NCBI GenBank assembly: GCA_963765005.1 | Contig: CAVXUP010000009.1 | Location: 269,609 to 333,608 of the forward strand | Direction of reading: 5' to 3' | Source of the DNA: an uncultured Bacteroidales bacterium | GTDB taxonomy: Bacteria; Bacteroidota; Bacteroidia; Bacteroidales; VadinHA17 | Length of the DNA: 64,000 nt | In this document: positions 1 through 64,000 of the stretch, one piece after another | Numbering within the stretch: position 1 is the first letter of the stretch | How the letters are laid out: each line of letters starts with the position of its first letter | Position numbers and translations under genes: made by a program | The notes under the pieces: generated by a model | The model's input: only the letters and a program-made list of their open reading frames with translations | What the model was told of the DNA's origin: nothing | The model's database searches: none

Positions 1-2459
1 ATAGGCTGTCCTACTTCATTCCTTACAAACGATCCTATCCTGGAGCCGCCTGAATCAAAGAAGTTTACACCTTCGGCAATCTTAGTGATCTCATTGCTGT
101 AGGTAGTGAAAACTCCGGATGCATTTAATCCGAAATCGCCCCAGTTATTCCTGTAAGTAAGTTCCATGTCGACACCTTTGTTCAACATGGAAGCAATATT
201 AATATAGGGAGCTGTTGCAGCGCCTGCTGTACCAGGAATTTCAGGATTAAAGAGCAGATCCTGTGTCTTTTTCGTATACCAGTCAAACACAACGAGTATT
301 TTGCCGTCGAGCAAACCGGCTTCAAAACCGATGTTCGTTGTGATGTTAGTCTCCCACTTGGCATCAGGATTACCAATGCGGACAGGGCGGAATCCCTGAA
401 GTGAAGAAGTTCCTGTACCATTAAGGTCATAGTTTGAGGTTGAGGCATCACCGCCGAAAAGGAAGAACTGGTTCTGCGGTGAAACGGCAAGCTGGTTACC
501 CATTGTACCGTATGATCCCCTTATCTTAAGATCGTTGATGAAATCAACTCCATCCATGAATGATTCATCGCTTACACGCCATCCTGCAGAGAATGAAGGG
601 AATACACCAAACCTGTTGTCGGCACCAAACCTCGATGAACCGTCACGGCGGACAGTTGCGCTAATGAGGTACTTGTCCATAAAGGCGTAGTCGGCCCTGA
701 GGAACATTGAAACAAGAGAAGTGGGCGTATTCAAATATGAATCGGCGGCAGATATTGTAGCACCATTTGTAAGAGTCCTGTAATCAACTGCATCTGAGAA
801 GTAACCCGACCTTGTGCATTCATACTACGGCCCATCCCATATTTGACAGCCTCATAACCACCTACTGCAAGGATCTTATGCTGACCGAAAGTCTTGTCAA
901 AGGTAAGAGTGTTTGTCCAGACCCAGTCGCTCCCATAGTAGGCATTTTCACTAAGGTTCGGAGTTGCAGTGTTTTCAGAGTTCTCATAAGTGGCCATCGT
1001 ATAGTTAAATCCAGTAGCCATTGTACCATGTGCCTCCGATTGTACTTCTGAAATTCAGGCCTGTCAATATTTTTACATCTACAAATGCGCTTCCGATCAT
1101 CCTTATATTATAGTTCTGATCATCTTTATCCCTTTCAAGGTTCGCGAAAGCGTTAGAGTTATTTCCAAGACGTGGAGCAATACCGGTACCGCCATATTCG
1201 CCGGGAACAAAATTATGTGAAGTTCCTGTTATCGGCGTCGTGATTATTGCGGGAACAATAGACTGAGCCCTGTAAGGACCCATCTGTATCGGTGATCCTT
1301 CCCCAAGGTTTGTAACACCATGATTGGTTGTATAAGACATAGTCAGGTTTTCTCCTACCTTGACAATTCCGTCAAGTATTGTGAATTCAGAGTTAAACCT
1401 TGCTGTATATCTTTTTGTATCGGTATATACAACAATACCTTTCTGATCGAAATAGCCGAAGCCTGCGAAGAATTTAGCATTGTCATTTCCGCCTGAAAGA
1501 GACAGGTCATGGTTCATGATTCCTGCGGGATCAGTTACCTGGTCATACCAGTCAGTATTTGCAGCCCAGCTCGGCATTTTTGGAGCTGGCTGCGATGAAG
1601 GGCCATAAATCGGGTGAGTTTCTGAAGTTCCGTCGTTCTTATAAACAAGCCACTGGAGGTTTGCATATTCCTGAGCGCTCAGGAGATCTGCTGTCGGACC
1701 GCTACCAGGTGCCTGAGTACCTGCATACATGTCGTAAGTTACTTTTACGCCTTTTCCCCCCTTTTTGGTAGAAACGATAATAACACCGTTTGATGCCCTT
1801 GAACCATAAATTGAAGCGGCACCGGCATCTTTAAGCACGGAAATCGATTCGACATCGTTAGGGTTCAGTGTGGAAATGTCCTGTGTAGGAACACCATCAA
1901 CAATATAGAGAGGATCGTTATCCTGGAAAGAACTGAATCCCCTTATCCTTACTTTTGATGTGGCTCCCGGCTGACCGCTTCCGGTAACTGTAACCCCTGA
2001 AGTACGTCCCTGAAGCTGACTACTAACGTTTCCAGTCGGAATTGCTGTGAGTTTTGTTGGCTCAACAACACCAACAGCACCGGTGAGGTCTCTTTTTCTC
2101 TGTTGGGAATATCCGGTCACAACAACTTCGGAAAGAGCTTTCACATCCGATTCTAGAAGAATATCGATAACTGTCTGGCTACCGACTGTCACCTGCTGGG
2201 TAACATACCCGATGGATGAGAAAACCAAAACTGCTGCAGGCCCTGGTACTCTAAGGCTGTAGGCTCCGGAGATATCAGTTATGGCTCCAATCGTTGTCCC
2301 CTGGACTGTCACGTTGACACCAGGTACAGGTCCCTCGCCCTCAGCAGAAACCTTCCCGGTAATGGTCTTCTCCTGGGCAAAAAGCACTCCAGTTGAAAGG
2401 ACCATACTGAACATTAACAGCGCAATGCGCTGCACTTTGGTAAGAATTTGCATAGTCAA
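1..2459 (-). pseudogene. SusC-family TonB-dependent outer-membrane receptor. The 3' end runs off the window and the reading frame is broken twice.
   Basis: ORF 1005..2459 has a signal peptide, a carboxypeptidase-regulatory-like domain (GKVSAEGEGPVPGVNVTVQGT) and plug motifs (VVVTGYSQQRKRDLTGAV, IRGFSS, PLYIVDGVP, DVESISVLKDAGAASIYGSRASNGVIIVSTKKG). The barrel continues in another frame (731..1021: NYTMATYENSENTATPNLSENAYYGSDWVWTNTLTFDKTF). By my own translation it returns to the first frame near nt 810 ([12 protein letters not shown]...[32 protein letters not shown]...[29 protein letters not shown]) and runs down to nt 1. Confidence 0.8.
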
Positions 2460-2884
2460 TCAGGTTTTTTAATGATTAAGTTAAAGTTAGTTAAAGTGTA
2501 AGCGATTAGTAAATTTAATATTCGTCAGGCATATCAAAATTAATGAAAAAGATTAAAAAACAATTAAAATATGTTAAAATTTACATAAAAATTTAAATAA
2601 ATATTTTCCGGAGTTGGTAATAATAGTGGCAATATTCATTAAAAGCTATGATAATCCAAGTTTTAAGACATACCATTTAGAATTATAGAAAATTGAATTA
2701 AGGCCAATGTGCTAATACCTTATATATAACTAGGTATAATGTTCATTTTAATTATACTCTGATCTTTTTGAGGCAAGTAGAATTCAGTTTGGGAAAATTA
2801 TTCTAAATTGCAAGTCTGGCAATTAGATCAGCAATATTTTACCAGAATAATTTTTCTGTTTTGTTAAATCCAATAATTTCATAA

Positions 2885-3562
2885 ATGAAAATACTGGTAG
2901 TAGAAGATGAACCAAAAGTTGCCTCCTTTTTGAAAAGAGGACTTGAGGAGAGCCATTATGCTGTTGAACTTGCATATGACGGGCTTTCGGCAGAAAAACT
3001 GGCACGCCAGTACAAATATGACCTCTATATTCTCGATCTGATAATTCCGGGAATAGGAGGACTGGATCTCTGCAAAATAGTTAAGAAACTGAATCCCAAT
3101 ATCCCTGTACTGATGCTGACTGCACTGGGGACTACTGATGACAAACTTCTGGGATTTGATGCAGGAGCTAATGATTATCTTGTTAAACCATTTGAATTCA
3201 GGGAGCTGCTTGCGAGAGTCAAGGTTCTGCTTCGAAGTTCGGCATATCCCCCTGAACCTATGAATAAACTTATTTATGAGGATCTTGAACTTGACCTTGA
3301 CAAGAAAGAGGTTATTAGGGGAGGTACCCATATTGAGCTGACTGCCAAGGAGTTTTCGCTTCTTGAGTATTTCATGAGGAACAGCGGCAGAGTATTATCC
3401 CGCACCGATATCGCTGAAAAGGTATGGGATGCCAGTTTCGACTTCAGCACCAATATTGTTGATGTCTATGTAAACTTCCTTAGAAAAAAAATCGACAGAA
3501 GTTTCAGTAAAAAACTAATCCACACGAGGGTGGGTTTCGGGTATATTTTTGGAGATAACTAA
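2885..3562 (+). CDS. OmpR-family response regulator (receiver plus winged-helix domains)
   Basis: MKILVVEDEP...DLYILDLIIPGIGGLDLC...DDKLLGFDAGANDYLVKPFEFRELLARV receiver motifs. C-terminal trans_reg_C-like segment (LTAKEFSLLEYFMRNSGRVLSRTDIAEKVWD...VDVYVNFLRKKID). Confidence 0.95.
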   Translation: MKILVVEDEPKVASFLKRGLEESHYAVELAYDGLSAEKLARQYKYDLYILDLIIPGIGGLDLCKIVKKLNPNIPVLMLTALGTTDDKLLGFDAGANDYLVKPFEFRELLARVKVLLRSSAYPPEPMNKLIYEDLELDLDKKEVIRGGTHIELTAKEFSLLEYFMRNSGRVLSRTDIAEKVWDASFDFSTNIVDVYVNFLRKKIDRSFSKKLIHTRVGFGYIFGDN

Positions 3563-3563
3563 A

Positions 3564-4934
3564 ATGAAGATAAGGACAAGGTTAACACTTCAATTCCTGG
3601 TGATCGGAGGAATCATAATGATGATAGCTTCATTTGCTATATATTATGCTTCTGCAAACTTCAGAAGGCAGGATTTTCACAACAGGCTGAGGAATAATTC
3701 ACTGATTGCGGCAAAACTGTTGCTCGAAGCAGATGATATTGATGCCACCAGGGTTGAAAAACTCGAAAAAGACAATCCTGTAAAGCTTTATAATGAAAAG
3801 ATAGTTATTCTTAATTACCTCAATGATACTCTATACAGTTCAGATAAGAGCGGGATCTTAAAGATCAGTTATGAGACCCTTGAGAGAATAAGACAATATG
3901 AGAACGTGGGTTACAGGGATGGCGACTATACTATCTCCGGAACACTCTATACATCACGAAATGACCGGTTCGTTATTCTGTCGGCAGCGACTGACGACGA
4001 TGGCCTTGTTTTTCTGAAAAAACTTCAGCTGATACTCTTCTTTGTAACTCTGATAAGTCTGGCTCTGTTTTCGGTTGCAGGATGGTTCTACGCCGGCAGG
4101 GCATTAAAGCCAATCTCGGATGTCATTTCGAAGGTTGAGGATATCTCTATAACAAGTCTTAACCTGCGATTAAATGTAGGAAACGGGAAAGATGAAATAT
4201 CGGGTCTGGCAAAGACTTTCAATAAAATGCTGGCGCGACTGGAGACAGCCTTCGCTATGCAGAAAGACTTTATTTCAAATGCATCCCATGAACTAAGAAC
4301 TCCCCTCACTTCAATCAACGGACAGCTTGAGGTTCTTATGATGAAGGACCGCTCAACAGAGGATTACAGGATAGCAACTGCTTCGGTTCTTGAAGATATC
4401 AGATCTCTTATTAATCTTTTGAACAGGCTGTTGCTTATGGCACGTACAAGCTCTGAAAGCGAATCAAACAGTGACAGAAAAACCAGGATAGATGAGCTTT
4501 TGTGGCAGATCCGGGAAGAGATGAGAAAAACAAATACAGAGGCACGCATTGGCATATCGCTCGATGAGTCACTCTCTGATGCTGAACAGATGGTTGTTGC
4601 CGGTGATGAATACCTTCTGAGAGTTGCACTGTCAAACCTTATTGAAAACGGATGCAAATACTCAGCCGGCAATTCTGTGGACATTACCCTCAGACAGCTT
4701 GAAAACCGGATAGAGATTGTCATCAAAGACCAGGGAATTGGAATACCTGAGAATGAGATCAGAAATGTTTTTGAACCTTTCTTCCGCGGATCGAATGCCA
4801 AAACGATACAGGGTACAGGTATTGGTTTACCGCTTGTCAAACAGATCCTCAATAAGCACCATGGTACTATCGAAATCACTTCCATTATAAATAAAGGCAC
4901 TACTGTTCTGGTAAAGCTGCCTCTCTTTGCCTGA
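3564..4934 (+). CDS. Sensor histidine kinase (2 TM, HAMP, HisKA, HATPase_c)
   Basis: H-box FISNASHELRTPLTSI, N-box LSNLIENGCKYS, G-boxes DQGIGIPENE and GTGIGLPLVKQI. ATG 3564 lies 2 nt after the regulator stop (the ORF track uses TTG 3549). Confidence 0.93.
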   Translation: MKIRTRLTLQFLVIGGIIMMIASFAIYYASANFRRQDFHNRLRNNSLIAAKLLLEADDIDATRVEKLEKDNPVKLYNEKIVILNYLNDTLYSSDKSGILKISYETLERIRQYENVGYRDGDYTISGTLYTSRNDRFVILSAATDDDGLVFLKKLQLILFFVTLISLALFSVAGWFYAGRALKPISDVISKVEDISITSLNLRLNVGNGKDEISGLAKTFNKMLARLETAFAMQKDFISNASHELRTPLTSINGQLEVLMMKDRSTEDYRIATASVLEDIRSLINLLNRLLLMARTSSESESNSDRKTRIDELLWQIREEMRKTNTEARIGISLDESLSDAEQMVVAGDEYLLRVALSNLIENGCKYSAGNSVDITLRQLENRIEIVIKDQGIGIPENEIRNVFEPFFRGSNAKTIQGTGIGLPLVKQILNKHHGTIEITSIINKGTTVLVKLPLFA

Positions 4935-4968
4935 GACAATTATTTAAGCCTATCCTTTTCTTTTTAAC

Positions 4969-5052
4969 CACAGATTTACACAGAGTTTAAACAGAGTAAC
5001 ACTGTTGAATACTCTGTGTAACTCGGTCTTAACTCTGTGTAACTCTGTGTTA
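4969..5052. repeat. Inverted and tandem decamer repeats (ACACAGAGTT / AACTCTGTGT)
   Basis: ttacacagagtt at about 4977 is the reverse complement of aactctgtgtaa. The latter occurs in tandem at 5031-5050, with a degenerate copy at 5011-5021. Located just 3' of the kinase gene. Confidence 0.9.
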
Positions 5053-5264
5053 AAATATTTTTGGGATTGATTATTCAAAGTAAGTTAATTTCTGTGCTTA
5101 CTTTTTAATTCCTTTTTAATCTGCCTTTAATTTCCGCTTAATTGTAATTCCATAAATTAGCCAGCCGTACCAGTAAGATAGCCAGGTCTGTAATTTCACC
5201 TGTTATTTGTTACTGGCAGCAGGATAAAAGATTTATGCTTTTGAATTTAAACAACATATAATAT

Positions 5265-6950
5265 ATGTTTTATAAAATCATCAGAAGTTGCTCTCTCGGA
5301 TTAAGCACCGCATTAATTCCATTGCTTTTAATTTCAGGCTGCCAGTCGAACAGCAAAGAGGCAGGTGGAAAGAAGAGTGCCTCTTCACTCCCTGCAGCAG
5401 ACGATAACTATTTCCAGGAAATTGGCATTGGAGCAGGTATTGATTTTGTTCATTCAATAGGATCAGAGCATCTCACAAATATTATTGAGTCAAGCGGAGG
5501 GGGAACCGCCATGCTCGACTTTGACAAGGATGGCTTTATGGACCTGTTTGTTACCAGTGGAACCTGGATAGAAGGATTCAGCTCAGGGGAAAAACCATCC
5601 AGCCTGCCAGGCAACAGGTTATACAGGAATCTGCGTAACGGGACTTTCGCTGATGTTACCAAAGAGGCCAGAATAGATGAAATTGCTTACAGCATGGGAG
5701 TAACGGTGGGAGATTTTAATAATGATGGTTACCCCGATGTTTATGTCACTAATTACGGACCTAATATTCTTTACAAAAACAACGGCAACGGCACATTTTC
5801 TGATGTTACTAAAAAGGCCGGCGTAGGTGGTGGAAAAGAGTGCAGCGCGGGCTCCGTATGGCTCGATTTTGATAATGACGGATACCTTGATCTTTACGTC
5901 GGTAATTATCTTACCTACGATCCGAATTATAAATACTATTATGCTCCTGACGGCTTTCCCGGTCCTATGGCATACGAAATGGAAGCTGACTGGCTTTTTC
6001 ACAACAAGGGAGACGGAACTTTTGAAGAGGTCTCAGAATCAATGGGAATCAGCGATATCGATGGAAGGGCGATGGGTGTTGGTGCCGCTGACTACGATTC
6101 AGACGGATTCGTAGACATTTTCGTTGCAAATGATCACTCTCTTAATTATATGTGGCATAATGATGCCGGGAAAAAGTTCACAAACACCGGAATAATGTCG
6201 GGGACAGCTTTCAGTCAGGCTGGAGAGGCTACTGTGAGCATGTCAGTTGACTTTTCAGATTATAATTCAGACGGACTTCTTGATATGTTCCTTTCAGATG
6301 ACACTTACTGCTCCTTATATGAAAACAAAGGCAATGGAGTATTCAGTGACATATCAAACCAGTCAGGCATTGCGACAGCTGCTGCTCAGTTTGTTGGCTG
6401 GACAAGCTCTTTCCTCGATTATGACAATGATGGGGATGCTGATCTATTTAAGACAAATGGAGCATTGAAGCATTTGTACGGACATGAAGATCAGCTTTTT
6501 GAAAACCAGGGCAATGGAAAATTCATTGATAAATCAAATGGCCTGGGTAGTTATTTTAATGAAGAATATGTTGGCAGAGGAGCAGCTCTGGGTGATTATG
6601 ACAATGACGGCGATATTGACATCTATATTGCGAACCTTCACAACCGGGGCATGTTCCTGAGGAACAATAAGGGCAATGAGAATAACTGGATTATACTTAA
6701 TCTGGAGGGAACCATCAGCAACAGGGATGCTATTGGCTCAAGGGTGAAGATTACATCAGGCGGAAAAATGCAGACAAGCCAGAAGAAGAGCACTACAGGC
6801 TATTTATCCCAGAACGACAGCAGGCTCCATTTTGGTCTCGGGAAAAACACAACAGTTGAAAAAATAGAAATAATCTGGCCATCAGGCAGAGAACAAATAC
6901 TCGAAAATGTGACAGCCAATCAGATACTTAACATAACAGAACCAAAGTAG
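5265..6950 (+). CDS. CRTAC1-like lipoprotein: FG-GAP/VCBS repeats plus a C-terminal ASPIC/UnbV domain
   Basis: Lipobox LLLISGCQS. Repeated Ca-binding-like units: DFDKDGFMDLFV, DFNNDGYPDVYV, DFDNDGYLDLYV, DYDSDGFVDIFV, DYNSDGLLDMFL, DYDNDGDADLF, DYDNDGDIDIYI. ASPIC/UnbV-like tail NNWIILNLEGTISNRDAIGSRVKITSGG...GYLSQNDSRLHFGLG. Confidence 0.85.
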   Translation: MFYKIIRSCSLGLSTALIPLLLISGCQSNSKEAGGKKSASSLPAADDNYFQEIGIGAGIDFVHSIGSEHLTNIIESSGGGTAMLDFDKDGFMDLFVTSGTWIEGFSSGEKPSSLPGNRLYRNLRNGTFADVTKEARIDEIAYSMGVTVGDFNNDGYPDVYVTNYGPNILYKNNGNGTFSDVTKKAGVGGGKECSAGSVWLDFDNDGYLDLYVGNYLTYDPNYKYYYAPDGFPGPMAYEMEADWLFHNKGDGTFEEVSESMGISDIDGRAMGVGAADYDSDGFVDIFVANDHSLNYMWHNDAGKKFTNTGIMSGTAFSQAGEATVSMSVDFSDYNSDGLLDMFLSDDTYCSLYENKGNGVFSDISNQSGIATAAAQFVGWTSSFLDYDNDGDADLFKTNGALKHLYGHEDQLFENQGNGKFIDKSNGLGSYFNEEYVGRGAALGDYDNDGDIDIYIANLHNRGMFLRNNKGNENNWIILNLEGTISNRDAIGSRVKITSGGKMQTSQKKSTTGYLSQNDSRLHFGLGKNTTVEKIEIIWPSGREQILENVTANQILNITEPK

Positions 6951-6965
6951 TATTGAACGAAGCAG

Positions 6966-8384
6966 ATGAAAATAATATATCATAGATTATTTGTCTTTAT
7001 ACTCTCATCAGTGATGCTGTTATCTTCGTGCGTAAGGAAAGCTGATAGTAATGTTCTCATAACACTGGGCCCAAAAGGAATTGGCAGTTCTGTCAGGCAA
7101 ATTCCGGGAGAAACAGAAAAGTCAGTCAAGACTGCAATATATTTAATAAATCAAGGAGATAAAGTGCTTACTCCGGTCAATCTGACCACTGATTTCTTCA
7201 GTGCAAAATCGCCTGTAGCGTCATACGACGGAACCCGTATGCTTTTTACAGCTCAAAAATCGGCAGGCGACAGCTGGCAGATCTGGGAGATGGATCTTGG
7301 AAAGAAGAAATCATATAAAATCATTTCTTCAGATAATGATTGTACAGATCAGACATACCTTCCAGGCGGCAGAGTAGCATTTATCATGCAGATGAAGAAT
7401 GATTCATTAAAGGCTGAACAGGCTCTCTTCACATGCAATACTGGCGGCACTGATCTCAGAAGGATCACTTTCAATCCGGGATATTACCGGTTCCTTACAA
7501 TAATGAAAGATGGAAGGCTTCTTGTCGCTGGCGGACAATCATACCCCGAAAGAGGCAAGGAGATCCTGATTGCAATGCGACCCGACGGAACAAAGTCTGA
7601 AATGTTCTACTCGCCGGATGATGGAGCCATTCTGCTTTCAAAGCCCTGTGAATCATCTGACGGGATGATACTCTTCTCCCAAAGCTCATCAAACGGAGGC
7701 TCTGGAATTCTTACTGCAATATCTTACAACAGGCCTCTTCATTCACGAAAAGATCTTTCTGAAGCTGTTACAGGTAGTGTCGAATATGTTGCTTCTTCTC
7801 AAACAGGTTCAGTTCTGGTGTCAGTTACGGAGAATAACGATGGGGGCTTTCACCTTTATGAATTTGATATTAAGACTGGACAAACAGGGAAAAAACTCTT
7901 TTCGGACAACGAACAGATAATCCTTGAAATAGCAAAGGCAGAAGCCAGTGAACGCCCTAAAAAACTTCCCAGCGAAGTTGATATGGAAGTAAAAACAGGG
8001 TTGTTGCTTTGTCAGAATGTAAATCTTACAGGAATGAAATCGCCTGAAAATATTGATAATTCCCAAGAAGCAACCAAAATTGAGATCTTAGGGGTCAGCG
8101 AATCTCTCGGGCTCGTTGAAGTTGAAAAGGACGGATCCTTTTATCTTAAGATTGCCGCAGACACACCGTTCAGGATAAGGTCGCTTGACAGCAATGGAAA
8201 TACGGTTAAAGGACCAGGAACATGGCTTTACATAAGGCCAAATGAACGGAGGGGTTGCGTCGGTTGCCATGAGGACCAGGAGATTGTACCTGCAAACAGG
8301 ATGTCACTTGCCGTAAGCAAACAACCTGTTGGAGTGCCGGTAAGACTGGATGCAATAAAGGAAAAAGAGGTAGAACTTGAATAG
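6966..8384 (+). CDS. Lipoprotein with a PD40/TolB-like beta-propeller and a C-terminal mono-haem c domain (resembles the hydrazine-synthase alpha middle domain family)
   Basis: Lipobox LLSSCVRK. PD40-like blades (SPVASYDGTRMLFTAQKSAGDSWQIWEMDL; RRITFNPGYYRFLTIMKDGRLLV). Single CxxCH near the C-terminus (WLYIRPNERRGCVGCHEDQ, nt 8256-8270). Confidence 0.7.
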   Translation: MKIIYHRLFVFILSSVMLLSSCVRKADSNVLITLGPKGIGSSVRQIPGETEKSVKTAIYLINQGDKVLTPVNLTTDFFSAKSPVASYDGTRMLFTAQKSAGDSWQIWEMDLGKKKSYKIISSDNDCTDQTYLPGGRVAFIMQMKNDSLKAEQALFTCNTGGTDLRRITFNPGYYRFLTIMKDGRLLVAGGQSYPERGKEILIAMRPDGTKSEMFYSPDDGAILLSKPCESSDGMILFSQSSSNGGSGILTAISYNRPLHSRKDLSEAVTGSVEYVASSQTGSVLVSVTENNDGGFHLYEFDIKTGQTGKKLFSDNEQIILEIAKAEASERPKKLPSEVDMEVKTGLLLCQNVNLTGMKSPENIDNSQEATKIEILGVSESLGLVEVEKDGSFYLKIAADTPFRIRSLDSNGNTVKGPGTWLYIRPNERRGCVGCHEDQEIVPANRMSLAVSKQPVGVPVRLDAIKEKEVELE

Positions 8385-8386
8385 CT

Positions 8387-10414
8387 ATGACAAAGAGGTC
8401 ATTTATCCTGATATTTATAATTTTTACAACCGGGCTGGTGGTTTATTTTCCCGGAAAGAAGTGGGCGCGGGGACATGTCAATTACAAGACAGCTGTTGAC
8501 GACCACCCTCTTTTGTGCACTAACTGCCATCTTCATATAACAAAAAACAAGGTTATTCGGAAACTTGTAAACTCAGACTATTATTCCCCTTTAAATCTGA
8601 CAGTTTCAGATGACGGCAAAATGCTGCTCATTGTCGCCGCTGACCGTGATGAACTGGTTGTTGCCGATGCAGAAAAAAGTAAAGTTATCAAAAGGATTAA
8701 AGTAGGAAATAAACCTCACTCCGTTATCCTTGACAAAGAGTGCAAAACTGCCTACATCAGCAATCAGTGGTCGGATAACATTTCAGTACTCGATATTGAG
8801 ACTCTTTCTGTCAAAGATACACTGCCATGCGGAAGCGGGCCTGCCGGTCTTGCTATCAGTTCAGACGGAAACTACCTTTATGTTGTAAATTCATTTGCAT
8901 CTGATCTTTCTGTAGTCGACATAAATAAAAAAACTGAGATCAAGAGGTTAACCACAGGTAATAATCCTACCGGAGCCCGGCTCTCTCCCGACGGAGCTGA
9001 AGTTTATATTTCAGCCAGACGGGCCAGGATCGACATGTATGGAGAACCTCTTGTCACAGAGCTTACAATAATCGATGACAGTATTCAGAGAATCAGGAAA
9101 TACCTCGATGTCCCTTCTGCTTACCTGATAGAGAATTTTGCCTTTACTCCAGGCGGCGACATGGCATTTTTCACAATGATACGTCCTAAAAATATGGTAC
9201 CATCCATTCAGGTTGAAAGAGGCTGGATGATGACTCACGGCATAGGGATAATAGAAAGAAAGGAGAATGGCAGGTTAATACAGCTGCTTCTGGATGAGCC
9301 CAATATGTACTATCCCGATCCTTTCGATATTGTAATTTCGCCAGATGGCAAGCGTGCATTTGTATCAAACAGTGGTGTTAATATCATAACAGTTGTAAAC
9401 ATCGATTCAGTAAGAAGTCTTATCAACAGGTCCACCCCTGAAATGCTCCAGATATGGCCAGATCATCTCGGAATCAGCAGCAGTTATGTGGAAAAAAGGA
9501 TCCCGACCGGATCGAATCCAAAGGGGCTTGCTCTCTCTCCGGACGGAAAAATACTCTATGTTGCAGAGCATCTCCAGGACCGGATAGGAGTAATCAGCAC
9601 TGAGACACTCGAATCCACAGGCGGTATAGAACTGGGAGGTCCGTCGAGGTTAACTGTAGCACGGAAGGGAAGAAGGCTGCTGAACAATGCAGGACATACC
9701 TTCCAGACCCAATATTCATGCTATACCTGTCACCCCGATGAGCATGAAGACGGGCTGGTATACAATATGGCATCAAAAGATATGGGACGCAACCTCACAA
9801 ATACACAGTCGTTGCGTGATATCGGCGATACACCTCCCTTCAAATGGAATGGAAAGAACCAGACAGTTTATAAACAGGATGGAATGAGATTCTCGACTGT
9901 TCTTACAAGGACGGAACAATTCTCATATAAAAACCTCGATGCAATATCAGCTTACATAATGAGAGGTATCCCCTACCCTCCCAATCTAAAATTCAATCCC
10001 ACAGGGAATCTTACAGAGGCACAACAGCGTGGGAAAGTTGTATTTGAAAGGACAAAAGACAATTCTGGCAGAGAGATCCCTGAAATTAACAGATGCATTA
10101 CATGCCACCCACCTCCTTACTATACGAACCTGAAAACAGCTGACGTAAGCACTCTGGCTGCGAGTGATGACTCAATGCTTTTTGACACACCTCATCTTAA
10201 TAATATTTACGCATCGCCCCCGTATCTTCATGATGGAAGGGCTAAAACTCTTGAGGAAATATGGACACTCTACGGCAAGGATGACAAGCATGGTCTTGCC
10301 GGAGACATGAATAAAAACCAGCTCAATGATCTGGTAGAATACCTGAAGTCACTGAGAAGTCCAGATTACGAGAAACAGACGATAGAAACCTACAAAGCAT
10401 CGGTAAACCATTAA
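8387..10414 (+). CDS. Membrane-anchored tri-haem protein: N-terminal CxxCH, YVTN/YncE-type beta-propeller, C-terminal di-haem cytochrome c peroxidase/MauG-like domain
   Basis: Three CxxCH motifs: CTNCH (nt 8516-8530), CYTCH, CITCH. Propeller repeats (GNKPHSVILDKECKTAYISNQWSDNISVLD; GSGPAGLAISSDGNYLYVVNSFASDLSVVD; GNNPTGARLSPDGAEVYIS; GSNPKGLALSPDGKILYVAEHLQDRIGVI). CCP/MauG-like PPYLHDGRAKTLEEIW. Confidence 0.8.
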   Translation: MTKRSFILIFIIFTTGLVVYFPGKKWARGHVNYKTAVDDHPLLCTNCHLHITKNKVIRKLVNSDYYSPLNLTVSDDGKMLLIVAADRDELVVADAEKSKVIKRIKVGNKPHSVILDKECKTAYISNQWSDNISVLDIETLSVKDTLPCGSGPAGLAISSDGNYLYVVNSFASDLSVVDINKKTEIKRLTTGNNPTGARLSPDGAEVYISARRARIDMYGEPLVTELTIIDDSIQRIRKYLDVPSAYLIENFAFTPGGDMAFFTMIRPKNMVPSIQVERGWMMTHGIGIIERKENGRLIQLLLDEPNMYYPDPFDIVISPDGKRAFVSNSGVNIITVVNIDSVRSLINRSTPEMLQIWPDHLGISSSYVEKRIPTGSNPKGLALSPDGKILYVAEHLQDRIGVISTETLESTGGIELGGPSRLTVARKGRRLLNNAGHTFQTQYSCYTCHPDEHEDGLVYNMASKDMGRNLTNTQSLRDIGDTPPFKWNGKNQTVYKQDGMRFSTVLTRTEQFSYKNLDAISAYIMRGIPYPPNLKFNPTGNLTEAQQRGKVVFERTKDNSGREIPEINRCITCHPPPYYTNLKTADVSTLAASDDSMLFDTPHLNNIYASPPYLHDGRAKTLEEIWTLYGKDDKHGLAGDMNKNQLNDLVEYLKSLRSPDYEKQTIETYKASVNH

Positions 10415-11616
10415 TGTCATTAGATATGAGAAAGAATAACCCGAAGAAACTACTGATTAAGGCTGTAGCACTAATAGTTGCCGGGATAACTATTCCGTCG
10501 TGCAACCAGGGAGGAGAAGGTAAAAAATCAGGCATTACCTCTTCTCAGAATGGCTCTGAACAAACGCTTTCTCAATCTGACGGCAAGGTATCAGGAAGTT
10601 CAGAAACAGAAAAAGTACCTGTGTATGGTAACTGGAGAAACTTCACTACAAAAGATGGCCTTCCTTCCGATAAAGCATACTGTGTCAGAATCATTGGAGA
10701 ACAGGTTATGGTAGGAACTCATGACGGACTTGCAGTTTATGAAAAAGGAAAGTGGAAAACATACACCACAAAAGACGGTCTCGCTCACAACGGCGTTGTT
10801 TCAGTAGATTACAGCGAACTTACAGGTGATGTCTGGATCGCAACACTCGGGGGACTCAACAGGTGGTCGGCAGGAAAGTTCGAAACGTTCAACCAGTTCA
10901 ATAGCGGAATGCCAAACGACCTTGTTTATAATGTCATCTGCGAAGGGAAAGATGTATGGGTAGCCACAGGCGGCGGAGCAGGTCACTATGACACCTTCTC
11001 AAAGGAATGGGAAATATTCACAGAAAAAAATGCACCAATGCATGAACCCTGGACTTATGGTATCTCTGCCGGGGACGGAAAGATTTTCATTGCAGCCTGG
11101 GGCGGAGGAGTAATAGAGTATAATACAAATACAAAGCAATTCAGGGATTATACCGATCCTGACGGTTTCATGGAGATAGACCTTCAGCCAAATGATGGCG
11201 TTGTTCACGATATCACTACAGCAACCTCATGGGCAAAAGGAAAACTATGGGTTTCAAGTTACTTCGGGATGAGCATGTATGACGGGAAATACTGGAAGGG
11301 TTTTTTTGATCATGACAGCGGCCTTGCAAGCAACTTTATAAATTTCATAAGGGCTGAAGGCGATGTAGCATTTGCCTGCAGTGACCGGGGCCTGAGCAGT
11401 ACAAACGGAGAGAGCTGGGTGACCTATAAAAAATTCGATAACAGCGAGAACGGTGTTGCTATTGTTACAAAGGGACCAGAAAAAAAAGAAATACAGCTTA
11501 CACCTTCGATTGCTCACAACTTCGTAATAGGAGTTGATGGAGAGAATGATGTCCTTTGGGTTGCAACATCAAGGGGGGTAAGCCGCGGTGAAGTTCTAAA
11601 AGGAATAAACTATTAA
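10414..11616 (+). CDS. Lipoprotein with two-component-regulator-propeller (Reg_prop)-like repeats
   Basis: Lipobox ITIPSCNQG. Repeats FTTKDGLPSDKAYCVRI...VGTHDGLAVY, YTTKDGLAHNGVVSV...WIATLGGLNRW, FNSGMPNDLVYNVICEGKDVWVATGGG. The start overlaps the upstream stop (TAATG). Confidence 0.7.
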   Translation: MSLDMRKNNPKKLLIKAVALIVAGITIPSCNQGGEGKKSGITSSQNGSEQTLSQSDGKVSGSSETEKVPVYGNWRNFTTKDGLPSDKAYCVRIIGEQVMVGTHDGLAVYEKGKWKTYTTKDGLAHNGVVSVDYSELTGDVWIATLGGLNRWSAGKFETFNQFNSGMPNDLVYNVICEGKDVWVATGGGAGHYDTFSKEWEIFTEKNAPMHEPWTYGISAGDGKIFIAAWGGGVIEYNTNTKQFRDYTDPDGFMEIDLQPNDGVVHDITTATSWAKGKLWVSSYFGMSMYDGKYWKGFFDHDSGLASNFINFIRAEGDVAFACSDRGLSSTNGESWVTYKKFDNSENGVAIVTKGPEKKEIQLTPSIAHNFVIGVDGENDVLWVATSRGVSRGEVLKGINY

Positions 11617-11643
11617 AAATACATAACCAGACAAAATAATACT

Positions 11644-12225
11644 ATGATAATGACTGACAAACAACTACTTATTGATCTTTCAAACCTTACAGAGGGTGAA
11701 CGCACTGAGATGAAAAAGCTTGGCCTGTTATCAGGTGACAATAAGCTTGCAGAATTTGTATACCCAGCTTTTCACAACGATCGTCCGCCAATAGAAAAAC
11801 ATGTTGTGCATGCCCCTCATGTTATAAACGAAGCATATAACTACCAGAAACCATCATCCTTTTCCAGAGCACTCAGGCTTGACTTCGGCGATTATAAAAT
11901 TCTTCTGATTTCGGGAACTGCCAGCGTCAACGAAGAGGGTAAAGCTGAGCATATAGGTGATTTCAAGGCTCAGTTATGGAGGACTTACCGTAATATTACC
12001 AATCTGCTGGCAGCGGAAGGGATGTCATGGCATGATATTGTCAGAACAACTAATTACCTGAGAGACATAGAGAGGGATTATGCTGAATTCAATAAAATAA
12101 GAACCACCTTCTACAGGTGGATGAATCTTGATCCTTTGCCGGCAAGTACAGGCATACAGGCAAGGCTTTGCTGGGAAACACTCCTTGTCGAGATCGAGGC
12201 TTATGCTGTCTGTAAAATCAAATAA
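11644..12225 (+). CDS. YjgF/RidA-fold (chorismate-mutase-like superfamily) protein with a roughly 60-aa N-terminal extension
   Basis: ILLISGTASVNEEG...DFKAQLWRTYRNITNLLAAEGMSWHDIVRTTNYL...PASTGIQARLCWETLLVEIEAYAV matches the RidA/YjgF C-terminal signature (P-A-x-T/S...L-V-E-I-E). Confidence 0.7.
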   Translation: MIMTDKQLLIDLSNLTEGERTEMKKLGLLSGDNKLAEFVYPAFHNDRPPIEKHVVHAPHVINEAYNYQKPSSFSRALRLDFGDYKILLISGTASVNEEGKAEHIGDFKAQLWRTYRNITNLLAAEGMSWHDIVRTTNYLRDIERDYAEFNKIRTTFYRWMNLDPLPASTGIQARLCWETLLVEIEAYAVCKIK

Positions 12226-12232
12226 AAAATAA

Positions 12233-13546
12233 ATGAAAGCATTACTTAAGAATTTTAGTACAATGCTGTTATTTCTGGCCTTTACAGTTCTGATAGCTGA
12301 AGGTCAGCAGGCAAATCCTAATTATGGGAATATCCCCGATGAACTCGTCGCCTACGACAGGTACCAGAAAGCATACAAGTATCATTTCATGGAACCGATG
12401 CAGTTTTATGGAGCGGGCCGTGAGAAACTTCCGCCCACGGACCTGAAGGAGGTAAGAATCGGATTTCTCGGACCGCTTGAAGGCTCAATCCTGGTAAATC
12501 TGGGCAAGCAGATGAAACAGGGTGCTGAAATGGCTGTTGAGCAAGCAAATAAGAAAGGCGGTTACAAGGGGCTTCCTTTCACAATGATGCTTCATAATGA
12601 TGCAGGTCTGTGGGGAGCTGCAGCCAATGAAATCGTGAAAATGGATGATGAGGGTGTCTGGGCCTGGCTAGGGTCGATCGATGATATAGTATCACATGTT
12701 GCAATAAGGGCTACACTGAAACTTGAAATCGCGAATGTCAATACCGGTGATCCTGATCCTACATTCACTGAAACAAACATCCCCTGGGTGATAAGGGTAA
12801 TTCCCGACGACAGGCAAAGCAGTTATGTACTTGTCAACCAAATCTACAAAATTGACCGTCACTCAAGAGTGGCTGTGATGAGAGCAAATAACAGGTATGG
12901 CCGTGTAGGTACCCTGCATTTCAACCGCTCTGCCAGCAGGATTGGATATCCTATCATAATCGAGGAAAGGTTTAATGATGGAGAAACAACATTTGCTTCG
13001 CAGCTTGAACGCATTAAAAAGGCAAAACCGGATGCAATTCTCGTCTGGGGAAATGCACAGGAATCAGCTCTCATTTTAAAGGAGATCCGCAGTATGGGAA
13101 TGAAGCAACCGATTTATGGTTCTGACAGGATGGTGAGTCAGGAATTCCTTAGTGCTGCCGGAGATCTGGCAAATGGCATTAAGACTACCTGTCAGTATAA
13201 TCCCGACTCAAATGATCCAAAACTTCAGGCTTTCAGGGCTGAGTACAGAAAAAGATATAATATGGAAGCTGATGTTTTCGCAGCCCATGCATACGACGGT
13301 ATGAATATAATCATTGAAGCTGTAAGGAAAGCCGGACTGAACAGGGTCCTGATCAGAGATCTGCTTACCGACTCGAAGACATTCAATGGTTATGAGGGAG
13401 TTACCGGCAAGATAATCCTTGACGGAACATGGAATAATATAAGGCCTATATATTCGGCTAAGATAAATAATGGTAAATTTGAATTCTCTCCGGCTCCGAA
13501 GTGGGAAAAGGATGACAAGATTTACAAGAAATCCAGGGAGTATTAA
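12233..13546 (+). CDS. Periplasmic binding protein, LivK/Peripla_BP_6 type (orphan: no permease or ATPase nearby)
   Basis: Signal peptide. VRIGFLGPLEGSILVNLGKQMKQGAEMAVEQANKKGGYKGLPF... is the typical branched-chain/aromatic-ligand SBP N-terminus. Also FAAHAYDGMNIIIEAV. Confidence 0.85.
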   Translation: MKALLKNFSTMLLFLAFTVLIAEGQQANPNYGNIPDELVAYDRYQKAYKYHFMEPMQFYGAGREKLPPTDLKEVRIGFLGPLEGSILVNLGKQMKQGAEMAVEQANKKGGYKGLPFTMMLHNDAGLWGAAANEIVKMDDEGVWAWLGSIDDIVSHVAIRATLKLEIANVNTGDPDPTFTETNIPWVIRVIPDDRQSSYVLVNQIYKIDRHSRVAVMRANNRYGRVGTLHFNRSASRIGYPIIIEERFNDGETTFASQLERIKKAKPDAILVWGNAQESALILKEIRSMGMKQPIYGSDRMVSQEFLSAAGDLANGIKTTCQYNPDSNDPKLQAFRAEYRKRYNMEADVFAAHAYDGMNIIIEAVRKAGLNRVLIRDLLTDSKTFNGYEGVTGKIILDGTWNNIRPIYSAKINNGKFEFSPAPKWEKDDKIYKKSREY

Positions 13547-13568
13547 GAATAAGTAAGAAAAAACTGTG

Positions 13569-14435
13569 ATGGAGACATTTTCGTGTGATAATCCTGTTAA
13601 TGATAAATTTAAGATTCCCTCTAAAGTCAGCCGGAACAGAAGATCAGATAATACTGTTGTCGAAGTAAAAGGAGTTGAAATAGGCGGATCTGAAGTAATT
13701 ATTATAGCAGGCCCCTGCGCTGTTGAAAATAAAGAACAGCTGTTTGAAACTGCAAGAGCTGTAAAAGCCGGCGGTGCCAGGATATTGAGAGGTGGAGCTT
13801 TCAAACCACGCTCCTCCCCCTATAACTTTCAGGGAATGGGCGAAGAGGGACTGATACTTCTGCGCGACATAAGCAGAGAAACTGGTATGCCGGTAGTTAC
13901 TGAGGTTATGGACACAAGGCAGATGGAACTTGTTGCATCATATGCAGATATGATACAGATTGGTTCGAGAAATATGCAGAATTACCCTCTGCTCAAGGAA
14001 GCAGGATTGTTACGTAAACCAGTACTGCTTAAAAGAGGCATGATGGCAACAATCGAAGAGTTTCTTCTGGCAGCCGAATATATCCTTAGTCAGGGTAATG
14101 AACAGGTAATTCTCTGTGAACGAGGTATCCGAACCTTCGAAACATCAACCCGTAATACCCTGGATCTTAGCGCTGTGCCTATGCTTAAGCATCTGACTCA
14201 TCTGCCTGTAATTATTGATCCCAGTCATGGTACGGGGCTCAGATGGATGGTGCCTTCAATGGCAAAGGCTGCTGTTGCAGTAGGAGCTGACGGTCTTATT
14301 ATTGAAGTTCATTATAAACCCGAAGAGGCGCTCTGCGATGGACACCAGTCTCTTAATATTATGGAATTCAACACAATGATGGCCGATCTTGATAAGATAG
14401 CCTCAGCCGTGAACAGGAAGACATCTCTTACTTAA
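13569..14435 (+). CDS. aroF: 3-deoxy-7-phosphoheptulonate (DAHP) synthase, type I-beta, with no fused regulatory or chorismate mutase domain
   Basis: [64 protein letters not shown] motifs. The GAFKPR-SPY-FQG motif separates it from KDO8P synthase. Confidence 0.9.
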
Positions 14436-14462
14436 CTTTATCCTCCGGGGGAGATTTATTAC

Positions 14463-15584
14463 ATGATTTTTCTGAACCTGCTAATTCCTGCCTGCATTCT
14501 GCTGGGCAGTATGAATCGCACCGATTGCACTGTACTGATTCAGAAGGAATCCCTATATCTCAACGGCAAAACCAGGATAGGTTTATTAATCGACAATAAA
14601 AGTTCTCTTGCAGCAAAGCATGCCGCAGAGATGGCAATCAGTGAGGCCAACAATAAGGCAGGTGCAACAGGCATGAAGTTTGAGCTTGTGGTCCGCTCTA
14701 TGGAAGGCCCCTGGGGTACAGGATCAAAGCAGACAGTAAACCTGATTTTTGATGAGAATGTTATTGCAATAGCGGGTTCTCATGATGGCCGCAATGCCCA
14801 CCTTGCTGAGCAGGTTTGTGCAAAATCGGGGGTTACCCTTATTTCTGCCAGGGCCAGCGACCCCACCCTTTCGCAGGCCTTTGTCCCCTGGTATTTCAGC
14901 TGCGTCCCAAACGACGACCAGCAGGCTTCAGTCTTATTTGAAGAAATTACTCTCATGGCAAAAGAGAGTGAAGTACTGCTGATATCAGAGAACTCATATG
15001 ATGCGAAACAGGCCTCAAAAAGTTATATCAGAAAAAATAAAAGCAAGGGATTGAAGGAGCCCGAAGTGTTTTCATACAACGACTATGACAATGATCTTTC
15101 GGGATTAGCAGCCTCTATAAAAAGAACAGGAAAGAAATGCATTGTAATCTTTGGTAAACCTCCTTCAGCTATAAAGCTCCTGAAGGAGATCCGAAAAATA
15201 AAGCCCGAAATAATCATGTTTGCATCACTTTCGATAATGGACGAGAACAAACTACCGGTTAATGAGCTTTACCAGTTCGAAGATCTTTATATTGTTTCTC
15301 CCGGCCTGATCAATTCTCCTAAATGGACTGAATTCAGCAAGGAGTATCAGAGACTGTACGGATATGCACCAGGAGCCATAGCTTCATTCTCCTACGATGC
15401 AATGAATGTAATTATTGAAGCTATAAATGAGACCGGACCAGACCAGGAATTGATGCAAAACACAATTGCGAAAAGGAGATTTAACGGAGTAACCGGACCT
15501 ATAGAATTTGATGAACATGGAAACAGGAAATGGCCATTTGGAATGATTATCATAAAAAACGGGATTCCAACTCCTGTCAGGTGA
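14463..15584 (+). CDS. Second LivK/Peripla_BP_6-type binding protein (orphan)
   Basis: TRIGLLIDNKSSLAAKHAAEMAISEANNKAGATGMKFELVV..., IASFSYDAMNVIIEAI, FNGVTGPIEFDEHGNR. Confidence 0.8.
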   Translation: MIFLNLLIPACILLGSMNRTDCTVLIQKESLYLNGKTRIGLLIDNKSSLAAKHAAEMAISEANNKAGATGMKFELVVRSMEGPWGTGSKQTVNLIFDENVIAIAGSHDGRNAHLAEQVCAKSGVTLISARASDPTLSQAFVPWYFSCVPNDDQQASVLFEEITLMAKESEVLLISENSYDAKQASKSYIRKNKSKGLKEPEVFSYNDYDNDLSGLAASIKRTGKKCIVIFGKPPSAIKLLKEIRKIKPEIIMFASLSIMDENKLPVNELYQFEDLYIVSPGLINSPKWTEFSKEYQRLYGYAPGAIASFSYDAMNVIIEAINETGPDQELMQNTIAKRRFNGVTGPIEFDEHGNRKWPFGMIIIKNGIPTPVR

Positions 15585-15626
15585 TAATGAGGTCAGTTTA
15601 TGCATATATTTCATAATTTTGAGAGC

Positions 15627-18600
15627 ATGAAAGATTTATTAAAAATACTGGTCGCACTGACCTTCATTCTAAGTCTTGCAGGATGCAGGAACAGGGCTGA
15701 TAACGGAGGAAGCAAATCAACTGACCTGATATCAGTCAAAACACTGGGACTTGCTTACCTTGAGGAATTTAAACATGAAGAAGCCGAAAAAGAGTTCCTG
15801 AAATTTATAAAGCTGGCTCCTGAAGATAAATTCGGATACGCCAACCTGGGACTGGTATACCTCAGGCTTGCCAGGTATAAGGAAGCAGAAGAACAGCTGT
15901 TCAAGGCAATAAAAATAGCACCCGAAGATCCGGATATCAGGCTTATTCTGGCAACGGTATACAGGATGAACAATGAGAGTGATAAGGCAATCTCTGTACT
16001 CTCAGAAGCCCTGAAATCTTCTCCTGATCATGCTAAAATGCTCTATGATCTGTCGGAGTTGTATTTAGCATCACCGAACCAGGAATCTGATATAAAAAGG
16101 GAAGAGTGTCTTAAAAGACTCGCAGAAAAAGCCCCTGGAAACCTTGTACCCCTTCTTAGTCTTACAGAGATCTTTATTAAAAAGGGATTGTATGACGAAG
16201 CTGTGGCAGAACTTGAGATCATAAAGAAACAATTCCCTGAATTTCCAAAGGAGGCTAACGAATATTATGAGAAGACACTTTCACTATTGAGAAAGGGAGA
16301 TAAGGACAATGCTCTTATCAGCTACACCATTTTCAACAACTACCTGAAGGTTACAAATCCTTACCAGGCAGGCATTATTGAACTTAAAGGCCCTGGCGGA
16401 GCGCTTATTGGATTTCCGGTAATAACATTTGCTCCGCAGACATCAACCCGGATGGCACAGAATGAATCTCTTCTCGATATCCTGGTCTTCACTGATGCCA
16501 CTGTCTCTTCCGGACTCTCAGTTATTCCCTCAGATAGTACAGGAGATAAAAACGGGCAAAGCAATTCATTCACTGCTCTCAATGATTATGACGGTGATGG
16601 TGATACAGACATTTATTCCGGAAGTTACGATAAGAGCACTTCAACATATAAACATTACCTTCTGAATAATGAAATGGGCCGGTTCAGGGAGATCTCGGCC
16701 GATGCCGGAATTAACATGACCGGTGTTGAAAATGGCGCATCTTTTGCTGATTTTGACAATGATGGTTTTCCTGATCTGCTTATACTGCGATCTGATGGAA
16801 ATAAACTTTATAAAAACACGGGAAAAGGGAGTTTTGAAGATGTTACAAAGAGCTCCCGTATGCCTGAAAAATCTACTGGCAAAAAGGCCCTCTTTTTTGA
16901 CCCCGATCATGACGGAGATCTTGATCTCCTCGAGACAGGATCATCAAAGATTCTCGTGATGAGGAATAATGCAGATGGAACGTTCCTTGAGAACTCCGGA
17001 GCAATGGGGCTGGCAGGTGAAAACGGACCGGCAGGTGATGCGGCATTCGGCGATTTTGATGAGGATGGGGACATCGACCTGATAACTGCAGGTGAAAAGG
17101 GAGGCATAACTCTTTATTCAAACCAGCGTCAGGGCATTTTCAAAAACATTACCGAAACCAGCGGGCTCAGCAGCGTTGCCGGCTCAACTTCCATATCGGT
17201 CGGGGACTATAACAACGACGGGTACCTCGATCTTTTTGTAACTCCTGTTAAAGGCGGTGACTATAAGCTTTACAGGAACCTGCGAAACGGAAGCTTTGAA
17301 GCTGAAACCGGAACAGAGGATATGTTCAGTGCCCTCAGATCTCTTAATGCTTTTGATGCAGCCTTTATTGATTTTAACAACGACGGTTTTCTTGATCTTG
17401 CTGTGGCAGGTGAACAGCTGGAAAATACCGGAAGGGGTCTCTTTCTGTACTGCAATGATGGAAAAGGGAATTATTCAGATGTATCCCGTCTCCTTCCGGA
17501 AGAGATAGGATCTGCCAGGCAGCTTAATCTGTTCGACTATAATGATGATGGCGACATCGATCTTTTATTAACAAAAAGCGACGGAGGTGTGTGCCTGCTG
17601 AGAAATGACGGAGGCAATGAAAACCATTATATCACAATGAAACTTGTAGGCCTCAGGGCCGGAAGTGCAAAAAACAACCATTTCGGGATCGGGGCAAAAG
17701 TGGAAATGCGGGCCGGTGAACTCTATCAGACCCTGGTTGTAAATGATCCGAATATTCATTTCGGAATTGGATCACGTGCATATGCTGATATTATAAGAAT
17801 AACCTGGACAAACGGGGTGCCACAAAACATTTTCCTTCCGGGTTCAGGTCAGAGGCTAATAGAAGCCCAGACTCTCAAAGGATCATGCCCTTTTCTATAT
17901 GCCTGGAATGGGGAGGAATTTCAATTCTCAAAGGATATTATGTGGAGAAGTGCATTGGGCATGCCACTCGGGATTATGGGAGGCACAACTGCATACGCCT
18001 TTGCAGATGCATCGGACGACTACATTAAAATTCCCGGCGAATCACTGAAAGAAAAAAATGGTAAAATTCCTTTGCAGATAACTTCAGAATTATGGGAAAC
18101 AATTTACACCGATAAAATCGAACTTGTAGCTGTTGATCATCCTGAAACAGTCGAAGTTTTTGTTCCGGAACAATTCTCTCCCCCACCCTTCCCCGGACTG
18201 AAAATCACTGCCATCGCAGGTAAAAAAATACCCGTATCAGCTTTTGACGGGTACGGGAATGACCAGCTTAAAACCCTGTCCGAAAAGGACGACAGATATG
18301 TTGCAGGATTCAGACCCGATAAATACCAGGGTGTGACTGAAATGAATGAGCTCATAATTGATCCGGGGAAGTCAGGAAGAGATGGAAAGCTGCTGATGTT
18401 CATGAACGGCTGGATCTTCCCGACAGACGCCAGTATAAACTATGCCATCTCTCAATCTTCTGCTCTCAGTGTTGTTCCGCCAATCATTGAGGTACGCGAC
18501 GGAAAAGGCAACTGGGTAACAGTAATTGACAACCTTGGTTTTCCTATGGGAAAAGACAAGACAGTAATTGCCGATCTTACCGGTAAATTTCTTTCCGATG

Positions 18601-20774
18601 ACCGCACAATAAGAATAAGGTCCAATATGGAGATTTATTGGGATCAGATATTTTTTTCTGACGCGATATCCACTGCAGAGTTAGTCTCAACTACTTTATA
18701 TCCGGTATCTGCAGACCTTCATTACAGGGGCTTTTCGGAAAGCTACAGAAAAGGGGGACGATATGGTCCCCACTGGTTTGACTATTCAAAAGTTGAAAAG
18801 GGTCAGAAATGGAGAGACCTTACCGGCAACTATACTCGTTACGGTGACGTTCTCCAATTACTTGAAGAGTCTGATAATATGTATATCATATCTAACGCCG
18901 GTGATGAAACTACTATCGAATTTGATCCGAAGCTCTTACCTGAACTGAAAAAAGGATGGAAGAGGGATTTCTTCATTCACTCAGTCGGCTGGGTAAAAGA
19001 CGGTGATATAAATACTGCTTCTGGAAATACAGTTGAGCCGCTGCCATGGCATGGTATGAAGAGTTACCCTCCGGCAGAAAATGATAAGTATCCAAATGAT
19101 CCTGAACTTAAGAAATACCACAAGGAGTACAATACCAGGGTTGTCACCCAGGAGGAGTTCATTAATGCCATTAAACCAAAAACCAATAAATCTGTCGTTT
19201 TTACAGATGTGACTAAGAAAGCAGGGATTGATTTTAACTACACAATAGGCGACAACTCCTACGTCAACATTCTTGAAAGCAGTGGTTCAGGTATAACTGT
19301 CTTTGACTATAACAACGATGGGCTCATGGATATCTACCTCATGAACGGAACATATCTTGAAGGTATTTCTGACCCTGACGGAAAAATTTATAAAGACACA
19401 CCGGACAGACTTTACAGGAACGATGGTAATGGACGGTTTTCTGAGGTATCAGCTTCTGCAGGCCTTGATGACCGCAACTGGAGCATGGCTGCAGGGGCAG
19501 TTGATTATGACAATGACGGCGACCAGGACCTGTTCCTGTTGAATTACGGACCCAATAGGTTCTTCAGGAACAATGGAAACGGAACCTTCAGCGATATAAC
19601 TGCAGCAACAGGTCTCGCAGGTCCCGGTAAATTAAACGGATTCACCAAATGGAGCATTGGCGTCTCTTTTCTCGATTACAACAGCGATGGCAGGCTCGAC
19701 GCCATGGTTGGCAACTTCCTGGCTTTTGATCCGGCGTATGTATCAACTGCTGGTCCGGGAATAATGCCACACCCTTCAGAGTATAAAGGACAAGCGTCTT
19801 TATTGTATGAACAACAGCCTGACGGAAGCTTTACTGATGTCACAAAGCGAATGGGGCTCTTTTATCCCGATTCAAAATGCATGGGGCTGACAATTTACGA
19901 TTATGATGAAGATGGAGACCTCGATATTTTCCAGGCAAACGATCACCAGCTCAATTATCTTTTCAGGAGAGATAAGGAATTTTTTACAGAGGTGGCTGTC
20001 GGGAGCGGTGTGGCTGCAAACAGCAAAGGAATCGGGACAGGATCAATGCATGGGACAATCGGAGATGTTGACGGTGATGGTCTTGTCGATATACTTGTCA
20101 CTGACCTCGAATATGGAGCTCTGTACAGAAACAAGGGTAACGGACTTTATGAGGATATAACAGAAAAAAGCGGGATTGCATCTCAAATAGCCGGAAAAGG
20201 AAGCTGGGGGTCAGCACTGTTTGATTATGACAACGATGGCGACCTTGATATGGTGGCTGCCAATGGGACTGCAGAGGAACTTATATTGCAGTATCCTGTA
20301 CTGCTTGAAAATGACGGCAAGGGAAATTTCAGGAATGCAGGGCCCGAAGCCGGCTCATATTTTTCAGAAAAACGGTCAGGACGAGGCCTTGCGGTACTTG
20401 ACTATGATAACGATGGCGACCTCGACCTTACTGTTTCTCATGTTGATAAAAAAGGAACTGCAGTCCTGCTCAGGAACGATGGTGGCAATAACAATCACTG
20501 GATCGGCATAACGCTTAAAGGCAGAAATGGAGTTGCTCCTGCTATCGGGGCAAAAGTGGAAGTATCATCAGGAGGGAAAAAACAGGTGCATATTAACCAG
20601 TGGTCAACAAGCTATCTTTCAAATAATGATCCAAGGATGCATATAGGACTCGGGGAAAGCGAGAAAATTGACCTCCTCGAGATAACATGGTCGGATGGCA
20701 TGAAAGAGTCTTACAGAGACATAAGAGGCAACCGGTATATTATTCTTACTCAAGGGAAAGGAATAACAGAGTAA
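15627..20774 (+). CDS. Giant (about 1715 aa) lipoprotein: TPR region, two FG-GAP/ASPIC (CRTAC1-like) modules, and an unrecognised central domain of about 440 aa
   Basis: ATG 15627 gives MKDLLKILVALTFILSLAGC (the ORF track starts at 15600). Many D-x-D/N-x-D-G FG-GAP units. Two ASPIC/UnbV-like segments (NHYITMKLVGLRAGSAKNNHFGIGAKVEMRAG; NHWIGITLKGRNGVAPAIGAKVEVSSGGKKQ...YLSNNDPRMHIGLG). Confidence 0.85.
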   Translation: MKDLLKILVALTFILSLAGCRNRADNGGSKSTDLISVKTLGLAYLEEFKHEEAEKEFLKFIKLAPEDKFGYANLGLVYLRLARYKEAEEQLFKAIKIAPEDPDIRLILATVYRMNNESDKAISVLSEALKSSPDHAKMLYDLSELYLASPNQESDIKREECLKRLAEKAPGNLVPLLSLTEIFIKKGLYDEAVAELEIIKKQFPEFPKEANEYYEKTLSLLRKGDKDNALISYTIFNNYLKVTNPYQAGIIELKGPGGALIGFPVITFAPQTSTRMAQNESLLDILVFTDATVSSGLSVIPSDSTGDKNGQSNSFTALNDYDGDGDTDIYSGSYDKSTSTYKHYLLNNEMGRFREISADAGINMTGVENGASFADFDNDGFPDLLILRSDGNKLYKNTGKGSFEDVTKSSRMPEKSTGKKALFFDPDHDGDLDLLETGSSKILVMRNNADGTFLENSGAMGLAGENGPAGDAAFGDFDEDGDIDLITAGEKGGITLYSNQRQGIFKNITETSGLSSVAGSTSISVGDYNNDGYLDLFVTPVKGGDYKLYRNLRNGSFEAETGTEDMFSALRSLNAFDAAFIDFNNDGFLDLAVAGEQLENTGRGLFLYCNDGKGNYSDVSRLLPEEIGSARQLNLFDYNDDGDIDLLLTKSDGGVCLLRNDGGNENHYITMKLVGLRAGSAKNNHFGIGAKVEMRAGELYQTLVVNDPNIHFGIGSRAYADIIRITWTNGVPQNIFLPGSGQRLIEAQTLKGSCPFLYAWNGEEFQFSKDIMWRSALGMPLGIMGGTTAYAFADASDDYIKIPGESLKEKNGKIPLQITSELWETIYTDKIELVAVDHPETVEVFVPEQFSPPPFPGLKITAIAGKKIPVSAFDGYGNDQLKTLSEKDDRYVAGFRPDKYQGVTEMNELIIDPGKSGRDGKLLMFMNGWIFPTDASINYAISQSSALSVVPPIIEVRDGKGNWVTVIDNLGFPMGKDKTVIADLTGKFLSDDRTIRIRSNMEIYWDQIFFSDAISTAELVSTTLYPVSADLHYRGFSESYRKGGRYGPHWFDYSKVEKGQKWRDLTGNYTRYGDVLQLLEESDNMYIISNAGDETTIEFDPKLLPELKKGWKRDFFIHSVGWVKDGDINTASGNTVEPLPWHGMKSYPPAENDKYPNDPELKKYHKEYNTRVVTQEEFINAIKPKTNKSVVFTDVTKKAGIDFNYTIGDNSYVNILESSGSGITVFDYNNDGLMDIYLMNGTYLEGISDPDGKIYKDTPDRLYRNDGNGRFSEVSASAGLDDRNWSMAAGAVDYDNDGDQDLFLLNYGPNRFFRNNGNGTFSDITAATGLAGPGKLNGFTKWSIGVSFLDYNSDGRLDAMVGNFLAFDPAYVSTAGPGIMPHPSEYKGQASLLYEQQPDGSFTDVTKRMGLFYPDSKCMGLTIYDYDEDGDLDIFQANDHQLNYLFRRDKEFFTEVAVGSGVAANSKGIGTGSMHGTIGDVDGDGLVDILVTDLEYGALYRNKGNGLYEDITEKSGIASQIAGKGSWGSALFDYDNDGDLDMVAANGTAEELILQYPVLLENDGKGNFRNAGPEAGSYFSEKRSGRGLAVLDYDNDGDLDLTVSHVDKKGTAVLLRNDGGNNNHWIGITLKGRNGVAPAIGAKVEVSSGGKKQVHINQWSTSYLSNNDPRMHIGLGESEKIDLLEITWSDGMKESYRDIRGNRYIILTQGKGITE

Positions 20775-20806
20775 AGTTTGGAGTTTGGAGTTTGGAGTTT
20801 GGAGTT
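20775..20806. repeat. Heptamer tandem array (AGTTTGG x4.5)
   Basis: agtttggagtttggagtttggagtttggagtt begins at the first nt after the stop codon (20772-20774). Confidence 0.95.
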
Positions 20807-20822
20807 AATTATTAATACTTAT

Positions 20823-22157
20823 ATGGATATGAACAATCAATATGTCAGCAATGTGATTGATCTCACTGAGCCGGGGAAAAATGTAATATACAATATGACC
20901 CACGAGGAAGCAGTCAATATACTAAAGACCGGAGATACTGAAGGAGTGAGGAGAATCGACGGTAATTTTTCCCTGGTCTCCGTTGAAGGAAAGACAATCA
21001 GGATGGCAAGGTCAATCGGCCGTCCGATTCGATATTTCATCGCTAAACGGCCTGCCGGGCCGAACCTGGTTATTGCAGAACGTATCGATACGATTTACGA
21101 TTATCTTAAAAAAGAGGGACTTGAGGATCAGTTCCATCCATCATATACAAGAATGGCGCCAGCTCATTATATAACAAAGATTGAGCTTCTTGGCTGCCCC
21201 GATCCGAACCCTGTATACAGCAGGTTTTTTACTCCTGAGCGAAACAGCCTAAACGCTGAGAACCCGGCTCAGATTGGTGAAAAATACATGTCTGCTCTTT
21301 ACAACGAAATAAAGAAGTGGCTGAAGAAGACTGCAACAACAGGACCTGTAGGCGTCACATTCTCAGCCGGCGTGGACAGCGGATCAGTGTTCCTCCTTAC
21401 CTATCATGCTCTCAGGGAGCTAGGAGAAAGTCCTTCCCGGCTAAAAGCATTCACCCTGTCGATAGAAGGTGAAGGAGCTGACCTGATACAGGCCCGAAAA
21501 TTTCTCGAAGCGCTGAACCTTGAAATGTTCCTTGAACCAGTTGAGCTTGACTATACCGCTCTCAACTGGAAAAATGCCGTCAGGATTGTAGAGGATTATA
21601 AACCACTCGATATTCAGTCTGCCACAATGAACCTTTCACTTCTTCAGGGAATCCGCTCACGATATCCCGACTGGAAACATCTTATCGATGGAGATGGAGG
21701 TGATGAGAATCTTAAGGACTATCCCATTGAAGAAAATCCGGAACTCACAATCCGCAGCGTTCTTAATAACCTGATGCTTTACCACGAGGGCTGGGGAGTT
21801 GATTCAATAAAACACTCTCTGACCTATACAGGCGGGCTTAGCAGAGGATACATGCGATCGTATGCAACAATGGATAGCCTCGGCTTTAATGGATTCAGTC
21901 CATATACACTGCCAAATGTTATAGAAATTTCAGAAGGTATCCCATATATTGATATGACCGGCTGGGATCACCAGAAGCTTTATGAGCTGAAAGGAAAAAT
22001 CGTAGCTTATGGAATCAAGGCAGTGACCGGCATGGATATGCCTCTCTTCCCAAAAAGACGTTTCCAGCATGGTGCAGCATCACCTGAAGATTTCAGATCT
22101 GCCTTTCCTGCAAAGGAAACAGAATACAGGAAGGAGTTCCTTTCAGCTTATGAATGA
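20823..22157 (+). CDS. Asparagine-synthetase-like ATP-pyrophosphatase (PP-loop adenylating enzyme) lacking the Ntn-glutaminase Cys
   Basis: PP-loop GVTFSAGVDSGSVFLL. AsnB-like IDGDGGDENLKDY. The N-terminus is MDMNNQ (no Cys2). The TTG start at 20778 in the ORF track lies inside the heptamer array. Confidence 0.8.
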   Translation: MDMNNQYVSNVIDLTEPGKNVIYNMTHEEAVNILKTGDTEGVRRIDGNFSLVSVEGKTIRMARSIGRPIRYFIAKRPAGPNLVIAERIDTIYDYLKKEGLEDQFHPSYTRMAPAHYITKIELLGCPDPNPVYSRFFTPERNSLNAENPAQIGEKYMSALYNEIKKWLKKTATTGPVGVTFSAGVDSGSVFLLTYHALRELGESPSRLKAFTLSIEGEGADLIQARKFLEALNLEMFLEPVELDYTALNWKNAVRIVEDYKPLDIQSATMNLSLLQGIRSRYPDWKHLIDGDGGDENLKDYPIEENPELTIRSVLNNLMLYHEGWGVDSIKHSLTYTGGLSRGYMRSYATMDSLGFNGFSPYTLPNVIEISEGIPYIDMTGWDHQKLYELKGKIVAYGIKAVTGMDMPLFPKRRFQHGAASPEDFRSAFPAKETEYRKEFLSAYE

Positions 22158-23121
22158 GGAAAATCAGCTGCTTATCACCGACAGGTGGATAATATCGGCC
22201 AGGGGAACAAAGAATCCTGTTGACACCAGCAGGCCCTATGGCTGTATGGTTGAGAAGGAACTAACAGCTTCAGGTAAACTTGAGGATACTGCCATTATCT
22301 TCCTTACCAATATGGAATGCCCTTTCCACTGCCTGATGTGTGACCTTTGGAAGAACACTACTGACCAGCCTGTTCCGCCTGGTGCCATCCCTGTGCAGAT
22401 AGAATATGCACTTGCTCAGCTCCCTGAGGTAAAGCATGTAAAACTATATAACAGCGGTAGTTTTTTCGATACAAGGGCTATTGCTGAAAATGAGTATGAA
22501 AAGATTGCCTCCCTCCTTTCGGGTTTCGACACTGTTATTGTTGAAAGCCATCCCCGGTTTATAGATAAGAAGTGCGTACGCTTCAGGGATATGATAAGCG
22601 GTGAACTTGAGATAGCAATCGGACTGGAGGCAGCTGATGATGAGATGCTCAGAAGGATTAACAAGAGGATGACAACGGATGAGTTCAGGCAAGCGGTCAG
22701 ATTTCTTCGTGAAAATGATATCAGAACCAGGGCATTCATTCTTCTGAGGCCACCTTTCCTTTCAGAGGAAGAGGGAATTGAAATGGCCGAAAGGTCATTG
22801 CGTTTTGCATTCAGCACCGGAGTTGAATGCTGCACTGTCATTCCGGTAAGGCCGGGAAACGGGGCCATTAATATTCTCCGGGAAAAAGGATCTTACACAC
22901 CCCCGGATATTGGCTCGCTTGAGAGGGTACTTGAATATGGGATCAGCCTTGGTGCGGGACGCGTATTTGCAGATACATGGGATCTGAAACTCTTTTCGAA
23001 GTGCGGTAAATGCCTCGGTCGTAAAACGGACAGGATCATAGAAATGAATAACACTCAAAAGATAGCTGACCCGGTAGAATGTATGTGTAATGTTGAGTCT
23101 CCTGGTCTCAGCAGACCTTAA
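22150..23121 (+). CDS. Radical SAM enzyme (ELP3/TIGR01210/RaSEA-like class)
   Basis: CxxxCxxC in NMECPFHCLMCDLW. Also LYNSGSFFD, VESHPRFID, IGLEAADDEMLRRINKRMTTDEF. ATG 22150 overlaps the upstream stop (ATGAATGA), which suggests translational coupling. Confidence 0.85.
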   Translation: MNEENQLLITDRWIISARGTKNPVDTSRPYGCMVEKELTASGKLEDTAIIFLTNMECPFHCLMCDLWKNTTDQPVPPGAIPVQIEYALAQLPEVKHVKLYNSGSFFDTRAIAENEYEKIASLLSGFDTVIVESHPRFIDKKCVRFRDMISGELEIAIGLEAADDEMLRRINKRMTTDEFRQAVRFLRENDIRTRAFILLRPPFLSEEEGIEMAERSLRFAFSTGVECCTVIPVRPGNGAINILREKGSYTPPDIGSLERVLEYGISLGAGRVFADTWDLKLFSKCGKCLGRKTDRIIEMNNTQKIADPVECMCNVESPGLSRP

Positions 23122-23221
23122 TGGTAAATTAAAAAAATATTCTAACTTTATTTTGATCTGAAATTATGCAGGGTGGCAATAATTCCATAAGTTCACATTC
23201 TTTTTAGTTATTCATTAATTG

Positions 23222-24787
23222 ATGATGTCATTCAGGGAAATATATAAAATACCTGTTCTTATAATCTGCCTGCTTCTGGCAGCAGCCTGCAACAGGGATA
23301 TCAGCAGGGATGCAGTTCCCGTGGAACGCAAACCGGTTCTGGAACCCGATTATACAGACGTGACTATTCCCCGTAATATAGCTCCCATGAATTTTGTAAT
23401 TAAGGAGGAAGGAAAATCATTTACATTAGTTGCAACATCGGAAAAAACAGGAAAAACCATTAAGATAAACGCATCAAACGGGAAGGTCAGGTTCAGTGAA
23501 AGATCATGGAAAAACTTACTTGCCGGATCAAGTGACGATACTATCAGGTTCCAGGTATATTCATCAGGAGGATCTGGAAACAGCAATGTGAAGTATAATC
23601 CTTTTTTTATGGCTGTTTCAGGTGATCCCATTGACCCCTGGCTTGTTTACCGGTTAATCCACCCCGGATACTATAGCTGGTCAGATATAAAGATTGTCCA
23701 GAGATCGATTGAAAGTTTCAGGCAGCAGTCTGTTGTCGAAAACCAGGTTATTGAAAAAAACTGTATCAATTGCCATTCGTTTAATAATAACAGTGCTGAC
23801 AGGTTCATGATCCACATGAGGGGCTCCAGGGGCGGTACATATTTTGTTGAGGATGGAAAGATTACCAGGACAGAACCAAAGACTGATGCAATGCCGGGCG
23901 GAGCTACATATCCGTCGTGGCACCCCGAAGGGCGATTTGTTGCATTTTCGTCGAACCAGGTGAGGCAGAGTTTTTATTCTCAGCCAGAAAAGAACATTGA
24001 GGTCTTTGACCTTGTATCATCGCTTGTTTTATACGACAGAAAGGATAATAAAACTATCAGCATTACCGATAATGATACCACAAAATACCTTCAAACCTTC
24101 CCGTCGTGGTCACCTGACGGCAAATACCTCTATTTTTGCAGAGCGCTTCAGATAATTAACAGTTCAGACCCGGGGATTGAACAGATAAGGAATACTCATT
24201 ACGACCTGGCAAGGAAATCCTTTGATCCTGAGACCGGGTCCTTCGGTGAGACAGAAATTGTTTTTAATGCAGCAGGAATAAACAAGAGCGCATCTTTTCC
24301 GAGGATCTCTCCTGATGGAAGGTCACTTGTTTTTACCCTTCACGACTATGGTACCTTCCCTATATGGCACAAGGAAGCTGATCTCTATACGCTTGACATG
24401 CAAAACGGAGGAGCAAGAAAGATGGCTGTCAACAGTGATGAGACTGAAAGCTATCACTCATGGTCATCCAATAGCCGCTGGCTTGTATTCAGCAGTAAAA
24501 GGGTTGATGGAAGAAGTGCCAGACCGTATTTTGCTCATATCGACTCTGCCGGCAACCAGGGGAAGGAATTTGTTCTTCCTCAAAAGGATCCTGAGCTTTA
24601 TGACAGGATGCTGGAATCCTTCAATATTCCTGAATTGGTTAACGGAAAGATTAAAATAACACCCAGGGACATAGCTAAAGCATCAAGGCAGGAAGCTTTA
24701 AAAGCTAAGAACGGTAATCCGGTAAATGGTGTAAAAGAAGCACAGCCCGAGGTAAAACTTAAAGTCAACGAAAGAGCAATTCATTAA
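23222..24787 (+). CDS. Lipoprotein with an N-terminal mono-haem c motif and a TolB/PD40-like beta-propeller
   Basis: Lipobox LLAAACNRD. CxxCH in EKNCINCHSFNN. PD40-like blades PSWHPEGRFVAFSSNQ, PSWSPDGKYLYFCR, PRISPDGRSLVFTLHD, HSWSSNSRWLVFSSKR. Confidence 0.75.
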   Translation: MMSFREIYKIPVLIICLLLAAACNRDISRDAVPVERKPVLEPDYTDVTIPRNIAPMNFVIKEEGKSFTLVATSEKTGKTIKINASNGKVRFSERSWKNLLAGSSDDTIRFQVYSSGGSGNSNVKYNPFFMAVSGDPIDPWLVYRLIHPGYYSWSDIKIVQRSIESFRQQSVVENQVIEKNCINCHSFNNNSADRFMIHMRGSRGGTYFVEDGKITRTEPKTDAMPGGATYPSWHPEGRFVAFSSNQVRQSFYSQPEKNIEVFDLVSSLVLYDRKDNKTISITDNDTTKYLQTFPSWSPDGKYLYFCRALQIINSSDPGIEQIRNTHYDLARKSFDPETGSFGETEIVFNAAGINKSASFPRISPDGRSLVFTLHDYGTFPIWHKEADLYTLDMQNGGARKMAVNSDETESYHSWSSNSRWLVFSSKRVDGRSARPYFAHIDSAGNQGKEFVLPQKDPELYDRMLESFNIPELVNGKIKITPRDIAKASRQEALKAKNGNPVNGVKEAQPEVKLKVNERAIH

Positions 24788-26565
24788 TGAAGAAAATGAT
24801 TATAAAAACAGAAATCCGGGAAAGGGATATCTTCTTGTCGCTGGGAGTATTCTTTCTTGCTGCATTTGGATACTTCTGTTTTATTTCCAACTACGTTTTG
24901 TTCTTTCAGGAAACACAGTCACTGTTCACCTTCTCTTCTGAATATCTGCAGAAATCGATGCAGAAACCCGGAGGCCTGCTTGAGTATGCTGCAAGGTTCC
25001 TCATGCAATTCTACCACGGGAAGATAGCCGGGTCTGTTATACTTGCCGTCATCCTTACATTACCCGGATTAATACTGCATGCAATAAACAAACGGTTGAT
25101 TCCGGGAAATCCTTTCAGGCTTTTATTAATGCTAATTCCCTCCTTAATGCTGCTCCTGATGCAGGGGAATTATTTTCATCTTATGGAGTATAATCTTGGA
25201 TTTGTGATGATTCTGGGTTATTATCATTTTTCATTACCCTCAGATAACAGACTTCGTCAGATCATTGTAATAATACTATTTCCCATATTCTATTTCATCG
25301 CTGGTTCCTTTGCACTGGTCTTTATGATCATGTATCTCATCCACAATTTCTTTTTAGTGAAAAGCAGGCAACAGCGTCTTTTTTCAATTTTCCTGACAGC
25401 AGTAGCTGCTCTTTCATTTCTGATATTATGGAAACTAATTCTTCTGCAACCTGTTGAACAGTTCCTACTGTCGCCATTGCCTCTGCTGAAAAATAATTTA
25501 TACAGAGCAACATTCATCATTCTTGGCGGCTACATAATTTTTTACCCGCTGATATGCATAATTGCAAGCAAGTCAAAAGACAGCTGGTTTTCCGGTCCGG
25601 TATTCAGACTGATATCAATAACAGCTGTTTCTGCTGCCACTATTTTCATTTTATTCAATACGTACAACACTCAAACGTCCAGGGTAGTAGAACTTCAGAG
25701 ATTGATTTTTGAAGGAAAACCGGAGGAAGCTTTAAGGTTCCATGAAAAGAAACCATCAAGAAACCTGATCGGACAATATTTCTACAATATTGCACTTTCA
25801 GAGACTGATCAGCTTTGCGACAGAATGTTCAGCGGAAATCAGGATTTCGGAACCGGCGCCCTCGTTCTTCCATGGGGAGATGAGCATCTGAACAGGGGAG
25901 CCTATTTCTATTATTCGATTGGATTGATAAATGAAGCCCACAGGTGGGCCTATGAAGAGATGGTTGTATACGGCCAGCGACCCCAGAATATTGAGTTGCT
26001 TGCAAAAACAAGCCTGATCAGTGGCAAGTATACCATGGCCAGAAAGTATCTCAATATTCTTAAAAGAACAGTATATTACCGGAAGGAGGCACTGGAACTT
26101 GAAAAACTGGCAGACAATCCAGAGCTGATAAGGTCACATCCTGAGTTGGGATCGAAGCAGAGTATCCTTCCCAGGGAGAGTTTTTTCATACAGTTCAACG
26201 AACCTCAGACCAATCTTCCCCTCATACTTCAGGCACAACCGGATAACAGAAAGGCTTTTGAGTACTATATGGCGGGACTGCTTCTGACAAAGAATGTAGA
26301 GACTGTCATGACTAATGTCCCCAAAATGAAGACCATAGGCTATACCAGGATTCCCAGGCATATTGAAGAGGCTATCCTGATATATTTCAATAGCACCAGA
26401 GTGATGCCTGACCTGGGAGGAATGACCATTAATCCGGAAACGAAACTGCGCTTTGATCATTATTTTGCTTCCTATGTTGAAGCCAGAAAAAATCCATCCA
26501 CGCTGAAGGAGAAGATGCAAAAGCAGTTTGGAGATACTTTCTGGTATTACTTTCATTTCAATTAG
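24787..26565 (+). CDS. Polytopic membrane protein (about 9-10 TM) with a soluble helical C-terminal domain; resembles the Bacteroidota family I know as DUF6057
   Basis: Many hydrophobic segments in aa 15-300, then a soluble domain of about 290 aa (TPR-like helices). The start overlaps the upstream stop (TAATG). The family assignment is from memory and was not verified. Confidence 0.55.
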   Translation: MKKMIIKTEIRERDIFLSLGVFFLAAFGYFCFISNYVLFFQETQSLFTFSSEYLQKSMQKPGGLLEYAARFLMQFYHGKIAGSVILAVILTLPGLILHAINKRLIPGNPFRLLLMLIPSLMLLLMQGNYFHLMEYNLGFVMILGYYHFSLPSDNRLRQIIVIILFPIFYFIAGSFALVFMIMYLIHNFFLVKSRQQRLFSIFLTAVAALSFLILWKLILLQPVEQFLLSPLPLLKNNLYRATFIILGGYIIFYPLICIIASKSKDSWFSGPVFRLISITAVSAATIFILFNTYNTQTSRVVELQRLIFEGKPEEALRFHEKKPSRNLIGQYFYNIALSETDQLCDRMFSGNQDFGTGALVLPWGDEHLNRGAYFYYSIGLINEAHRWAYEEMVVYGQRPQNIELLAKTSLISGKYTMARKYLNILKRTVYYRKEALELEKLADNPELIRSHPELGSKQSILPRESFFIQFNEPQTNLPLILQAQPDNRKAFEYYMAGLLLTKNVETVMTNVPKMKTIGYTRIPRHIEEAILIYFNSTRVMPDLGGMTINPETKLRFDHYFASYVEARKNPSTLKEKMQKQFGDTFWYYFHFN

Positions 26566-26578
26566 GACACCCCCTCAT

Positions 26579-26845
26579 ACAACATCAATAAAAGGATCTT
26601 CTTTTAAACATGTAAGGGCGCAATATTTTCGCCTACAACATTAATGAAAAGGATCTTCTTTTAAACATGTAAGGGCGCAAAATTTTGCGCCCCTACAACA
26701 TTAATGAAAGGATCTTATGTAAAACATGTAAGGGCGCAATATTTTGCGCCCCTACAACATTAATGAAAGGATCTTATGTAAAACATGTAGGGGCGCAAAA
26801 TTTTGCGCCCCTACAACAATATTTAAAAGGATCTTCCTATCAATA
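26579..26845. repeat. Tandem array (4 full copies plus 1 partial) of a 56-60 bp unit, each carrying a GC-rich palindrome
   Basis: Units start at 26579, 26635, 26695, 26754 and 26813 (ACAACATTAATGAAAGGATCTTATGTAAAACATGTAGGGGCGCAAAATTTTGCGCCCCT). A perfect 24-bp palindrome aggggcgcaaaattttgcgcccct lies at 26789-26812. The array sits between convergent genes. Confidence 0.95.
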
Positions 26846-28607
26846 TGCAGGGTCCTGTACAAGGACACCTTTCTGAAGGTCGATCTGATCCTGTGGCAAT
26901 GGCCAGAAATCATTCTTGGTCGGATTGAAGACAGCGCCAATCATGAATTTCCTGAACTGTGAATCCTTGGCAATATAAGCAGGAATAACCGTTCCCAGAA
27001 GGTTCCATCTCCTCAGGTCGAAGAAACGACGGTTTTCTGTAGCAAATTCAAGCCTCATCTCCTCACTGACAGCCTTTCGGGCTTCAGCCTGAGTAGCGAA
27101 TGCTGCTGCTCCCGCCGGGTAAGGTTCAACCTTATAGTTAGCTGCAGGCTTTGTGTAGTCAACAACAGGGCTATTAGCAAGGTTTGCATATGTTGTGCAG
27201 AGGCCCATTACAGGGGTGCTTGTTTTGGCACGGTTACGGATCTGATTCACAAGTGTCCTTGCAAGTTCAAGATCAGCAGGAGTTCCTGCTTCTACAGCAA
27301 CTTCTGCTCGCCACAGAATAATATGAGCAAGACGGTACATCCTGTAATTTTTACCGTTATCAAAGCCTGTTCCGCTGGCATTCAACGACTGCTCTTCCTT
27401 TTTGTGCATGTATTTCTTTGTCATATAAGGACCGCCGTTATTCTGTTCACGGATCCAGGAGTTTCCAACATGAATTCCCCAGCCCAGATAATCAACGCCG
27501 CGACGGGCAATTGTCCAGTCAACGCGTGGGTCCAGTTCTGCTGTTGTAGGAACGAAGTTATCAGCGCTTCCTTTACCCATATCATTGGCAAGTACAGCTC
27601 TGGCAGAAGGATCAAGTATTGGCAAACCGTTGGCATCTACCTGGTAAGCTTCAAAAAGATCCTGTGAGGGCTGAAAGAATCCCCAGCCGCCGCAACTTGC
27701 AGGACCGGCCTGGTGCATGCAGGGACCTGCAAGCATCATAGCCTGCTGGCTTGTACCTGTTGTTGCGCACTGCAGTTCGAAGATAGACTCTTTATTGTTT
27801 TCGTGAGTCATATCGAAATTCCAGTAGAAATCAACAAGTCCGAATGCTGTATTTGCCAGGATGTCATCAAGCAATGGCTTTGCAGAACTGAATTTATTCT
27901 GTGCCATAAAAACATCGGCCTTAACTGCTTCGGCAGCATACTTTGTAATACGACCCGCTTCGTTCTTGATTTTTGTAGTCGGGAGGTTGTCAATCGCAAA
28001 CTGAAGGTCAGCTTCAATCCCGGTCCATCCCCGATCAGTGTTAGGAACCTGCTCAGGCAGAGTAGTACCTAAGTTCTGTCACAGTTTTGATATAGGGGAT
28101 ATTCTCGAATACCTTGTTAGCCTCGAAGTGGAACCAGGCCCTGAGGAATTTTGCTTCAGCTTCGATCTGTTTTGCCCTTGTATCATCAATAGGCGCTGCA
28201 GTTTTCTGAGTTGCCCAAAGTGCTTCAAGAACAACGTTTGAACGGGCGACACCGTTATAGCTATCCCTCCATCTTTCGCGCATGTATGGATTGCTTGGCA
28301 ATGCTTCATATCTCTCGACTTCGTTGTAAGCGCTCTGGTCGCCTGCTGATGTACCTTTGTAAGCATCATCAGAAGCGCCGCTTGCATAGGTCCAGTCCGT
28401 TCCCATTGCTGCTCCAAACCTGCCGGTATCCTTTGTAGCCTGGTAAGTTGAAATCAGGAGAGCTTCAACACCGTCCTTTGTATTCATCTGTGAAGCTGAT
28501 GCTACCCCCGGAGGCTCCTTTGTAAGGAAGTCTTCACTGCAGGAATATGTCATCAGCAGACTTGTGATGAACAGGACAGTAAACAATAAATTGATTTTTT
28601 TCTTCAT
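26840..28607 (-). pseudogene. SusD/RagB-family lipoprotein with a single frameshift near nt 28070-28085
   Basis: ORF 28053..28607 has lipobox LLMTYSCSEDFL and SusD N-terminal helices (RAKQIEAEAKFLRAWFHFEANKVFENIPYI). The protein continues in another frame (my translation: LGTTLPEQVPNTDRGWTGIEADLQFAIDNLPTTKIKNEAGRITKYAAEAVKADVFMAQNKF), joining ORF 26840..27907 (...RRFFDLRRWN...). Confidence 0.8.
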
Positions 28608-28639
28608 AACTCTAATTTTAAATGTTTAAAACATATTTG

Positions 28640-31600
28640 TTATAAACCAAAGGTGATACCGAACATGAACTGCTTCGGCGTTGGCCAGGCACCCTGATCA
28701 ACTCCCATATTAATACCGGCACCTGCAATTTCAGGATCAAGACCGGAATAGTTTGTAAGAGTAAACAGGTTGGAGCCCTGGAAATAAATCTGAACAGTAC
28801 TGAATTTGTTATTCAGAAGCCTGTTAATATCATAACCTACCCTGAAATTCTTCATCCTTAGGAAGGAACCATCTTCGAGGAAGGCTGTTGATGGCTGCTG
28901 GTGAGGTGTATCGTTGGAGTAAATAACCGGCATTGTTGCCTTGGAATTGTCTCCATTGAGGTACGGGCTGCCCCATGATTCATAAAGCCTTCTGTTACTC
29001 TTGCCTGATTCGAACTGAGTATAGTCGATAAAACGGCTAACATAGTTTACGATTTCGTTTCCGACACTTGAATAGAGAGTTGCAGACAGGAAAATTCCCT
29101 TGTAGTCGACATTGAATGAAAGACCAGCTGTGAAATCAGGGTGAGGTGATCCAATGTAAGTACGGTCCGCTGCATCGACCCATCCGTTTCCATCAACATC
29201 CTTGTATTTGTAATGTCCAAGGTCGTTATATGTACCAGTGGCTCCGAAGGCCTTTGGCCAATTATCAACCTCATCCTGCGTCTGGAAAATCCCTTCGACC
29301 TGGTATCCGAAGAATTCAGGGAAAGAGTGACCACTTTGAGTCCTGGTATAGATCATCTCACGATAGGTCGAACCTGCATAGAAGTCACCCAGGTTGTCGG
29401 TAAGTTTCACAATCTCATTTTTATAATGAGAGAATACAAGGTCAACACCCCAGTTGAGATCACCGTTCAATGAACTCTTGGCATAACCAAGGGTAATATC
29501 AAAACCGGTATTTTTCATCTCACCGATATTTATCGAAGGCTGTGATGCTGTTCCATAGATAAGAGGCAGCCTGTTTAGGATAAAGCATATCACTTGTAAC
29601 ACGCTGCCACAGGTCAATGTTCATTGTAAGACTCTTGAACAAAGTAGCATCTATACCAAAGTTTGTTGTTGCAGTGGTTTCCCATTTTACATCAGCGTTG
29701 CCGAATGTGGTCTGGGCGAATCCGGTTGTACCTGCTGTGCTGTTTGAACCGCTGACCGGGTAAAATGCAGTATTGAAGTTAATTGCATATTGTGAGTAGC
29801 TGTTGTAGTTACCCATGCGGTCGTTTCCGACCACTCCGTAACCTGCACGGATCTTCAATTCATCCAGCCAGCTTTTTGTAGAGGCCATGAAGTTCTCCTC
29901 TGAAATCCTCCATCCAAGGGAGACTGCAGGGAATACACCATACTTCTGGTTACCGAAACGGGAAGAACCATCACGGCGAATTACAGCCTCGACCATGTAT
30001 TTATCGGCATATGTATAGTTTATACGGCCAAAGATAGAGAACAGGCTATATTCACTGATTCCGCCTCCTGAGTTGTTGATTGAACGAAGACCTGTATTCA
30101 GGTTCATATAAGTAAGGTCAAGAATAGGATATTCTGATCTGTTGGCACCAATACTCTCTCCATTGCTTTCAAAAGCCTCGGTACCTGCAATTGCCTTGAG
30201 ATTATGATCACCTGTGATCAGAGAATAATCAATTGTATTTGTCCAGGTCCAGTTTGTTCCCCAGCCTGCGCCCTTTCCAAAATAATCATAAGTTCCTCTT
30301 TCCGCAGCAGCTACTTCAACAAAGTTGACATCCTGTGAGTTATACTGGTACTGGTTTATACCGACGCGTGTCTGAACAGATAAGCCTTTCATAAGGTTGA
30401 GTTTCAGATAAGCGTTTCCGGTAAGGTTGATCTGTTTTGTAAAATCATACTGGTTCTTGTCAAGAAGGAATACAGCGTTCTGAGCATTTCCCATACCGGA
30501 TGACCTAGATCCTCCATATGTGGTTCCTGAAATATCATATAGGGGAACCATGGTAGGAAGACGGTAGGTCCAGGAAACTATTGAACTTTCAGAGTTATCG
30601 CCCTGGTGTCCGTAATCATTGGTATAGTTACCACCGATATTGGTACCCAAATCGATCCACTTTGCAGGGGAAGTGTTGATGTTTGCACGGAAACTGTACC
30701 TGTCGAAACCTGTGTATTTAAAAACACCTTCGTCCTTGGTGTAGCCAAGAAGGAATGCATATGTTGTATTGGCACTGCCGCCTGTTACATCAATTGTATA
30801 CTCTTTAAACTGAGCATCACGCTGGGCTTCTTCCATCCAGTTTGTCCCTGGGCTAGATTTGGCAATAAGATAGGTGTCGGTACCATCAATGGTAGCCAGT
30901 TTATTGTCATATCTGGCAGGATCTACGAGCGGAGATCCTTCTGCAGTTTTTGTTGGGAATATATAGTCAGGAATAACAGGCTCTGATCCGGTTCCAAACT
31001 GAACATGATTATAAGTAAGGACAGGAGCTGCACCTACTGGATTTCTTTGCCAGGCCCTTAAATTTTTATTATAAAGGTTCTCTGTTTCAAGCCACAACAT
31101 GTCTCCCCACTCCTGGGTATTTAAAAGGTCATACTGGTTAGAATTCCTTGTGATACCCTGCCTGACGTTAACGGTCATGTTTACTTTCTGGTTTTTCTTA
31201 CCCGATTTTGTTGTTACAAGAACAACCCCGTTGGCAGCCCTGGCACCATAAATTGACTGGGCAGCAGCATCTTTAAGGATTGTGATTGATTCAACATCAT
31301 TTGGCGAATAGTTACCGCCGGGAATACCATCAACAACGAACAGCGGGTTGGCATCGTTGATTGTTGTCATACCACGGATCCTCAGGGTTGAGCCTTCACC
31401 GGGGGTATGCTGGTTCAGAACCGATACCCCTGCCACTTTACCCTGGAGACGCTGAACCGGGTTGGAAGCAGCACTTTCGGCAAGAGCAGCAGAATTAACA
31501 GTTGAAACTGCACCGGTAAGAGATTTCCTTGTCTGGGTTGAATAACCTACAACAACGATCTCATCAAGTGCGGTTTGTGTTTCAACAAGGGTTACATTAA

Positions 31601-31955
31601 TTAAGGTCTGCGTACCTACCGGAACGTCGACTGTGGTGTAACCGATAAATGAGAAGGTCAGCACTGAGTTGCCGGAGGTGACAGAAATAGCATATGAGCC
31701 GTTACCGTCGGTAATCTTCCCATTTGTTGTACCTTTTTCGATAATATTTACCCCGACAAGTGCGTTGCCTTGATTGTCAACAACTTTACCGGAAATATTT
31801 ATCTGCTGAAAGTCATCTGAAGAGGCAACACCTGCCGCTGTTGCGGTGAGTTGTGCTGTCCCTATCAATAAAAACAGAGAAAGGAGCCTCATCATGGTTT
31901 TGTGCCTGGTGAAGCACATCACTAACAAAGCTGCCTGCTTTAATTTCTTAGTCAT
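28640..31955 (-). pseudogene. SusC-family TonB-dependent receptor with a single frameshift near nt 29568-29571
   Basis: ORF 29520..31955 has CarbopepD_reg-like and plug motifs (ISGKVVDNQGNALVGVNI, IVVVGYSTQTRKSLTGAV, LRIRGMTT, PLFVVDGIPG, VESITILKDAAAQSIYGARAANGVVLVTTKSG). The barrel continues in ORF 28640..29617 (LPLIYGTASQPSINIGEMKNTGFD...ITFGL, terminal aromatic-type end). The likely true start is MMRLLSLFLL, near 31895. Confidence 0.8.
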
Positions 31956-32091
31956 ACTTTTAAGGTTAGAAGGTTAGAATTTTTTTTAAATAGATTAATT
32001 TCTAATAATAAAAAAATATTCTCCGGAAGGTCAGAATACTTCCGAAAAACAGTTTTAAGGTTAATAAGAGTTGTGCATAGGCAATTATTTT

Positions 32092-32163
32092 TTAGGTTAG
32101 GTTAGAAAGTATAGGTTAAAGTCAAAAGTCAAAAGTCAAAAGTCAAAAGTATCAAAAGATCAA
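32092..32163. repeat. Heptamer arrays (AGGTTAG degenerate; GTCAAAA x4)
   Basis: ttaggttaggttagaaagtataggttaaa, then gtcaaaagtcaaaagtcaaaagtcaaaagtatcaaaag. A related aaggttagaaggttagaa lies at 31962-31979. Confidence 0.95.
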
Positions 32164-32276
32164 TCCGCCATGAATGACAAAATTCGGACTTTTTAAAATT
32201 ATATAAAATTATCTAATAAAAACAAGTCATTAAACAAAAACTTTCATGCTTAATATCACATTCAAGGGTGAAATGG

Positions 32277-33053
32277 CTACAGGTTGAAGACCGGATTTGT
32301 CTGATATACAATCTCCTCATTCCTGAAATAAACCCTTTCGAGGAATAATCCGCTCGGAGGGGCTGTCAACTTGGCCGGAATATCTGTTTTAATCTTGAAG
32401 AAAGAAGCAACTTCCTCATTTGACAGGTTTCCCCGTCCGACTTCAACAAGCACACCTGTCATTCGTCTTACCTGCTTCCAGAGAAAATGTGAACCTACTA
32501 CATGGAATACAAGCAGGTCTCCAAAGTCTTCAACCTTTGCATGCATTATCTCAGTTTTGGTTGAAGCTTGTTCCTGCTCAGGGTCGGTAAAATACCTGTA
32601 ATCTTTAAGACCGGTGAAGAGTTTTGCTGCATCGTTCATTTTATCTGTGTCGAGAGAATCTTTTATCCACCAGACATATTTCTTGCCAAAGGCAGTTCTT
32701 CTGCGGCTTATCTGATATATATAACTCCGCGCGGTAGCATCGTGCCTGGCATGGAATTTAGGATGAGCTTCCTCAACATTTGTTATGCAGATGTCGGGAG
32801 GAAGGCGGTCATTGATTCCATATCTGATCCTTAGCGGCAACAACTCTGTTTCAACACCCAGATGGGCAACCTGGCCGATGGCATGCACCCCGCCATCGGT
32901 ACGGCCCGCTCCAAACAGATCAATATCGTCAACTTTAAAGAGTTCGCGGCAGGCATCAAGTATTTCACCCTGCACTGTCTTGCCACCCTTCTGTATCTGC
33001 CATCCGGTGTAACGTGTTCCTTCGTATTCAAGAGTAAGCTTGTATCGTCCCAT
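32277..33053 (-). CDS. truA: tRNA pseudouridine(38-40) synthase
   Basis: YKLTLEYEGTRYTGWQIQ, GAGRTDGGVHAIGQVAHL (catalytic Asp motif), length 258 aa. Confidence 0.95.
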   Translation of the reverse strand: MGRYKLTLEYEGTRYTGWQIQKGGKTVQGEILDACRELFKVDDIDLFGAGRTDGGVHAIGQVAHLGVETELLPLRIRYGINDRLPPDICITNVEEAHPKFHARHDATARSYIYQISRRRTAFGKKYVWWIKDSLDTDKMNDAAKLFTGLKDYRYFTDPEQEQASTKTEIMHAKVEDFGDLLVFHVVGSHFLWKQVRRMTGVLVEVGRGNLSNEEVASFFKIKTDIPAKLTAPPSGLFLERVYFRNEEIVYQTNPVFNL

Positions 33054-33154
33054 ATAATATAATGTATAACTTATGTAAATATAGGATAAAAGTTTGGAGT
33101 CCCTGGGTAAGCACTTATATAATTATCTTCAGAGTATGAGATGCGGATTGCTTC

Positions 33155-33266
33155 GTCACCGTCCGCCAGCCGGCGGACGGGTTCCTCGCAATGACGGTGA
33201 CTGTAAGTATCTGATTCCATTACGCCATTACGCCTTTACGCCATTACGCCTTTATGCCGTTGTGCC
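33155..33266. repeat. Nested GC hairpins followed by an octamer array (CCATTACG x6, degenerate)
   Basis: ccgtccgcc-agcc-ggcggacgg (33159-33180). gtcaccgtc (33155-63) is complementary to gacggtgac (33193-201). Then ccattacgccattacgcctttacgccattacgcctttatgccgttgtgcc (33217-33266). Confidence 0.9.
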
Positions 33267-33357
33267 TGAATTCTTCTGTGAAAAAATTAACACCAATCCA
33301 TTGCAGTTTCAAATGATTTCATATTTTTGCATAAAATGCCATAGACAAGTATCATTT

Positions 33358-33760
33358 ATGAATTTCAGTAAGACAGCTTCTTATTCACTAAACATTCTGA
33401 GCTATATGGCAATAAATGAAAATGTGCCTATGTCTGCTGCAGTTCTCCATGAAAAGCTTTCAATCCCCTACCCTTATCTCAGGCAGATACTAACTACTCT
33501 CGCAAAGAATGATTTTATCGGGAGCACAAGGGGCAGAGGCGGCGGTTTCAGATTCAGCAGGGACATAAGACACCATTTCCCTGGCCGATATCATTGATGC
33601 AACAGACGGACTTGAAAGCCTGAATAAATGTTTACTGGGATTCAGTGCTGTCCCGTTCAACAATGAGTGTTCAATGCACTCTGTCTGGGAATCAACACGA
33701 CAGAATATTGTTAAAGTACTGAAAGAGACATCACTGGCTGACATAGCAAAGAAGAGATAA
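33358..33760 (+). pseudogene. Rrf2/BadM-family transcriptional regulator with a frameshift near nt 33571-33575
   Basis: MNFSKTASYSLNILSYMAINENVPMSAAVLHEKLSIPYPYLRQILTTLAKNDFIGSTRGRGGGFRFSRDI is a typical Rrf2 wHTH. The expected continuation (ISLADIIDATDGLESLNKCLLGFSAVPFNNECSMHSVWESTRQNIVKVLKETSLADIAKKR) is open in the +1 frame to a stop at 33758-33760. Confidence 0.75.
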
Positions 33761-33821
33761 TTTTTTTATTTTTAATTGAGATAAACTTATATCATTTAAC
33801 ATTAACAAAAAAGGAGGTCCT

Positions 33822-34391
33822 ATGGTTGACTCAAAAATGGTCCTCACAGGACAAACACTGGCTTATACGCTTTACTGTATTGCCATGATATTGCTTGTCG
33901 CCTGGTTCAGTTTAAAGGTGACAACAGAAGGAAAGGGGAAATTAAAGGGTATTAAACCTGCATGGTTTTACACTCTTGTCGGCTTCCTGACAGTACTCGG
34001 TTTTTCACTCCACGTTATCACCTACAATACAATCCCGTGGGCTGAAATGGATCTGAAGCGGGCAGCTTATACCCCGGATAAGACTTTTGAAATAACTGTT
34101 AAGGATCATAAGTTCAACCTTCCCTCAGAAAAGCTTGTGATAAATGTGAACGACAAGGTTCTGTTTGACGTCACGTCAGAAGATCTGACCTACGGGTTCG
34201 GGTTATTCAGGAGCGATAACAGCATGATGTTCCAGATGCAGGTCGTACCAGGCCACAGGAATGATATTCTCTGGCTCTTCGATCGCGAAGGGGTCTACTC
34301 AATACGATCGACCGAGTACTCCGGACCAAAAGGAGTTGCTATGATCTTGCGTGATGTAGTACAGGTGGTTCCTGCAGGAGGAATAAAATAA
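33822..34391 (+). CDS. Haem-copper oxidase subunit II-like protein (2 TM plus cupredoxin fold) with a degenerate CuA site
   Basis: Two N-terminal TM helices. The beta-rich domain ends in IRSTEYSGPKGVAM, which aligns to the CuA motif C-x-E-x-C-G-x-x-H-x-x-M with both Cys changed to Ser and His changed to Gly. A strong AAGGAGG lies 4 nt upstream of the ATG. Confidence 0.65.
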   Translation: MVDSKMVLTGQTLAYTLYCIAMILLVAWFSLKVTTEGKGKLKGIKPAWFYTLVGFLTVLGFSLHVITYNTIPWAEMDLKRAAYTPDKTFEITVKDHKFNLPSEKLVINVNDKVLFDVTSEDLTYGFGLFRSDNSMMFQMQVVPGHRNDILWLFDREGVYSIRSTEYSGPKGVAMILRDVVQVVPAGGIK

Positions 34392-34418
34392 TCTCAAAAA
34401 CATTTAATAATCAGACTT

Positions 34419-36038
34419 ATGAGTTTTATAAAGACATTCATGAACGGTGAAGAGGGTCATTTCAAATCAGCTACTCTCACTCCAATGCAGAAACTTACAC
34501 TCCGGTTTGTTGTAGTAGGGCTTATCTATTTCGGATTCGTAGTGATAGAAGGCATGATTATGAGGCTATACCAGGTCACGCCTCTCTCTTACATAACTGA
34601 ACCTCAGTATTTTGCTATACTTACGGCTCATCCCCTTGTCGGAATCTTCGGATCAACATATTCAATTGTATGCGGCGCATTCCTGTTTCTGGTTCCTTTT
34701 CTGATGAAGAAACCACTGTGGAGCATCAAACTAGGCAACTGGACCTTCGTTCTTATCGCTGCAGGGACCTTTATTTTCTGGTTTGCAGGTTTTGTAAGTC
34801 ATTACTCACCGCTCTATACCCTCTATTGGCCCCTTCCAGCTGACTTCTCACAATTCAGTGTCTGGGGAGGTACCTTCTTTATAGTTGGTATTGCCATAGT
34901 CATGGTTGGAACTGCTTTTTTCATAATAAATATCTTTAAGACAATAACCTATACTCCTGAAGGATGGGACAAACAACCTGCAGGTGCATTGCTTAAATCA
35001 GCTCTTGGCATTACCGGATTTACAAATATCTTTTCTAAAGAGAACAAGGAACATCTTGTGCCTCTTCCTGTTGCCGCAGTGGCCAGGGGAAGTATCGACA
35101 TGGCATTGAATACAGCCACGATCCTATTTACTGGTGTACTGATACTTGTTTATATGGTTGGTTCTATTCTCGGATTCGACCTTAAGGAGACAGCAGTTGA
35201 TGCACTTCTGTACAAAAACTGGTTCTGGTGGGGACTTGACCTGATTGCCGATGGACTTGTACTGATCTTTGTGGCCGGGACCTGGTACCTTCTGGCAATG
35301 ATGATCACCGGAAAGCCACTCTTCATGCAGAATATTGCCAGAGCTGCCCTTCTTGTCGAACTTATAGTATCATGGACGGTCTGGTCACATCACCTTCTTT
35401 CTGATCAGGCGCAGCCAGGGGTACTTAAGGTCCTTTCAGGTGAACTTGTTACAGCATTTGAACTGATAACACAGGGGCTGGCCTTCTTCATTACTCTTAT
35501 TACCCTTTGGAGCGCCAGGCCTCTAAAAATGACAAATCCGCTGAAATTCCTGCTCGGCGGACTTCTTGGTTTTGCACTTGCGGTACCTGCAGGAATAATG
35601 CAGGCTGATGTTGGCCTGAACAGGATCCTTCACAATACCCAATGGGTTGTAGGACCGCATGTTCATGTTGCAGTTCTGGTTGGGCTTACAATGACACTCT
35701 ATTCCGCAATCTACCTTCTTTTCCCAATCTTGACGAATGGAGCTAAAGTCCATAGTCAGAAACTTGTAAATCTGCACTTCTGGTGCCATCTGACAGGCGG
35801 AATAGGCATGGGTGCGTTCATGGGAATGGCCGGACTAAACGGAATGCTGAGGCGGTCTATATACTATGAAGGCGAATTCAATCTCCTGATGATTCTGGCT
35901 GCGATCAGCGGAGCCTTAATCCTGATCGGTTTCCTTGCATTCTTCTATAATATAGTAATGAGTGTAGGCCTGAATGGTGTGATTGGCATTTTCACTCCAG
36001 CGAAACTTAAAACAAAAGACCTGGTTCCCGCTGAGTAA
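34419..36038 (+). CDS. Haem-copper oxidoreductase superfamily subunit I-like protein (12 or more TM) with an atypical active site (Asp replaces a CuB His; no cross-link Tyr)
   Basis: Conserved His: helix II ILTAHPLVG (H71), helix VII WSHHLL (H324/H325), helix X GPHVHVAV (H414/H416). The helix VI motif FWW-x-G-H-P-x-V-Y is replaced by FWWGLDLIAD (Asp codon at nt 35238-35240). Confidence 0.8.
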   Translation: MSFIKTFMNGEEGHFKSATLTPMQKLTLRFVVVGLIYFGFVVIEGMIMRLYQVTPLSYITEPQYFAILTAHPLVGIFGSTYSIVCGAFLFLVPFLMKKPLWSIKLGNWTFVLIAAGTFIFWFAGFVSHYSPLYTLYWPLPADFSQFSVWGGTFFIVGIAIVMVGTAFFIINIFKTITYTPEGWDKQPAGALLKSALGITGFTNIFSKENKEHLVPLPVAAVARGSIDMALNTATILFTGVLILVYMVGSILGFDLKETAVDALLYKNWFWWGLDLIADGLVLIFVAGTWYLLAMMITGKPLFMQNIARAALLVELIVSWTVWSHHLLSDQAQPGVLKVLSGELVTAFELITQGLAFFITLITLWSARPLKMTNPLKFLLGGLLGFALAVPAGIMQADVGLNRILHNTQWVVGPHVHVAVLVGLTMTLYSAIYLLFPILTNGAKVHSQKLVNLHFWCHLTGGIGMGAFMGMAGLNGMLRRSIYYEGEFNLLMILAAISGALILIGFLAFFYNIVMSVGLNGVIGIFTPAKLKTKDLVPAE

Positions 36039-36085
36039 TAAAACATATTTCTTACTTTTGAAAGCACTTACTGATTTCAAAAGTT

Positions 36086-36595
36086 ATGAAACATAAATAT
36101 ATGAATCCATACCTGGCAGGTACTATGCTGGGTATGGTTCTTTTACTGGCGATGTTCCTGTCAGGACGTGGCCTGGGTGCCAGCGGAGGACTAAAATATT
36201 GTGTGGTTTCGATAGTAGGAGCCGTTGACAGGCCTCACGCTGACAAATCAATTTACTACAGCAAATACTTTGAAGACGGGAAGAAACCATTAAAGAACTG
36301 GCTCACTCTGGAAATACTCGGAGTTGTTGCCGGAGGTTTTCTATCCGGAGCACTATCAAAAAGACTGAAGTTCCGGATCGAGAAATCGCCGGACATTTCA
36401 AATTCCAGACGATTGGTCTTCGCTTTTCTGGGGGGAGTCTTCTTCGTTTATGGGGCCCAGCTTGCAAGAGGCTGTACCAGCGGCGCCGCCCTTTCAGGAA
36501 TGGCAGTACTTTCCGTTGCGGGATTTGTCACAATGATGGCAATATTCGGTTCGGCTTATATTTTTGCGTGGTTCTTTCGTAAAAACTGGATTTGA
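36086..36595 (+). CDS. YeeE/YedE-family sulfur-compound transporter half (PF04143-like)
   Basis: 4 TM. GRGLGASGG and ARGCTSGAALSGMA motifs (conserved Cys in the G-C-x-x-G loop). Confidence 0.8.
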   Translation: MKHKYMNPYLAGTMLGMVLLLAMFLSGRGLGASGGLKYCVVSIVGAVDRPHADKSIYYSKYFEDGKKPLKNWLTLEILGVVAGGFLSGALSKRLKFRIEKSPDISNSRRLVFAFLGGVFFVYGAQLARGCTSGAALSGMAVLSVAGFVTMMAIFGSAYIFAWFFRKNWI

Positions 36596-36596
36596 A

Positions 36597-36697
36597 GAAG
36601 GCGGTAAATGCGTAAAGGCGGTAAATGCTGTAAAGGCGGTAAAAGGAGCCGCGGTGTTAATTGCCTTATAAAGCCCTTAAAGCCTTTAAAGCTTTTT
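36597..36697. repeat. Degenerate tandem repeats (GGCGGTAAA-type arm, then CCTTTAAAG-type arm)
   Basis: gaaggcggtaaatgcgtaaaggcggtaaatgctgtaaaggcggtaaaagg ... ccttataaagcccttaaagcctttaaagc. Confidence 0.9.
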
Positions 36698-36747
36698 AAA
36701 TCATCTATGGCTGTTGAATTTATAAATGATTAAACTCTTATAACAAC

Positions 36748-37350
36748 ATGGGACCAATTTCATCACTGATAAACATGCCTGAGTGGCTCGATCTGCTGAT
36801 TGCATTATTCATAGGCATCGGTTTCGGTTTTGCCCTTGAGCAGGCAGGATTCTCCTCGAGCCGGAAGCTTGCAGGAATGTTCTATGGTTATGATACGACT
36901 GTGATTAAGGTATTCTTCACAGCAGCTATAGTAGCCCTTATAGGATCGCAGATACTCAGCTTCCTGGGTCTTCTTAACCTTAACCAGGTGTTTGTTAATG
37001 AATTCTATGTTACTGCTTCAATTGTCGGAGGAGTGATAATGGGAGCTGGTTTTATAATGGGTGGTTTCTGTCCGGGAACAGGGCTGAGCGCTTTGTCGAT
37101 AGGCAAAATTGATGCAATGGTTTTCTTCGGCGGAGGTCTTACAGGCGCATTCCTTTTTGCAGAAACCTATCCATATATCGAAAAAATAGCAAACAGTTCC
37201 TATAAAGGACCTGTTAAGATCGACGAAGCACTCGGGTTGTCAACCGGACTGTTCATTCTTCTTCTTATTGTTGCGGCAGTTATAATGTTCTGGATTGCAG
37301 AGCTTGCTGAGAAACGGTTCGCACGGCCTGACATTACAAATGAAATCTAA
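36748..37350 (+). CDS. YeeE/YedE-family sulfur-compound transporter, second half
   Basis: 5-6 TM. GFALEQAGFSS and GGFCPGTGLSALS motifs. Confidence 0.8.
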   Translation: MGPISSLINMPEWLDLLIALFIGIGFGFALEQAGFSSSRKLAGMFYGYDTTVIKVFFTAAIVALIGSQILSFLGLLNLNQVFVNEFYVTASIVGGVIMGAGFIMGGFCPGTGLSALSIGKIDAMVFFGGGLTGAFLFAETYPYIEKIANSSYKGPVKIDEALGLSTGLFILLLIVAAVIMFWIAELAEKRFARPDITNEI

Positions 37351-37972
37351 TATCCTCACTATGAATCCCAGGACTGCAATATCGGCAATTCTACTGAGTT
37401 TCGGACTTATACTTGCCCTGCTCCCACTTACAGCCAACCGCTCTTTTAGCGGAAAACCTCAGACAGTACTTGAAAAATCAGGAGCTGAAGACAGATATCT
37501 TACTGCCGATCAGGTGGCCCGGTTTATTATCGCTGAAGACACTACAATTCAGATAATCGACCTGAGATCACCTGAAGAGTATATGGCGATGAGCCTTCCG
37601 GGGTCATTGAATCTTCCATACGATCAGATGCTGACGAAGGACCCTGCTTATATATTCGACAAAAAAGGGATCAAAACGATATTGTATTCTAATGGTGACC
37701 TGAAAGCCAGCTATGCTCTTGCGATTGCAGAAGGATTGAATTATGATAATGTCTATATCATGAAAGGCGGTCTCAATGAGTGGTTTAAAACAATAATAAA
37801 CAGCAGCTTCACCGGAGAGAAGATCTCTGCAAGGGAGAATGCGCTATTCGAGACAAGAACCAGGGCCAGAAGGCTTTTCAATGAACTTAACAGTCTGCCT
37901 GACAGTCTTAAGATAAAATATCTTGCTGCTAAACAGGGTGAAGCTAAGAAGCTGGATGGGGGATGTGAATAA
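37340..37972 (+). CDS. Membrane-anchored rhodanese-like domain protein with the active-site Cys replaced by Ser
   Basis: ATG 37340 (MKSNIL..., TM anchor AISAILLSFGLILALLPL) overlaps the upstream gene by 11 nt. Rhodanese fold IQIIDLRSPEEYMAMSLPGSLNLP...ILYSNGDLKASYALAIAEGLNYDNVYIMKGGLNEW. Confidence 0.75.
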   Translation: MKSNILTMNPRTAISAILLSFGLILALLPLTANRSFSGKPQTVLEKSGAEDRYLTADQVARFIIAEDTTIQIIDLRSPEEYMAMSLPGSLNLPYDQMLTKDPAYIFDKKGIKTILYSNGDLKASYALAIAEGLNYDNVYIMKGGLNEWFKTIINSSFTGEKISARENALFETRTRARRLFNELNSLPDSLKIKYLAAKQGEAKKLDGGCE

Positions 37973-37977
37973 GAAGA

Positions 37978-38070
37978 GAATTTGAAAATTTGAAAATTTG
38001 AAAATTTGAAAATGGCTTAAAAATTTTTAAGCTTTGAGTCGTGAGTCGTGAGTCGATTGCCATGAGTCAA
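37978..38070. repeat. Octamer array (TTTGAAAA x4.5), an 18-bp AT palindrome, and a heptamer array (GAGTCGT x3)
   Basis: gaatttgaaaatttgaaaatttgaaaatttgaaaat (37978-38013). gcttaaaaatttttaagc (38015-38032). tttgagtcgtgagtcgtgagtcg...atgagtcaaaa. Confidence 0.95.
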
Positions 38071-38083
38071 AATTTATGCAGTT

Positions 38084-38551
38084 ATGGAAATAGTTAAGAA
38101 ATATAAATGGGTCATTATAGTAGTACTGCCGGTGCTGATACTCGTTGTTATCAGGTCGACAGGCATTTACCGCTTCAGGAGTGATGCCAATAAATGGGCA
38201 GAACCTTCGGTAAACAGTTCAAATATCATCAGCAGTGAACAATTAGCAGAGATAAAGGGAGATGCGATTATAATTAACCTTGACGGAGAAAAAAGAGATT
38301 TCAGATCAGAGGGTTTTAAATCAATAACAATTTCTGAAGACTCAATCCTCATCAAAGCAAACCTGAGAATAATCAAAGGTCATTCTGGTCCGGCGCTGCT
38401 CTATTCAGAAGATCTCAGCAAGCAGGCCCGTGTATGGATGGTACTGAGCCAGCTGGGCAATAAAAACATCTTTATCCTAACTGATAAACAGGATGATGAG
38501 GTCATGAAATACAAATTCCGGCCCGACACCATTGTCAGACCGGAATTGTAA
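38084..38551 (+). CDS. Membrane-anchored rhodanese-like protein, probably catalytically inactive (Ser at the Cys position)
   Basis: N-terminal TM WVIIVVLPVLILVVI. AIIINLDGEK...GPALLYSEDLSKQARVWMVLSQLGNKNIFILTD resembles a rhodanese core. Confidence 0.55.
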   Translation: MEIVKKYKWVIIVVLPVLILVVIRSTGIYRFRSDANKWAEPSVNSSNIISSEQLAEIKGDAIIINLDGEKRDFRSEGFKSITISEDSILIKANLRIIKGHSGPALLYSEDLSKQARVWMVLSQLGNKNIFILTDKQDDEVMKYKFRPDTIVRPEL

Positions 38552-38602
38552 AAACGCCATGCATGGCGTTTTCGTCGTACAAACGCCATGCATGGCGTTT
38601 TT
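38551..38602. terminator. Two tandem copies of a palindromic hairpin between convergent genes (bidirectional terminator candidates)
   Basis: aaaacgccatgcatggcgtttt (38551-38572) and aaacgccatgcatggcgttttt (38581-38602). Each has an 8-9 bp GC-containing stem flanked by A and T runs. Confidence 0.7.
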
Positions 38603-38607
38603 ACAAA

Positions 38608-39675
38608 TCATTTTACCACCGTAAAATCATTGACGTCAGCATAGGTGAACGGCAGCCACGAAAGAGCTTCCCTTTGTTTGATCATCTTATCGTGCATGAA
38701 GCTGTTATTACCGTATCTGAGGGTTCTGGCATCATAACCAAAGAGTCTCAGGTAGGCAGTGGCAAATCCAGAGTTATGGCCTGTTCCGCAGTACACAACA
38801 ACTATCTTATCAGACGGTATCGATGCCATCTCCTCTGTAAATCCAAGCGTAGATTCCGGTTTATATCTGATTGCCCCGGGAATATGTCCATCTTCATATT
38901 TGTCCTTTCTCTCGAGGTTGATTATGAAATATTTCCCCGGATCAGCAAACACTTCTTCAGCAGTTACAAGTATATTAGCAGTACCTTCTTCAAAGAGTTT
39001 CTTAAACCTGGCAGATCCTATCTCCTCTCCTGTTGTCAGTCCGGTTTTAAGGTCAGGCATTGAAACAGCAGCAGGTCTTTCGTTCACTTTGGTTTCGAGC
39101 TTTGCTTCAAACTGCCCCGTGACTCCTTTCATCCAGCCTTCATCGGCATATTTCTTATTCCAGGAGCTCATTCCCCAACGCATGGCAAATACATTACCGT
39201 AACCCATCAATCGCAACAAGCTTGTGGTATAGCTTGATACCTGTCCATCCTCACAAACCATGATAATCTTTTCGAACTCAAAGGGTTTTATACCAGATTC
39301 AAAATAGCCGGGAAGTTCTTCAAACTTCCGGTTAACTGCTCCTTTAATATGACCTGACTTAAACCTATCAGCAGATCTGAGGTCAATCACGAGAATATTG
39401 GTTCCAAGGCTCTGGTTAACAATTGACGGCTTAATCAGTGAAGGGAAAACAAGGCTGTTTACATAATCACCATTTTCAACCAGATCCTTTAGCAAAAGAG
39501 CTGTTTCATTACCAATGACAACAGGTTTTTTTGAAACAGGAGCAGGCGTAGCTGCCTGCTCCATATTCTTCTCTCCACTGTTTCCTGCACATCCTCCCGA
39601 TATTAAAACCGCAATGACGAAAACAGCAGAAATGCTATGACGGAATTTTTTCATTAATTGAAATGTTTTTTCCAT
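38608..39675 (-). CDS. Lipoprotein with tandem rhodanese domains (sulfurtransferase)
   Basis: Lipobox LISGGCAGN. Domain 1: ILVIDLRSADRFKSGHIKGAVN...IIMVCEDGQVSS. Domain 2: FIINLERKDKYEDGHIPGAIRY...VVVYCGTGHNSGFATAYL (canonical C-x5-S/R-like active loop). Confidence 0.85.
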   Translation of the reverse strand: MEKTFQLMKKFRHSISAVFVIAVLISGGCAGNSGEKNMEQAATPAPVSKKPVVIGNETALLLKDLVENGDYVNSLVFPSLIKPSIVNQSLGTNILVIDLRSADRFKSGHIKGAVNRKFEELPGYFESGIKPFEFEKIIMVCEDGQVSSYTTSLLRLMGYGNVFAMRWGMSSWNKKYADEGWMKGVTGQFEAKLETKVNERPAAVSMPDLKTGLTTGEEIGSARFKKLFEEGTANILVTAEEVFADPGKYFIINLERKDKYEDGHIPGAIRYKPESTLGFTEEMASIPSDKIVVVYCGTGHNSGFATAYLRLFGYDARTLRYGNNSFMHDKMIKQREALSWLPFTYADVNDFTVVK

Positions 39676-40739
39676 TATTCTTTTACAGCCACCCTGTCCT
39701 TATCAAAACGGAGGGTTTCAGTGCGCTGACCTGATTCGTCATACTTGTATTCAGTTATGGCAACACCATTTTCAGGATTATTCACAACATTCCTGTCCTT
39801 ATCCATGCTTATTGCTTCAATAAGCGCTCCGTGCTCATCATATTTATAAGCTGTGACAGGTACCATTTTACCACCTACATACTCATCATCCTGATCATAA
39901 TAAACAGTCTCTAAGGGATATCCGTTAGCATCGAATTTACTCACTCGTTTCGACCATCCCCAATAAAGATTTGACATCTGTCCAATTACATTGAAAACAG
40001 CAAAATTTTCAACATCGCCTTGTTCATTGGGATTAAATGTGAAATATGAAACCCCTATATCGCCGCAGTTTTCAGCTGTGCAGTTATAGAGAGTGTCGCC
40101 CATATAGTTTGCCATTCTGGTCACAAAACCTTTATCGTTATAGGTAAACCTTAATTCGTAGAATGGGCAGAACTGATTCATTACTACTTCTGAGTCAGCA
40201 AGGTTATATCTTAATTCCCTGATCATTCCGTCGGGAAGAACACTCCATTTCCATGAGTGAATTTTATTCCTGTTCTCCACCATTGAACTGTCTTTTCCAA
40301 GGAACATAAGCCCGGTCCTGAGTCCATTGTCATCGAGTGTATATTCAGCAAGATAGACTCCTCCAGATTCAATCCGTTCATTCTTGTTATTGAAATATCT
40401 CTTGAGTTGTTTGTTTCCTGTATACTCATAAGTGATCTTTGCGGCGCCCTGCATCGATGAATAACCAAGCAGAACATCATTGCGGACAAATTCGACTGAT
40501 ACTACCCTTCCTGCATCATCATAAGTAAATTTATAACTGTTTACTGTTTTAGCCTCATCCGCAGTCAGAGGGTGAGTTCCCTTTTCAGTGTCGTACGGAG
40601 TTTCGCTGAATTGCAGGCTTCTGAAATACGCAACTTCCTGTTTCTGGTCTTTCTGGCTCTTATTGCCGGTACATGATACAACTGCCAGTCCAATAACAAG
40701 CGAAAGGACAGCCATTACTGTGATTTTACTCAATTTCAT
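39675..40739 (-). CDS. Lipoprotein with degenerate YD/RHS-like repeats, function unknown
   Basis: Lipobox LAVVSCTGN. Recurrent units: KFTYDDAGRVVSVEF, ITYEYTGNKQL, AEYTLDDNGLRTGLMF, RFTYNDKGFVTRMANY, YKYDEHGALIEAISMD, EYKYDESGQRTETLRFD. Confidence 0.45.
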   Translation of the reverse strand: MKLSKITVMAVLSLVIGLAVVSCTGNKSQKDQKQEVAYFRSLQFSETPYDTEKGTHPLTADEAKTVNSYKFTYDDAGRVVSVEFVRNDVLLGYSSMQGAAKITYEYTGNKQLKRYFNNKNERIESGGVYLAEYTLDDNGLRTGLMFLGKDSSMVENRNKIHSWKWSVLPDGMIRELRYNLADSEVVMNQFCPFYELRFTYNDKGFVTRMANYMGDTLYNCTAENCGDIGVSYFTFNPNEQGDVENFAVFNVIGQMSNLYWGWSKRVSKFDANGYPLETVYYDQDDEYVGGKMVPVTAYKYDEHGALIEAISMDKDRNVVNNPENGVAITEYKYDESGQRTETLRFDKDRVAVKE

Positions 40740-40850
40740 ACTTTAATCGTTTTTAAGTTAATTTTTTTTGCAAAGGTAATACTAAGTTTGAGACTACATA
40801 TTCATAGTTCAACAACTGAGTAACACATAACCTGGAGAATTGTTTAGAAG

Positions 40851-41024
40851 GTGGCGCAACGGCGCAACGGCTCAGAGGCGCAATGGCTAATGGCCAAATT
40901 GTTCCGCTAAGCGAAGTTGCAAACTTCGCCGAGCATCATTAATTGCATAGCTGCGCCGTTGTGCCGTTATGCCGCTACGCCGCTTTGCCGTTGTGCCGTT
41001 GTGCCATTGCGCCGTTGCGCCATT
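40851..41024. repeat. Inverted arms of octamer tandem repeats (GGCGCAAC-type vs GTTGCGCC/GTTGTGCC-type) around a central hairpin
   Basis: Left arm: gtggcgcaacggcgcaacggctcagaggcgcaatggctaatggcc. Centre: gcgaagtt-gca-aacttcgc. Right arm: tgcgccgttgtgccgttatgccgctacgccgctttgccgttgtgccgttgtgccattgcgccgttgcgccatt. Confidence 0.95.
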
Positions 41025-41059
41025 CTTCCTATATTTGTTACCACTTAACCTCACACATT

Positions 41060-41659
41060 ATGGAAACACCATTCCTCGACTCAAATCTATTCACCTATGG
41101 ACTATTGCCGGTACTGATCTTTCTTGCAAGGATTTGCGATCAGTCAATCGGCACCCTCAGGATCATCTTTCTTTCCAAAGGAAAAAGAAATATAGTCCCC
41201 GTTCTTGGTTTCTTTGAAGTGCTTATCTGGATAATGGCCGTCAGTAAGATAATGCAGAACCTCGATAACTATGTCAACTATTTTGCTTATGCAGCAGGCT
41301 TTGCAACAGGCAACTATGTAGGAATGATAATTGAGGAAAAACTTGCTATGGGCTACCTGATGATAAGAGTATTCGCCAACTCAGGAGGATCAGAAATGGT
41401 TCAGACACTTAACAGCAATGGTTTTGGGGCCACAGTTGTAGAAGCAAGGGGTGCCCGGGACAAAGTAAACCTTATTTACACAATAGTACAGAGAAATGAG
41501 CTTGAAAAGGTACTTGGACTTATTACTGATTTTAATCCGAAAGCATTCTACACAATCGAAGATGTGAGGTCAGTTAATGAAGGGATCTTCAGTCAGAAAA
41601 AGCCAAATTCGCTTTTTCCGTTCGTAGAAATACTAAGAAGATGGAGACGGGGGCTGTAG
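41060..41659 (+). CDS. DUF2179/UPF0316-family membrane protein
   Basis: METPFLDSNLF...LIFLARICDQSIGTLRIIFLSKGKR...FATGNYVGMIIEEKLAMG plus the C-terminal DUF2179-like LIYTIVQRNELEKVLGLITDFNPKAFYTIEDV. The upstream 39 codons of the tracked ORF are a translation of the repeat array. Confidence 0.8.
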   Translation: METPFLDSNLFTYGLLPVLIFLARICDQSIGTLRIIFLSKGKRNIVPVLGFFEVLIWIMAVSKIMQNLDNYVNYFAYAAGFATGNYVGMIIEEKLAMGYLMIRVFANSGGSEMVQTLNSNGFGATVVEARGARDKVNLIYTIVQRNELEKVLGLITDFNPKAFYTIEDVRSVNEGIFSQKKPNSLFPFVEILRRWRRGL

Positions 41660-41746
41660 GCAAAAGGTGCAGGTTGCAGGGTACAGGGTACAGGGTGCGG
41701 GGTATGCATTTATAGTTCTCACCACGCAACTCGCAACTCGTACCCC
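41660..41746. repeat. Heptamer arrays (GGTRCAG x6, then CTCGCAA-type). Contains a canonical G-quadruplex motif.
   Basis: gcaaaaggtgcaggttgcagggtacagggtacagggtgcggggtatgc ... caccacgcaactcgcaactcgtacccc. G3N4G3N4G3N3G4 at 41679-41702. Confidence 0.95.
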
Positions 41747-41803
41747 TAATCATTCAAATTAAATTTCTACATTTGACATTCTAAAAACCCAAAACCTATT
41801 AAT

Positions 41804-42766
41804 ATGGACCAGTTCAGCAACCACCCACTCTACGGCAAACACAACATTGACAGTGCAATGAATTCCCTCTGGGATTTTTACAAAAGCAGGTTCCTTTCAC
41901 TTTTCCTGATCTCCCTGGGGATGTCTCTCGTGGTTCAGTTCGCCTCCTCCTTCATCGACATGAAGGATTTACAGTCAACCACTGATCCTGCCGAAATGCT
42001 TATCAAGGTTAAGGAGATGATAGTTCCTATTCTGGCTGTCTCATTAGTCAATCTTTTCTTTGCTACTATCCTTCAATATTACATCCTTTATAATCCACTT
42101 GACAAATCGAACAATATTCTTGTCTCTTTCGGAAAATCGATGAGGTATTTCCTTCCCTTTCTGATTATTATGATACTCCTCGCGTTTTTTGGAGCAGTTG
42201 CAATGTTTCTCGGATTGTTTGTCCTGATAGTCGGAGCCTTTTTTGCCCTGCTTTATGTATTGACGATCTACCTCATCATACTGCCTGTACTAATGTCAGA
42301 AGGGCCCTCAATTGGTAATGCAATCAGCAGGACATTAAGCCTTGTTCACAGGAATTTCTGGTCGAATATCGGATGGGTTGCAGTCTTTTTCATAATACTG
42401 ATAGTTGTATCACTGATCCTTTCAGGTCTTGTTCTGCTTCCTTTTGCAGGAAGCTTCTTCAGAACACTTTTAAACCCGGAAGAGGCCAGCAAAATGCTCG
42501 ATATGGCTACAAATCCGGTCTTCATTGCAGTTTCTTCACTGGCAGGAGCTATCACTATGCCTCTGATGCCAATATTTGCCCTTATCCTCTATTTCAATGG
42601 CAGAGCAAGAGAATTAACGGGCATTAGTGAGAGCGAGGGCGAGAGTGGATTTAAGAATGACAACGGCAGTTCGGTAAAGCCTGATGATGGCAGGGTAAGG
42701 GTTGAAGATCTGTATGCAAAACCATATTCAGATGATCATCCCGATAATCCGGATAAAAATGTCTGA
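41804..42766 (+). CDS. Polytopic membrane protein of unknown function with an acidic, low-complexity C-terminal tail
   Basis: About 6 hydrophobic segments. C-terminus SESEGESGFKNDNGSSVKPDDGRVRVEDLYAKPYSDDHPDNPDKNV. No motif recognised. Confidence 0.5.
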   Translation: MDQFSNHPLYGKHNIDSAMNSLWDFYKSRFLSLFLISLGMSLVVQFASSFIDMKDLQSTTDPAEMLIKVKEMIVPILAVSLVNLFFATILQYYILYNPLDKSNNILVSFGKSMRYFLPFLIIMILLAFFGAVAMFLGLFVLIVGAFFALLYVLTIYLIILPVLMSEGPSIGNAISRTLSLVHRNFWSNIGWVAVFFIILIVVSLILSGLVLLPFAGSFFRTLLNPEEASKMLDMATNPVFIAVSSLAGAITMPLMPIFALILYFNGRARELTGISESEGESGFKNDNGSSVKPDDGRVRVEDLYAKPYSDDHPDNPDKNV

Positions 42767-42872
42767 TTGTCTTGCGGTCGTGCGGTCGTGTTGTATTACA
42801 ATCATGAAGTCGGCTGCAAGACCTCAGGACTGCAGGACCGCACGACCGCAGGACCGCAGGACCGCAAGACAA
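42767..42872. repeat. Inverted heptamer-repeat arms (TGCGGTC / GACCGCA) that exactly fill the gap between convergent genes
   Basis: ttgtcttgcggtcgtgcggtcgtg (42767-42790) and gcaagacctcaggactgcaggaccgcacgaccgcaggaccgcaggaccgcaagacaa (42816-42872). The outermost 13 nt, ttgtcttgcggtc / gaccgcaagacaa, are perfectly complementary. Confidence 0.95.
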
Positions 42873-43667
42873 TTAAACATCATTCTCCCCTTTTACATAT
42901 CCAAAGTTGGCAAGTATTCCACCGTCGACATAAAGGATATGTCCGTTTACGAAATTGCTTGCTTTTGATGCAAGGAAGAGGGCAGCATTGGCAACATCTT
43001 CCGGTTCACCCCATCTGCCTGCAGGTGTACGGGTCATAACAAGGTCATTAAAAGGGTGACCATTCTCACGTATAGGTGCTGTCTGCGAGGTAGCTATATA
43101 ACCCGGACCAATTCCATTGATCTGAATATTATATTTTGCCCATTCGCATGTCATGCTTTGTGTAAGCAGTTTAAGCCCTCCTTTTGCAGAAGCATAGGCT
43201 GAAACGGTATTCCTTCCATAGATGCTCATCATTGAGCACATATTAATGATCTTGCCGCCTCTTTTTCCGATCATTCCGGGTGCAACACGTTTAGATATTA
43301 TAAGCGGAGCTACAAGATCGACATCGATTACCTGTTTATAATCGGATATAGCCATGTCGAGTATTGGGATCCTTTTAATTATTCCGGCATTATTGACAAG
43401 GATATCGACTGCACCAACACTTTTTTCAATCATAGTTATGCCTTTATCCACATCTTTCTCATCTGTCACATTGAATCTGAGTGTAAAGACATCAAGACCC
43501 TCTTTTTTATAACTCTCTTTGCAGCTAAGCAGCTTGTCCTCATCCAGATCGTTTACACACACTCTGGCTCCAGCCTTGCCAAGAAGCAGTCCCACAGCCA
43601 ATCCTATTCCATGAGTGCCGCCGGTTACAAGAGCCACTTTTCCGCTTAAATCAAATAATTCTTTCAT
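42873..43667 (-). CDS. SDR oxidoreductase, gluconate 5-dehydrogenase / KduD-type (2-dehydro-3-deoxy-D-gluconate 5-dehydrogenase candidate)
   Basis: GKVALVTGGTHGIGLAV, NNAG, and the S-x12-Y-x3-K triad (YASAKGGLK). Adjacent to kduI. Confidence 0.75.
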   Translation of the reverse strand: MKELFDLSGKVALVTGGTHGIGLAVGLLLGKAGARVCVNDLDEDKLLSCKESYKKEGLDVFTLRFNVTDEKDVDKGITMIEKSVGAVDILVNNAGIIKRIPILDMAISDYKQVIDVDLVAPLIISKRVAPGMIGKRGGKIINMCSMMSIYGRNTVSAYASAKGGLKLLTQSMTCEWAKYNIQINGIGPGYIATSQTAPIRENGHPFNDLVMTRTPAGRWGEPEDVANAALFLASKASNFVNGHILYVDGGILANFGYVKGENDV

Positions 43668-43726
43668 AAGAGTTGGTATATAGTATTTATCTACTTTCTG
43701 TTAATCGTTACTTCCCTGAATTAAGA

Positions 43727-43830
43727 GTTGCAGGGTGCGGGGTGAAGATATTGCCACAGACTTCTATACTTAAACACGAAACCCGATCCGCCAGCCACCC
43801 GACGAAACACGAAACCCGAAACCCGAAACC
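43727..43830. repeat. G-rich heptamer arm (GGTGCGG) and C-rich heptamer arm (CCCGAAA)
   Basis: gttgcagggtgcggggtg ... cacgaaacccgatccgccagccacccgacgaaacacgaaacccgaaacccgaaacc. Confidence 0.95.
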
Positions 43831-43833
43831 ATT

Positions 43834-44670
43834 CTATTTAAGAGAATCAGGGTGTCTGACATCCATATCACTGTAATCGAGGTTTTCACCGGCCATTCCC
43901 CAGATGAAGGTATAGTTTGAGGTACCTGCAGCGCTATGAATACTCCATGAGGGAGAAAGCACAGCCTGGTCGTTTTTCATCCAGATATGTCGGGTTTCAT
44001 CAGGATCGCCCATGAAATGGCAGATCCCCTGTTTCTCAGGAACTTCGAAATAAAAATAAGCCTCCATTCGTCTGTTATGAGTATGTACAGGCATCGTATT
44101 CCAGACACTGCCGGGTTTCAGTTCTGTCATCCCCATCTGCAGCTGGCATGTTGGCAGCACGCTGTTTACAAGCAGTTTATTAATAGTTCTGTGATTCGAA
44201 GCCTCCATACTTCCCATCACCACAACTTCTGCATCTTTCAAAGTAACCTTTCCTGAAGGATACTTATGATGTGCAGGTGCCGAGTTGATGTAGAGCTTAG
44301 CAGGTTTTCCACTATCGGCCGATTTCAGAACAACATCCTTAACCTCTTTACCAAGATAAAGAGCCTCCTTATGTCCCAGGCTAAATGTCCCCTCCCCTGT
44401 TTCTATTACTGCAGCTCCTCCGACATTAATTATCCCCATCTCCCGTCGCTCAAGGAAATATGAGGCTTTCAGATCGTCGGCCGATTCGAGTTTAAGTGCC
44501 TGCTTAACGGGCATTGCACCCCCCACGATATACCTGTCGTACATACTGTATACCAGGGATATTTCATCAGGGACAAACACCTTCTCAATAAGGAATTCCT
44601 TCCTTACTTTATCGGTATCATACGTCTTAAAATCCTCAGGATGGACGGCGTATCTAAGTTCTAGTTTCAT
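43834..44670 (-). CDS. kduI: 5-dehydro-4-deoxy-D-glucuronate isomerase
   Basis: MKLELRYAVHPEDFKTYDTDKVRKEFLIEKVF...; cupin core with HTHNRRMEAYFYF; 278 aa, typical KduI length. Confidence 0.93.
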   Translation of the reverse strand: MKLELRYAVHPEDFKTYDTDKVRKEFLIEKVFVPDEISLVYSMYDRYIVGGAMPVKQALKLESADDLKASYFLERREMGIINVGGAAVIETGEGTFSLGHKEALYLGKEVKDVVLKSADSGKPAKLYINSAPAHHKYPSGKVTLKDAEVVVMGSMEASNHRTINKLLVNSVLPTCQLQMGMTELKPGSVWNTMPVHTHNRRMEAYFYFEVPEKQGICHFMGDPDETRHIWMKNDQAVLSPSWSIHSAAGTSNYTFIWGMAGENLDYSDMDVRHPDSLK

Positions 44671-44709
44671 ATTTTCAGGATTGGGTTGCTAATATAATTT
44701 TTGTTTCCA

Positions 44710-44790
44710 GGTGCGGGGTGCGGGGTGCGGGGTGCGGATTATTAAACTTCACCTCGCAACCCGAAACCCGAAACCCGAAACTTGAAACCC
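44710..44790. repeat. GGTGCGG x4 arm and CCCGAAA x3-4 arm
   Basis: ggtgcggggtgcggggtgcggggtgcgg ... cacctcgcaacccgaaacccgaaacccgaaacttgaaaccc. It ends at the stop codon of the GH105 gene. Confidence 0.95.
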
Positions 44791-45950
44791 TAAAGAATCC
44801 CCTTATCAATCAGCCTGGTAATCTCCGATCCTGCCATTAGGAAGCCTCCAACACCATAAACCTCTGTCATTTCGCGGGTGACAGCCTTGGGATCAGCTCC
44901 GATTGGCTGGATAAACCCTACTTTGCCATCGGGCCATACGGAAGCCACCATCGATTTCCAGCCTTTTACAACAGCAGGAAGATATGTCTCTTTGTCGAGA
45001 TATCCGTTTCCAATACCCCATGCCAGACCGAAAACAAAGAAAGCTGTTGCACTCATCTCGGGATTAGGATAGCTTGCAGGATCAAGAAGGCTGGCATGCC
45101 AGTATCCGTCGGCCGACTGGAGTGAAACCAGTTTTGCGGCCATTTCTTTGTATATTGTTACAAAATAATCCTTGTTCTCATATTTCGATGGAAGCTCCCT
45201 GATTATTATTGGCAGACCGGCAAAGACCCATCCATTGCCCCTGCCCCAGAAAACCTTCTCCCCATTTGCCTCTTTCCTTGTGAAATAATTCGAATCCCTG
45301 AAATAGAGATCTTCTTCTTTATCGTAAAGATAATCAGTAGTAACCTTGTATTCACTGTACATGAAATCCAGGTACTTCTTCTTCCCGGTCACATTTGCCA
45401 TTTTAGCCCATACAGTGGGTCCCATGAAAAGAGCATCGCACCACGACCACCGCTGTGTTGACCAATACTCCTTTGTATTGACAAACTTCAGGTCGCCTTT
45501 CGCCGGATCTTTCAACATCTGGTCGAGATAGGCCCTCATGGGTTTTATCATTTTCTTGTCGTTATACTTCCTGTATAATTCGATATAGGTTTGTCCTACA
45601 CAATAATCATCCGCATGGTATCTTCGAAGCGGGTTATCATGTTTATAATAATCCCATGACAAATTCTCACCTATTTCAACAAGCCATTTGTAATAAGAGT
45701 CGTCGCCGGCAATTGAGGCCCAATCAACCATACCTGCATAAAGAGCCGCGCTGGTCCAGTCTGCAGGGTTATGATTAAGGGGACTTTTAACCTGCCAGTC
45801 TGCTACTGCCTTAAGCACGGTTTTGATATCCTTTTTATTAAGATCCGAACTAAAAGGAGCACCTGATAACCCCTGGGAATAACCGGACAGTGTGAAAGGC
45901 ATTAACAGGACAAGCAAACTGATTTTCCAACAGGTCTTGGTATTCTTCAT
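44790..45950 (-). CDS. GH105/GH88-family unsaturated rhamnogalacturonyl/glucuronyl hydrolase
   Basis: Signal peptide. RWSWCDALFMGPTVWAKM, GRGNGWVFAGL, ATAFFVFGLAWGI motifs typical of the YteR/YesR-like (alpha/alpha)6 hydrolases. Confidence 0.85.
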   Translation of the reverse strand: MKNTKTCWKISLLVLLMPFTLSGYSQGLSGAPFSSDLNKKDIKTVLKAVADWQVKSPLNHNPADWTSAALYAGMVDWASIAGDDSYYKWLVEIGENLSWDYYKHDNPLRRYHADDYCVGQTYIELYRKYNDKKMIKPMRAYLDQMLKDPAKGDLKFVNTKEYWSTQRWSWCDALFMGPTVWAKMANVTGKKKYLDFMYSEYKVTTDYLYDKEEDLYFRDSNYFTRKEANGEKVFWGRGNGWVFAGLPIIIRELPSKYENKDYFVTIYKEMAAKLVSLQSADGYWHASLLDPASYPNPEMSATAFFVFGLAWGIGNGYLDKETYLPAVVKGWKSMVASVWPDGKVGFIQPIGADPKAVTREMTEVYGVGGFLMAGSEITRLIDKGIL

Positions 45951-46064
45951 AGATAAAATTTTAAATAAGTTCCATTCAATAAAAATAAGGCTGAAATTGT
46001 GATAATTATTAATAAAGAGATCAGAGAAAATTTGATAAATTGATTTGTAATATTTATTTTCGTG

Positions 46065-46076
46065 ATCGTTAACGAT
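46065..46076. promoter_or_regulatory. Perfect 12-bp palindrome ATCGTTAACGAT, a candidate LacI-type operator upstream of uxaC
   Basis: gtgATCGTTAACGATtca lies 45 nt upstream of ATG 46121, in the divergent GH105/uxaC intergenic region. A LacI-family regulator is encoded at 56349. Confidence 0.35.
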
Positions 46077-46120
46077 TCAGTCTCCTCAAATTTAAATAAA
46101 TTTATAATCCCACAGATAAG

Positions 46121-47524
46121 ATGAAACCATTTATTAATGAAAATTTTCTTCTAGGGAATAAAACAGCGGTTGAACTCTACCATAATTTTGCTGAAAATCA
46201 ACCAATTGTGGATTTTCACTGTCACTTGTCTCCATCGATGATTGCAGAGGACCGGCAGTTCACGAACCTCACTCAGGCCTGGCTGGAAGGAGATCATTAT
46301 AAATGGAGGGCCATGCGGACAAACGGAATCAATGAAAAATATTGCACGGGAAATGAACCGGATGTTGAAAAATTCAAAAAGTGGGCAGAAACCGTTCCTG
46401 CTACAGTTGGCAATCCTTTATATCACTGGACGCACCTTGAACTGGCAAGGTACTTCAATATAACAAAGCTTTTGTCGCCTTCAACAGCCCTTGATATTTA
46501 CGAAGAAGCTTCGGCTCTGCTCCAGACCAAAGAGTACACAACAAGAGCAATGATCTTAAAGATGAAGGCTGAGGTAATATGTACCACGGATGATCCGACT
46601 GATACTCTGGAGCACCACCTGAAACTCAGGGGCAGCTTTCCATCGAAGGTACTCCCGACCTGGAGGCCCGACAATGTAATTAAAACTGAAGATACAGTAA
46701 AGTTCCGTGCCTATATTCTCAGGCTTGGAGAAGTATGCGGCACGGAGATAAAGGATTTTTCAGGACTCATTGAGGCTCTTGACCAGCGTCACAGGTTCTT
46801 TCATGAGACAGGTGGCCGACTGTCAGATCATGGGCTTGAACGATTCTACTTTGCGCAGTATACATCCTCTGAAACAGATAAGATCTTCAAAAAGCTTCTT
46901 AAAGGTGACGATATTTCACCTGAAGAGACTGAAAAGTACAGAACAGCTATAATGACTGAGTTATGCAGGATGAACCATAAAAGAGGCTGGACTCAGCAAT
47001 TCCATGTAGGGGCGTTAAGAAATAACAATTCACGTGCCTTCAGACAGATGGGACCTGATACCGGCTGGGACTCTATAGGAAACTCTCAGGATTCAGTGAA
47101 AATATCAAAATTCCTGAGTTCTCTTGATGACAGTGATTCACTTGCAAAAACAATACTGTATAACCTGAATCCTGCTGATAATGAAATGATGATCACTATG
47201 GCCGGGAATTTTAATGACGGATCAACGGCGGTAAAAGTACAGTACGGGGCTGCATGGTGGTTCCTCGATCAGAAAAACGGGATGGAGAAACACCTGAAGG
47301 ATCTTGCATCACTGGGACTCTTAAGAAGGTTTATCGGTATGGTAACTGATTCAAGGAGCTTCCTCTCCTACCCGAGGCATGAGTATTTCAGAAGGCTGGC
47401 ATGCAACTTTGTGGGAGAAGAGGTAGAGAAGGGACTTATTCCCGACGAGGAGGAGCTGCTTAAACCATTGATTGAGGGTATTTGTTATACCAACGCAAGG
47501 AATTATTTTGGATTTAATAAATAA
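46121..47524 (+). CDS. uxaC: Glucuronate isomerase (uronate isomerase)
   Basis: FINENFLLGNKTAVELYHNFAENQPIVDFHCHLSP, GDHYKWRAMR, GNPLYHWTHLEL; 467 aa. Confidence 0.95.
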   Translation: MKPFINENFLLGNKTAVELYHNFAENQPIVDFHCHLSPSMIAEDRQFTNLTQAWLEGDHYKWRAMRTNGINEKYCTGNEPDVEKFKKWAETVPATVGNPLYHWTHLELARYFNITKLLSPSTALDIYEEASALLQTKEYTTRAMILKMKAEVICTTDDPTDTLEHHLKLRGSFPSKVLPTWRPDNVIKTEDTVKFRAYILRLGEVCGTEIKDFSGLIEALDQRHRFFHETGGRLSDHGLERFYFAQYTSSETDKIFKKLLKGDDISPEETEKYRTAIMTELCRMNHKRGWTQQFHVGALRNNNSRAFRQMGPDTGWDSIGNSQDSVKISKFLSSLDDSDSLAKTILYNLNPADNEMMITMAGNFNDGSTAVKVQYGAAWWFLDQKNGMEKHLKDLASLGLLRRFIGMVTDSRSFLSYPRHEYFRRLACNFVGEEVEKGLIPDEEELLKPLIEGICYTNARNYFGFNK

Positions 47525-47534
47525 GTAAGACTAT

Positions 47535-48377
47535 ATGAATGATCTGAATCTTAAAGGCAAAGTTGCCGTTATAACAGGGGGAGCAGGGATCATCTGCTCA
47601 ACAATGGCAAAATCTCTTGCCGCCCAGGGTGTAAAAACCGTTATACTTGATCTGAACAAGGAGGCCGCTCAGGAAGTTGCCAGAGAGATTGAGAAGGAAT
47701 TTAAAACCCAATCAATAGGAGTCTCCGCCAGCGTCCTTGACAAGGCGTCACTTGAGGCTGCAAGATCTGAGATAAATGAGATCCTCGGTCCAGTTGATAT
47801 CCTTGTAAATGGAGCAGGTGGCAATTCACCTGCTGCCACAACAAAGGTTGAAAAGATGGAGGGTACCGAAGATGAAAATCCGGCTGACACCTTTTTCGGA
47901 CTTCAGATTGAAGGCTTTGACAAGGTCTTTGATCTTAATTTCAAGGGAACCTTGCTGCCTACAATGGTTTTTGCATCTGATATGGTTATGAAGAAATCAG
48001 GGGTGATAATCAACATCTCATCGATGAACTCTTACAGGCCTCTCACAAAAATTGCAGCCTATTCTGCAGCCAAAGCTGCTGTTAATAATTTCACACAATG
48101 GCTGGCTGTGCACTTCTCCAAAACAGGGATAAGGGTAAATGCAATTGCCCCTGGGTTTCTCCTTACAAATCAGAACAGATTCCTCCTTATTGATGAGAAA
48201 ACCGGAGGGCTGACTCCAAGAGGTAAAAAAATCATAAACGGAACCCCGATGGAAAGGTATTGTCTCCCGGAAGAGTTAACAGGAACACTCATTTACCTTG
48301 TCTCCGACCTTTCGAAATTTGTCACAGGAATTGTAATACCTGTCGACGGGGGGTTTAGTGCATATAGTGGCGTATAG
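47535..48377 (+). CDS. SDR oxidoreductase, YjmF/UxuB-like (fructuronate/mannonate oxidoreductase candidate)
   Basis: GKVAVITGGAGIICSTMAKSLA, NGAGGN, and S...YSAAKAAV (Y-x3-K). Located directly after uxaC. Confidence 0.7.
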   Translation: MNDLNLKGKVAVITGGAGIICSTMAKSLAAQGVKTVILDLNKEAAQEVAREIEKEFKTQSIGVSASVLDKASLEAARSEINEILGPVDILVNGAGGNSPAATTKVEKMEGTEDENPADTFFGLQIEGFDKVFDLNFKGTLLPTMVFASDMVMKKSGVIINISSMNSYRPLTKIAAYSAAKAAVNNFTQWLAVHFSKTGIRVNAIAPGFLLTNQNRFLLIDEKTGGLTPRGKKIINGTPMERYCLPEELTGTLIYLVSDLSKFVTGIVIPVDGGFSAYSGV

Positions 48378-48505
48378 GAGTAGCGGCGTAGCGGCGTAAT
48401 GGCGTAATGGCGTAATGGCTTAGTGACGTAATGGAATATTGGTAAAAGTATTATAAGTAAGGATTCTGAATAAAAACACGAAACCCGAAACCCGAAACCC
48501 GAAAC
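48378..48505. repeat. Octamer array (GGCGTAAT/GGCGTAGC), then a heptamer array (CCCGAAA x3.5)
   Basis: gagtagcggcgtagcggcgtaatggcgtaatggcgtaatggcttagtgacgtaatgg ... cacgaaacccgaaacccgaaacccgaaac. Confidence 0.95.
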
Positions 48506-48520
48506 TAAAAACTATTTGAG

Positions 48521-49810
48521 ATGGCTAGAAATGTAATAGTTGCACAATCAGGGGGGCCATCCCCGGTCATAAACAGCTCGTTAAGGGGCATCATCGAGAC
48601 CTGCAGGATGTTTCCGGATAAATTTGGAAAAGTCTATGGCGGATGGCATGGCATTGAAGGGGTGCTAAACGAGGAGCTTCTGGATCTTTCCTCACAAAAT
48701 GAGGAGGAAATAGCGCTTCTGAGAAATACCCCTGCAGCAGGAAGTATTGGTACCTGCCGTTATAAACTAAAGGATAAACAGCAGAAGGATTTTCAGAGAA
48801 TTATGGAGGTTTTTCAGGCTCACGACATTGGGTATTTCTTCTATATCGGGGGAAATGACTCGCAGCATACTGCTTTTAAAGTCAGCGAGCTTGCAAAGAC
48901 AAAGGGCCTTGATCTCATTGCTGTCGGGGTTCCGAAAACAATTGACAATGATGTTGGCGACAATGAGTTCAAACTCATCGACCATACTCCTGGTTATGGC
49001 AGTGTTGCAAGATACTGGTCGCATATAATCCAGAATGCGAATGAAGAAAATATGGGATCTGCTCCGGCAGACCCTGTGCTTGTTATACAGGCGATGGGAA
49101 GGAAAATCGGTTACATACCTGCAGCAGCAAGGCTTGCCGATCCTAAAAGGGAAATGCCCTTGCAGATCTATATGGCTGAGTCAAAGGTTTCAATTGAAAC
49201 CCTTGCCGACAATGTAAATAATCAGCTGAAGGCAGATGGAAGATGCCTTGTTGTCATAAGTGAAGGTTTTGACGTTGGGACGATCGGTGAGGTAAAGGAT
49301 GCTTTTGGACATACCTCTTTTGGCTCGAGCCAGAATTCCGTCTTCCAGACTGTAGTCAACTACCTGAACAGCAAAGGACTGAAGGCAAGGGGAGCTGCCC
49401 GCGGACAGGTTATGGGCACCGATCAGCGTCATACCACGGCATATGCCTCCATCGTCGATCTTGATGAAGCATACAAGGTTGGACAGAAAGCTGTTGAAAT
49501 AGCACTATATGAAGGAAACGGCTGGATGGCAACAATACTCAGGGAACCGGGCTTGATTTATAATGTGCGCTACGATAAGGTACCTCTTGAAAAGGTTGCT
49601 CTGTCTGAAAGGACCTTCCCTGAAAAATGGATAGCCCCGAACAGGTACGATGTAACGGACGAGTTTCTTGCTTACGTCAGGCCACTCGTCGGAGAAGACT
49701 GGCCATCGGTTCCTATGATTAACGGAAGACAGCGATTCTCGCGGCTCGAAATGAAATTCGCCGATAAAATACTTCCATCCTATAATCTGGAAGCCTATGA
49801 GAAACAATGA
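48521..49810 (+). CDS. Phosphofructokinase-family enzyme with the PPi-dependent signature (Asp/Lys)
   Basis: VAQSGGPSPVINSS, YIGGNDSQ (fourth residue Asp rather than Gly), GVPKTIDNDV (Lys rather than Gly), MGRKIGYI. Confidence 0.8.
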   Translation: MARNVIVAQSGGPSPVINSSLRGIIETCRMFPDKFGKVYGGWHGIEGVLNEELLDLSSQNEEEIALLRNTPAAGSIGTCRYKLKDKQQKDFQRIMEVFQAHDIGYFFYIGGNDSQHTAFKVSELAKTKGLDLIAVGVPKTIDNDVGDNEFKLIDHTPGYGSVARYWSHIIQNANEENMGSAPADPVLVIQAMGRKIGYIPAAARLADPKREMPLQIYMAESKVSIETLADNVNNQLKADGRCLVVISEGFDVGTIGEVKDAFGHTSFGSSQNSVFQTVVNYLNSKGLKARGAARGQVMGTDQRHTTAYASIVDLDEAYKVGQKAVEIALYEGNGWMATILREPGLIYNVRYDKVPLEKVALSERTFPEKWIAPNRYDVTDEFLAYVRPLVGEDWPSVPMINGRQRFSRLEMKFADKILPSYNLEAYEKQ

Positions 49811-49819
49811 TTAAAATTA

Positions 49820-49890
49820 TTCGGTCTTCGGTCTTGACTTTTGTCTTTTCACTTTTATCTTTTTACTTTTGTACTTTTATCTTTTGTCTT
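49820..49890. repeat. Graded heptamer array (GGTCTTC decaying to CTTTTNT)
   Basis: ttcggtcttcggtcttgacttttgtcttttcacttttatctttttacttttgtacttttatcttttgtctt. Confidence 0.95.
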
Positions 49891-49900
49891 AAAATATCAT

Positions 49901-50782
49901 ATGAACCCACACGATCAATTATTAAACCTGAAACCCGAAAAGGAGTTTTTCATCGGAATTGATTCCGATGGTTGTGCATTTGATACTATGGAGATAAAGC
50001 AGAAAGAATGTTTCTGCCCAAACTTCATAAAATATTTCAAAATGCAGCCTGTATCAAAATATGCCCGCGAAACATGGGAATTTGTAAACCTCTATTCAAC
50101 AAACAGGGGCTGCAATAGATTTCTTGCTGTAAATGAAACACTTAAGCTATTGTCTACCCGTCCGGAAATCAAAGCGCGCAACTTTTCGGTCCCTGATCCT
50201 GCTTCTCTTATTGAATGGACAAAGAAGGAGACTAAACTGGGAAATCCTACTCTTAAAACCTATGCTGCAGAGATAAAAGATCCCTTCATCTCCCAGACCC
50301 TCGAATGGTCGCTCAGGGTAAATGAGGATATCGAAAAGATGGTATTCGGGATAACTCCTTTCCCGTTTGTAAGAGAGTGTCTTGAGAAAATGAAGCCGAA
50401 AGCAGATGCAATGGTCGTTTCGCAAACTCCTTATGATGCTCTGAAAAGAGAGTGGGAAGAGAATAAAATTGATCATCATCTGAGAATGATAGCCGGTCAG
50501 GAACATGGTACAAAAACCGAGCACCTTAAATATGCAGCGAAAGGAAAATATCCCGATGAGAAAATTCTTATGATTGGAGATGCAAACGGCGACCTGAAAG
50601 CCGCAAAATCAAACGGAGTGCTCTTCTTCCCTATAAATCCGGGTAAAGAAGAGGCATCGTGGGAAAGATTATATAAAGAAGGTATGGACAGGTTCTTTGC
50701 CGGCACATACAAGGGTGCTTATGAGGATGAGCTGATAAGGGAATTTGAGACCTATCTGCCGGAGCATCCACACTGGAGATAG
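49901..50782 (+). CDS. HAD-superfamily hydrolase (phosphatase-like)
   Basis: Motif I FFIGIDSDGCAFDT (DxD); motif IV MIGDANGDLKAA. The 20 upstream codons in the tracked ORF translate the repeat array. Confidence 0.75.
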   Translation: MNPHDQLLNLKPEKEFFIGIDSDGCAFDTMEIKQKECFCPNFIKYFKMQPVSKYARETWEFVNLYSTNRGCNRFLAVNETLKLLSTRPEIKARNFSVPDPASLIEWTKKETKLGNPTLKTYAAEIKDPFISQTLEWSLRVNEDIEKMVFGITPFPFVRECLEKMKPKADAMVVSQTPYDALKREWEENKIDHHLRMIAGQEHGTKTEHLKYAAKGKYPDEKILMIGDANGDLKAAKSNGVLFFPINPGKEEASWERLYKEGMDRFFAGTYKGAYEDELIREFETYLPEHPHWR

Positions 50783-50856
50783 CAGGGTGCAGGGTGCAAG
50801 GTGCAAGGTGCAGGGTGCAGGGTGCAAGGTGCAAGGTGTAAGGGAAGAAAGGAAGG
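50783..50856. repeat. Heptamer array (GGTGCAG/GGTGCAA x9)
   Basis: cagggtgcagggtgcaaggtgcaaggtgcagggtgcagggtgcaaggtgcaaggtgtaagggaagaaaggaagg begins 1 nt after the stop. Confidence 0.95.
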
Positions 50857-50877
50857 ACATTTAATAATATCAAAGCT

Positions 50878-52149
50878 ATGATATACTTTAAAGCAGGATC
50901 TGAGAACAGTGTGATTGGCCATAAAGATCTGGAGGCAGGTCTTTATGAGGCGCTTGAAAAGCTCGGAGCAAGGAAGAAAGTACTTGTTGTTCCTCCTGAT
51001 TTCACAAGGTTCCACTCGAGAGCCGGTGATATCACCTCTTTAATCTACAATTATTACAAAGATGGATTAAAGGACGTACTTCCTGCTCTCGGAACTCATG
51101 CACCTATGTCAGATTATGAACTTAATGAAATGTTCAGAGGTGTTCCGAAGGAGCTATTTCGCATTCACGACTGGAGGAAGGATGTTGTTACTGTTGGCAC
51201 CGTCCCTGGCGAATTTGTATCAGGTATTACTGACGGGGCTGTTGACTACTCATGGCCTGCTCAGCTAAACAACCTTGTTTATAACGGAGGGCATGATCTT
51301 ATTATCTCTGTTGGTCAGGTTGTCCCTCACGAGGTGATAGGAATGGCAAACTATAACAAGAACCTTTTTGTGGGAACAGGTGGTCCCGAAGGAATCAATA
51401 AGAGCCATTTTATCGGAGCCGTATATGGCATGGAGCGAATCATGGGAAAAGCAGACAATCCTGTCCGGAGCCTTCTGAACTATGCTTCAGCCAATTTCAC
51501 AAAACATCTTCCCATTGTCTATGTGCACACTGTAATTGGCCGTAATGAGGCTGGGAAGCTTGTAATACGTGGACTTTTTATAGGCGACGACGAGGAAGTT
51601 TTCAGACTTGCTGCAGAGCTCTCCATCAAAGTAAACTTTACTCTGGTTGAAAAACCACTGCAAAAAGTTGTTGTATATCTCGATCCTGCAGAATTTAAAA
51701 GCACCTGGCTTGGAAATAAAAGCATATACAGGACAAGAATGGCGATGGCTGATAACGGGGAACTGATAGTGCTGGCCCCGGGTTTGAAAGAGTTTGGAGA
51801 AGATAAGGAGATCGACAGGCTGATAAGAAAATACGGTTACTTCGGAACGCCTCAAACACTGAAATCGCTTAAAGAAAATGAAGAGCTGAGATCTAATCTG
51901 AGCGCTGCCGCTCACCTTATCCATGGCAGCTCGGAAGGAAGATTCTCGATTACATATTGTCCCGGCTCTCTCTCTGAACAGGAGATAGAATCAGTGAATT
52001 TCAGATATCACGATCTTAAAGAAATGATAAGTAAATATAATCCTGAAAAACTGAATGAGGGATTTAACACGTTGGGTGACGGCGAGGAGATATTTTATAT
52101 TTCAAATCCGGCCCTCGGACTATGGACCTCAAAAGAAAGACTTACATAA
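50878..52149 (+). CDS. LarA-like (DUF2088, nickel-pincer-dependent 2-hydroxyacid racemase/epimerase superfamily) protein
   Basis: VVPPDFTRFHS (the D-x-T-R motif). GQVVPHEVIGMANYNKNLFVG (His then Lys at +10, spaced like LarA His174/Lys184). KSHFIG. Confidence 0.7.
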   Translation: MIYFKAGSENSVIGHKDLEAGLYEALEKLGARKKVLVVPPDFTRFHSRAGDITSLIYNYYKDGLKDVLPALGTHAPMSDYELNEMFRGVPKELFRIHDWRKDVVTVGTVPGEFVSGITDGAVDYSWPAQLNNLVYNGGHDLIISVGQVVPHEVIGMANYNKNLFVGTGGPEGINKSHFIGAVYGMERIMGKADNPVRSLLNYASANFTKHLPIVYVHTVIGRNEAGKLVIRGLFIGDDEEVFRLAAELSIKVNFTLVEKPLQKVVVYLDPAEFKSTWLGNKSIYRTRMAMADNGELIVLAPGLKEFGEDKEIDRLIRKYGYFGTPQTLKSLKENEELRSNLSAAAHLIHGSSEGRFSITYCPGSLSEQEIESVNFRYHDLKEMISKYNPEKLNEGFNTLGDGEEIFYISNPALGLWTSKERLT

Positions 52150-52176
52150 CATAAAGTATCATAGGAGATTTCCGGA

Positions 52177-53166
52177 ATGATAAACTGGGGTATAATAGGC
52201 TGCGGCAATGTCACCGAGGTAAAGAGCGGTCCTGCATTTAACAAGATCAGGGATTCCAGACTTATTGCCGTAATGCGAAGAGACCGGCAGATGGCTGAGG
52301 ATTATGCCAGCAGGCATAATGTTCCAAAAGTTTACTCCGATGCATCAGACCTTATAAATGACAAGGATATTGACGCGGTTTATATCGCGACACCTCCGGG
52401 AAGTCATGCCGGATATGCAATTGAAGTTATCAAAGCACGAAAACCTGTTTATATCGAGAAACCGATGGCTGCCAGTTATGCTGAATGCCAGATGATAAAC
52501 CTTGCGGCGGAGAAGCATAATGTGCCGGTCTTCGTTGCCTACTACAGAAGAGCTCTTCCCGGATTCCTGAAGGTAAAAGAGCTTATCGAGGAAGGTAAGA
52601 TCGGGAAGGTGCGCTTTGTTCAGATCGAGCTGTTCAAACCAGCTTCAATTGAAGAAAAATCCGGAAATCCTTCGTGGCGTGTTAATCCCGAAATTGCAGG
52701 AGGGGGACATTTTTTCGATCTGGCATCTCATCAACTGGATTATCTTGATTATCTTTTCGGACCGATTGTAAAAACAGCATCGGTGGTACTTAACCAGGCC
52801 GGACTTTATGAAGCAGAAGACATGGTTGCTGCCAGCTTTATATTTGAAAATGGTGTAGCAGGATCAGGGATATGGTGCTTCAGCGTTTCGCCTGAATTGC
52901 GAAGAGACACAATCGAGATTATCGGGGAAAAGGGAGCAATCAGTTTTTCCACATTCAGTTTTGAATCAATAAAGGTTACAACTGAAACAGGGATACATGA
53001 ATATGAGAACGAACGGCCTGAGCACGTGCAATACTACCTGATTGAAAAAATCGTTCAGGAACTTGAAGGCAAAGGGAAATCACCGAGTACCGGGATAACT
53101 GCTGCAAGAACAAGCAGGATAATGGATGAAATTGTGAAAGAATATTACAGGGGAAAAAGACAGTAG
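52177..53166 (+). CDS. Gfo/Idh/MocA-family NAD(P)-dependent oxidoreductase
   Basis: INWGIIGCGNV Rossmann start, AVYIATPPGSHAGYA, VYIEKPMA. Confidence 0.9.
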   Translation: MINWGIIGCGNVTEVKSGPAFNKIRDSRLIAVMRRDRQMAEDYASRHNVPKVYSDASDLINDKDIDAVYIATPPGSHAGYAIEVIKARKPVYIEKPMAASYAECQMINLAAEKHNVPVFVAYYRRALPGFLKVKELIEEGKIGKVRFVQIELFKPASIEEKSGNPSWRVNPEIAGGGHFFDLASHQLDYLDYLFGPIVKTASVVLNQAGLYEAEDMVAASFIFENGVAGSGIWCFSVSPELRRDTIEIIGEKGAISFSTFSFESIKVTTETGIHEYENERPEHVQYYLIEKIVQELEGKGKSPSTGITAARTSRIMDEIVKEYYRGKRQ

Positions 53167-53168
53167 AC

Positions 53169-53240
53169 TGAAGACCGAAGACCGAAGACCGAAGACAGAA
53201 GTCAGAAGTAAGAAGTAGGAAGTAAAAAGTAAGAAGACAA
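53169..53240. repeat. Graded heptamer array (GAAGACC x3 decaying via GAAGACA, GAAGTCA, GAAGTAA...)
   Basis: tgaagaccgaagaccgaagaccgaagacagaagtcagaagtaagaagtaggaagtaaaaagtaagaagacaaaa. The unit is the reverse complement of the unit at 49820. Confidence 0.95.
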
Positions 53241-53264
53241 AATAGAAATCATAAATTATTAATT

Positions 53265-54719
53265 ATGAACAAATTATCTGATATTGGTTTAGTAGGACTT
53301 GCGGTAATGGGTGAGAATCTTGTACTCAATATGGAGAGTAAGGGCTTCCAGGTAACCGTGTATAACCGTTCAACCCAGAAGGTTGATGAGTTTCTTGCAG
53401 GCAGGGCAAAGGGCAAGAAAATAATTGGATCTCATACAGTCGAAGAGCTTATAAGCTCCCTTGAAAAACCGAGAAAAGTTATGCTGATGATAAAAGCAGG
53501 AAAGGCTGTTGACGAGATGATAGAAACACTTATCCCCCACTTGTCGCCCGGCGATATAATAATTGACGGAGGCAACACACATTTCCCTGACACAAACAGG
53601 CGTACTGCATATGTTGAGAGCAAGGGTCTTCTCTACATTGGCACCGGGGTATCGGGAGGTGAAGAGGGTGCACTGCTTGGCCCTTCAATAATGCCGGGCG
53701 GGTCAAAGGCAGCATGGCCTGTAGTGAAGCCGATTTTCCAGGCTATAGCAGCCAAGGTTGAGGATGGATCTCCATGTTGCGACTGGGTCGGTGAGAATGG
53801 TGCCGGCCATTTTGTAAAAATGGTACATAACGGGATAGAGTATGGCGATATGCAGCTCATTTGTGAGGCGTACCAGATAATGAGAGACTTGCTGCATATG
53901 AGCGCTGACGAAATGCACGTGGTCTTCCGCGAATGGAACAAGGGTGAACTTGACAGTTACCTGATTGAGATAACGAGAGATATACTGGCTTATAAAGATA
54001 CCGATGGGAAACCGCTTGTTGACAAGATTCTTGACACTGCAGGACAGAAAGGGACTGGAAAATGGACAGGTGTTGCTGCACTTGATCTCGGTATTCCTCT
54101 TACCCTTATAGGTGAAGCAGTATTCTCAAGGTGCCTCTCTGCCGTAAAGGATGAAAGAGTAAAAGCATCAGCAATACTCAAGGGACCTTCATCTGAGTTT
54201 AAAGGTGACAAAACAGCTTTTATAAACGATCTCAGGGATGCCTTATATGCTTCTAAAATAGTCTCGTATGCCCAGGGTTATGCCCTTATGCAGGCTGCAG
54301 CTGAAGAGTATAAGTGGAAGTTGAATTATGGAGGAATTGCTCTGATGTGGAGAGGAGGATGCATAATCAGATCAGCCTTCCTTGGTAAAATAAAAGAGGC
54401 TTTCGATAATAATCCTGACATAACAAATTTACTTCTTGATCCATTCTTCACAGAAAAAGTTGAAAAAGCACAGAAAGGATGGAGAAATGTCGTATCGGCA
54501 GCTGTCAGTAACGGAATACCTGTCCCTGCAATATCTTCAGCTCTGGGATACTTCGACGGATACCGCTGTGAAAAGCTTCCTGCAAACCTCCTTCAGGCAC
54601 AGCGTGACTATTTCGGAGCGCACACATACGAGCGCACAGATAAACCACGCGGCGAATTTTTTCATACAAACTGGACAGGGCGCGGAGGAACCACTGCATC
54701 TTCAACTTACAATGTCTAA
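53265..54719 (+). CDS. gnd: 6-phosphogluconate dehydrogenase, decarboxylating
   Basis: IGLVGLAVMGENLVLNMESKGF, IIDGGNT, GTGVSGGEEGA, HFVKMVHNGIEYGDMQLI, QAQRDYFGAHTYER. Confidence 0.95.
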   Translation: MNKLSDIGLVGLAVMGENLVLNMESKGFQVTVYNRSTQKVDEFLAGRAKGKKIIGSHTVEELISSLEKPRKVMLMIKAGKAVDEMIETLIPHLSPGDIIIDGGNTHFPDTNRRTAYVESKGLLYIGTGVSGGEEGALLGPSIMPGGSKAAWPVVKPIFQAIAAKVEDGSPCCDWVGENGAGHFVKMVHNGIEYGDMQLICEAYQIMRDLLHMSADEMHVVFREWNKGELDSYLIEITRDILAYKDTDGKPLVDKILDTAGQKGTGKWTGVAALDLGIPLTLIGEAVFSRCLSAVKDERVKASAILKGPSSEFKGDKTAFINDLRDALYASKIVSYAQGYALMQAAAEEYKWKLNYGGIALMWRGGCIIRSAFLGKIKEAFDNNPDITNLLLDPFFTEKVEKAQKGWRNVVSAAVSNGIPVPAISSALGYFDGYRCEKLPANLLQAQRDYFGAHTYERTDKPRGEFFHTNWTGRGGTTASSTYNV

Positions 54720-54742
54720 GCTCATAAACTAATCTAACCCGG

Positions 54743-56269
54743 ATGACAGAACTAAACAAAAAAATCAGTAAGTACAGGTGGACTATCTGTGCACTTGTAT
54801 TCTTTGCAACGACTGTAAACTATCTCGACAGACAGGTTCTCAGTCTCTTAAAGGATACTCTGGAAGTACAATTCAACTGGAGTGATTCAGATTATGCCAA
54901 TATTGTTTCAGCATTTCAGTTTGTCTATGCAATTTCAATGCTCTTTGCCGGCCGCTTCATAGACTGGCTTGGAACAAAATGGGGATATGCCTGGTCGCTG
55001 ATAATCTGGTCGCTGGCAGCAATGGGACATGCCCTTGCAAAGAGCACAGGCGGATTCATGATAGCCCGTGGTTTTCTCGGATTTGGAGAATCAGGCAACT
55101 TCCCGGCTGCTATCAAGACAACTGCAGAGTGGTTTCCCAAAAAAGAAAGAGCACTTGCAACAGGAATCTTTAATTCCGGCACCAATGTCGGCGCTATCCT
55201 TGCACCGATTGTTGTCCCATGGATAGTCGGTCATCTTGGATGGGAAGCAGCATTTATAATAATCGGAGCCATAGGATTCACATGGCTTATATTCTGGTTC
55301 TGGCTTTACGAAATACCGACAAGAAGCAAACGGGTTAGCAAGGCTGAATTTGACTATATCCATGCTGACAATTTTGATGAAGCAAACACTGCCATTCCTG
55401 AAAATACCGAAAAGGTACCCTGGTTCAAGCTTCTGAAATTCAAACAGACATGGGCCTTCAGCTTTGGTAAATTTATGACTGACGGAGTCTGGTGGTTTTA
55501 TTTATTCTGGCTGCCTGCATACCTGAAAGCTCAGTATGGAATGACCGGAATGCAGGTTGCATTCCCGCTGGCAGTATTATATACAATGTCAACAGTCGGC
55601 AGCATCACAGGCGGGTGGTTTCCCATGTACTTCATTAAAAAGGGCTATGACCCATATACCGGACGAATGAAAGCAATGCTTCTAATAGCAGTATTCCCTC
55701 TTCTTGTTCTTCTCGCCCAGCCTCTGGGAAGCATAAGCTACTGGATGCCTGTTTTGATAATCGGAGTTGGAACCGCTGCTCACCAGGCCTGGTCAGCTAA
55801 TATATTTACCACTGTTTCTGACATGTTCCCGAAAAAGACAGTTGCAAGTGTTACAGGAATTGGCGGCATGGCCGGCGGTATCGGAGGTATAGTAGTAAAC
55901 AAATCAGGAGGCTGGCTTTTTGACAGTTTCAGGGCAGGTGGAATAGCAAAATCCTGGATTGAGGCCCAGTCGCAAAACCTTGGTGAGTATGTGGATAAAA
56001 TAAGATCCATGAACCTGATGAACAAGTATGATGATGTTATCAATCTGGATAAAGTATCCCTGAATAATCTGCCCTCGGAAGTTGTGCAGCAACTGCAGGC
56101 CGTTGATCCGGCTATGTTTGATAAACTTAAGGCGATACAGGTCCCTATAGTACAGAGCAACATGACAACTGCTTATACTCTTGTCTTTGTCTTCTGTGCT
56201 TTGGCATACCTGATTGCCTGGGCTGTAATGCATTTTATGGTCCCAAAAATGAAAAAAGTTGAGATCTGA
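54743..56269 (+). CDS. exuT: MFS transporter, hexuronate (ExuT/ACS-family)-like
   Basis: YRWTICALVFFATTVNYLDRQVLS, GRFIDWLGTKWGY, 12 TM pattern, and the hexuronate gene context. A soluble insertion of about 80 aa precedes the last TM. Confidence 0.7.
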   Translation: MTELNKKISKYRWTICALVFFATTVNYLDRQVLSLLKDTLEVQFNWSDSDYANIVSAFQFVYAISMLFAGRFIDWLGTKWGYAWSLIIWSLAAMGHALAKSTGGFMIARGFLGFGESGNFPAAIKTTAEWFPKKERALATGIFNSGTNVGAILAPIVVPWIVGHLGWEAAFIIIGAIGFTWLIFWFWLYEIPTRSKRVSKAEFDYIHADNFDEANTAIPENTEKVPWFKLLKFKQTWAFSFGKFMTDGVWWFYLFWLPAYLKAQYGMTGMQVAFPLAVLYTMSTVGSITGGWFPMYFIKKGYDPYTGRMKAMLLIAVFPLLVLLAQPLGSISYWMPVLIIGVGTAAHQAWSANIFTTVSDMFPKKTVASVTGIGGMAGGIGGIVVNKSGGWLFDSFRAGGIAKSWIEAQSQNLGEYVDKIRSMNLMNKYDDVINLDKVSLNNLPSEVVQQLQAVDPAMFDKLKAIQVPIVQSNMTTAYTLVFVFCALAYLIAWAVMHFMVPKMKKVEI

Positions 56270-56275
56270 TTTCCT

Positions 56276-56340
56276 GAATGAAAATGTTAAGCATCCGGTT
56301 GATATTTCAGCCGGATGTTTCATTGAAAACATTTTTTATT
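56276..56340 (+). terminator. Structured region with a T-run after the transporter gene (rho-independent terminator candidate)
   Basis: catccgg (56292-98) pairs with ccggatg (56311-17). The outer gaaaatgtt pairs with aacattttt, followed by the T-run tttttt (56332-56337). Confidence 0.55.
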
Positions 56341-56348
56341 AATTCAAA

Positions 56349-57404
56349 ATGCCTCCCAAAAAAGCAAGGATAAAAGATATTGCCAGGCTTGCCGGTGTTT
56401 CAATAGGTACTGTTGACAGGGTGCTTCATAAAAGAGGTGAAGTTGCAGAAAAGACACTTGCCAGGGTCCAGAAGATTCTTAAGGAGACCAACTATTCCCC
56501 AAATGTAATGGCCCAGGTGCTTAAATCAAAAAGAAGTTTTCACCTGGTTTCCATACTGCCCAAGCCGACAGAGGATAACTCCTTCTGGAGCAAGCATCCT
56601 GAAGGAATGAGGCGAGCCATTTCAGAACTTGATCCATTTCCGGTTAGTCTCACCGAGATTACTTTTGATATGCAGAGTGAAAAAGACTTTCAGAAAAAAG
56701 CCTCTTCCCTTTTCGGTCTGAAACCTGATGGTGTAATCCTTGCTCCCATTTTTAAATCCGAATCAATTGTTTTTGCAGAGAGGCTGGCGAAGGAGAACAT
56801 TCCCCTTGTCTTTATTGACGGATTCATAGAAAACACTGAATTTCTTGCTTATATAGGTGAAAATATTTTTTCAAGCGGCAGGGTGGCCGGACAGCTTATC
56901 GACCTGGTAACACCTGAAACCAGGGATATCCTGATTGTTAACATAGCAAGAAACATCAGAAATGTTCATCACCTCGAAACCCGTGCCATGGGTTTCCAGA
57001 GCTTTTTCAACGACAATCACAACAGCAAGGGAAAACGTATAATGATTATGATACCTGATCCGTCAGTTCAGAGCATTAAAAAAGCAATGGACAATGCACT
57101 GAAGGAAAACCCTGAAATAGGATCAGTTTTCCTGACAGGATCAAGGTCGTATCTTATTGCAAATTACCTTCAGGAAAAAGGAATTGATACAATTAACCTT
57201 GTTGGTTATGATCTTCTCGACGAAAACATCGCGCCGCTGAGGACCGGAATCACCAGGTTCCTCCTAAACCAGCGTCCGGATGAGCAAACCTATAAAGCTG
57301 TAAAGAAGCTCTTTGAGTATCTGTCGATGCATAAGGTACCTGATAAAATTGAATATCTTCCGGTAGATATCGTAACTTCGGAAAATGTGGATTTCTATTT
57401 ATAG
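56349..57404 (+). CDS. LacI-family transcriptional regulator
   Basis: N-terminal HTH ARIKDIARLAGVSIGTVDRVLHKRGEVAEKTLARVQKILKETNYSPN, then a periplasmic-binding-fold sugar sensor domain. Confidence 0.9.
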   Translation: MPPKKARIKDIARLAGVSIGTVDRVLHKRGEVAEKTLARVQKILKETNYSPNVMAQVLKSKRSFHLVSILPKPTEDNSFWSKHPEGMRRAISELDPFPVSLTEITFDMQSEKDFQKKASSLFGLKPDGVILAPIFKSESIVFAERLAKENIPLVFIDGFIENTEFLAYIGENIFSSGRVAGQLIDLVTPETRDILIVNIARNIRNVHHLETRAMGFQSFFNDNHNSKGKRIMIMIPDPSVQSIKKAMDNALKENPEIGSVFLTGSRSYLIANYLQEKGIDTINLVGYDLLDENIAPLRTGITRFLLNQRPDEQTYKAVKKLFEYLSMHKVPDKIEYLPVDIVTSENVDFYL

Positions 57405-57405
57405 T

Positions 57406-57500
57406 CCAATTACCCAAAACATCACCAATGACCCCCAATTACCAATGACCAATTACCAATCACCAATCACCAATTACCATTACCAATCATAAATCACAAT
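57406..57500. repeat. Heptamer array (CCAATNA: TACCAAT/CACCAAT/GACCAAT, about 12 units)
   Basis: ccaattacccaaaacatcaccaatgacccccaattaccaatgaccaattaccaatcaccaatcaccaattaccattaccaatcataaatcacaat. Confidence 0.95.
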
Positions 57501-57507
57501 AAGAAAG

Positions 57508-58758
57508 ATGAAAACACTTGGCAAATATTCCATAGGAATGGGCGACAGATTCGGACACCAGGCAGGAGCCCAGCTTGCAGCGATAATAAAAGCAGCCGAC
57601 AATGGGGTCGAAATAACCCCTGTATGGAATAAATCAAACAGGGAACACACAACAATCGGGACTCTCCCATGGGATGTCCGGATTGAGGCTGATGCAGCTG
57701 TTAAAAAGGCAGGATACAGAAAACCATTTTTCGTCGATGCCGACCATATCAATTTTGATACAGTTGACAGGTTTATTGAGAGTTCTGACTTTTTCACCAT
57801 TGATGTTGCATCTTACATTGGAAAGACAGCCGAAGAGAAGAGTATTTCAGCATTTGTTGAGAGTGTGGAAAAGTATACGGGCGAATTGAAAATTTCGGGA
57901 ACCATGTCACTGAATACGACGAGGGAACAGATAAAATCGATAACCGGGAAATATCTTTTTGCTGCAATAAGGGCCGGAGAGATCTTCAGAAAGATTGAGA
58001 CGATTAAAGGCGAGGGAAAATTCGTCACTGAAGTATCAATGGATGAGGTGCCTGAACCTCAGACTCCGGTTGAACTTCTTTTTATTCTAAAGATGCTTTC
58101 AGATGAAAACATTCCGGTTCAGACAATTGCGCCGAAATTCTCCGGAAGGTTTAATAAGGGAGTCGACTATGTTGGCGATCCTCTTAAGTTTGCTGAGGAG
58201 TTTGAGGCAGACCTGCTGGTGATCGATTTTGCCGTGAAGGAATTCGGGTTGCCTGAGAATCTTAAGATGAGCATACATTCAGGTTCCGACAAATTTGCAA
58301 TTTACCCGCATATTGGTTCTGTAATCAGGAAATATGACAAGGGAATTCATCTGAAAACCGCTGGAACCACCTGGCTCGAAGAGGTTATAGGACTGGCTGT
58401 TTCGGGAGGAAAAGGACTTGAATTTGCCAAAGACATATATATCGGATCGCTTGAGGATATTGAGGAGTTATGCGCTCCATATGCTGACGTTATAGATATA
58501 AATACAGGCTTGCTCCCGGCAGCAGCTGACGTTAAATCGTGGAACGCTGAAAAGTTTGCCGATAGTCTGCGACATGTTCCGGGAAACAAAAACTATAATC
58601 CGAACATGAGGCAGCTTATTCATGTGGCATATAAGCTGGCAGCTAAAAGGATGGATGAATATTTCGCCCTGCTCGAAGCCAATGAAAAAGTAGTGTCACA
58701 ATGTGTTTTTGAAAACATCTACGACAGACATATCTGCCGCTTGTTCGATATCAGTTGA
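57508..58758 (+). CDS. uxaE: Tagaturonate/fructuronate epimerase (UxaE-family)-like protein
   Basis: YSIGMGDRFGHQAGAQL and FFVDADHI resemble the GDR-G and D-A-DH motifs I associate with the UxaE family. The size and hexuronate context fit. Not verified by search. Confidence 0.6.
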   Translation: MKTLGKYSIGMGDRFGHQAGAQLAAIIKAADNGVEITPVWNKSNREHTTIGTLPWDVRIEADAAVKKAGYRKPFFVDADHINFDTVDRFIESSDFFTIDVASYIGKTAEEKSISAFVESVEKYTGELKISGTMSLNTTREQIKSITGKYLFAAIRAGEIFRKIETIKGEGKFVTEVSMDEVPEPQTPVELLFILKMLSDENIPVQTIAPKFSGRFNKGVDYVGDPLKFAEEFEADLLVIDFAVKEFGLPENLKMSIHSGSDKFAIYPHIGSVIRKYDKGIHLKTAGTTWLEEVIGLAVSGGKGLEFAKDIYIGSLEDIEELCAPYADVIDINTGLLPAAADVKSWNAEKFADSLRHVPGNKNYNPNMRQLIHVAYKLAAKRMDEYFALLEANEKVVSQCVFENIYDRHICRLFDIS

Positions 58759-58777
58759 TAAGAATCACCCATAGTTA

Positions 58778-58840
58778 CGCTGGCGCGGATTTGTAATCCG
58801 TGCCTATTAATTTGGCCCCGATTACAAATCGGCGCCAGCG
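58778..58840. terminator. Long imperfect inverted repeat (20/21 bp) between convergent genes
   Basis: cgctggcgcggatttgtaatc (58778-58798) and gattacaaatcggcgccagcg (58820-58840), with a 21-nt loop. Confidence 0.7.
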
Positions 58841-58845
58841 GCAAA

Positions 58846-60039
58846 CTATTTATCAAGCTCGATCGCAGCCATTATGAAGGGCCCGACTCCCTTTGTATCG
58901 TTGATAAAGCGCTTTTCGTTGACATAATATTCATATGAACCGTCACGGTATGGATTGCCTCCCAGACCACAGCCTCCGCATATGTTTCTGAAGGTAATCA
59001 GTCCCTTCGCATCGACAGTTATAAGTTCTTTAACAATGCCATCGAATGAACTTTCCGCAATAGTCCGATACTTTTTGTCGAGATATCCTTTCCTCGCTCC
59101 TTTGGCGAAGACATAGGCATACATTGACGATCCCGATCCCTCAAGGTAATTGCCCTCCCTTCCGCCTTGATTAAGTACCTGATACCAGATGCCTGATTTT
59201 GGATCCCGCACTTTCAAAAGCGCATCGCATGTCTTCTGAAGAATGGAGATGAGCGCCGGCCTGTCAGGATGATTTTCGGGAAGGTAATCAAGGATCTCAA
59301 CAATGGCCATTATGTACCAGCCTGTCGCCCTGCTCCATGGATAATGAGATTTTCCGGTTGCAGGATCGCACCACTTCTGCGACCTGCTCTCATCCCATGC
59401 GTGCATGAGCATGCCGCTCGACGGATCAAGAGTATTCTCATAGATCATCTTTGTCTGTGCAGTTGCAACATCAAACCACTGGGGTGCATTGAACTCCTTT
59501 GCATACTGAGCCATAAAAGTCGATGCCATAAATATACCGTCGAGCCACATCTGCCAGGGATAAATCTTCTTATGCCAATACCCGCCGGTCTTAGTCTTTG
59601 GATGACTTTTAAGCTGTTCAATAAAGCCGTCGATGGCAATTTTATATCTCGTCTCAGGATTCCTCATATGAAGAGTCATCACATTTCTGCCCGGAAAGAT
59701 CCTGTCAAGGTTGTATTCCGACATTTTGTAATCAAGTACAGAGCCATCGGGTCTGACAAAATGATCAACCCAGGTTTTCATGTATTCATTATACTTCTTA
59801 TCAACAGTTCCCAGCCTGTCGATTGCCATTCCCAGTAAAGCTACGTCATAAGCCCACTTAGGATTTTTGTCAACGTAGTAGATCAGGCTGTCGGAAGTTG
59901 CAAGAACTGTATTTGCCATCCGTACCGACCACCTGGGTTCAGTTTTATCAGACTCCGTATTTGCAGCATTAACACCGATTAATGCCGAAGCAAGATAAAC
60001 GGCAAGAATAATCTTCTGGAATAGGGAATTTCTTTTCAT
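58846..60039 (-). CDS. GH105/GH88-family unsaturated uronyl hydrolase (second copy)
   Basis: Signal peptide. YPWQMWLDGIFMASTFMAQYA, RATGWYIMAIVE, GSGSSMYAYVFAKG. Confidence 0.85.
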   Translation of the reverse strand: MKRNSLFQKIILAVYLASALIGVNAANTESDKTEPRWSVRMANTVLATSDSLIYYVDKNPKWAYDVALLGMAIDRLGTVDKKYNEYMKTWVDHFVRPDGSVLDYKMSEYNLDRIFPGRNVMTLHMRNPETRYKIAIDGFIEQLKSHPKTKTGGYWHKKIYPWQMWLDGIFMASTFMAQYAKEFNAPQWFDVATAQTKMIYENTLDPSSGMLMHAWDESRSQKWCDPATGKSHYPWSRATGWYIMAIVEILDYLPENHPDRPALISILQKTCDALLKVRDPKSGIWYQVLNQGGREGNYLEGSGSSMYAYVFAKGARKGYLDKKYRTIAESSFDGIVKELITVDAKGLITFRNICGGCGLGGNPYRDGSYEYYVNEKRFINDTKGVGPFIMAAIELDK

Positions 60040-61886
60040 TTCAATATCGGATCAATCATAGTTTTCTTACCTGATAAATTTTTTGCCTCAGTCTGATGAA
60101 GATCGAAAACAATTACCTCATTCATACCATCTTTGAGGAAAGAAGCCGGGCAATATAGTCTGGTTTGCGGCCCTATGTTCCAGTATCTGCCAATATTACG
60201 GCCATTGACCCAGACAAGGCCCTTTGTGTAACCCGACATATCGACGAAGATATCGGCAGGCACAACACCAGCCGCAGCTGAAATTATAAAACTCCCTTTA
60301 AAGAACTGGCCAGGCTTTCCGGCAGATTTGCCTGATGACCTGAGGTTATAAATGAACTTCCTGTCCATAGGAAGGTTATACACTTTCCAGTTCATAAGCG
60401 TCATCCCGTTAAGAGTCACCCTGTCGGTGATCCCCTTCCTGTCGATCAGATTCTGTGCAAAATTAATTCGCCCCATTGCTTCGACAAGAATCTCAAGAAC
60501 AGGCATTTCAACATCGCTGGCCGGAATATCAATTGAATTGATGCCCTCCCTCCTGTCAAGCTTGCCTATATACTTTCCATTAAGAAAAACAGTTGCATAA
60601 TCATGCAGTTCCGTCACTGTCAGCTTTCCCTTTTTATGCCCGATAAGTTCTGTTTTATAGAGGATAAAACCATAGTCCTGGTTATACGCCTCAAAAGGTT
60701 TTGGCTGAACAGAAAGAACAGGCTGGGGAAGGTTGTCCCATACGCTTGTAAAAGGCTGCATTGGCAGATATCCGGTTTCAAGCGACAAAACAGGTTCAGG
60801 AACAGCAGGAAGCTTCTTCCCTTTAGGCAGATATGATTCCAATAATTTACGAAGAGCATGGTATTTGGGAGTTGCATTTCCCTGCTCATCTATCGGGGCA
60901 TCATAATCATAGCTCGTAATATCAGGTTCATAACCCTTTCCTCCAGAGTTTGCACCGGCAGTATATCCGAAGTTTGTGCCGCCATGGATTACATAGAAAT
61001 TGAATGATTTCTTATTATCCATGAGGAATTTTACCTCTTTAAGCAATTCGGAAGTGTCGGGCCTTGCCCATTTTTCGCCCCAGTGTGTCAGCCAGCCAGG
61101 GTAGGTTTCGCTGCTGAATACAGGAACTCCGGGATTCATCTTTTGGGCGAGTTCCCAGTGTGCAAGGGAGCTTCCTGAATCGAGACCAACGGCACTGCCT
61201 GGAAGGGATCCCGCCTCAAGCATATAGGCAGTCGGACCATCGCCTGTAAAAGTAGGAACATCAATTCCCAGGGATGTCCAGACCTCCTTCAGTCGGAAAA
61301 GGTAGTTCCGGTCATTTCCGAAACTGCCATATTCATTCTCAATCTGCACCATGAGTAAAGGACCTCCATTGGTTATAAGAAAGGGTTTGAGTTCCTCGGC
61401 AAGGCGGGTTATATACCGTTCTGCAGCAGCCATGTATCTCGGATCCATGCATCTCAGTTTAATATCAGGTATACGCAGGAGATAAGGCGGGATTCCGCCA
61501 AGTTCCCATTCAGCACATACGTATGGTCCCGGCCTTACTATCAGCCACATGTCTTCATCCTGTACTATTTTAAAGAACTCCTGAAGGTTGCGGTTTTCTG
61601 TTGTGAAGTCAAATACTCCCTCCTCCGATTCATGGTAATTCCAGAAAATATAGGCAGAGATTGTATTACATCCCATTGCCTTAGCCATTTGTATCCTGTG
61701 ACGCCAGTATTCTGACGGGATCCTTGCAGGATGCATCTCCCCGCTTATAATCTGATAGGGTTCCCGATCAAGAAGAAATTCAGTGGTTCCCAGAGTAAAA
61801 GTATGATTGGCTTTTTTCTTCTGAGCATTAAGAGAGAGAGGCACGATAATCAGCACCGCCAGAGCGAATATTACTTTTCTTAACAT
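60036..61886 (-). CDS. GH35-family beta-galactosidase
   Basis: FLLDREPYQIISGEMHPARIPSEYWRHRIQMAKAMGCNTISAYIFWNYHE, QIENEYGSFG (acid/base Glu), and the nucleophile region FSSETYPGWLTHWG. Confidence 0.92.
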   Translation of the reverse strand: MLRKVIFALAVLIIVPLSLNAQKKKANHTFTLGTTEFLLDREPYQIISGEMHPARIPSEYWRHRIQMAKAMGCNTISAYIFWNYHESEEGVFDFTTENRNLQEFFKIVQDEDMWLIVRPGPYVCAEWELGGIPPYLLRIPDIKLRCMDPRYMAAAERYITRLAEELKPFLITNGGPLLMVQIENEYGSFGNDRNYLFRLKEVWTSLGIDVPTFTGDGPTAYMLEAGSLPGSAVGLDSGSSLAHWELAQKMNPGVPVFSSETYPGWLTHWGEKWARPDTSELLKEVKFLMDNKKSFNFYVIHGGTNFGYTAGANSGGKGYEPDITSYDYDAPIDEQGNATPKYHALRKLLESYLPKGKKLPAVPEPVLSLETGYLPMQPFTSVWDNLPQPVLSVQPKPFEAYNQDYGFILYKTELIGHKKGKLTVTELHDYATVFLNGKYIGKLDRREGINSIDIPASDVEMPVLEILVEAMGRINFAQNLIDRKGITDRVTLNGMTLMNWKVYNLPMDRKFIYNLRSSGKSAGKPGQFFKGSFIISAAAGVVPADIFVDMSGYTKGLVWVNGRNIGRYWNIGPQTRLYCPASFLKDGMNEVIVFDLHQTEAKNLSGKKTMIDPILK

Positions 61887-61957
61887 AATATAATCTTTAT
61901 TGAATAGTTTTCACAAGCACCCGTCAATTCTTCAAAATTACATAATTACCCGATTCA

Positions 61958-64000
61958 TCAATACCTTGTAAGTATTATCCTTGTCCTGCTGTAGTAACCT
62001 TCCGATATCACTGTCATTATATACATGCCCGAAGAGAGTCCCTTCATCTTCAGATCGAGTATTGCTTCTCTGCCTGTCGTTACGGAAAATATTTTACGTC
62101 CGGTAACATTATAGAATGAAACTTCAAAAACAGCAGCAGGATCTCCTTCGGTAACAGAAATATTCAGAAGACCTGTTGTGGGATTCGGATAAACAAGAAG
62201 AGCGTTATCATTATCAGGATCAGGAGGTTCTTCGCCATCCGCAACATTGTCTGCAAAGGGATTACCTCCTTTTTGCAACGATTTAGTCCAGTAGCTGAAG
62301 TCCCCGGGATCGGTTGATCCTCCTGCAACATCAAAAGCAAGCGAATATCCATCACCATCTGCTGATTGCGGCCATGGTGATCCATCATCATAGACAAAAT
62401 TGAACAAATGGTTTTTATCCTTGTCACTGAGTAAAATCTCTTCCCCTGCATTGGAAAGGTTCCCGCTGAAGTTACCCGAAGGAAGCATACCATGGAAATC
62501 AAAAAAGCTTTCGGGTTTGGACGCAATTACATAGAACCTCTGAGGAGGAAGAAGGGTATTGACTGGGAAAATATAATGAATTGCTGAATCGAGTTCCAGG
62601 TTTGAAAGGTTAACAGAGCTTTCCCCGGTATTTTTAAACTCCAGAAATTCGAGGTCCTTTCCATCGATAGTATCGGGCCCAGTAATAATGTCATCCGGAT
62701 GGTAATTTATTTCTGTCACCTTCAGTCCGGAAAAATCGCTCTCTTCCATTATGAAGTTTATTTCCCGTAAAGCGCTCCAGCTTCCATTGTTATAAATCCT
62801 TGTTTTAATAACAGCTGACCTGTTCAGTGTCAGCTTTATTGAAGAAGAGCTGAAGACCGCACCAGGAAGGAGATCTCCTCCGATCTTCCTCGGATCCATG
62901 CCATTGAGAGTATAAACAACTGATCCCGAAGAGTTGGGATTTTTAATCTCGATTGTTTTGGAGGAAGATATCTCTATATTCCTGCTATAGATATCACCTT
63001 CAGAAGTTGTTATAACAGGCCCGTCGAGTTCAGGATAGAGCCCTTCACTCATGAGCTGGTTGATGACAATATTACCCCTGTAAGGGATGAAGTAATTTCT
63101 TATCTTGTTTACCTCAGGAAGCCATGTTGCATCCCTGGTATATGGCGAGCCTGTGGAACGTTTAGAATCACCCCACCTTGCTGATTCAGCAATTACGGCC
63201 ATTTCAACTTCCTTAATCCTTTTATTAACCCTTGCCAGGGAACTTGCAGGAGAAAATACCGCACCAGGCATAAAATGGTTGTATGCCCTGCTCGAGAATC
63301 TGTCTCTGTACTCCTTGTTTCCGGATAGTTTATAATGAAGCCACTGAGGGTGAAATTTAGAGAAACCCGATACTTCCATCTTCAATTCATCGGTACGCGA
63401 TGCAATATTTACCCTGTTCTCATTTATGCCTATCCCGGGAGGATGCGCTTCATCAAAGAGCGAGTGTTCAGAGTCGTGGGTAAAAAATACAAAACCTTTC
63501 GATCTGTCTTCCCTGTTATCAATTGCAATGAAGTTGTTGGTGCCTTTATTTTTCATGAATACAGCAGTAGGAGCATCAAAGTTCCCGGTATAAAAAATGA
63601 CAAGCATGTAATCGATAAGATTATCGATGTCAACCATGATTTCACCTCCCCTGACTGGTTTTCCATCCGGATCCTTCCCCTCCAGCTCGAAATAATTTCC
63701 GTTTGACCAGAATCCTGTTGTGCATAGGTTCCAGAGCCTCTGCCATGAATCGAGATTTCCATCCGTCGCCTCAAGAGAATAAGAATAATTCTCAGTATTT
63801 ACTTTTATCACATCAAAATCCTCATCCTTGCCGTCGAGATAAGAAGAAGCAAAACGTGCTTCTGACCTCTCCTGAGTCTGGTAAAGTCCCCAGTACATCC
63901 CGTTAAGGTAAAGATGGTAATACCGGCTTCTCGTATATGGCTGACCCATATCGCGCTGTGTATCACGCGAAAAGACCTCCCTTACCATTGAATTACTGGA
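61958..64000 (-). CDS. CotH-kinase-family protein with a lamin-tail-like domain and a T9SS C-terminal sorting domain (the 5' end runs off the window)
   Basis: CotH core YYHLYLNGMYWGLYQTQERSEARFASSYL...DFDVIK. LTD-like ITEINYHP...LEFLEFKNTGESSVNLSNLELD. T9SS tail LLVYPNPTTGLLNISV...GMYIMTVISEGYYSRTRIILT. The frame stays open upstream of Met 63988 to the window edge. Confidence 0.8.
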   Translation of the reverse strand, partial: SSNSMVREVFSRDTQRDMGQPYTRSRYYHLYLNGMYWGLYQTQERSEARFASSYLDGKDEDFDVIKVNTENYSYSLEATDGNLDSWQRLWNLCTTGFWSNGNYFELEGKDPDGKPVRGGEIMVDIDNLIDYMLVIFYTGNFDAPTAVFMKNKGTNNFIAIDNREDRSKGFVFFTHDSEHSLFDEAHPPGIGINENRVNIASRTDELKMEVSGFSKFHPQWLHYKLSGNKEYRDRFSSRAYNHFMPGAVFSPASSLARVNKRIKEVEMAVIAESARWGDSKRSTGSPYTRDATWLPEVNKIRNYFIPYRGNIVINQLMSEGLYPELDGPVITTSEGDIYSRNIEISSSKTIEIKNPNSSGSVVYTLNGMDPRKIGGDLLPGAVFSSSSIKLTLNRSAVIKTRIYNNGSWSALREINFIMEESDFSGLKVTEINYHPDDIITGPDTIDGKDLEFLEFKNTGESSVNLSNLELDSAIHYIFPVNTLLPPQRFYVIASKPESFFDFHGMLPSGNFSGNLSNAGEEILLSDKDKNHLFNFVYDDGSPWPQSADGDGYSLAFDVAGGSTDPGDFSYWTKSLQKGGNPFADNVADGEEPPDPDNDNALLVYPNPTTGLLNISVTEGDPAAVFEVSFYNVTGRKIFSVTTGREAILDLKMKGLSSGMYIMTVISEGYYSRTRIILTRY

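Follow-up and report, generated by a model that had tools for sequence, protein, structure and literature searches.

The classical units of the cyanobacterial STRR repeats are reportedly CCCCAGT, TTGGTCA, and CAACAGT, and REP elements are said to protect upstream mRNA and to attenuate read-through. STRR hairpins are found between the co-transcribed genes hupS and hupL, where a role in transcript stability or translational coupling was proposed (PMC2670836). In 2015, Rehm et al. described the heptamer repeats GGGAATC in Xanthomonas and GGGGA(C/T)T in Nostoc, which are mostly transcribed and for which G-quadruplex (G4) formation was proposed (PMC4692102). MacGregor (2015) reported direct repeats of the heptamer TAACTGA in Beggiatoaceae, cyanobacteria, and five Bacteroidetes, including Flexibacter, Paludibacter (Bacteroidales), Gramella, and Aequorivita; in the last two, further heptamer repeats occur within the TAACTGA-bearing gaps (PMC4679880). 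An initial annotation of the DNA studied here, which knew of no such description for Bacteroidota, is corrected by this report.

Here, a 64,000-nt stretch (the window) from an uncultured Bacteroidales lineage with roughly 43% GC was analyzed. TRF (period 6 to 9, at least 3 copies) found 20 non-overlapping arrays in the window; when the window was shuffled 30 times in 200-nt blocks, no array was obtained in 29 shuffles and one array in the remaining shuffle. Of the array sites in the initial annotation, 17 were listed with coordinates, and clear arrays of period 7 to 8 were present at 15 of them, at the coordinates given; 4969-5052 has 10- to 11-nt units, and 31962-31979 has only 2.2 copies. 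Of the arrays, 73% had period 7 and 19% had period 8. The sites in the window were as follows (TRF; folds are predictions for RNA).

4969..5053, plus strand: atypical inverted repeat with 10- to 11-nt (21-nt) units, CACAGAGTTTA x2.7 and then ACTCTGTGTA x3.9, starting 35 nt past the stop of gene 3549-4934; hairpin of -36 kcal/mol, z -6.35.
20775..20806, plus strand: (AGTTTGG)4.6, 100% matches; it immediately adjoins the stop codon of the 1724-aa gene 15600-20774, and the following ATG is at 20823.
31962-31979: weak 8-mer, in the same gap as the array at 32118.
32118..32163, minus strand: (AAAGTCA)4.7 as read on the plus strand; relative to the minus-strand neighbors, the sense sequence is (TGACTTT)n. 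The array sits in the middle of its gap, with the truA stop (32277) 114 nt upstream.
33217..33266, no strand assigned: (CCATTACG)5.2, preceded by a palindromic, GC-rich element (~33136-33205), in a gap whose divergent neighbors are truA (minus, start 33053) and a gene for an Rrf2-type regulator that lacks annotation (plus, start near 33355) (TRF, tblastn, and sequence).
36598..36696, plus strand: two arms, (AAGGCGGTA)5.2 from 2 nt past the stop at 36595 and then (GCCTTTAAA)3.7, with units complementary at distance ≤2; fold of -31.9 kcal/mol, z -1.6.
37979..38055, plus strand: (AATTTGAA)4.4, the AT-rich palindrome GCTTAAAAATTTTTAAGC, and (TGAGTCG)3, in that order, from 6 nt past the stop at 37972; following start at 38084; fold z -2.96.
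40853..41021, no strand assigned: the largest two-arm site, (GGCGCAAC)4.4 plus (GCCGTTGT)8.4, flanked divergently by gene 39675-40739 (minus) and a gene starting at 41060 (plus); fold of -102.9 kcal/mol, z -9.65.
41666..41740, plus strand: (GGTGCAG)5.4 from 6 nt past the stop at 41659, followed by (CGCAACT)2.3 as a short C-rich arm; fold z -2.59; contains the window's only canonical G3 quadruplex motif, 41679-41702 (G4 scan).
42769..42870, no strand assigned: two arms occupying an entire convergent gap, (GTCGTGCG)2.8, 2 nt past the stop at 42766, and (GCAGGACC)6.9, ending 2 nt short of the stop codon of gene 42873-43667 (minus); fold z -6.2 (plus strand) and -7.7 (minus strand).
43727..43830, minus strand: read in sense orientation (minus), (GGTTTCG)4 from 3 nt past the kduI stop; farther from this stop, 43727-43745 form a C-rich stretch, CACCCCGCACCCTGCAAC (TRF and sequence); no significant fold (z +0.64).
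44710..44794, minus strand: read in sense orientation (minus), (TCGGGTT)5.3 over the stop of a GH88 gene (44790-44792), then (CCGCACC)4; fold of -33.9 kcal/mol, z -2.16.
48365..48505, plus strand: (TAGTGGCG / GGCGTAAT)8.8, from 13 nt inside an SDR gene across its stop (48375-48377), followed by a non-complementary (AAACCCG)4.6 at 48474-48505 (TRF and sequence); no fold signal (z +0.70).
49820..49890, plus strand: reverse orientation class, (TTCGGTC)2.3 plus (ACTTTTGTCTTTTA)n, pyrimidine-rich on the sense strand, ending 10 nt ahead of the start at 49901.
50782..50856, plus strand: single arm, (GGTGCAR)8.9, its first base within the stop (50780-50782) of gene 49901-50782; following start at 50878.
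53157..53242, plus strand: single arm of about 12 units, GAAGACC / GAAGACA / GAAGTAA, from 10 nt inside a GFO-family gene (stop 53164-53166); purine-only, unstructured RNA (-3 kcal/mol, z 0).
57406..57500, plus strand: about 12 (CCAATNA) units (TRF core 57435-57487), G-free on the sense strand and an exception to the G-rich rule described below, occupying the gap between a lacI-type stop (57404) and the uxaE start (57508); unstructured (-0.2 kcal/mol).

The assignment to STRR-like simple-sequence arrays of heptamers and octamers was upheld, and the arrays are best classed as hypervariable simple-sequence repeats of the STRR / long-SSR type. Units occur in both orientations, as had been noted (GGCGTAAT at 48385 versus CCATTACG at 33217; GGCGCAAC at 40853 versus GCCGTTGT at 40955), and CCCGAAA does recur at 43.8, 44.8, and 48.5 kb. 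The description of a few unit families understated the diversity, since 136 canonical units were counted among 211 arrays across relatives. The proposed link to the STRR unit TTGGTCA proved to be a chance overlap, with TGACCAA occurring once among the CCAATNA units at 57.4 kb. Spurious ORF stretches were confirmed, with TTG starts at 20778, 40943, and 49841 wrongly extended into arrays.

The arrays are real, heritable, copy-number-variable elements. Identical arrays are carried by independent assemblies (L004/L106, L058/L132, L115/L117, and L025/L118/L119), which contradicts an assembly or sequencing artifact, and more than 100 MAGs and metagenome contigs have arrays at orthologous sites. Some contigs (L098, L087, and L126) do break off within arrays, and the variable copy number resembles that of contingency loci. 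However, the neighboring genes serve housekeeping sugar-acid catabolism, respiration, and transport, and arrays are depleted in coding DNA and in promoter-bearing divergent gaps, so that artifacts or phase-variation switches have a negligible probability.

Among relatives, site occupancy was conserved and unit sequences were not. Unit similarity at distance ≤1 was 16% for the same site between genomes and 5.9% for different sites. Among strains with 97.6 to 99.7% identity in the flanking gene, the (AGGYGTG) array numbered 4, 12, at least 14, or about 19 units; orthologues of the array at 50782 have AGGCGAC and AGGYGTG units in variable copy number, and orthologous arrays were present in 64% of relatives at the site at 53157. 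Array-free orthologous gaps were shorter by about the array length and as small as 1 to 25 nt. Thus, sites are conserved while units turn over, and the arrays are dispensable at a site. Dispensability, hypervariable copy number, and unconserved units, along with the uncorrelated arm lengths described below, would be expected of functionless slippage debris in unconstrained DNA, in which strand bias would stem from a mutational asymmetry linked to transcription or repair and not from selection on RNA. In addition, array density is a graded trait across lineages (rho 0.52), as expected of a lineage-specific replication or repair property, and the part of Mrazek 2007 that is quoted in PMC4679880 ties the heptamer preference to DNA polymerase. 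We regard this reading as possible, though rather doubtful, on account of the position and strand of the arrays.

When position and strand were counted over the window and 80 syntenic loci, where the counts from relatives are inflated by the shared ancestry of orthologous arrays, arrays covered 4.7% of intergenic versus 0.037% of coding bases. Arrays lay between co-directional or convergent genes and were rare between divergent genes: 30 to 43% of co-directional gaps of 80 to 299 nt were occupied, whereas length-matched divergent gaps were nearly array-free (0/20 and 6/79), which is not expected of debris. In 85 of 157 cases (54%), the array started less than 15 nt from, or overlapped, the upstream stop, and in 16 of 157 it lay less than 15 nt from the next start. 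In some orthologs, the ORF terminates at the TGA of the first array unit. The arrays are thus intergenic, 3'-end elements; the enrichment at gene 3' ends that the initial annotation had suggested testing was strongly positive, and its remark that most arrays start close to stop codons holds for 12 of 16 window sites (≤10 nt or overlapping). The low density that it had seen at 5 to 26 kb is correct but trivial, because the genes there abut and intergenic DNA is almost absent. It had also named absence from independent assemblies and lack of positional bias as findings against the arrays; we found arrays in independent assemblies, copy-number variation among strains, and a positional bias.

The arrays also follow a strand rule. 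On the sense strand, G exceeded C in 92 of 99 stop-proximal arrays (71/77 for plus-strand genes and 21/22 for minus-strand genes). Coding DNA has a mild sense-strand purine excess as well (GC skew, +0.09), as debris would allow, but the skew of arrays (+0.28; stop-proximal arrays, +0.47) far exceeds that of neighboring non-array intergenic DNA (+0.03). The reverse orientation of the site at 49820, in the pfk-to-next-gene gap, was kept in 37 of 45 arrays in relatives. The pairing of G-rich with C-rich arms was confirmed: a partly complementary C-rich arm often lies downstream of a G-rich arm, 27 of 29 pairs open with the G-arm, and adjacent arrays were complementary (unit distance ≤2) in 43% of cases versus 14% in re-paired controls, a threefold excess. 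Kept orientation, arm order, and complementarity likewise argue against debris. Strand bias, arm order, and partial complementarity are properties of the arrays. The two arms were never perfect complements of each other, and the mismatches in two-arm hairpins on the sense strand were mostly purine-purine (16/24; pyrimidine-pyrimidine, 3/24).

In RNA folding, the strongest hairpins in the window had z scores of -6 to -10. The copy numbers of paired arms were uncorrelated (rho -0.02), array gaps were not more stable per nucleotide than array-free gaps (-0.186 versus -0.196 kcal/mol/nt), 34 of 79 stop-proximal arrays were essentially unpaired, and the orthologous hairpin 3' of gene 49901-50782 showed almost no compensatory change (RNAalifold; covariation term, +0.28).

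The Bacteroidetes -7 promoter motif, TAnnTTTG, preceded 61% of genes in divergent gaps versus 13% in array-bearing co-directional gaps (antisense control, 10%). Because array gaps mostly have no promoter motif for the next gene, most arrays would lie inside operons. Canonical hairpin-plus-U-tract terminators were not enriched (18 found versus 16.9 expected), leaving room for another element, and the arrays might then be the lineage's intrinsic (bidirectional) terminators, in which a hairpin of G- and C-arms ends transcription units without a U-tract. Placement at the 3' ends of genes and within convergent gaps, together with the very stable hairpins at 42764-42875 and 40845-41030, suits this idea, and known terminators reportedly show the same arm asymmetry (G-rich 5', C-rich 3'). 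However, efficient termination would silence downstream genes, because promoter motifs are rare and some arrays end only 5 to 25 nt ahead of the next start. In addition, many stop-proximal arrays are unpaired, arm copy numbers are uncorrelated, and relatives manage without arrays at corresponding sites. A general terminator role, as raised by the initial annotation, is thus improbable. With promoter motifs scarce and canonical terminators unenriched, the arrays look like dispensable intercistronic or 3'-UTR elements.

Regulation by G4 structures was also considered, in which four or more sense-strand G-tracts would fold as DNA or RNA G4 and modulate transcription or translation. The positional rules agree with those in PMC4692102, and canonical G3 motifs in co-directional gaps were found 28 times on the sense versus 5 times on the antisense strand, at 0.34 per kb versus 0.002 per kb in coding DNA. 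However, only 69 of 406 non-redundant arrays (17%) had GGG or CCC in the unit, and their copy number was like that of the others (median, 4.6 versus 4.7), with no peak at four; G4 is therefore not the common denominator. Moreover, the window holds a single canonical motif, and many A-rich (AAAAGAT and AAGACAA) or G-free (CCAATNA) arrays follow identical positional rules. This makes the G4 explanation quite improbable.

The arrays could instead be periodic platforms on which a protein that binds single-stranded RNA (ribosomal protein S1, cold-shock, or RRM-type) regulates adjacent cistrons, as was put forward for TAACTGA repeats (PMC4679880). Several arrays are fully unstructured (53164-53245, -3 kcal/mol; 57402-57505, -0.2 kcal/mol), at one conserved site about 10 nt separate the end of a pyrimidine-rich array from the start codon downstream of it, and unit sharing among sites within one genome is modestly raised (10.1% versus 5.9%). 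However, this excess is small, the diversity of units leaves no common motif, and most arrays adjoin stop codons rather than start codons. Thus, such platforms seem very improbable.

We assign a probability of roughly 55% to an explanation in which slippage makes the arrays, which grow from gene 3' termini, and a constraint on the transcript strand filters their persistence. Slipped-strand mispairing would generate the arrays, which would extend into intercistronic and 3'-untranslated spacers that are probably transcribed. Local origin is supported by the array at 48365, whose unit resembles and reuses the last codons and stop of the SDR gene (AGT GGC GTA TAG), by the orthologs in which the ORF terminates within the first unit, and by unit similarity, which peaks at corresponding sites of different genomes. 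A constraint sensing the transcript strand, presumably as RNA, would then decide which arrays persist: beside a stop codon, the mRNA strand is purine- and G-rich and C-poor, and C-rich arrays are mostly second arms after a partly complementary G-rich arm or lie directly before a start codon. Two-arm sites would form long stem-loops with periodic mismatches; by analogy with REP elements and STRR hairpins, these most likely shield the upstream cistron at its 3' end or attenuate read-through in part. Single-arm arrays would yield unstructured, C-poor spacer RNA, probably a poor Rho substrate. In either form, the arrays are accessory and not essential.

Several observations count against this explanation. 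A 3'-end role makes no sense for the arrays at 33217 and 40853-41021, because their gaps are divergent. The long sense-strand array at 57406-57500 is C-rich and unstructured. The stability per nucleotide, the unpaired stop-proximal arrays, the uncorrelated arm copy numbers, and the RNAalifold result also speak against it.

Compared with known systems, the arrays share most with the Rehm repeats (PMC4692102). Both have period 7, are biased to non-coding DNA between aligned ORFs, and are under-represented between divergent ORFs and in coding DNA. In both, the G-rich strand is the sense strand where the repeats overlap a stop codon or lie ≤50 bp from it, and the antisense strand where they closely precede an ORF. 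Convergent inverted pairs are frequent, the unit number varies widely among related strains at the same gene pairs, and the flanks are ordinary metabolic genes. Unlike the Rehm repeats, the Bacteroidales arrays have no genome-wide consensus unit, include period 8, seldom carry G3 or C3 tracts, show no preference for four units, have arms that are never perfect complements, and belong to an uncultured host of ~43% GC.

Cyanobacterial STRR are likewise tandem heptanucleotide units in intergenic DNA, but their families are few and genome-wide, whereas the Bacteroidales units are largely site-specific, differ from the classical STRR units, and occur in a host that is no cyanobacterium. TAACTGA repeats are also heptamer direct repeats that lie between genes and vary in copy number (PMC4679880); unlike the diverse, mostly stop-adjoining Bacteroidales arrays, they have one specific unit and mostly precede start codons by a few nucleotides, in forward orientation. 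The resemblance to REP / BIME elements would lie in an extragenic position, intercistronic or 3' within operons and often within ~15 nt of a stop codon, in imperfect stem-loops thought to guard upstream mRNA or attenuate read-through, and in the dispensability of any single site. However, REPs are a dispersed, conserved imperfect palindrome of ~35 nt mobilized by a RayT-type transposase, whereas the Bacteroidales arrays are locally generated tandem 7- to 8-nt units. Thus, the arrays belong to an already known type of element, which follows the Xanthomonas and Nostoc rules and of which heptamers had been reported before in Bacteroidetes.

Screening with Tandem Repeats Finder (TRF; period 6 to 9, at least 3 copies) detected 20 arrays in the window, against none in 29 of 30 controls shuffled in 200-nt blocks and a single array in the remaining one. 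TRF and direct reading of the sequence together revealed period-7 or period-8 arrays at nearly all of the sites listed in the initial annotation, and the arrays as such were confirmed. The site at 4969-5052 carries 10-11-nt units arranged as an inverted repeat rather than a 7-8-nt array, and the one at 31962-31979 is weak, with only 2.2 copies. The scarcity of arrays reported for 5-26 kb is genuine and at the same time trivial, since the genes there abut or overlap. No Rfam family matched the window at gathering thresholds. A repeat of a different kind, with a 59-nt unit in 4.4 copies at 91% identity and the perfect hairpin GGGGCGCAAAATTTTGCGCCCC in every unit, was seen at 26578-26835, where it fills the convergent gap between the genes at 24787-26565 (+) and 26840-27907 (-).

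A scan with glucuronate isomerase, taking one genome per species, yielded 80 syntenic loci, all from uncultured Bacteroidales or Bacteroidota MAGs of fens, lakes, soils, and digesters. The best of them reached 81% amino-acid identity, so the window's own genome lies outside this collection. Metagenomes scanned with the product of the gene at 49901-50782 gave 80 further loci at up to 92% identity, and gene order was kept across the genome and metagenome loci. An exact look-up of three window proteins, for other assemblies of the same strain, gave no match; in their place, the analysis drew on pairs of near-identical strains among the relatives. Essentially identical strains from independent assemblies (loci L004/L106, L058/L132, L115/L117, and L025/L118/L119) shared identical arrays. 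Across strains, the (AGGYGTG) array downstream of a flanking gene that is 97.6 to 99.7% identical comprised 4, 12, at least 14, and about 19 units. Several contigs terminate within arrays. The identical arrays in independent assemblies, together with the variation in copy number, exclude an assembly artefact, and slippage fits this pattern.

Period 7 predominated (298 of 406 nonredundant arrays), followed by period 8 (77/406). In the window and the 80 genome loci, arrays covered 4.7% of intergenic but 0.037% of coding bases. They occupied 30 to 43% of co-directional gaps of 80 to 299 nt and 30% of convergent gaps of 80 to 149 nt. Divergent gaps held arrays in 0 of 20 cases at 80 to 149 nt and in 6 of 79 at 150 to 299 nt. 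The proposed tie to gene 3' ends was upheld in both the window and the relatives: at 12 of 16 window sites the array started within 10 nt of a stop codon, and of the 157 arrays in co-directional gaps, 85 started less than 15 nt from the upstream stop or overlapped it, with only 16 equally close to the next start. The array at 48365 begins within the gene, its unit copying the last codons plus the stop (AGT GGC GTA TAG), and gene 49901-50782 has orthologs whose ORF closes with the TGA of the first repeat unit. Supply of stops in three frames was rejected as a role, with a sense-strand stop triplet in the units of 37 of 99 arrays and 39.5 expected from shuffled units.

The genes next to the arrays are ordinary. 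They encode glucuronate isomerase, two short-chain dehydrogenases, KduI, GH88, a phosphofructokinase-family kinase, 6-phosphogluconate dehydrogenase, an MFS transporter, a LacI regulator, tagaturonate epimerase, cytochrome oxidase subunits, and sulfur-transport proteins. An unannotated gene for an Rrf2-family transcriptional regulator (MNFSKTASYSLNILSYMAINENVPMS...), conserved in the relatives' loci L028, L039, and L007, was also noticed at 33355-33790 (+). It carries an apparent frameshift near 33590, the ORF ending in ...HHFPGRYH* with a plausible C-terminal continuation in another frame, and could be a pseudogene or reflect a sequencing error. The ORF-tool call at 33094-33597 is array-derived sequence fused to this gene. 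Directly upstream of the (CCATTACG)n array, at 33136-33205, lies a GC-rich palindromic element (GCGGATTGCTTCGTCACCGTCCGCCAGCCGGCGGACGGGTTCCTCGCAATGACGGTGAC), which gives a "PRNDG"-type peptide in spurious ORFs; a related element, GGATTGCTTCGTC...CTCGCAATGACGG, occurs in an intercistronic gap of relative L056 (about 15010-15085).

Sites were conserved and units were not. The 211 arrays comprised 136 canonical units, with no conservation of unit sequence. Occupancy at four co-directional gaps was 64%, 57%, 51%, and 36%, compared with 2 to 8% at other gaps of similar length and 8 to 16% at the divergent gaps flanking uxaC. The similarity of units fell in a gradient, as listed below, which indicates that arrays evolve mostly in place, with concerted change.

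Unit similarity between arrays (distance of 1 or less)
Same site, different genomes: 16%
Different sites, same genome: 10.1%
Different sites, different genomes: 5.9%

Relatives farther from the window genome had sparser arrays, the density going from 0.39 down to 0.06 per kb (rho 0.52). Downstream of the ortholog of gene 49901-50782, the gap of one relative (L107) is wholly different from that of two others (L111/L126) despite about 99% gene identity, with a two-arm AGGCGAC/GCCTGAT hairpin in one and an 8-nt (GAATGGGA)n array in the other, which suggests that the gap was exchanged by recombination and did not change step by step.

Two further observations concern other carriers and other repeats. 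Viral contigs were scanned for (GGTGCN G)3, and (GGGTGCN)n heptamer arrays were seen in 49 IMG/VR contigs (L161-L209; 30 to 71% GC), most with unreliable gene calls, which shows only that the GGGTGCN-type unit family is not lineage-specific. Sample 3300047539 contributed many related viral contigs, several with at least two arrays, and a low-GC viral group (L182, L195, L201) carried (GCACCCT)n followed by (TAATGGA)n. Six relatives, L016 (about 17075-17110), L025 (about 14820-14860), L026, L027, L030, and L137, have a second repeat family of REP-like hairpins of the form AATTAG-CCCCCC-TTA-GGGGGG-(A/T)T-GGGGGG-C-AAAA. These lie in GFO-family/6PGD gaps and downstream of gene 49901-50782, at heptamer-array sites and sometimes together with the arrays; none was noticed in the window array-site sequences that were read.

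Stop-proximal arrays follow a strand rule. When they were read in the sense of the upstream gene, G exceeded C in 92 of 99, and 88 of 99 were purine-rich. The G excess was found in 71 of 77 arrays for genes on one strand of the loci and in 21 of 22 for genes on the other; thus, the bias is present for both strands and tracks gene orientation. Array-bearing gaps exceeded their array-free orthologs, which were as short as 1 to 25 nt, by approximately the length of the array, so the arrays are dispensable additions. GC skew was +0.03 in the non-array intergenic DNA of the same gaps and +0.09 in coding DNA.

A conserved exception to the strand rule is the gap between the kinase gene (pfk) and gene 49901-50782, where 37 of 45 arrays have a pyrimidine-rich (ACTTTTG-like) sense strand and stop about 10 nt short of the start codon. 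In the arrays at 49834-49890 and in the orthologous gaps of four relatives (L099, L112, L027, and L082), the sequence TACTTTTG fits the Bacteroidetes -7 motif TAnnTTTG perfectly, and more TTTG copies follow at 7-nt spacing. These tracts could be promoter-like or S1-binding.

Where two arrays of equal period adjoin, their units were reverse-complementary (distance of 2 or less) in 43% of cases, against 14% of re-paired controls. The arms were never perfect complements. A correlation between the copy numbers of the two arms, tried as a test of hairpin maintenance, was not found. The G-rich arm came first and the C-rich arm second in 27 of 29 complementary pairs, an order that is identical when read from either strand. 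Of 24 mismatches between arms, 16 were purine-purine and 3 pyrimidine-pyrimidine on the sense strand. Strong predicted RNA folds were obtained at three window sites.

40845-41030: two-arm site, -102.9 kcal/mol, z -9.65
42764-42875: two-arm site, z -6.2 and -7.7
4965-5056: site of the 10-11-nt inverted repeat, z -6.35

Other window sites folded weakly or not at all, those at 53164-53245 (-3 kcal/mol) and 57402-57505 (-0.2 kcal/mol) being essentially unstructured. Among the relatives' stop-proximal arrays, at least half of the bases were paired downstream in 22 of 79, and fewer than 10% were paired in 34 of 79. Per nucleotide, array gaps were no more stable than array-free gaps. As a probe of selection at the RNA level, folding energies of the two strands were compared; sense RNA folded 3.4 kcal/mol lower than antisense RNA (p 6e-4), a confounded comparison that was left out as evidence because G-rich RNA always outfolds its C-rich complement. 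In the orthologs of the hairpin that follows gene 49901-50782, compensatory changes were found in 3 pairs only, and register shifts spoil the alignment.

The Bacteroidetes -7 motif TAnnTTTG, with divergent gaps as the positive control, served as the promoter test and replaced a sigma-70 scan, which is irrelevant for Bacteroidetes. On the right strand, the motif preceded 61% of genes in divergent gaps, compared with 13% in array-bearing co-directional gaps and 10% in the antisense control. With the motif in just 13% of array gaps, (ACTTTTG)n arrays were rejected as promoters and kept as a lead only. Certain arrays finish 5 to 25 nt ahead of the next start. The scarcity of the promoter motif in array-bearing gaps is indirect evidence of transcription, and most arrays are likely carried inside polycistronic mRNAs. 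This weighs against efficient termination and favors an element of the intercistronic or 3'-UTR type. A region scan for hairpin-plus-U-tract terminators found 18 against 16.9 expected, with only partial matches at arrays. With this lack of enrichment, the 34 of 79 unpaired arrays, and the promoter motif missing downstream, the terminator role raised in the initial annotation was not supported. Canonical G-quadruplex motifs numbered 28 on the sense strand versus 5 on the antisense strand; a GGG or CCC tract was present in 17% of units, and their copy-number distribution equaled that of other units.

In the explanation that we prefer, slippage in transcribed spacers, both intercistronic and 3', would generate hypervariable arrays, and a strand-specific constraint would filter them, leaving an mRNA strand that is G-/purine-rich and C-poor, with the G-arm ahead of the C-arm. 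The main rival to this explanation is that the arrays are neutral debris with a mutational strand bias. We infer a REP-like hairpin role for two-arm sites and a Rho-refractory spacer role for single-arm sites. A more general reading, to which we assign a probability of about 0.15, would make the heptamer arrays of Bacteroidales, Xanthomonas, and Nostoc one selected class of operon-internal insulators. The rule would then be one of composition and not of sequence: any 7-8-nt unit after a stop would be tolerated or favored if the mRNA strand is purine-/G-rich and C-poor, and C-rich arrays would occur only downstream of a pairing G-arm. Untranslated intercistronic RNA would be shielded from Rho and would form REP-like 3' stem-loops, and antisense or read-through transcripts would meet C-rich rut-like tracts. 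If true, this reading would account for a class of repeats whose role has been debated since 1990.

The region is a natural experiment, with one conserved operon region in more than 100 genomes carrying many different units at the same sites. The property shared by the arrays is therefore period plus strand composition, and neither a motif nor G-quadruplex potential, which makes the sense-versus-antisense and Rho hypotheses directly testable. In practice, arrays break metagenome assemblies and mislead MAG annotation into misplaced start codons and spurious repetitive ORFs, and they are ready VNTR markers for tracking strains of fen and lake Bacteroidales.

In heterocystous cyanobacteria, the STRR1-3 units are CCCCAGT, TTGGTCA, and CAACAGT. 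These units are absent from our unit lists, the host here belongs to Bacteroidales, and the TGACCAA at 57.4 kb, initially noted as the complement of the STRR unit TTGGTCA, is a single chance occurrence. Like cyanobacterial STRRs, the arrays are intergenic heptanucleotide tandem repeats capable of forming hairpins within operons, and the reading of them as STRR-like and 3'-end-associated was right in kind. STRR hairpins between hupS and hupL have been proposed to stabilize the transcript (PMC2670836). The closest likeness is to the GGGAATC repeats of Xanthomonas and the GGGGA(C/T)T repeats of Nostoc (Rehm et al. 2015, PMC4692102). Those repeats are noncoding, lie between aligned ORFs, and are scarce between divergent ones; they are found within 50 bp of a stop or overlapping it with the G-rich strand coding, or else shortly before an ORF, in which case the G-rich strand is noncoding. 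Convergent inverted pairs are frequent, unit number is variable, and most are transcribed (PMC4692102). Similarly, the present arrays are mainly 7 nt in period, intergenic, located in aligned or convergent gaps, and scarce in divergent ones, and they are either stop-adjacent with a G-rich sense strand or, at the pfk-to-next-gene site, start-adjacent and pyrimidine-rich. Unlike the Xanthomonas and Nostoc repeats, they show no dominant G3-4 consensus unit per genome (136 units in 211 arrays) and no preference for four units.

Intrinsic (Rho-independent) terminators differ in having, where a transcription unit ends, a GC-rich hairpin with a direct U-tract, which the arrays match in part at most. 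REP/BIME elements are likewise extragenic, intercistronic or 3', and near stop codons; they are dispersed conserved imperfect palindromes, whereas the arrays are tandem with a site-specific unit, only 10% being shared within a genome at a distance of 1 or less. Contingency-locus SSRs occupy promoters or 5' coding regions of surface or antigen genes and switch their expression; the arrays are depleted in divergent (promoter) gaps and in coding DNA, and the neighbors here are metabolic. The initial claim of novelty for Bacteroidota is not supported, as MacGregor 2015 (PMC4679880) described TAACTGA and other heptamer direct repeats in five Bacteroidetes, Paludibacter included. With the same rules in Xanthomonas and Nostoc and with heptamers reported in Bacteroidetes, the arrays thus belong to an already described kind. 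What they add is that many units obey a single rule of composition and position, and this tells against explanations that are motif-specific or rest on G-quadruplexes only.

Follow-up and report, generated by a model that had tools for sequence, protein, structure and literature searches.

A widely conserved operon of uncultured Bacteroidales encoding homologues of hydrazine synthase subunits

Hydrazine synthase (HZS) of Kuenenia stuttgartiensis (PDB 5C2V) has three modules with homologues in the locus described here: an alpha propeller with a middle haem domain, a 7-bladed beta propeller and a di-haem gamma domain. The HZS genes lie side by side, and beta and gamma are fused in Scalindua. 'Clade III' HZS homologues have been described bioinformatically (Hagglund et al., 2025, Genome Biol Evol, PMC12758564). 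According to that paper, an FG-GAP/CRTAC1 gene lies upstream of alpha and two binding-protein genes lie downstream, alpha is devoid of haem alpha-II and of ~100 C-terminal residues, and beta-gamma has one extra haem motif and Trp for gamma-His144; no function is proposed there for clade III. Related reports concern hzs-like genes (PMC10732223) and divergent HzsA (PMC11828985). In the latter, a cold-seep survey, the predominant hzsA contigs were from Bacteroidales, and their genes were transcribed and termed potential anammox genes.

The locus was analysed in a 64-kb stretch of DNA from an uncultured Bacteroidales bacterium (the window). Because g3 and g2 match HZS subunits and the architecture equals that of clade III in PMC12758564, the locus was assigned to this clade. 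It is very probably the Bacteroidales form of the clade III HZS-like cluster: an operon run by a two-component system, encoding an anchored, periplasm-facing haem complex with its partners, and not HZS. The locus is a real operon, widely conserved in uncultured Bacteroidales.

All 13 ORFs of the initial annotation (g1-g13) were recovered at their coordinates; these and the upstream features below are on the plus strand. The overlaps were confirmed (TAATG at 10412-10416 and 24785-24789, ATGAATGA at 22150-22157), and the intergenic gaps in the run are 2-48 nt, except for 97 nt between g11 and g12. The count of five CxxCH motifs also held (one in g2, three in g3, one in g12), with no further multihaem ORF in the 64-kb window. 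The AGTTTGG array (4.6 copies, 20775-20806), initially taken for the boundary between two transcription units, is present and is the sole tandem repeat of g1-g13, bar three trivial two-copy matches. No terminator-like site was found at the array. The idea of two units gains from g10-g11 acting as a separable module, with a gap of 40-200 nt 5' of g10 in the five loci read and a position upstream of g1 in some relatives.

Conservation was assessed in 52 species-representative genome loci of at least 20 kb (long loci). All 52 contain g1, g2, g4, g6, g8 and g9C; g7 and g9N are each present in 51/52, g3 in 50/52, g10 in 44/52, and g11 and g5 in 43/52 each. The full set apart from g5 occurs in 40 long loci and is collinear in 39 of those (g1-g11 synteny, 39-40/52). 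The core is g1-g8, whose order is retained in other phyla (G+C 0.37-0.68). As the proposed test of gene-order conservation confirmed, g1-g8 also stand together in high-G+C organisms (0.57-0.68; L083-L085 and L137, the last with g7 and g8 swapped), and the minimal locus L095 has g1-g8 only, flanked by unrelated genes. The g9-g11 genes are a Bacteroidales accessory module, at times permuted to upstream of g1, and the g10-g11 linkage survives this permutation. The g10-g11 pair is absent from L095 and was not seen in any high-G+C locus, most of these loci being too short to tell.

The cluster boundaries drawn initially were wrong at both ends. The genes of the third haem protein, g12, and of the membrane protein, g13 (DUF6057, 4.7e-130), both found in 0/52 long loci, are a lineage-specific insertion outside the conserved unit, and the omitted upstream response regulator and histidine kinase (2885-4934) belong to the conserved locus. 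Exported and cytoplasmic genes travel together in ~80 Bacteroidales species-level genomes, so their adjacency is not fortuitous. The conserved unit contains no gene for exporting a cytoplasmic product and none for an electron donor or acceptor.

Two of the three proteins initially labelled haem propellers are homologues of HZS alpha and beta-gamma, which had been overlooked. The HzsA-like lipoprotein g2 (6966..8384) consists of a TolB-like propeller and an HZS-alpha middle domain with one CxxCH (PF18582, 7.5e-18; NF052339, 1e-20), and its alignment with PDB 5c2v_A (5.5e-12) runs through the CxxCH motif. It is without the haem alpha-II C-terminal domain, and no Tyr follows the alpha CxxCH (alpha-Tyr591 region). 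The fused HzsB-HzsC-like protein g3 (8387..10414) contains an N-terminal membrane anchor, an extra haem (CTNCH), a 7-bladed YVTN propeller and a di-haem CCP/MauG-like domain. It matches the NCBIfam beta-gamma fusion model NF052342 (3.2e-63), and its best PDB matches are HZS-beta (5c2v_B, 2.3e-45) and HZS-gamma (5c2v_C, 4.9e-20). In the alignment to the gamma subunit, the di-haem domain has Trp at the gamma-His144 position, and Asp occupies the gamma-Cys165 position in 119/120 close g3 homologues.

Pfam and NCBIfam searches supported most family labels of the partners. The g1 product (5265..6950) is a CRTAC1-like FG-GAP/ASPIC lipoprotein (FG-GAP_3, 2.3e-55; UnbV_ASPIC, 7.5e-24; lipobox LISGC). 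The same two families were found in g9 (15600..20774), a TPR and FG-GAP/ASPIC lipoprotein with a second FG-GAP/ASPIC unit fused, whose counterpart is two genes (~1185 and ~560 aa) in all relatives read (L001, L002, L036, L163, L164). The Reg_prop-like label of the lipoprotein g4 (10414..11616) was upheld for the propeller type by PF07494 in homologues and by AlphaFold2/Foldseek: the model (pLDDT 82.5) best matched BT3049, BT4663 and BT4673, with E ~1e-12 for the Bacteroides sensor propellers BT3049 and BT4663. Located directly 3' of g3 in 70/72 evaluable metagenome loci, g4 is an almost invariable fourth partner. The exported LivK-type binding proteins g6 (12233..13546; Peripla_BP_6, 6.3e-44; PDB 4gnr, 8.2e-26) and g8 (14463..15584; Peripla_BP_6, 4.7e-27) are paralogues (26% identity, E 3e-34), and g6 has an N-terminal extension that is highly conserved in the alignment. 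Their nearest relatives are amino-acid and 4-hydroxybenzoate binders, and the matches point to branched-chain amino acids no less than to aromatic acids.

Four cytoplasmic enzymes are interspersed. The stand-alone type I-beta DAHP synthase g7 (13566..14435) scores above the NCBIfam cut-offs (NF006421, 454.6 bits, cut-off 335; TIGR01361, 405 bits, cut-off 268) and, judged by these matches, is a bona fide member of its family. In the high-G+C loci L083-L085 and L137, its place is between the binding-protein genes or next to them, and no DAHP synthase is present in the high-G+C loci with alpha/FG-GAP/beta-gamma order; g7 could be a housekeeping gene fixed in place. The YjgF/RidA-fold protein g5 (11644..12225; Ribonuc_L-PSP, 2e-16), missing from ~17% of long loci, has PAS in place of PAR and thus no catalytic arginine. 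Its match to the chorismatase model TIGR04444 is very weak (1.2e-05, 24.7 bits, cut-off 325). In distant loci, FkbO/Hyg5 chorismatase is the top or second NCBIfam match of the RidA-domain neighbours, and the top match, covering most of the model, in the long forms of L138 and L118. The initial guess of a shikimate-derived molecule thus gained some support, from the position of g7 across phyla and from the chorismatase-like character of the RidA-fold partner, weak in g5 itself.

The AsnB-like label of g10 (20823..22157), a PP-loop adenylating enzyme with a SAGVDS motif, is backed by a weak Asn_synthase match only (3.4e-10; residues 186-321 of the 459-aa ORF starting at 20778). The glutaminase nucleophile is absent, and no relative was found among PDB sequences, family profile included. 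The g11 gene (22150..23121), which overlaps g10 by 8 nt, encodes a radical SAM enzyme with a CPFHCLMC motif that is related to archaeal RaSEA (TIGR01210, 1.3e-33, 116.6 bits, cut-off 212); its AlphaFold2 model has a pLDDT of 91.6, and its PDB matches are confined to generic radical SAM folds.

Upstream of g1 lie an OmpR-family response regulator (2885..3562; Pfam Response_reg and Trans_reg_C) and a sensor histidine kinase (3549..4934; HAMP, HisKA and HATPase domains), found in 33/52 and 36/52 long loci, respectively, and absent outside Bacteroidales. The closest NCBIfam models of the regulator are CztR/SilR/CopR, CusR and HprR, and the kinase is similar along its entire length to the heavy-metal CztS/SilS/CopS type (TIGR01386, model positions 1-456 of 457). 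Both score below the family cut-offs (TIGR01387, 230 bits, cut-off 279; TIGR01386, 203 bits, cut-off 292). Between kinase and g1, three exact TTTAAT hexamers at intervals of exactly 11 bp and one degenerate copy (5104..5143) form a pattern that is unique in the window and had no match in 100 shuffles. At least three in-phase copies of 11-bp-phased TTTTAAT repeats occur in 36/39 kinase-g1 intergenic regions (0/7800 shuffles) and in only 2/51 regions upstream of g1 without a preceding kinase. The neighbouring response regulator probably binds this array, which precedes the promoter of the operon. The likeness of the sensor to CusS/CopS/HprS hints at an envelope metal or oxidant signal as the inducing cue.

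In the proposed explanation, a lipid- or membrane-anchored haem complex would be formed by the HzsA-like subunit (one haem) and the fused HzsBC-like subunit (three haems). The CRTAC1-like FG-GAP propeller, the Reg_prop propeller and the two LivK-type proteins, which come without an ABC transporter, would be dedicated ligand-binding partners. The co-inherited cytoplasmic enzymes are the DAHP synthase and the arginine-less RidA/chorismatase-like protein in the core, joined in Bacteroidales by the AsnB-like ligase and the RaSEA-like radical SAM enzyme. By analogy, and as a tentative proposal that we doubt more than we trust, the complex may be a two-site enzyme like HZS, transforming its ligand at the alpha-like haem. 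The di-haem domain of g3, with its CCP/MauG-type Trp in place of gamma-His144, would activate either H2O2 as an oxidant or a small N-oxide; whether the chemistry is peroxidatic or N-oxide-based hangs on only two residue positions. A reactive intermediate or oxidising equivalent would then reach the alpha-like subunit by way of the propeller. At the canonical His-ligated haem of this subunit, a small carboxylate of the aromatic-acid or amino-acid type, offered by the binding proteins, would be transformed. Given the embedded DAHP synthase and the chorismatase-like protein, the cell may produce this ligand on its own, starting from chorismate. If they work like ArcS and RaSEA, g10 and g11 might ligate an amine donor to the carboxylate, followed by radical cut-back, the outcome being a glutamine-independent amidation. 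Taken whole, this explanation blends a well-supported identity with a weakly supported mechanism, and we lean only slightly towards it.

The strongest competitor, which we still consider improbable, is a module against envelope stress. A metal- or oxidant-sensing two-component system would induce a haem peroxidase of the periplasm or a detoxifier of NO/hydroxylamine, and the cytoplasmic genes would be hitch-hikers that share no chemistry. The CCP-like features of g3 and the CopRS/CusRS/HprRS-like two-component system fit this idea, as do the absence of the DAHP synthase from some distant loci and of g5 from ~17% of loci, and the lack of an exporter or transporter connecting both compartments. 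However, four classes of ligand-binding protein would be superfluous for a simple detoxifier, the positions of g7 and g5 among exported-protein genes are fixed across phyla (G+C 0.37-0.68), and g10-g11 remain attached after rearrangement.

Distinctly less probable is a MauG/MbnH-type maturation, in which a protein-derived cofactor would be built in a partner (g2, g4 or g1) through oxidation of its residues by the g3 di-haem domain. Once mature, the enzyme would receive amines or amino acids from the binding proteins and oxidise them, and a subunit would have been modified beforehand by the radical SAM enzyme in the cytoplasm. The model for this is QhpD, the radical SAM subunit modifier of quinohaemoprotein amine dehydrogenase. 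The conserved CCP/MauG-type Trp and the amino-acid-type binding proteins are in its favour, together with weak matches to MbnH (8.8e-07), MauG (0.0015), the His-Xaa-Ser MauG-like family, QH-AmDH beta and the PDB di-haem enzyme 6e1c (2.2e-04). Against this, the resemblance of g3 to HZS-beta and HZS-gamma far exceeds that to MauG or MbnH, g11 lacks a SPASM domain, the locus has no gene for a small precursor subunit, and the g10-g11 pair is missing from L095 and unseen in high-G+C loci (most too short to tell).

A genuine divergent HZS, which would make the host an overlooked anammox-type or N-N bond-forming bacterium, is highly improbable. The adjacent alpha and fused beta-gamma homologues recall Scalindua, and PMC11828985 lists divergent hzsA in 16 Bacteroidota MAGs. 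However, the HZS residues tested are absent (alpha-Tyr591 region, gamma-His144, gamma-Cys165) along with haem alpha-II, the HZS model scores are far below the equivalog cut-offs (73 vs 800 bits, 214 vs 1250 bits), and the 64-kb window holds no HAO/HDH-like octahaem gene; hydrazine production by the locus is very unlikely. The CRTAC1-like, Reg_prop and binding proteins and the DAHP synthase have no anammox role, and PMC12758564 is likewise negative for clades I-III. The distinction is important, since genes of this kind are already counted as anammox markers. Equally remote is a polysaccharide-utilisation accessory, with FG-GAP/ASPIC and Reg_prop propellers binding glycans imported by neighbouring SusC/SusD: the window, L001, L103 and L162 have SusC and SusD genes next to the locus, a divergent SusC lies upstream of the response regulator in ~11/39 loci, L095 and L102 have sulfatase genes beside the cluster, and g4 resembles the propellers of glycan-sensing hybrid two-component sensors, but SusC/SusD occur in a minority of loci and not among the neighbours examined of high-G+C core loci, the conserved unit has no carbohydrate-active enzyme, and haem enzymes and DAHP synthase are foreign to known polysaccharide-utilisation loci.

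Beyond the haem core, several known systems resemble parts of the locus. The qhp operon is a precedent for a periplasmic haem/propeller redox enzyme and a cytoplasmic radical SAM enzyme in one operon. The locus differs in having no QhpC-like small subunit, SPASM domain, or dedicated exporter or peptidase, and homology is limited to generic propellers (QH_beta propeller model, weak match, 3.9e-11). In the ArcS-RaSEA system of archaeosine synthesis, as in the locus, the radical SAM enzyme is translationally coupled to a C-N ligating partner, and g11 is most RaSEA-like. By contrast, g11 scores below the cut-off, its partner is AsnB-like rather than ArcS, there is no solved relative, the host is bacterial, and nothing ties the locus to tRNA. 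The YjgF fold of g5 is common to RidA enamine/imine deaminases and the FkbO/Hyg5/XanB2 chorismatases, and the chorismatase model was among the NCBIfam matches of 4/4 RidA-domain homologues scanned from distant loci. Compared with these enzymes, g5 is a single domain with an 80-residue N-terminal extension and Ser for RidA Arg105, and g5 and its homologues score far below the chorismatase cut-off. The C-terminal domain of g3 resembles bacterial di-haem CCP/MauG/MbnH proteins in its two CxxCH motifs and conserved inter-haem Trp (weak matches to CCP_MauG, 3.8e-06, and 1iqc, 3.8e-05). It differs in its fusion to a propeller and in having an HzsA-like haem subunit as partner, and is much nearer to HZS-gamma than to any CCP/MauG (1.7e-21 vs 3.8e-05).

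The window matches each feature of clade III described in PMC12758564. The initial label of an undescribed system is therefore only partly true, because the core (FG-GAP, alpha, beta-gamma, two binding proteins) is in that paper; the view that no characterised pathway has such a composition stood. DAHP synthase and radical SAM have 0 occurrences in the paper, and its sections covered here contain no description of the Reg_prop partner, the AsnB-like gene, the RidA-like protein, the TPR/FG-GAP giant or the two-component system with its repeats. As far as the literature found shows, new elements are the Reg_prop propeller g4 nearly always after g3, the embedded DAHP synthase, the arginine-less RidA/chorismatase-like protein, and the AsnB-like and RaSEA-like radical SAM pair, for which no solved relatives exist. 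Compared with HZS, the locus has a truncated alpha without a Tyr proximal ligand, Trp and Asp for gamma-His144 and gamma-Cys165, an extra N-terminal haem and membrane anchor in beta-gamma, the gene order alpha then beta-gamma, other partner genes, and no hydrazine dehydrogenase in the window. By homology, the two-active-site layout is likely the same as in HZS.

All thirteen plus-strand open reading frames of the cluster (g1-g13, 5265-26565) were found as the initial annotation had described them. The overlaps (TAATG at 10414 and 24787, ATGAATGA at 22150) were all present, and the gaps, described there as short, measured 2-48 nt, except for 97 nt ahead of g12. The five CxxCH haem motifs were located (one in g2, three in g3 and one in g12) with no further multihaem ORF in the 64-kb window, and Tandem Repeats Finder returned the heptamer repeat AGTTTGG (4.6 copies, 20775-20806) as the one perfect array within the cluster. 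Searches against Pfam and NCBIfam upheld most family assignments: FG-GAP_3 and UnbV_ASPIC in g1 and g9 (with TPR repeats also in g9), Peripla_BP_6 in the binding proteins g6 and g8, PD40 repeats in g12 and DUF6057 in g13; literature searches on DUF6057 yielded nothing relevant. The g4 protein itself had no family match in Pfam or NCBIfam. Its homologues carry PF07494 (Reg_prop) and its AlphaFold2 model (pLDDT 82.5) most closely resembled the periplasmic sensor domains, also propellers, of BT3049, BT4663 and BT4673, which are hybrid two-component systems of Bacteroides, so the label 'Reg_prop-like' was right.

Two proteins previously taken for haem propellers, g2 and g3, were related to the subunits of the anammox hydrazine synthase (HZS; PDB 5c2v, chains A, B and C for alpha, beta and gamma), an identity that had been missed. 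The g2 protein matched the middle domain of HZS-alpha (PF18582, 7.5e-18; NF052339, 1e-20) and was aligned to 5c2v_A through the CxxCH of haem alpha-I. The g3 protein matched the NCBIfam beta-gamma fusion model (3.2e-63), HZS-beta (5c2v_B, 2.3e-45) and HZS-gamma (5c2v_C, 4.9e-20). Homologues of alpha, beta and gamma are encoded together, g2 being alpha-like and g3 a beta-gamma fusion; judged by sequence, g2 and g3 are HZS homologues.

Hagglund et al. (PMC12758564) grouped alpha and beta-gamma homologues that lie together into four clades and rejected a role in anammox. In their clade III, alpha is without haem alpha-II and some 100 residues and has an FG-GAP/CRTAC1 gene upstream, beta-gamma has one additional haem motif, and the genes of two binding proteins follow downstream; the supplement includes alpha-like proteins of 473-484 aa from Bacteroidales (VadinHA17, Prolixibacteraceae). 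The window agreed with clade III on every point: the FG-GAP/CRTAC1 gene g1 is followed by the alpha homologue g2 and the fused beta-gamma gene g3, g2 is short (472 aa, about 100 residues less), g3 carries CxxCH at residues 44, 445 and 570 (one extra motif) and two ABC-type substrate-binding protein genes, g6 and g8, lie downstream. In Phycisphaerae, hzsA-like genes were reported beside fused hzsBC-like genes, and a wider HZS-like family with other substrates was proposed (FEMS Microbiology Letters, PMC10732223). Divergent HzsA in ten phyla, including 16 Bacteroidota metagenome-assembled genomes (MAGs), was named 'potential anammox' (Nature Communications, PMC11828985). Literature searches on HZS-like genes yielded nothing relevant beyond these three papers.

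Related loci were collected by a genome scan with the g6 family (80 loci, all from MAGs) and by a metagenome scan with a diverse three-haem alignment (80 more loci). The loci of the g6 scan were labelled Bacteroidales, Rikenellaceae or Bacteroidota, except for one Chloroflexota (L029). The proteins of L029 share 60-78% identity with those of the Bacteroidales cluster, and the contig was probably mis-binned. Window proteins were counted by tblastn over the 52 loci that reach 20 kb or more. Hits to g1, g2, g4, g6, g8 and the C-terminal half of g9 (g9C) were obtained in 52/52 loci, to the DAHP synthase g7 and the N-terminal half of g9 (g9N) in 51, to g3 in 50, to the AsnB-like g10 in 44, to the radical SAM g11 and the RidA-fold g5 in 43 each, and to the histidine kinase and response regulator encoded upstream of g1 in 36 and 33, respectively. 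The full set (g5 not counted) was present in 40 of the 52 loci and g1-g11 were collinear in 39 of these 40. The third haem protein (g12) and the membrane protein (g13), previously included in the cluster, were found in 0/52 loci.

The high-G+C loci of the metagenome scan, which cannot be Bacteroidales, were labelled by tblastn, as greedy ORF calling yielded spurious antisense ORFs there. The order g1-g2-g3-g4-g5-g6-g7-g8 was kept in L083, L084, L085 and L137 (G+C 0.57-0.68), with g7 and g8 exchanged in L137; g7 lies upstream of g1 in L090 (G+C 0.59). Another high-G+C group (L114, L118, L138, L143, L150, L152 and L157) has the order alpha, FG-GAP, beta-gamma and then, on contigs long enough to show them, g4 and the binding proteins, without a DAHP synthase and in several cases with a longer RidA-domain gene nearby. 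The g4 gene was directly 3' of g3 in 70 of the 72 evaluable metagenome-scan loci, and L095 consists of g1-g8 alone, flanked by unrelated genes. In nine loci (L086-L089, L096, L097, L102, L109 and L154), g10-g11 are placed directly upstream of g1, not after g9, with TPR/FG-GAP genes at either end. From the tblastn counts and these gene orders, it was concluded that g1-g8 form the core, that g9 and g10-g11 are a linked accessory module of low-G+C lineages, and that g12-g13 are foreign to the conserved unit. At least 1494 proteins are close to g3, with 1017 cluster representatives at E below 1e-30. The carriers found, about 80 Bacteroidales species and the high-G+C loci, were all MAGs. Some contain two copies of the cluster on separate contigs (L074/L080 in CAVWPG01, L008/L017 in CAWALO01, L009/L035 in JBGPAO01), in agreement with the 'multiple hzsABC clusters' reported in a Bacteroidia MAG (PMC11828985).

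The foreign segment was delimited by comparison with L163 and L164, in which truA and two Sulf_transp genes come immediately after the radical SAM gene. Their window orthologues lie at 32277-33053 and 36086-37350, and so there is an insertion of about 9 kb (23219-31955) that comprises g12 (a one-haem PD40 propeller), g13 (DUF6057) and a split SusD/SusC pair. The g12 protein was also considered as a second HzsA-like protein; a PDB search returned no HZS structure for it and a comparison with g2 no similarity (E 0.11), and it was rejected as part of the system because it is missing from all related loci. Directly after g13, a 57-nt tandem repeat (26578-26700, 2.1 copies, 91% matches) holds the GGGCGCAAAATTTTGCGCCC hairpin. 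Relative to L163/L164, a second insertion at 33094-36038 encodes an Rrf2-family regulator, a CoxB-like protein of 189 aa and a divergent COX1-family protein (100 bits, CtaD cut-off 670), the last being of unclear type (haem-copper oxidase or NOR-like) in a presumably anaerobic Bacteroidales host. Within the conserved unit, g9 is a single ORF of 1724 aa (15600-20774), whereas its counterparts are two genes (about 1185 and 560 aa) in all related loci read. In place of the signal peptide and lipobox of the second unit, g9 has a linker, which identifies it as a gene fusion; its residues from about 740 to 1180 had no family match.

The response regulator and kinase encoded upstream of g1 (2885-4934) were closest to the CztR/CopR/CusR/HprR and CztS/CopS models, below the cut-offs (regulator 230 bits, cut-off 279; kinase 203, cut-off 292, full-length match). 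Between the kinase gene and g1, TTTAAT hexamers are spaced exactly 11 bp apart (5104, 5115 and 5126, with a degenerate fourth copy; span 5104-5143). This phased pattern is unique in the window and was matched in none of 100 shuffles. Three or more in-phase copies were present in 36 of 39 kinase-g1 spacers (0 of 7800 shuffles) and in only 2 of 51 regions upstream of g1 without a preceding kinase. The TTTTAAT array is a probable candidate operator, at which the adjacent OmpR-family response regulator would bind; its layout is as expected for a site of that family. It was preferred to the CTCTGTG/CACAGAG repeats at 4969-5053 because the latter recur in just 2/38 loci (L036, L079). These 10-11-bp repeats occur in both orientations directly after the kinase gene and may be what is left of a small mobile or repeat element. 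For the region upstream of g1, a riboswitch or leader RNA was sought and Rfam gave no match across the whole window; the conserved AACCTGTTATGC box, considered as an RNA element, holds the g1 start codon. The TATATTTG motif looks like a Bacteroidota -7 box. Sigma-70 promoter and terminator scans, which are unsuited to Bacteroidota, gave nothing above shuffle expectation. A stress detoxifier with hitch-hiker genes was weighed as an alternative reading of the locus.

At the position of HZS gamma-His144, near haem gamma-I, g3 has a Trp (PPFKWNG aligned with PPFRHEG), a likeness to CCP and MauG; a PPFKWNG-type motif was present in 79 of 120 close g3 homologues. A MauG-like maturation system was weighed as another alternative.

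A true hydrazine synthase is the reading that the subunit homology itself brings up. The equivalog cut-offs of NCBIfam were missed for alpha (73.3 vs 800 bits), beta-gamma (214 vs 1250), beta (184.7 vs 560) and gamma (88 vs 625), and the scores were put at 4- to 11-fold under the cut-offs. In HZS, Tyr591, the proximal ligand of the non-canonical haem alpha-I, lies four residues past the CxxCH histidine; the g2 sequence CVGCHEDQEIV lacks this Tyr and hence the ligand. The same two-residue gap after the alpha CxxCH is described for clades I-III in PMC12758564. Whereas HZS-alpha has a C-terminal domain with the bis-His haem alpha-II, g2 has a single CxxCH and stops 36 residues after it, and therefore has no haem alpha-II. 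HZS gamma-Cys165 makes a third covalent link to haem gamma-I; g3 has Asp instead (KQDGMRF, residues 466-472, window 9782-9802), as do 119 of 120 close homologues (KQDG[MI]RF), and the Cys is kept in more distant three-haem homologues (QCG.RF). No octahaem HAO/HDH-like (hydrazine dehydrogenase) gene was found within the 64-kb window. Strong arguments against anammox come from the residue tests and from the conservation of the partner genes. It is highly probable that the locus is a clade III-type HZS homologue and not a hydrazine synthase; an assay for hydrazine formed from NO or NH2OH plus ammonium is available (bioRxiv 10.64898/2026.02.25.707902).

An accessory function in a Bacteroidota polysaccharide-utilisation locus is very unlikely, as g1-g11 include no carbohydrate-active enzyme and SusC/SusD adjoin the locus in a minority of cases only; SusC/SusD were also rejected as a core component. 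In about 11/39 loci, the response regulator is preceded at 250-600 nt by a divergent gene for a SusC-type TonB-dependent receptor (seen at L001, L003, L029, L034, L047, L050, L057, L060, L069 and, in the window, at 1005-2459), which is a lineage-specific association, not core. The split SusC/SusD ORFs of the window (182-490 with 1005-2459; 26840-27907 with 28053-28607; 28640-29617 with 29520-31955) are either frameshifted pseudogenes or assembly errors.

Among the cytoplasmic enzymes, g7 has the full-length profile of a bona fide type I-beta DAHP synthase (NF006421, 454.6 vs 335 bits; TIGR01361, 405.4 vs 267.75). The g5 protein has the RidA/L-PSP (YjgF) fold (2e-16). It was rejected as a RidA enamine/imine deaminase: the catalytic Arg105 of the PAR motif (PH0854) is missing, with PAS in its place, and TIGR00004 gave 43.9 bits (cut-off 106). 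It was likewise rejected as an FkbO/Hyg5 chorismatase, since the match to TIGR04444 was weak (1.2e-05, 24.7 bits vs 325) and g5 has one YjgF domain where the chorismatases have several. Three distant loci, L138, L118 and L148, encode counterparts of 370-505 aa that all match the chorismatase model, which is the top match in L138 and L118 (2e-14 and 2.3e-15; 54-57 bits) with most of the model covered. All these scores are far under the cut-off, and a chorismatase relationship is a lead only.

The g6 protein was closest to amino-acid binders (4gnr, 8.2e-26) and also matched 4-hydroxybenzoate binders of Rhodopseudomonas palustris (4ey3, 1.9e-14). Its N-terminal extension (residues 27-70; NYGNIPDE, VAYDKYQKAYKYHF) is more conserved than any other part of the family and may be a docking segment. 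The g10 protein matched Pfam Asn_synthase weakly (3.4e-10, 40.6 bits vs 21) and has a PP-loop-like SAGVDS motif; it was rejected as a glutamine-hydrolysing asparagine synthetase B, as the N-terminus (MDMNNQY) lacks the glutaminase Cys nucleophile and TIGR01536 gave 33.9 bits (cut-off 267). The g11 protein carries CX3CX2C as CPFHCLMC and was closest to the archaeosine radical SAM enzyme RaSEA (archaeal TIGR01210, 1.3e-33). It was rejected as RaSEA proper, with 116.6 bits against a cut-off of 212 and an AsnB-like neighbour where RaSEA has ArcS as partner. No relatives of g10 or g11 were found among PDB sequences, with single sequences or family profiles, and the g11 model (pLDDT 91.6) matched only generic radical SAM barrels (Foldseek, TM about 0.5). 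Its C-terminal cysteines 285, 288, 311 and 313 are invariant in 40 homologues and could be the ligands of an auxiliary cluster or of Zn.

Signal peptides and lipid or membrane anchoring were read from the cluster protein sequences. The locus would encode a two-site haem enzyme in the envelope. Its di-haem module would serve to activate H2O2 or a small N-oxide; conversion of a small carboxylate ligand, offered by the orphan binding proteins and the propellers, would take place at the HzsA-like haem. The ligand would perhaps be chorismate-derived, via g7 and g5, and g10-g11 might amidate a carboxylate by ligation then radical cleavage, in analogy with ArcS/RaSEA. This sketch as a whole is possible but tentative. 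A bolder version, which we consider unlikely, is that the HzsA-like/HzsBC-like complex performs a new two-site haem reaction: reactive N or O species from the di-haem site would become attached to, or would oxidise, a self-made ligand (chorismate-derived or an amino acid) from the orphan binding proteins, either forming new N-N, N-O or C-N bonds or acting as a phenol-driven periplasmic peroxidase, with the ArcS/RaSEA-like 'ligate, then radical-cleave' amidation pair in support. If true, it would reveal what the ancestor of hydrazine synthase did.

Such Bacteroidales genes are already scored as hzsA in marker-gene surveys and were reported as the predominant 'hzsA' contigs of cold seeps (PMC11828985). 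If these are not hydrazine synthases, anammox potential outside Planctomycetota is overestimated. The system is widespread and tightly organised, with no member studied so far. It is the nearest living relative of HZS, whose origin is a central open question of anammox evolution, and the substrate of a clade III-type complex, once found, would indicate the HZS precursor. The DAHP synthase, the chorismatase-like gene, the orphan binding proteins and the AsnB-like/RaSEA-like pair are testable handles on new chemistry.

Compared with known systems, the cluster is 'undescribed', as first proposed, in part only. The HZS superfamily and the clade III core are already in the literature (PMC12758564), with no function given. 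As far as our searches reach, several partners and features appear to be new: the near-invariable Reg_prop partner (g4); the embedded DAHP synthase and RidA/chorismatase-like pair, conserved across phyla; the TPR/FG-GAP, AsnB-like and RaSEA-like module, also in its permuted position; the two-component system and its phased repeats; and the Cys-to-Asp change in Bacteroidales.

What the first reader, a model, noticed from the sequence alone, without database searches (positions are those of the whole stretch)
6966..10414. Adjacent haem/propeller pair with the domain logic of hydrazine synthase subunits in a non-anammox context
Gene 6966-8384 is a PD40-type propeller followed by a C-terminal domain with a single CxxCH (RGCVGCHE). 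Gene 8387-10414 fuses a YVTN-type propeller to a di-haem CCP/MauG-like domain (CYTCH, CITCH, PPYLHDG) and adds an N-terminal CTNCH. As I recall the published hydrazine synthase structure, the alpha subunit is a propeller plus haem domains, beta is a propeller, and gamma is a CCP/MauG-like di-haem protein; beta and gamma are fused in some anammox lineages. The same building blocks sit side by side here, which points to a related small-molecule (N-, O- or S-oxide/peroxide) redox complex of unknown chemistry.
Basis: partly seen in the sequence, partly recalled or inferred. Interest (0 to 1): 0.7.

Follow-up and report, generated by a model that had tools for sequence, protein, structure and literature searches.

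The report
Hydrazine-synthase-like haem pair in Bacteroidota
Two adjacent genes encode true but catalytically altered relatives of the anammox enzyme hydrazine synthase, in a conserved Bacteroidota operon; this was already published in 2023-2025, the function is unknown, and such genes risk being miscounted as anammox markers.

Summary
Both ORFs and all four CxxCH motifs sit at the stated coordinates. The hydrazine synthase (HZS) interpretation also holds, and it is more than shared domain logic.

- **P1 (6966-8384):** homologous to the propeller and middle domain of HzsA (hhalign 99.8 %, E 1e-29; best PDB fold match 5C2V chain A).
- **P2 (8387-10414):** homologous to a fused HzsB-HzsC (best PDB sequence hits are HZS beta at 2e-45 and gamma at 5e-20; best fold hit 5C2V chain B, TM-score 0.89).
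- **Co-occurrence:** the two genes are adjacent in all 80 Bacteroidota species loci examined. They sit in a conserved operon: CRTAC1-like FG-GAP protein, P1, P2, Reg_prop propeller, Rid-family protein, two solute-binding proteins, a giant TPR/FG-GAP protein.

This is not new. Hägglund et al. 2025 describe this exact architecture as "clade III" HZS homologues and list Bacteroidota members. Jiang et al. 2025 counted such genes as anammox markers.

The residues that define hydrazine synthesis are absent: the alphaTyr591/Zn site, haem alphaII, gammaCys165 and gammaHis144 (Trp here). The module also occurs in cultured Flavobacteriaceae, which I recall as aerobic. It is therefore an HZS-like multi-haem complex with different, unknown chemistry.

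New here: a cytoplasmic Rid protein lacking the canonical arginine, and a Reg_prop propeller, recur as partners in distant lineages.

The parts
6966..8384 (+). P1: HzsA-like lipoprotein, made of a six-bladed TolB/Tricorn-type propeller plus the HZS_alpha middle domain with one c-type haem. It lacks the haem alphaII domain.
   Evidence: Pfam HZS_alpha 7.5e-18. NCBIfam hydrazine_alpha 1e-20, far below the equivalog cut-off. PDB 5c2v_A 5.5e-12. hhalign against anammox alpha 99.8 %, E 1.1e-29, P1 30-437 = HzsA 58-589. Foldseek top hit 5c2v_A at 3e-17, TMq 0.67. Lipobox LLSSC read from the sequence.
8256..8270 (+). P1 haem-binding motif CVGCH (C431, C434, H435), equivalent to the haem alphaI motif of HzsA. 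The protein ends 37 aa later.
   Evidence: Invariant in 43 homologues. Aligns with Kuenenia CSGCH 583-587. No counterpart of alphaTyr591 or alphaCys303. Coordinates verified.
8387..10414 (+). P2: HzsB-HzsC-like fusion. It has an N-terminal hydrophobic anchor, one extra c-haem, a seven-bladed YVTN propeller and a di-haem CCP/MauG/HZS-gamma-like domain.
   Evidence: NCBIfam hydrazine_BC 3.2e-63, beta 2.6e-54, gamma 5.6e-25, all far below cut-offs. PDB 5c2v_B 2.3e-45 and 5c2v_C 4.9e-20. Foldseek 5c2v_B 7.7e-34, TMt 0.89. 30 % identity to Kuenenia beta+gamma over 609 columns.
8516..8530 (+). Extra N-terminal haem motif CTNCH (C44, C47, H48), with invariant His30 and His40 just upstream. Proposed electron entry or exit haem next to the membrane anchor.
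   Evidence: Invariant columns. The 'one extra motif' is the clade III character in PMC12758564. AF2 predicts helix 3-35. The role is inferred.
9170..9250 (+). Blade-6 insertion loop of the propeller, equivalent to HZS beta 245-260, the loop that reaches the inter-haem tunnel in HZS. Gln275 sits at the position of betaGlu253, and Glu277 is invariant two residues on.
   Evidence: Alignment, with numbering derived. This is one of the most conserved segments of P2 (0.87 against 0.80 overall). Low AF2 confidence at 269-281.
9719..9733 (+). Haem gammaI-like motif CYTCH (C445, C448, H449), the presumed catalytic haem.
   Evidence: Aligns with gamma Cys102/Cys105/His106. The surrounding region is the most conserved in the protein (0.94).
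9845..9847 (+). Trp487 at the position of HZS gammaHis144. This is the CCP/MauG state.
   Evidence: PPFKWNG aligns with PPFRHEG. Trp is invariant in the family and present in nearly all non-anammox representatives. Same conclusion in PMC12758564.
9878..9880 (+). Asp498 at the position of HZS gammaCys165, the third covalent haem link. Many more distant homologues have Cys here.
   Evidence: alignment: QDG in the Bacteroidota clade, against QCG in P0121, P0123, P0126, P0127, P0129, P0141 and P0158, and VCG in anammox.
10094..10108 (+). Haem gammaII-like motif CITCH (C570, C573, H574), the presumed electron-transfer haem. His635 of the family-wide 'HG' motif is the likely distal ligand (bis-His, as in HZS).
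   Evidence: The position of the CCP Met ligand is Tyr629, which is not conserved in the wider family. The ligand assignment is inferred.
5265..6950 (+). CRTAC1-type FG-GAP / ASPIC-UnbV lipoprotein, a conserved partner gene directly upstream of P1.
   Evidence: Pfam FG-GAP_3 2e-55 and UnbV_ASPIC 7.5e-24. Present in 70/80 loci, the rest being cut by contig ends. Also present in L103 at 35 % P2 identity. A partner in clades I-III of PMC12758564.
10414..11616 (+). Reg_prop-like beta-propeller lipoprotein. Its start overlaps the P2 stop (ATGA-type overlap).
   Evidence: PDB 4a2l (HTCS sensor propeller) 1.1e-15. Pfam Reg_prop is weak. Present in 77/80 loci at 60-83 % identity. A Reg_prop gene follows beta-gamma in L103 and L109.
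11644..12225 (+). Cytoplasmic Rid/YjgF-family protein with a conserved N-terminal extension of about 65 aa. It lacks the canonical RidA arginine (LPAST at nt 12136-12150).
   Evidence: Pfam Ribonuc_L-PSP 2e-16. Present in 59/80 loci at 74-86 % identity. It follows the module in L103, L105 and L109 at 32-40 % P2 identity. Alignment with E. coli RidA (sequence written from memory).
12233..13546 (+). Exported HAAT-family (LivJ-like) solute-binding protein. No permease or ATPase gene is present in the operon.
   Evidence: Pfam Peripla_BP_6 6e-44. PDB 4gnr 8e-26. 65/80 loci. PBP6 genes also flank alpha/beta-gamma in L101 and L103.
13566..14435 (+). Stand-alone type I-beta DAHP synthase (cytoplasmic). 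Accessory: absent from the Flavobacteriaceae versions.
   Evidence: NCBIfam PRK08673 454.6 bits against a cut-off of 335. 53/80 loci, and missing in L029, L038, L044, L047 and L048.
14463..15584 (+). Second exported HAAT-family solute-binding protein.
   Evidence: Pfam Peripla_BP_6 4.7e-27. 63-65/80 loci.
15600..20774 (+). Giant TPR + FG-GAP + ASPIC/UnbV lipoprotein (1724 aa) that closes the conserved core.
   Evidence: Pfam FG-GAP_3 9e-83, UnbV_ASPIC 1.8e-24 and TPR families. Detected in every locus that extends far enough.
2885..4934 (+). OmpR-type response regulator and sensor kinase of the CopRS/CusRS/HprRS class, 330 nt upstream. A candidate regulator of the operon in Bacteroidales.
   Evidence: NCBIfam cztR_silR_copR 2.4e-68 and cztS_silS_copS 6.7e-60, both below the family cut-offs. 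Same position and strand in 28-30 of 80 loci, and absent in Flavobacteriaceae. The regulatory link is inferred.

Best explanation
P1 and P2 are the alpha-like and fused beta-gamma-like subunits of a hydrazine-synthase-LIKE multi-haem complex. This is the 'clade III' type of Hägglund et al. 2025. It is exported to the periplasmic side of a Bacteroidota cell and does not make hydrazine.

SHOWN:
- Both proteins are full-length homologues of the HZS subunits.
- They are always encoded together, 2 nt apart.
- All four haem motifs and the propeller loop that reaches the inter-haem tunnel in HZS are the best-conserved parts.
- The residues specific to hydrazine synthesis are missing: the alphaTyr591/His587-Zn site, alphaCys303, the haem alphaII domain, the gammaCys165 cross-link and gammaHis144.
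- The module sits in a conserved operon with a CRTAC1-type FG-GAP lipoprotein, a Reg_prop propeller, an arginine-less cytoplasmic Rid protein and two orphan amino-acid/amide-type binding proteins.

INFERRED mechanism:
- P2 is held at the inner membrane by its N-terminal helix.
- Electrons pass from a membrane or periplasmic donor through the extra N-terminal haem to the bis-His gammaII-like haem. From there they pass via Trp487 to the open-site gammaI-like haem.
- At that haem a small oxidant is reduced. My best guess is an N-oxide such as NO or an NH2OH-level species. H2O2 is nearly as likely.
- The product or a second substrate then moves along the loop-gated tunnel to the single His-ligated haem of P1. 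That haem has no feeder haem, so it probably catalyses a step needing no net electrons (condensation, dehydration or dismutation). The substrate may be an amine or amino compound delivered by the two binding proteins.
- The Rid protein deals with a reactive nitrogen-containing product in the cytoplasm.

The identity of the substrate is speculation (about 0.3). The architecture and the 'not a hydrazine synthase' conclusion are well supported.
For: Homology: profile, PDB sequence and hhalign; the best fold matches are 5C2V chains A and B, well ahead of generic propellers.

Co-occurrence and operon: (80 species loci), (gaps of 27 nt or less; alpha/beta-gamma adjacency retained at 31-46 % identity; Reg_prop, Rid and PBP6 recur).

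Residues: (numbering checked against Kuenenia sequences from L081). P1 ends 37 aa after its CxxCH. gammaH144 aligns with W487, gammaC165 with D498, betaE253 with Q275. From read against the alignment, gammaD168 aligns with F502 and gammaE122 with K464.

Conservation of the haem regions and the loop.

Export signals: read from the sequences.

Literature: the same architecture is published as clade III, with the same residue conclusions (PMC12758564). AlphaFold-Multimer complexes and transcription of such genes, including Bacteroidota ones, are reported in PMC11828985. The module occurs in cultured Maribacter, Lutibacter and Lutimonas. That these genera are aerobic heterotrophs is my own knowledge.
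Against: - There is no experimental datum on any non-anammox HZS homologue.
- I could not model the P1-P2 complex. The di-haem domain of my P2 model is unreliable (pLDDT 25-40), so the tunnel, the haem ligands and the electron path are inferred from alignment only.
- Trp487 and the CopRS/HprRS-like sensor point towards peroxide or high-valent haem chemistry, and not towards N-oxide reduction.
- The Rid protein and the DAHP synthase are cytoplasmic, and their link to a periplasmic enzyme is unexplained.
- Whether the FG-GAP and Reg_prop proteins are subunits, substrates or scaffolds is unknown.
- Hydrazine dehydrogenase could only be excluded within this 64-kb window, not from the genome.
Confidence: 0.6

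Rival explanations
1. A MauG/MbnH-like protein-maturing enzyme. The di-haem domain of P2 uses H2O2 to reach a high-valent state, and by hole-hopping through Trp487 it oxidatively modifies a residue of a partner protein encoded alongside (P1, the CRTAC1-type FG-GAP protein or the Reg_prop propeller). This would create a cofactor or a metal site.
For: Trp487 is conserved at the CCP/MauG position. P2 hits MbnH- and MauG-family models weakly (TIGR04039 8.8e-07, TIGR03791 1.5e-3). Tyr629 aligns with the Tyr of the MbnH 'DIYSEGG' segment and with the CCP Met-ligand position. Several exported partner proteins are strictly co-conserved. The neighbouring sensor is of the Cu/Ag/H2O2 class. A radical-SAM / PP-loop pair is appended to the operon here and lies next to the module in L043 and L080.
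Against: The di-haem domain is 16 orders of magnitude closer to HZS gamma than to any solved CCP, MauG or MbnH. Tyr629 is not conserved in the wider family, whereas the HZS-like 'HG' histidine is. The tunnel-facing loop and a second open-site haem protein are strongly conserved, and a pure protein-modifying enzyme would not need them. No small precursor subunit gene is present.
Confidence: 0.17
2. A specialised periplasmic peroxidase. The complex is essentially an elaborated bacterial cytochrome c peroxidase that detoxifies H2O2 (or organic peroxides or HOCl-derived species). P1 and the extra haem serve only as the electron-delivery wire.
For: CCP_MauG Pfam hit just above the gathering score. 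Trp487 is conserved. The module occurs in Flavobacteriaceae genera I recall as aerobic. An HprR/CopR-class two-component system lies upstream in 28-30 loci.
Against: The CCP Met ligand is absent, and the feeder haem looks bis-His and low-potential, as in HZS. This reading does not explain the conserved solute-binding proteins, the Rid protein, the FG-GAP proteins or the conserved tunnel loop. By alignment the P1 haem sits in the HzsA active-site position, which is not a typical wire position.
Confidence: 0.15
3. A genuine hydrazine synthase. The operon would confer cryptic anammox capacity on Bacteroidota, which is the reading adopted for HZS_alpha-domain genes in the cold-seep survey PMC11828985.
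For: True homology of all three subunit equivalents, with alpha next to beta-gamma. Published AlphaFold-Multimer models and transcripts for such genes.
Against: alphaTyr591, alphaCys303, the haem alphaII domain, gammaCys165, gammaHis144, gammaAsp168 and betaGlu253 all lack counterparts. Scores are 6-10 times below the NCBIfam equivalog cut-offs. There is no HAO/HDH-type multihaem gene in 64 kb. The module is present in cultured Maribacter, Lutibacter and Lutimonas, which I recall as aerobic. Hägglund et al. rejected this reading on the same residue grounds.
Confidence: 0.04
4. A chance juxtaposition of a generic YVTN-propeller-CCP fusion and an unrelated TolB-like lipoprotein that happens to carry a CxxCH.
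For: Propeller and CCP folds are very common. P2 also hits many generic propeller families.
Against: HZS-specific matches far exceed the generic ones for both proteins. Adjacency is conserved in 80/80 species loci and across 31-46 % identical relatives.
Confidence: 0.02

Closest known systems
'Clade III' co-localised homologues of HZS alpha and fused beta-gamma (Hägglund et al., Genome Biol Evol 2025, PMC12758564)
   Same: Every stated character matches. The alpha gene lies upstream of the fused beta-gamma gene. An FG-GAP/CRTAC1 gene lies upstream of alpha. Two ABC-type substrate-binding genes lie downstream. There is one extra haem motif in beta-gamma. Alpha lacks about the last 100 aa and haem alphaII. 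There is Trp at gammaHis144, no Tyr591, and the loop is present without Glu253. The paper's supplementary tables list Prolixibacteraceae, Mariniphaga, Lutibacter and Maribacter proteins, and even contigs I retrieved independently (L027, L028, L045).
   Different: Nothing essential; this window is another member. Points added here: the abstract of the paper speaks of 'anaerobic bacteria', whereas the module is also in cultured Flavobacteriaceae (aerobic, as I recall). The Reg_prop propeller and the arginine-less Rid protein are conserved partners. Asp replaces gammaCys165 in this clade.
Hydrazine synthase HZS-alpha/beta/gamma of Kuenenia stuttgartiensis (PDB 5C2V; EC 1.7.2.7)
   Same: P1 corresponds to the alpha propeller plus middle domain up to the haem alphaI CxxCH (24 % identity). 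P2 corresponds to the beta propeller with its blade-6 loop plus the gamma di-haem domain (30 % identity). The haem gammaI and gammaII motifs and the probable bis-His gammaII are shared, as is the beta-gamma fusion seen in Scalindua.
   Different: No Tyr591-ligated haem or Zn site. No haem alphaII domain. No Cys165 cross-link (Asp). Trp in place of His144. Gln at Glu253. Phe at Asp168. One extra N-terminal haem and a membrane anchor on P2, and a lipoprotein signal on P1. Gene order is alpha then beta-gamma, where anammox has beta, gamma, alpha. Different partner genes, and no anammoxosome or hydrazine dehydrogenase context.
hzsA-like + fused hzsBC-like genes of Phycisphaerae UBA1845 MAGs (Suarez/Dalcin Martins et al., FEMS Microbiol Lett 2023, PMC10732223)
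   Same: An hzsA-like gene directly upstream of a fused hzsBC-like gene in a non-Brocadiales genome. The authors likewise proposed a broad HZS-like enzyme family with alternative substrates.
   Different: Different phylum. Those MAGs co-encode HAO-like proteins and were discussed as possible novel anammox bacteria. No such genes are in this window.
Bacterial di-haem cytochrome c peroxidases and MauG/MbnH (Pfam PF03150)
   Same: Two CxxCH motifs, the conserved inter-haem Trp, and the FDTPxL...PY(L/F/M)HDG motif.
   Different: Only a marginal Pfam score. The best solved CCP matches at 3.9e-05, against 1.7e-21 for HZS gamma. Neither the Met (CCP) nor a conserved Tyr (MauG) ligand is present. The domain is fused to a propeller and paired with an HzsA-like haem protein.

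Membership tests
Hydrazine synthase sensu stricto (EC 1.7.2.7; NCBIfam NF052339/NF052340/NF052341/NF052342) | Scores above the curated equivalog cut-offs | tested here: not met
   P1 scores 73 bits against a cut-off of 800. P2 scores 214 against 1250 (BC fusion), 185 against 560 (beta) and 88 against 625 (gamma).
Hydrazine synthase sensu stricto | Haem alphaI ligated by alphaTyr591, with the CxxCH histidine (His587) and Cys303 binding zinc | tested here: not met
   P1 has the CxxCH, but there is no residue aligned to Tyr591 because the protein ends 37 aa after the motif. The position of Cys303 is variable (Asp in P1) (numbering verified).
Hydrazine synthase sensu stricto | C-terminal cytochrome domain with bis-His haem alphaII (CxxCH 685-689, His772) | tested here: not met
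   P1 is 472 aa with a single CxxCH. The hhalign match stops at HzsA residue 589.
Hydrazine synthase sensu stricto | Haem gammaI with a third covalent bond from gammaCys165, plus gammaHis144 and distal gammaAsp168 | tested here: not met
   Asp498, Trp487 and Phe502 occupy these positions (residue roles).
Hydrazine synthase sensu stricto | Beta-subunit loop 245-260 carrying betaGlu253 at the tunnel constriction | tested here: inconclusive
   The loop is present and highly conserved. Glu253 aligns with Gln275, but an invariant Glu277 lies two residues on. No structure of the complex is available.
Hydrazine synthase sensu stricto | Genomic company of hydrazine dehydrogenase / HAO-type octahaem proteins and other anammox genes | tested here: not met
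   There is no multihaem ORF in the 64-kb window. A genome-wide check was not possible. The hosts are Bacteroidota, including cultured Flavobacteriaceae.
HZS-like 'clade III' gene cluster (PMC12758564) | Alpha-like gene immediately upstream of a fused beta-gamma-like gene | tested here: met
   6966-8384 then 8387-10414, with a 2-nt gap. The same holds in 80 loci.
HZS-like 'clade III' gene cluster (PMC12758564) | FG-GAP/CRTAC1 gene upstream of alpha, and two ABC-type substrate-binding genes downstream | tested here: met
   5265-6950 is FG-GAP_3 plus UnbV_ASPIC. 12233-13546 and 14463-15584 are Peripla_BP_6.
HZS-like 'clade III' gene cluster (PMC12758564) | One extra haem motif in beta-gamma. Alpha lacks haem alphaII and about the last 100 aa. 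Trp at gammaHis144. | tested here: met
   CTNCH at aa 44-48. P1 has a single haem. Trp487.
Pfam PF18582 HZS_alpha (hydrazine synthase alpha subunit middle domain) | Score above the gathering threshold | tested here: met
   65.3 bits against 26.6, residues 367-436.
Bacterial di-haem cytochrome c peroxidase / MauG (Pfam PF03150) | Pfam score above the gathering threshold, two CxxCH motifs and the inter-haem Trp | tested here: met
   28.0 bits against 25.6, which is marginal and has no individually significant stretch. Both motifs and Trp487 are present.
Bacterial di-haem cytochrome c peroxidase / MauG (Pfam PF03150) | His/Met (CCP) or His/Tyr (MauG) ligation of the electron-transfer haem | tested here: inconclusive
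   The Met position is Tyr629 in P2 but F/H/N/Y in the wider family. The HZS-like His635 is invariant. The ligand cannot be assigned without a structure.
Canonical RidA imine/enamine deaminase (for the partner gene 11644-12225) | Catalytic arginine (E. coli RidA Arg105, motif PARS) | tested here: not met
   The motif aligns to LPAST or LPAAT in all orthologues examined, including distant lineages. The score of 43.9 bits is below the TIGR00004 cut-off of 106. The E. coli sequence used was written from memory.

The most novel reading that the evidence does not exclude
The conserved set comprises the HzsA-like protein, the HzsBC-like protein, the CRTAC1-type FG-GAP protein, the Reg_prop propeller, orphan amino-acid/amide-binding proteins and an arginine-less cytoplasmic Rid enzyme. 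Together these could form a previously unrecognised pathway in which a two-site haem machine converts a small N-oxide (NO or NH2OH) together with an amine or amino compound. That would be a non-anammox, N-N- or N-O-bond-forming or N-scavenging reaction, operating in abundant Bacteroidota including Flavobacteriaceae genera I recall as aerobic. It would be a new reaction in the nitrogen cycle, and a living model for the ancestor of hydrazine synthase.
Probability: 0.15. Interest if true: 0.85.

Novelty: already known. Interest (0 to 1): 0.45.

Why it matters
**A disputed marker.** HzsA and HZS_alpha-domain genes are used as diagnostic anammox markers. One large survey reported that its most abundant 'hzsA' contigs were Bacteroidales, and it extended anammox to ten phyla on that basis (PMC11828985). 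A later study rejected that reading (PMC12758564). This window is a clean example of the disputed Bacteroidota type. It supports the sceptical view: the hydrazine-specific residues are missing, and the same operon is present in cultured Flavobacteriaceae (aerobic, as I recall). Nitrogen-loss budgets inferred from such gene counts would therefore be inflated.

**A testable open question.** The family is large. There are at least 1,470 P1-like and 1,494 P2-like sequence clusters, the module occurs in 213 species genomes, and it is reported as transcribed in sediments. No function is known. Because members exist in cultivable Maribacter, Lutibacter and Lutimonas, the question of what HZS evolved from, and what its relatives do, can be addressed directly by genetics and biochemistry.

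Tried and rejected
- **Complex prediction.** I rely on published AlphaFold-Multimer models of related pairs.
- **P2 model.** The di-haem domain came out at pLDDT 25-40. I did not use it for haem geometry, and the Foldseek hit for P2 reflects the propeller only.
- **Promoter and terminator scan** of 2400-7000 gave nothing above the shuffled expectation. The sigma-70 consensus used is, to my knowledge, not that of Bacteroidota. Operon structure therefore rests on gene spacing.
- **Source record of the window** could not be found by exact-protein look-up.
- **The PD40 + CINCH protein at 23219-24787** was considered as a second HzsA-like gene. This was rejected: BLASTP against P1 gives E = 0.12, and there is no HZS_alpha hit.
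- **The CIKCH motif at 33094-33597** was considered as another cytochrome. It lies in an Rrf2-type regulator.
- **The Rid gene plus DAHP synthase** was considered as a chorismatase (FkbO/Hyg5-like) system. There is only a sub-threshold Pfam hit (17.8 bits against 27), PDB matches are ordinary Rid proteins, and DAHP synthase is absent from many versions of the module. This is left as an idea only.
- **Source names for the Rid family** are generic, so no functional clue came from them.
- **Flanks in Flavobacteriaceae** are not conserved, so the core ends at the two ASPIC genes.
- **Pfam** failed on wrong coordinates and was repeated.

Full report
**1. Observation**

- P1 has a single CxxCH (CVGCH, aa 431-435).
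- P2 has three (CTNCH 44-48, CYTCH 445-449, CITCH 570-574), plus PPYLHDG. Coordinates were verified.
- From the window's own amino-acid composition, a CxxCH is expected 0.0018 times per 1000 residues.
- All four motifs are invariant in alignments of 43 (P1) and 53 (P2) homologues.
- Pfam and NCBIfam confirm a YVTN/YncE-type propeller and a marginal CCP_MauG match in P2, and the HZS_alpha domain in P1.

**2. The resemblance to hydrazine synthase is homology, not shared domain logic**

*Sequence.*
- NCBIfam's best family for P2 is the HZS beta-gamma fusion (3.2e-63), followed by HZS beta (2.6e-54). HZS gamma scores 5.6e-25. P1 hits hydrazine_alpha at 1e-20.
- Against all PDB sequences, P2's best hit is HZS beta (2.3e-45), with HZS gamma at 4.9e-20. 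P1's best hit is HZS alpha (5.5e-12).
- The di-haem domain alone matches HZS gamma at 1.7e-21, whereas the best solved CCP reaches only 3.9e-05.
- I retrieved the Kuenenia hzs locus from a metagenome (L081). Its numbering reproduces the published residues exactly.
- A profile of the P1 family aligns with a profile of four anammox alpha subunits at 99.8 % probability (E 1.1e-29) over 402 columns. P1 30-437 aligns with HzsA 58-589, which is the propeller plus the middle domain up to the haem alphaI motif.
- P2 is 30 % identical to Kuenenia beta+gamma over 609 columns. P1 is 24 % identical to alpha.

*Structure.*
- The AF2 model of P1 (pLDDT 76) has 5C2V chain A as its best PDB match (3e-17, TM 0.67), against 5e-10 and TM 0.47 for TolB.
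- The well-modelled propeller of P2 matches 5C2V chain B at 7.7e-34 (TM 0.89, rmsd 2.8 Å), against 3e-22 for the next YVTN propeller.
- The di-haem part of the P2 model is unreliable and was not used.

**3. The pair is part of a conserved operon**

A scan of one genome per species found relatives in 213 genomes. The best 80 loci are all Bacteroidota: Bacteroidales, Prolixibacteraceae/Mariniphaga, and cultured Maribacter arenosus, M. polysiphoniae, M. luteus, Lutibacter citreus and Lutimonas vermicola.

tblastn with the window's proteins shows one gene order throughout:
- an OmpR-type regulator and CopS-like kinase (in 28-30 loci)
- the CRTAC1-type FG-GAP/ASPIC lipoprotein
- P1
- P2
- a Reg_prop-like propeller
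- a Rid-family protein
- a HAAT-type binding protein
- DAHP synthase (absent in Flavobacteriaceae)
- a second binding protein
- a giant TPR/FG-GAP/ASPIC lipoprotein

P1 precedes P2 in every locus that extends far enough. In the window, genes from 5265 to 26565 are separated by 27 nt or less, with one gap of 97 nt.

In relatives only 31-46 % identical to P2, the alpha/beta-gamma adjacency persists (L101, L102, L103, L105, L109, L111).
- The full set recurs at 35 % identity in L103: ASPIC, alpha, beta-gamma, Reg_prop, Rid, PBP6, PBP6.
- A minimal alpha/beta-gamma/Rid trio occurs at 32 % identity in L105.
- The most divergent beta-gamma-like genes stand alone.

Both families are large. There are at least 1,494 (P2) and 1,470 (P1) 90 %-identity clusters, named only 'YVTN propeller', 'lactonase' or 'hypothetical'. 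There are 1,017 50 %-identity representatives at E <= 1e-30 for P2, although these include unrelated giant YVTN-repeat proteins.

**4. It has been described before**

- Suarez/Dalcin Martins et al. 2023 found hzsA-like genes upstream of fused hzsBC-like genes in Phycisphaerae, and proposed a broad HZS-like family.
- Hägglund et al. 2025 sorted co-localised alpha/beta-gamma homologues into clades I-IV. Their clade III has FG-GAP upstream of alpha, two substrate-binding genes downstream, one extra haem motif in beta-gamma, and a short alpha without haem alphaII. That is this locus, feature for feature. Their supplementary tables list the Bacteroidota proteins, including contigs I had fetched independently.
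- Jiang et al. 2025 took HZS_alpha-domain genes in ten phyla as evidence of new anammox bacteria. Bacteroidota contributed 16 MAGs, and Bacteroidales contigs were the most abundant 'hzsA'. They reported transcription and AlphaFold-Multimer complexes.

The finding is therefore already known, and it sits inside a live disagreement.

**5. It is not a hydrazine synthase**

Mapping the published key residues onto P1 and P2 gives the following (residue roles):
- P1 keeps the CxxCH but ends 37 residues later. It therefore has no Tyr591, no Zn site (the Cys303 position is variable) and no haem alphaII domain.
- In P2, gammaHis144 is Trp487, as in CCP/MauG.
- gammaCys165 is Asp498. Many more distant homologues do have Cys there.
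- gammaAsp168 aligns with Phe502 and gammaGlu122 with Lys464.
- betaGlu253 aligns with Gln275, with an invariant Glu277 two residues on.

Scores lie 6-10-fold below the NCBIfam equivalog cut-offs. No HAO/HDH-type multihaem gene lies in the 64 kb. The module is also found in cultured Maribacter, Lutibacter and Lutimonas. That these genera are aerobic heterotrophs is my own knowledge and was not tested here.

**6. What it most likely is and does**

*Read from the sequences.*
- P1, the FG-GAP proteins and the Reg_prop protein carry lipoprotein signals.
- P2 has an N-terminal hydrophobic helix with no obvious cleavage site.
- At least the first binding protein has a signal peptide.
- The Rid protein and DAHP synthase have none.

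*Most conserved parts*: the gammaI-like haem region (0.94), the gammaII region (0.90), the blade-6 loop (0.87) and the extra-haem segment (0.83) in P2, and the pre-haem segment in P1 (0.85).

*Inferred model.* I infer a membrane-anchored complex with four haems.
- Electrons run from the extra haem to a bis-His gammaII-like haem. The 'HG' histidine is shared with HZS gamma, and the CCP Met position is not conserved.
- From there they pass through Trp487 to an open-site haem that reduces a small oxidant.
- A loop-gated tunnel passes the product to the single His-ligated haem of P1. That haem has no feeder haem, so it probably performs a step needing no net electrons.

The substrate is unknown. 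I slightly favour an N-oxide:
- the nearest characterised relative reduces NO;
- clade I relatives carry c554-like modules;
- the binding proteins are of the amino-acid/urea/amide family;
- a Rid protein is a conserved partner.

Peroxide chemistry is nearly as likely, because of Trp487 and the CopRS/HprRS-class sensor. A MauG-like protein-modifying role cannot be excluded.

**7. What is added beyond the literature**

- The Rid-family gene and the Reg_prop propeller recur with the module in distant lineages (L103 and L109; Rid also in L105).
- That Rid protein is cytoplasmic, has a conserved N-terminal extension of about 65 aa, and lacks the RidA catalytic arginine.
- Asp replaces the cross-linking Cys specifically in this clade.
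- The module exists in cultivable Flavobacteriaceae, which makes the function experimentally accessible.

**8. Verdict**

The novelty is low because the architecture is published. Interest is moderate because the function is open, the family is abundant, and its misreading as an anammox marker has consequences.

Noticed in passing
window 20778-23121 (+): An asparagine-synthase-like PP-loop protein (Pfam Asn_synthase 3e-10) overlaps a RaSEA-like radical SAM protein (TIGR01210 1.3e-33). The pair starts 3 nt after the giant ASPIC gene. The same pair lies next to the HZS-like module, in other arrangements, in L043 and L080. Radical SAM genes also flank the minimal module in L105. This may be a maturation system for the module.
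   Followed up: partly
window 23219-26565 (+): A PD40 propeller lipoprotein with a single CINCH haem motif is followed, with overlapping stop and start, by a DUF6057 protein (Pfam 4.7e-130). The PD40-haem gene also lies beside the module in L032. It is not a detectable paralogue of P1 (BLASTP E 0.12).
   Followed up: partly
window 11644-12225 (+), motif at 12136-12150: The Rid-family gene inside the operon lacks the canonical RidA arginine (LPAST where E. coli has PARS). It has a conserved N-terminal extension of about 65 aa and no signal peptide. It is conserved next to alpha/beta-gamma pairs down to 32 % P2 identity. Database names such as '2-iminobutanoate deaminase' are probably wrong for it.
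   Followed up: partly
window 3-2459 (-): A TonB-dependent receptor appears split into two ORFs: 1005-2459 (CarboxypepD_reg + Plug) and 3-707 (beta-barrel part, running off the window). This could be a frameshift, a pseudogene or an assembly error. A homologous receptor lies upstream of the two-component system in 22 of the 80 loci.
   Followed up: partly
window 33094-36038 (+): An Rrf2-family regulator is followed by a CoxB-like small subunit and a very divergent haem-copper oxidase subunit I (100 bits against a CtaD cut-off of 670). This could be an atypical O2 reductase or NO reductase under an NsrR-like regulator. It lies 23 kb from the HZS-like pair, and no link was shown.
   Followed up: no
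window 13566-14435 (+): A stand-alone, bona fide type I-beta DAHP synthase (454 bits against a cut-off of 335) is embedded between two exported binding-protein genes in the Bacteroidales versions of the operon, and is absent from the Flavobacteriaceae versions. The reason for linking a shikimate-pathway enzyme to a periplasmic haem module is unexplained.
   Followed up: partly
window 26840-31955 (-): A SusD-family gene (26840-27907) lies near a SusC-like CarboxypepD_reg gene (29520-31955), with two further ORFs between them. This is a polysaccharide-utilisation-type pair immediately downstream of the long + strand operon, consistent with a Bacteroidota host.
   Followed up: no
L101-L111 and alignment (P0121, P0123, P0126, P0127, P0129, P0141, P0158): Many non-Bacteroidota beta-gamma-like proteins have Cys ('QCG') at the position of the HZS gammaCys165 haem cross-link. 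The Bacteroidota clade has an invariant Asp ('QDG'). The cross-link may therefore be ancestral in the family and lost in this clade.
   Followed up: partly
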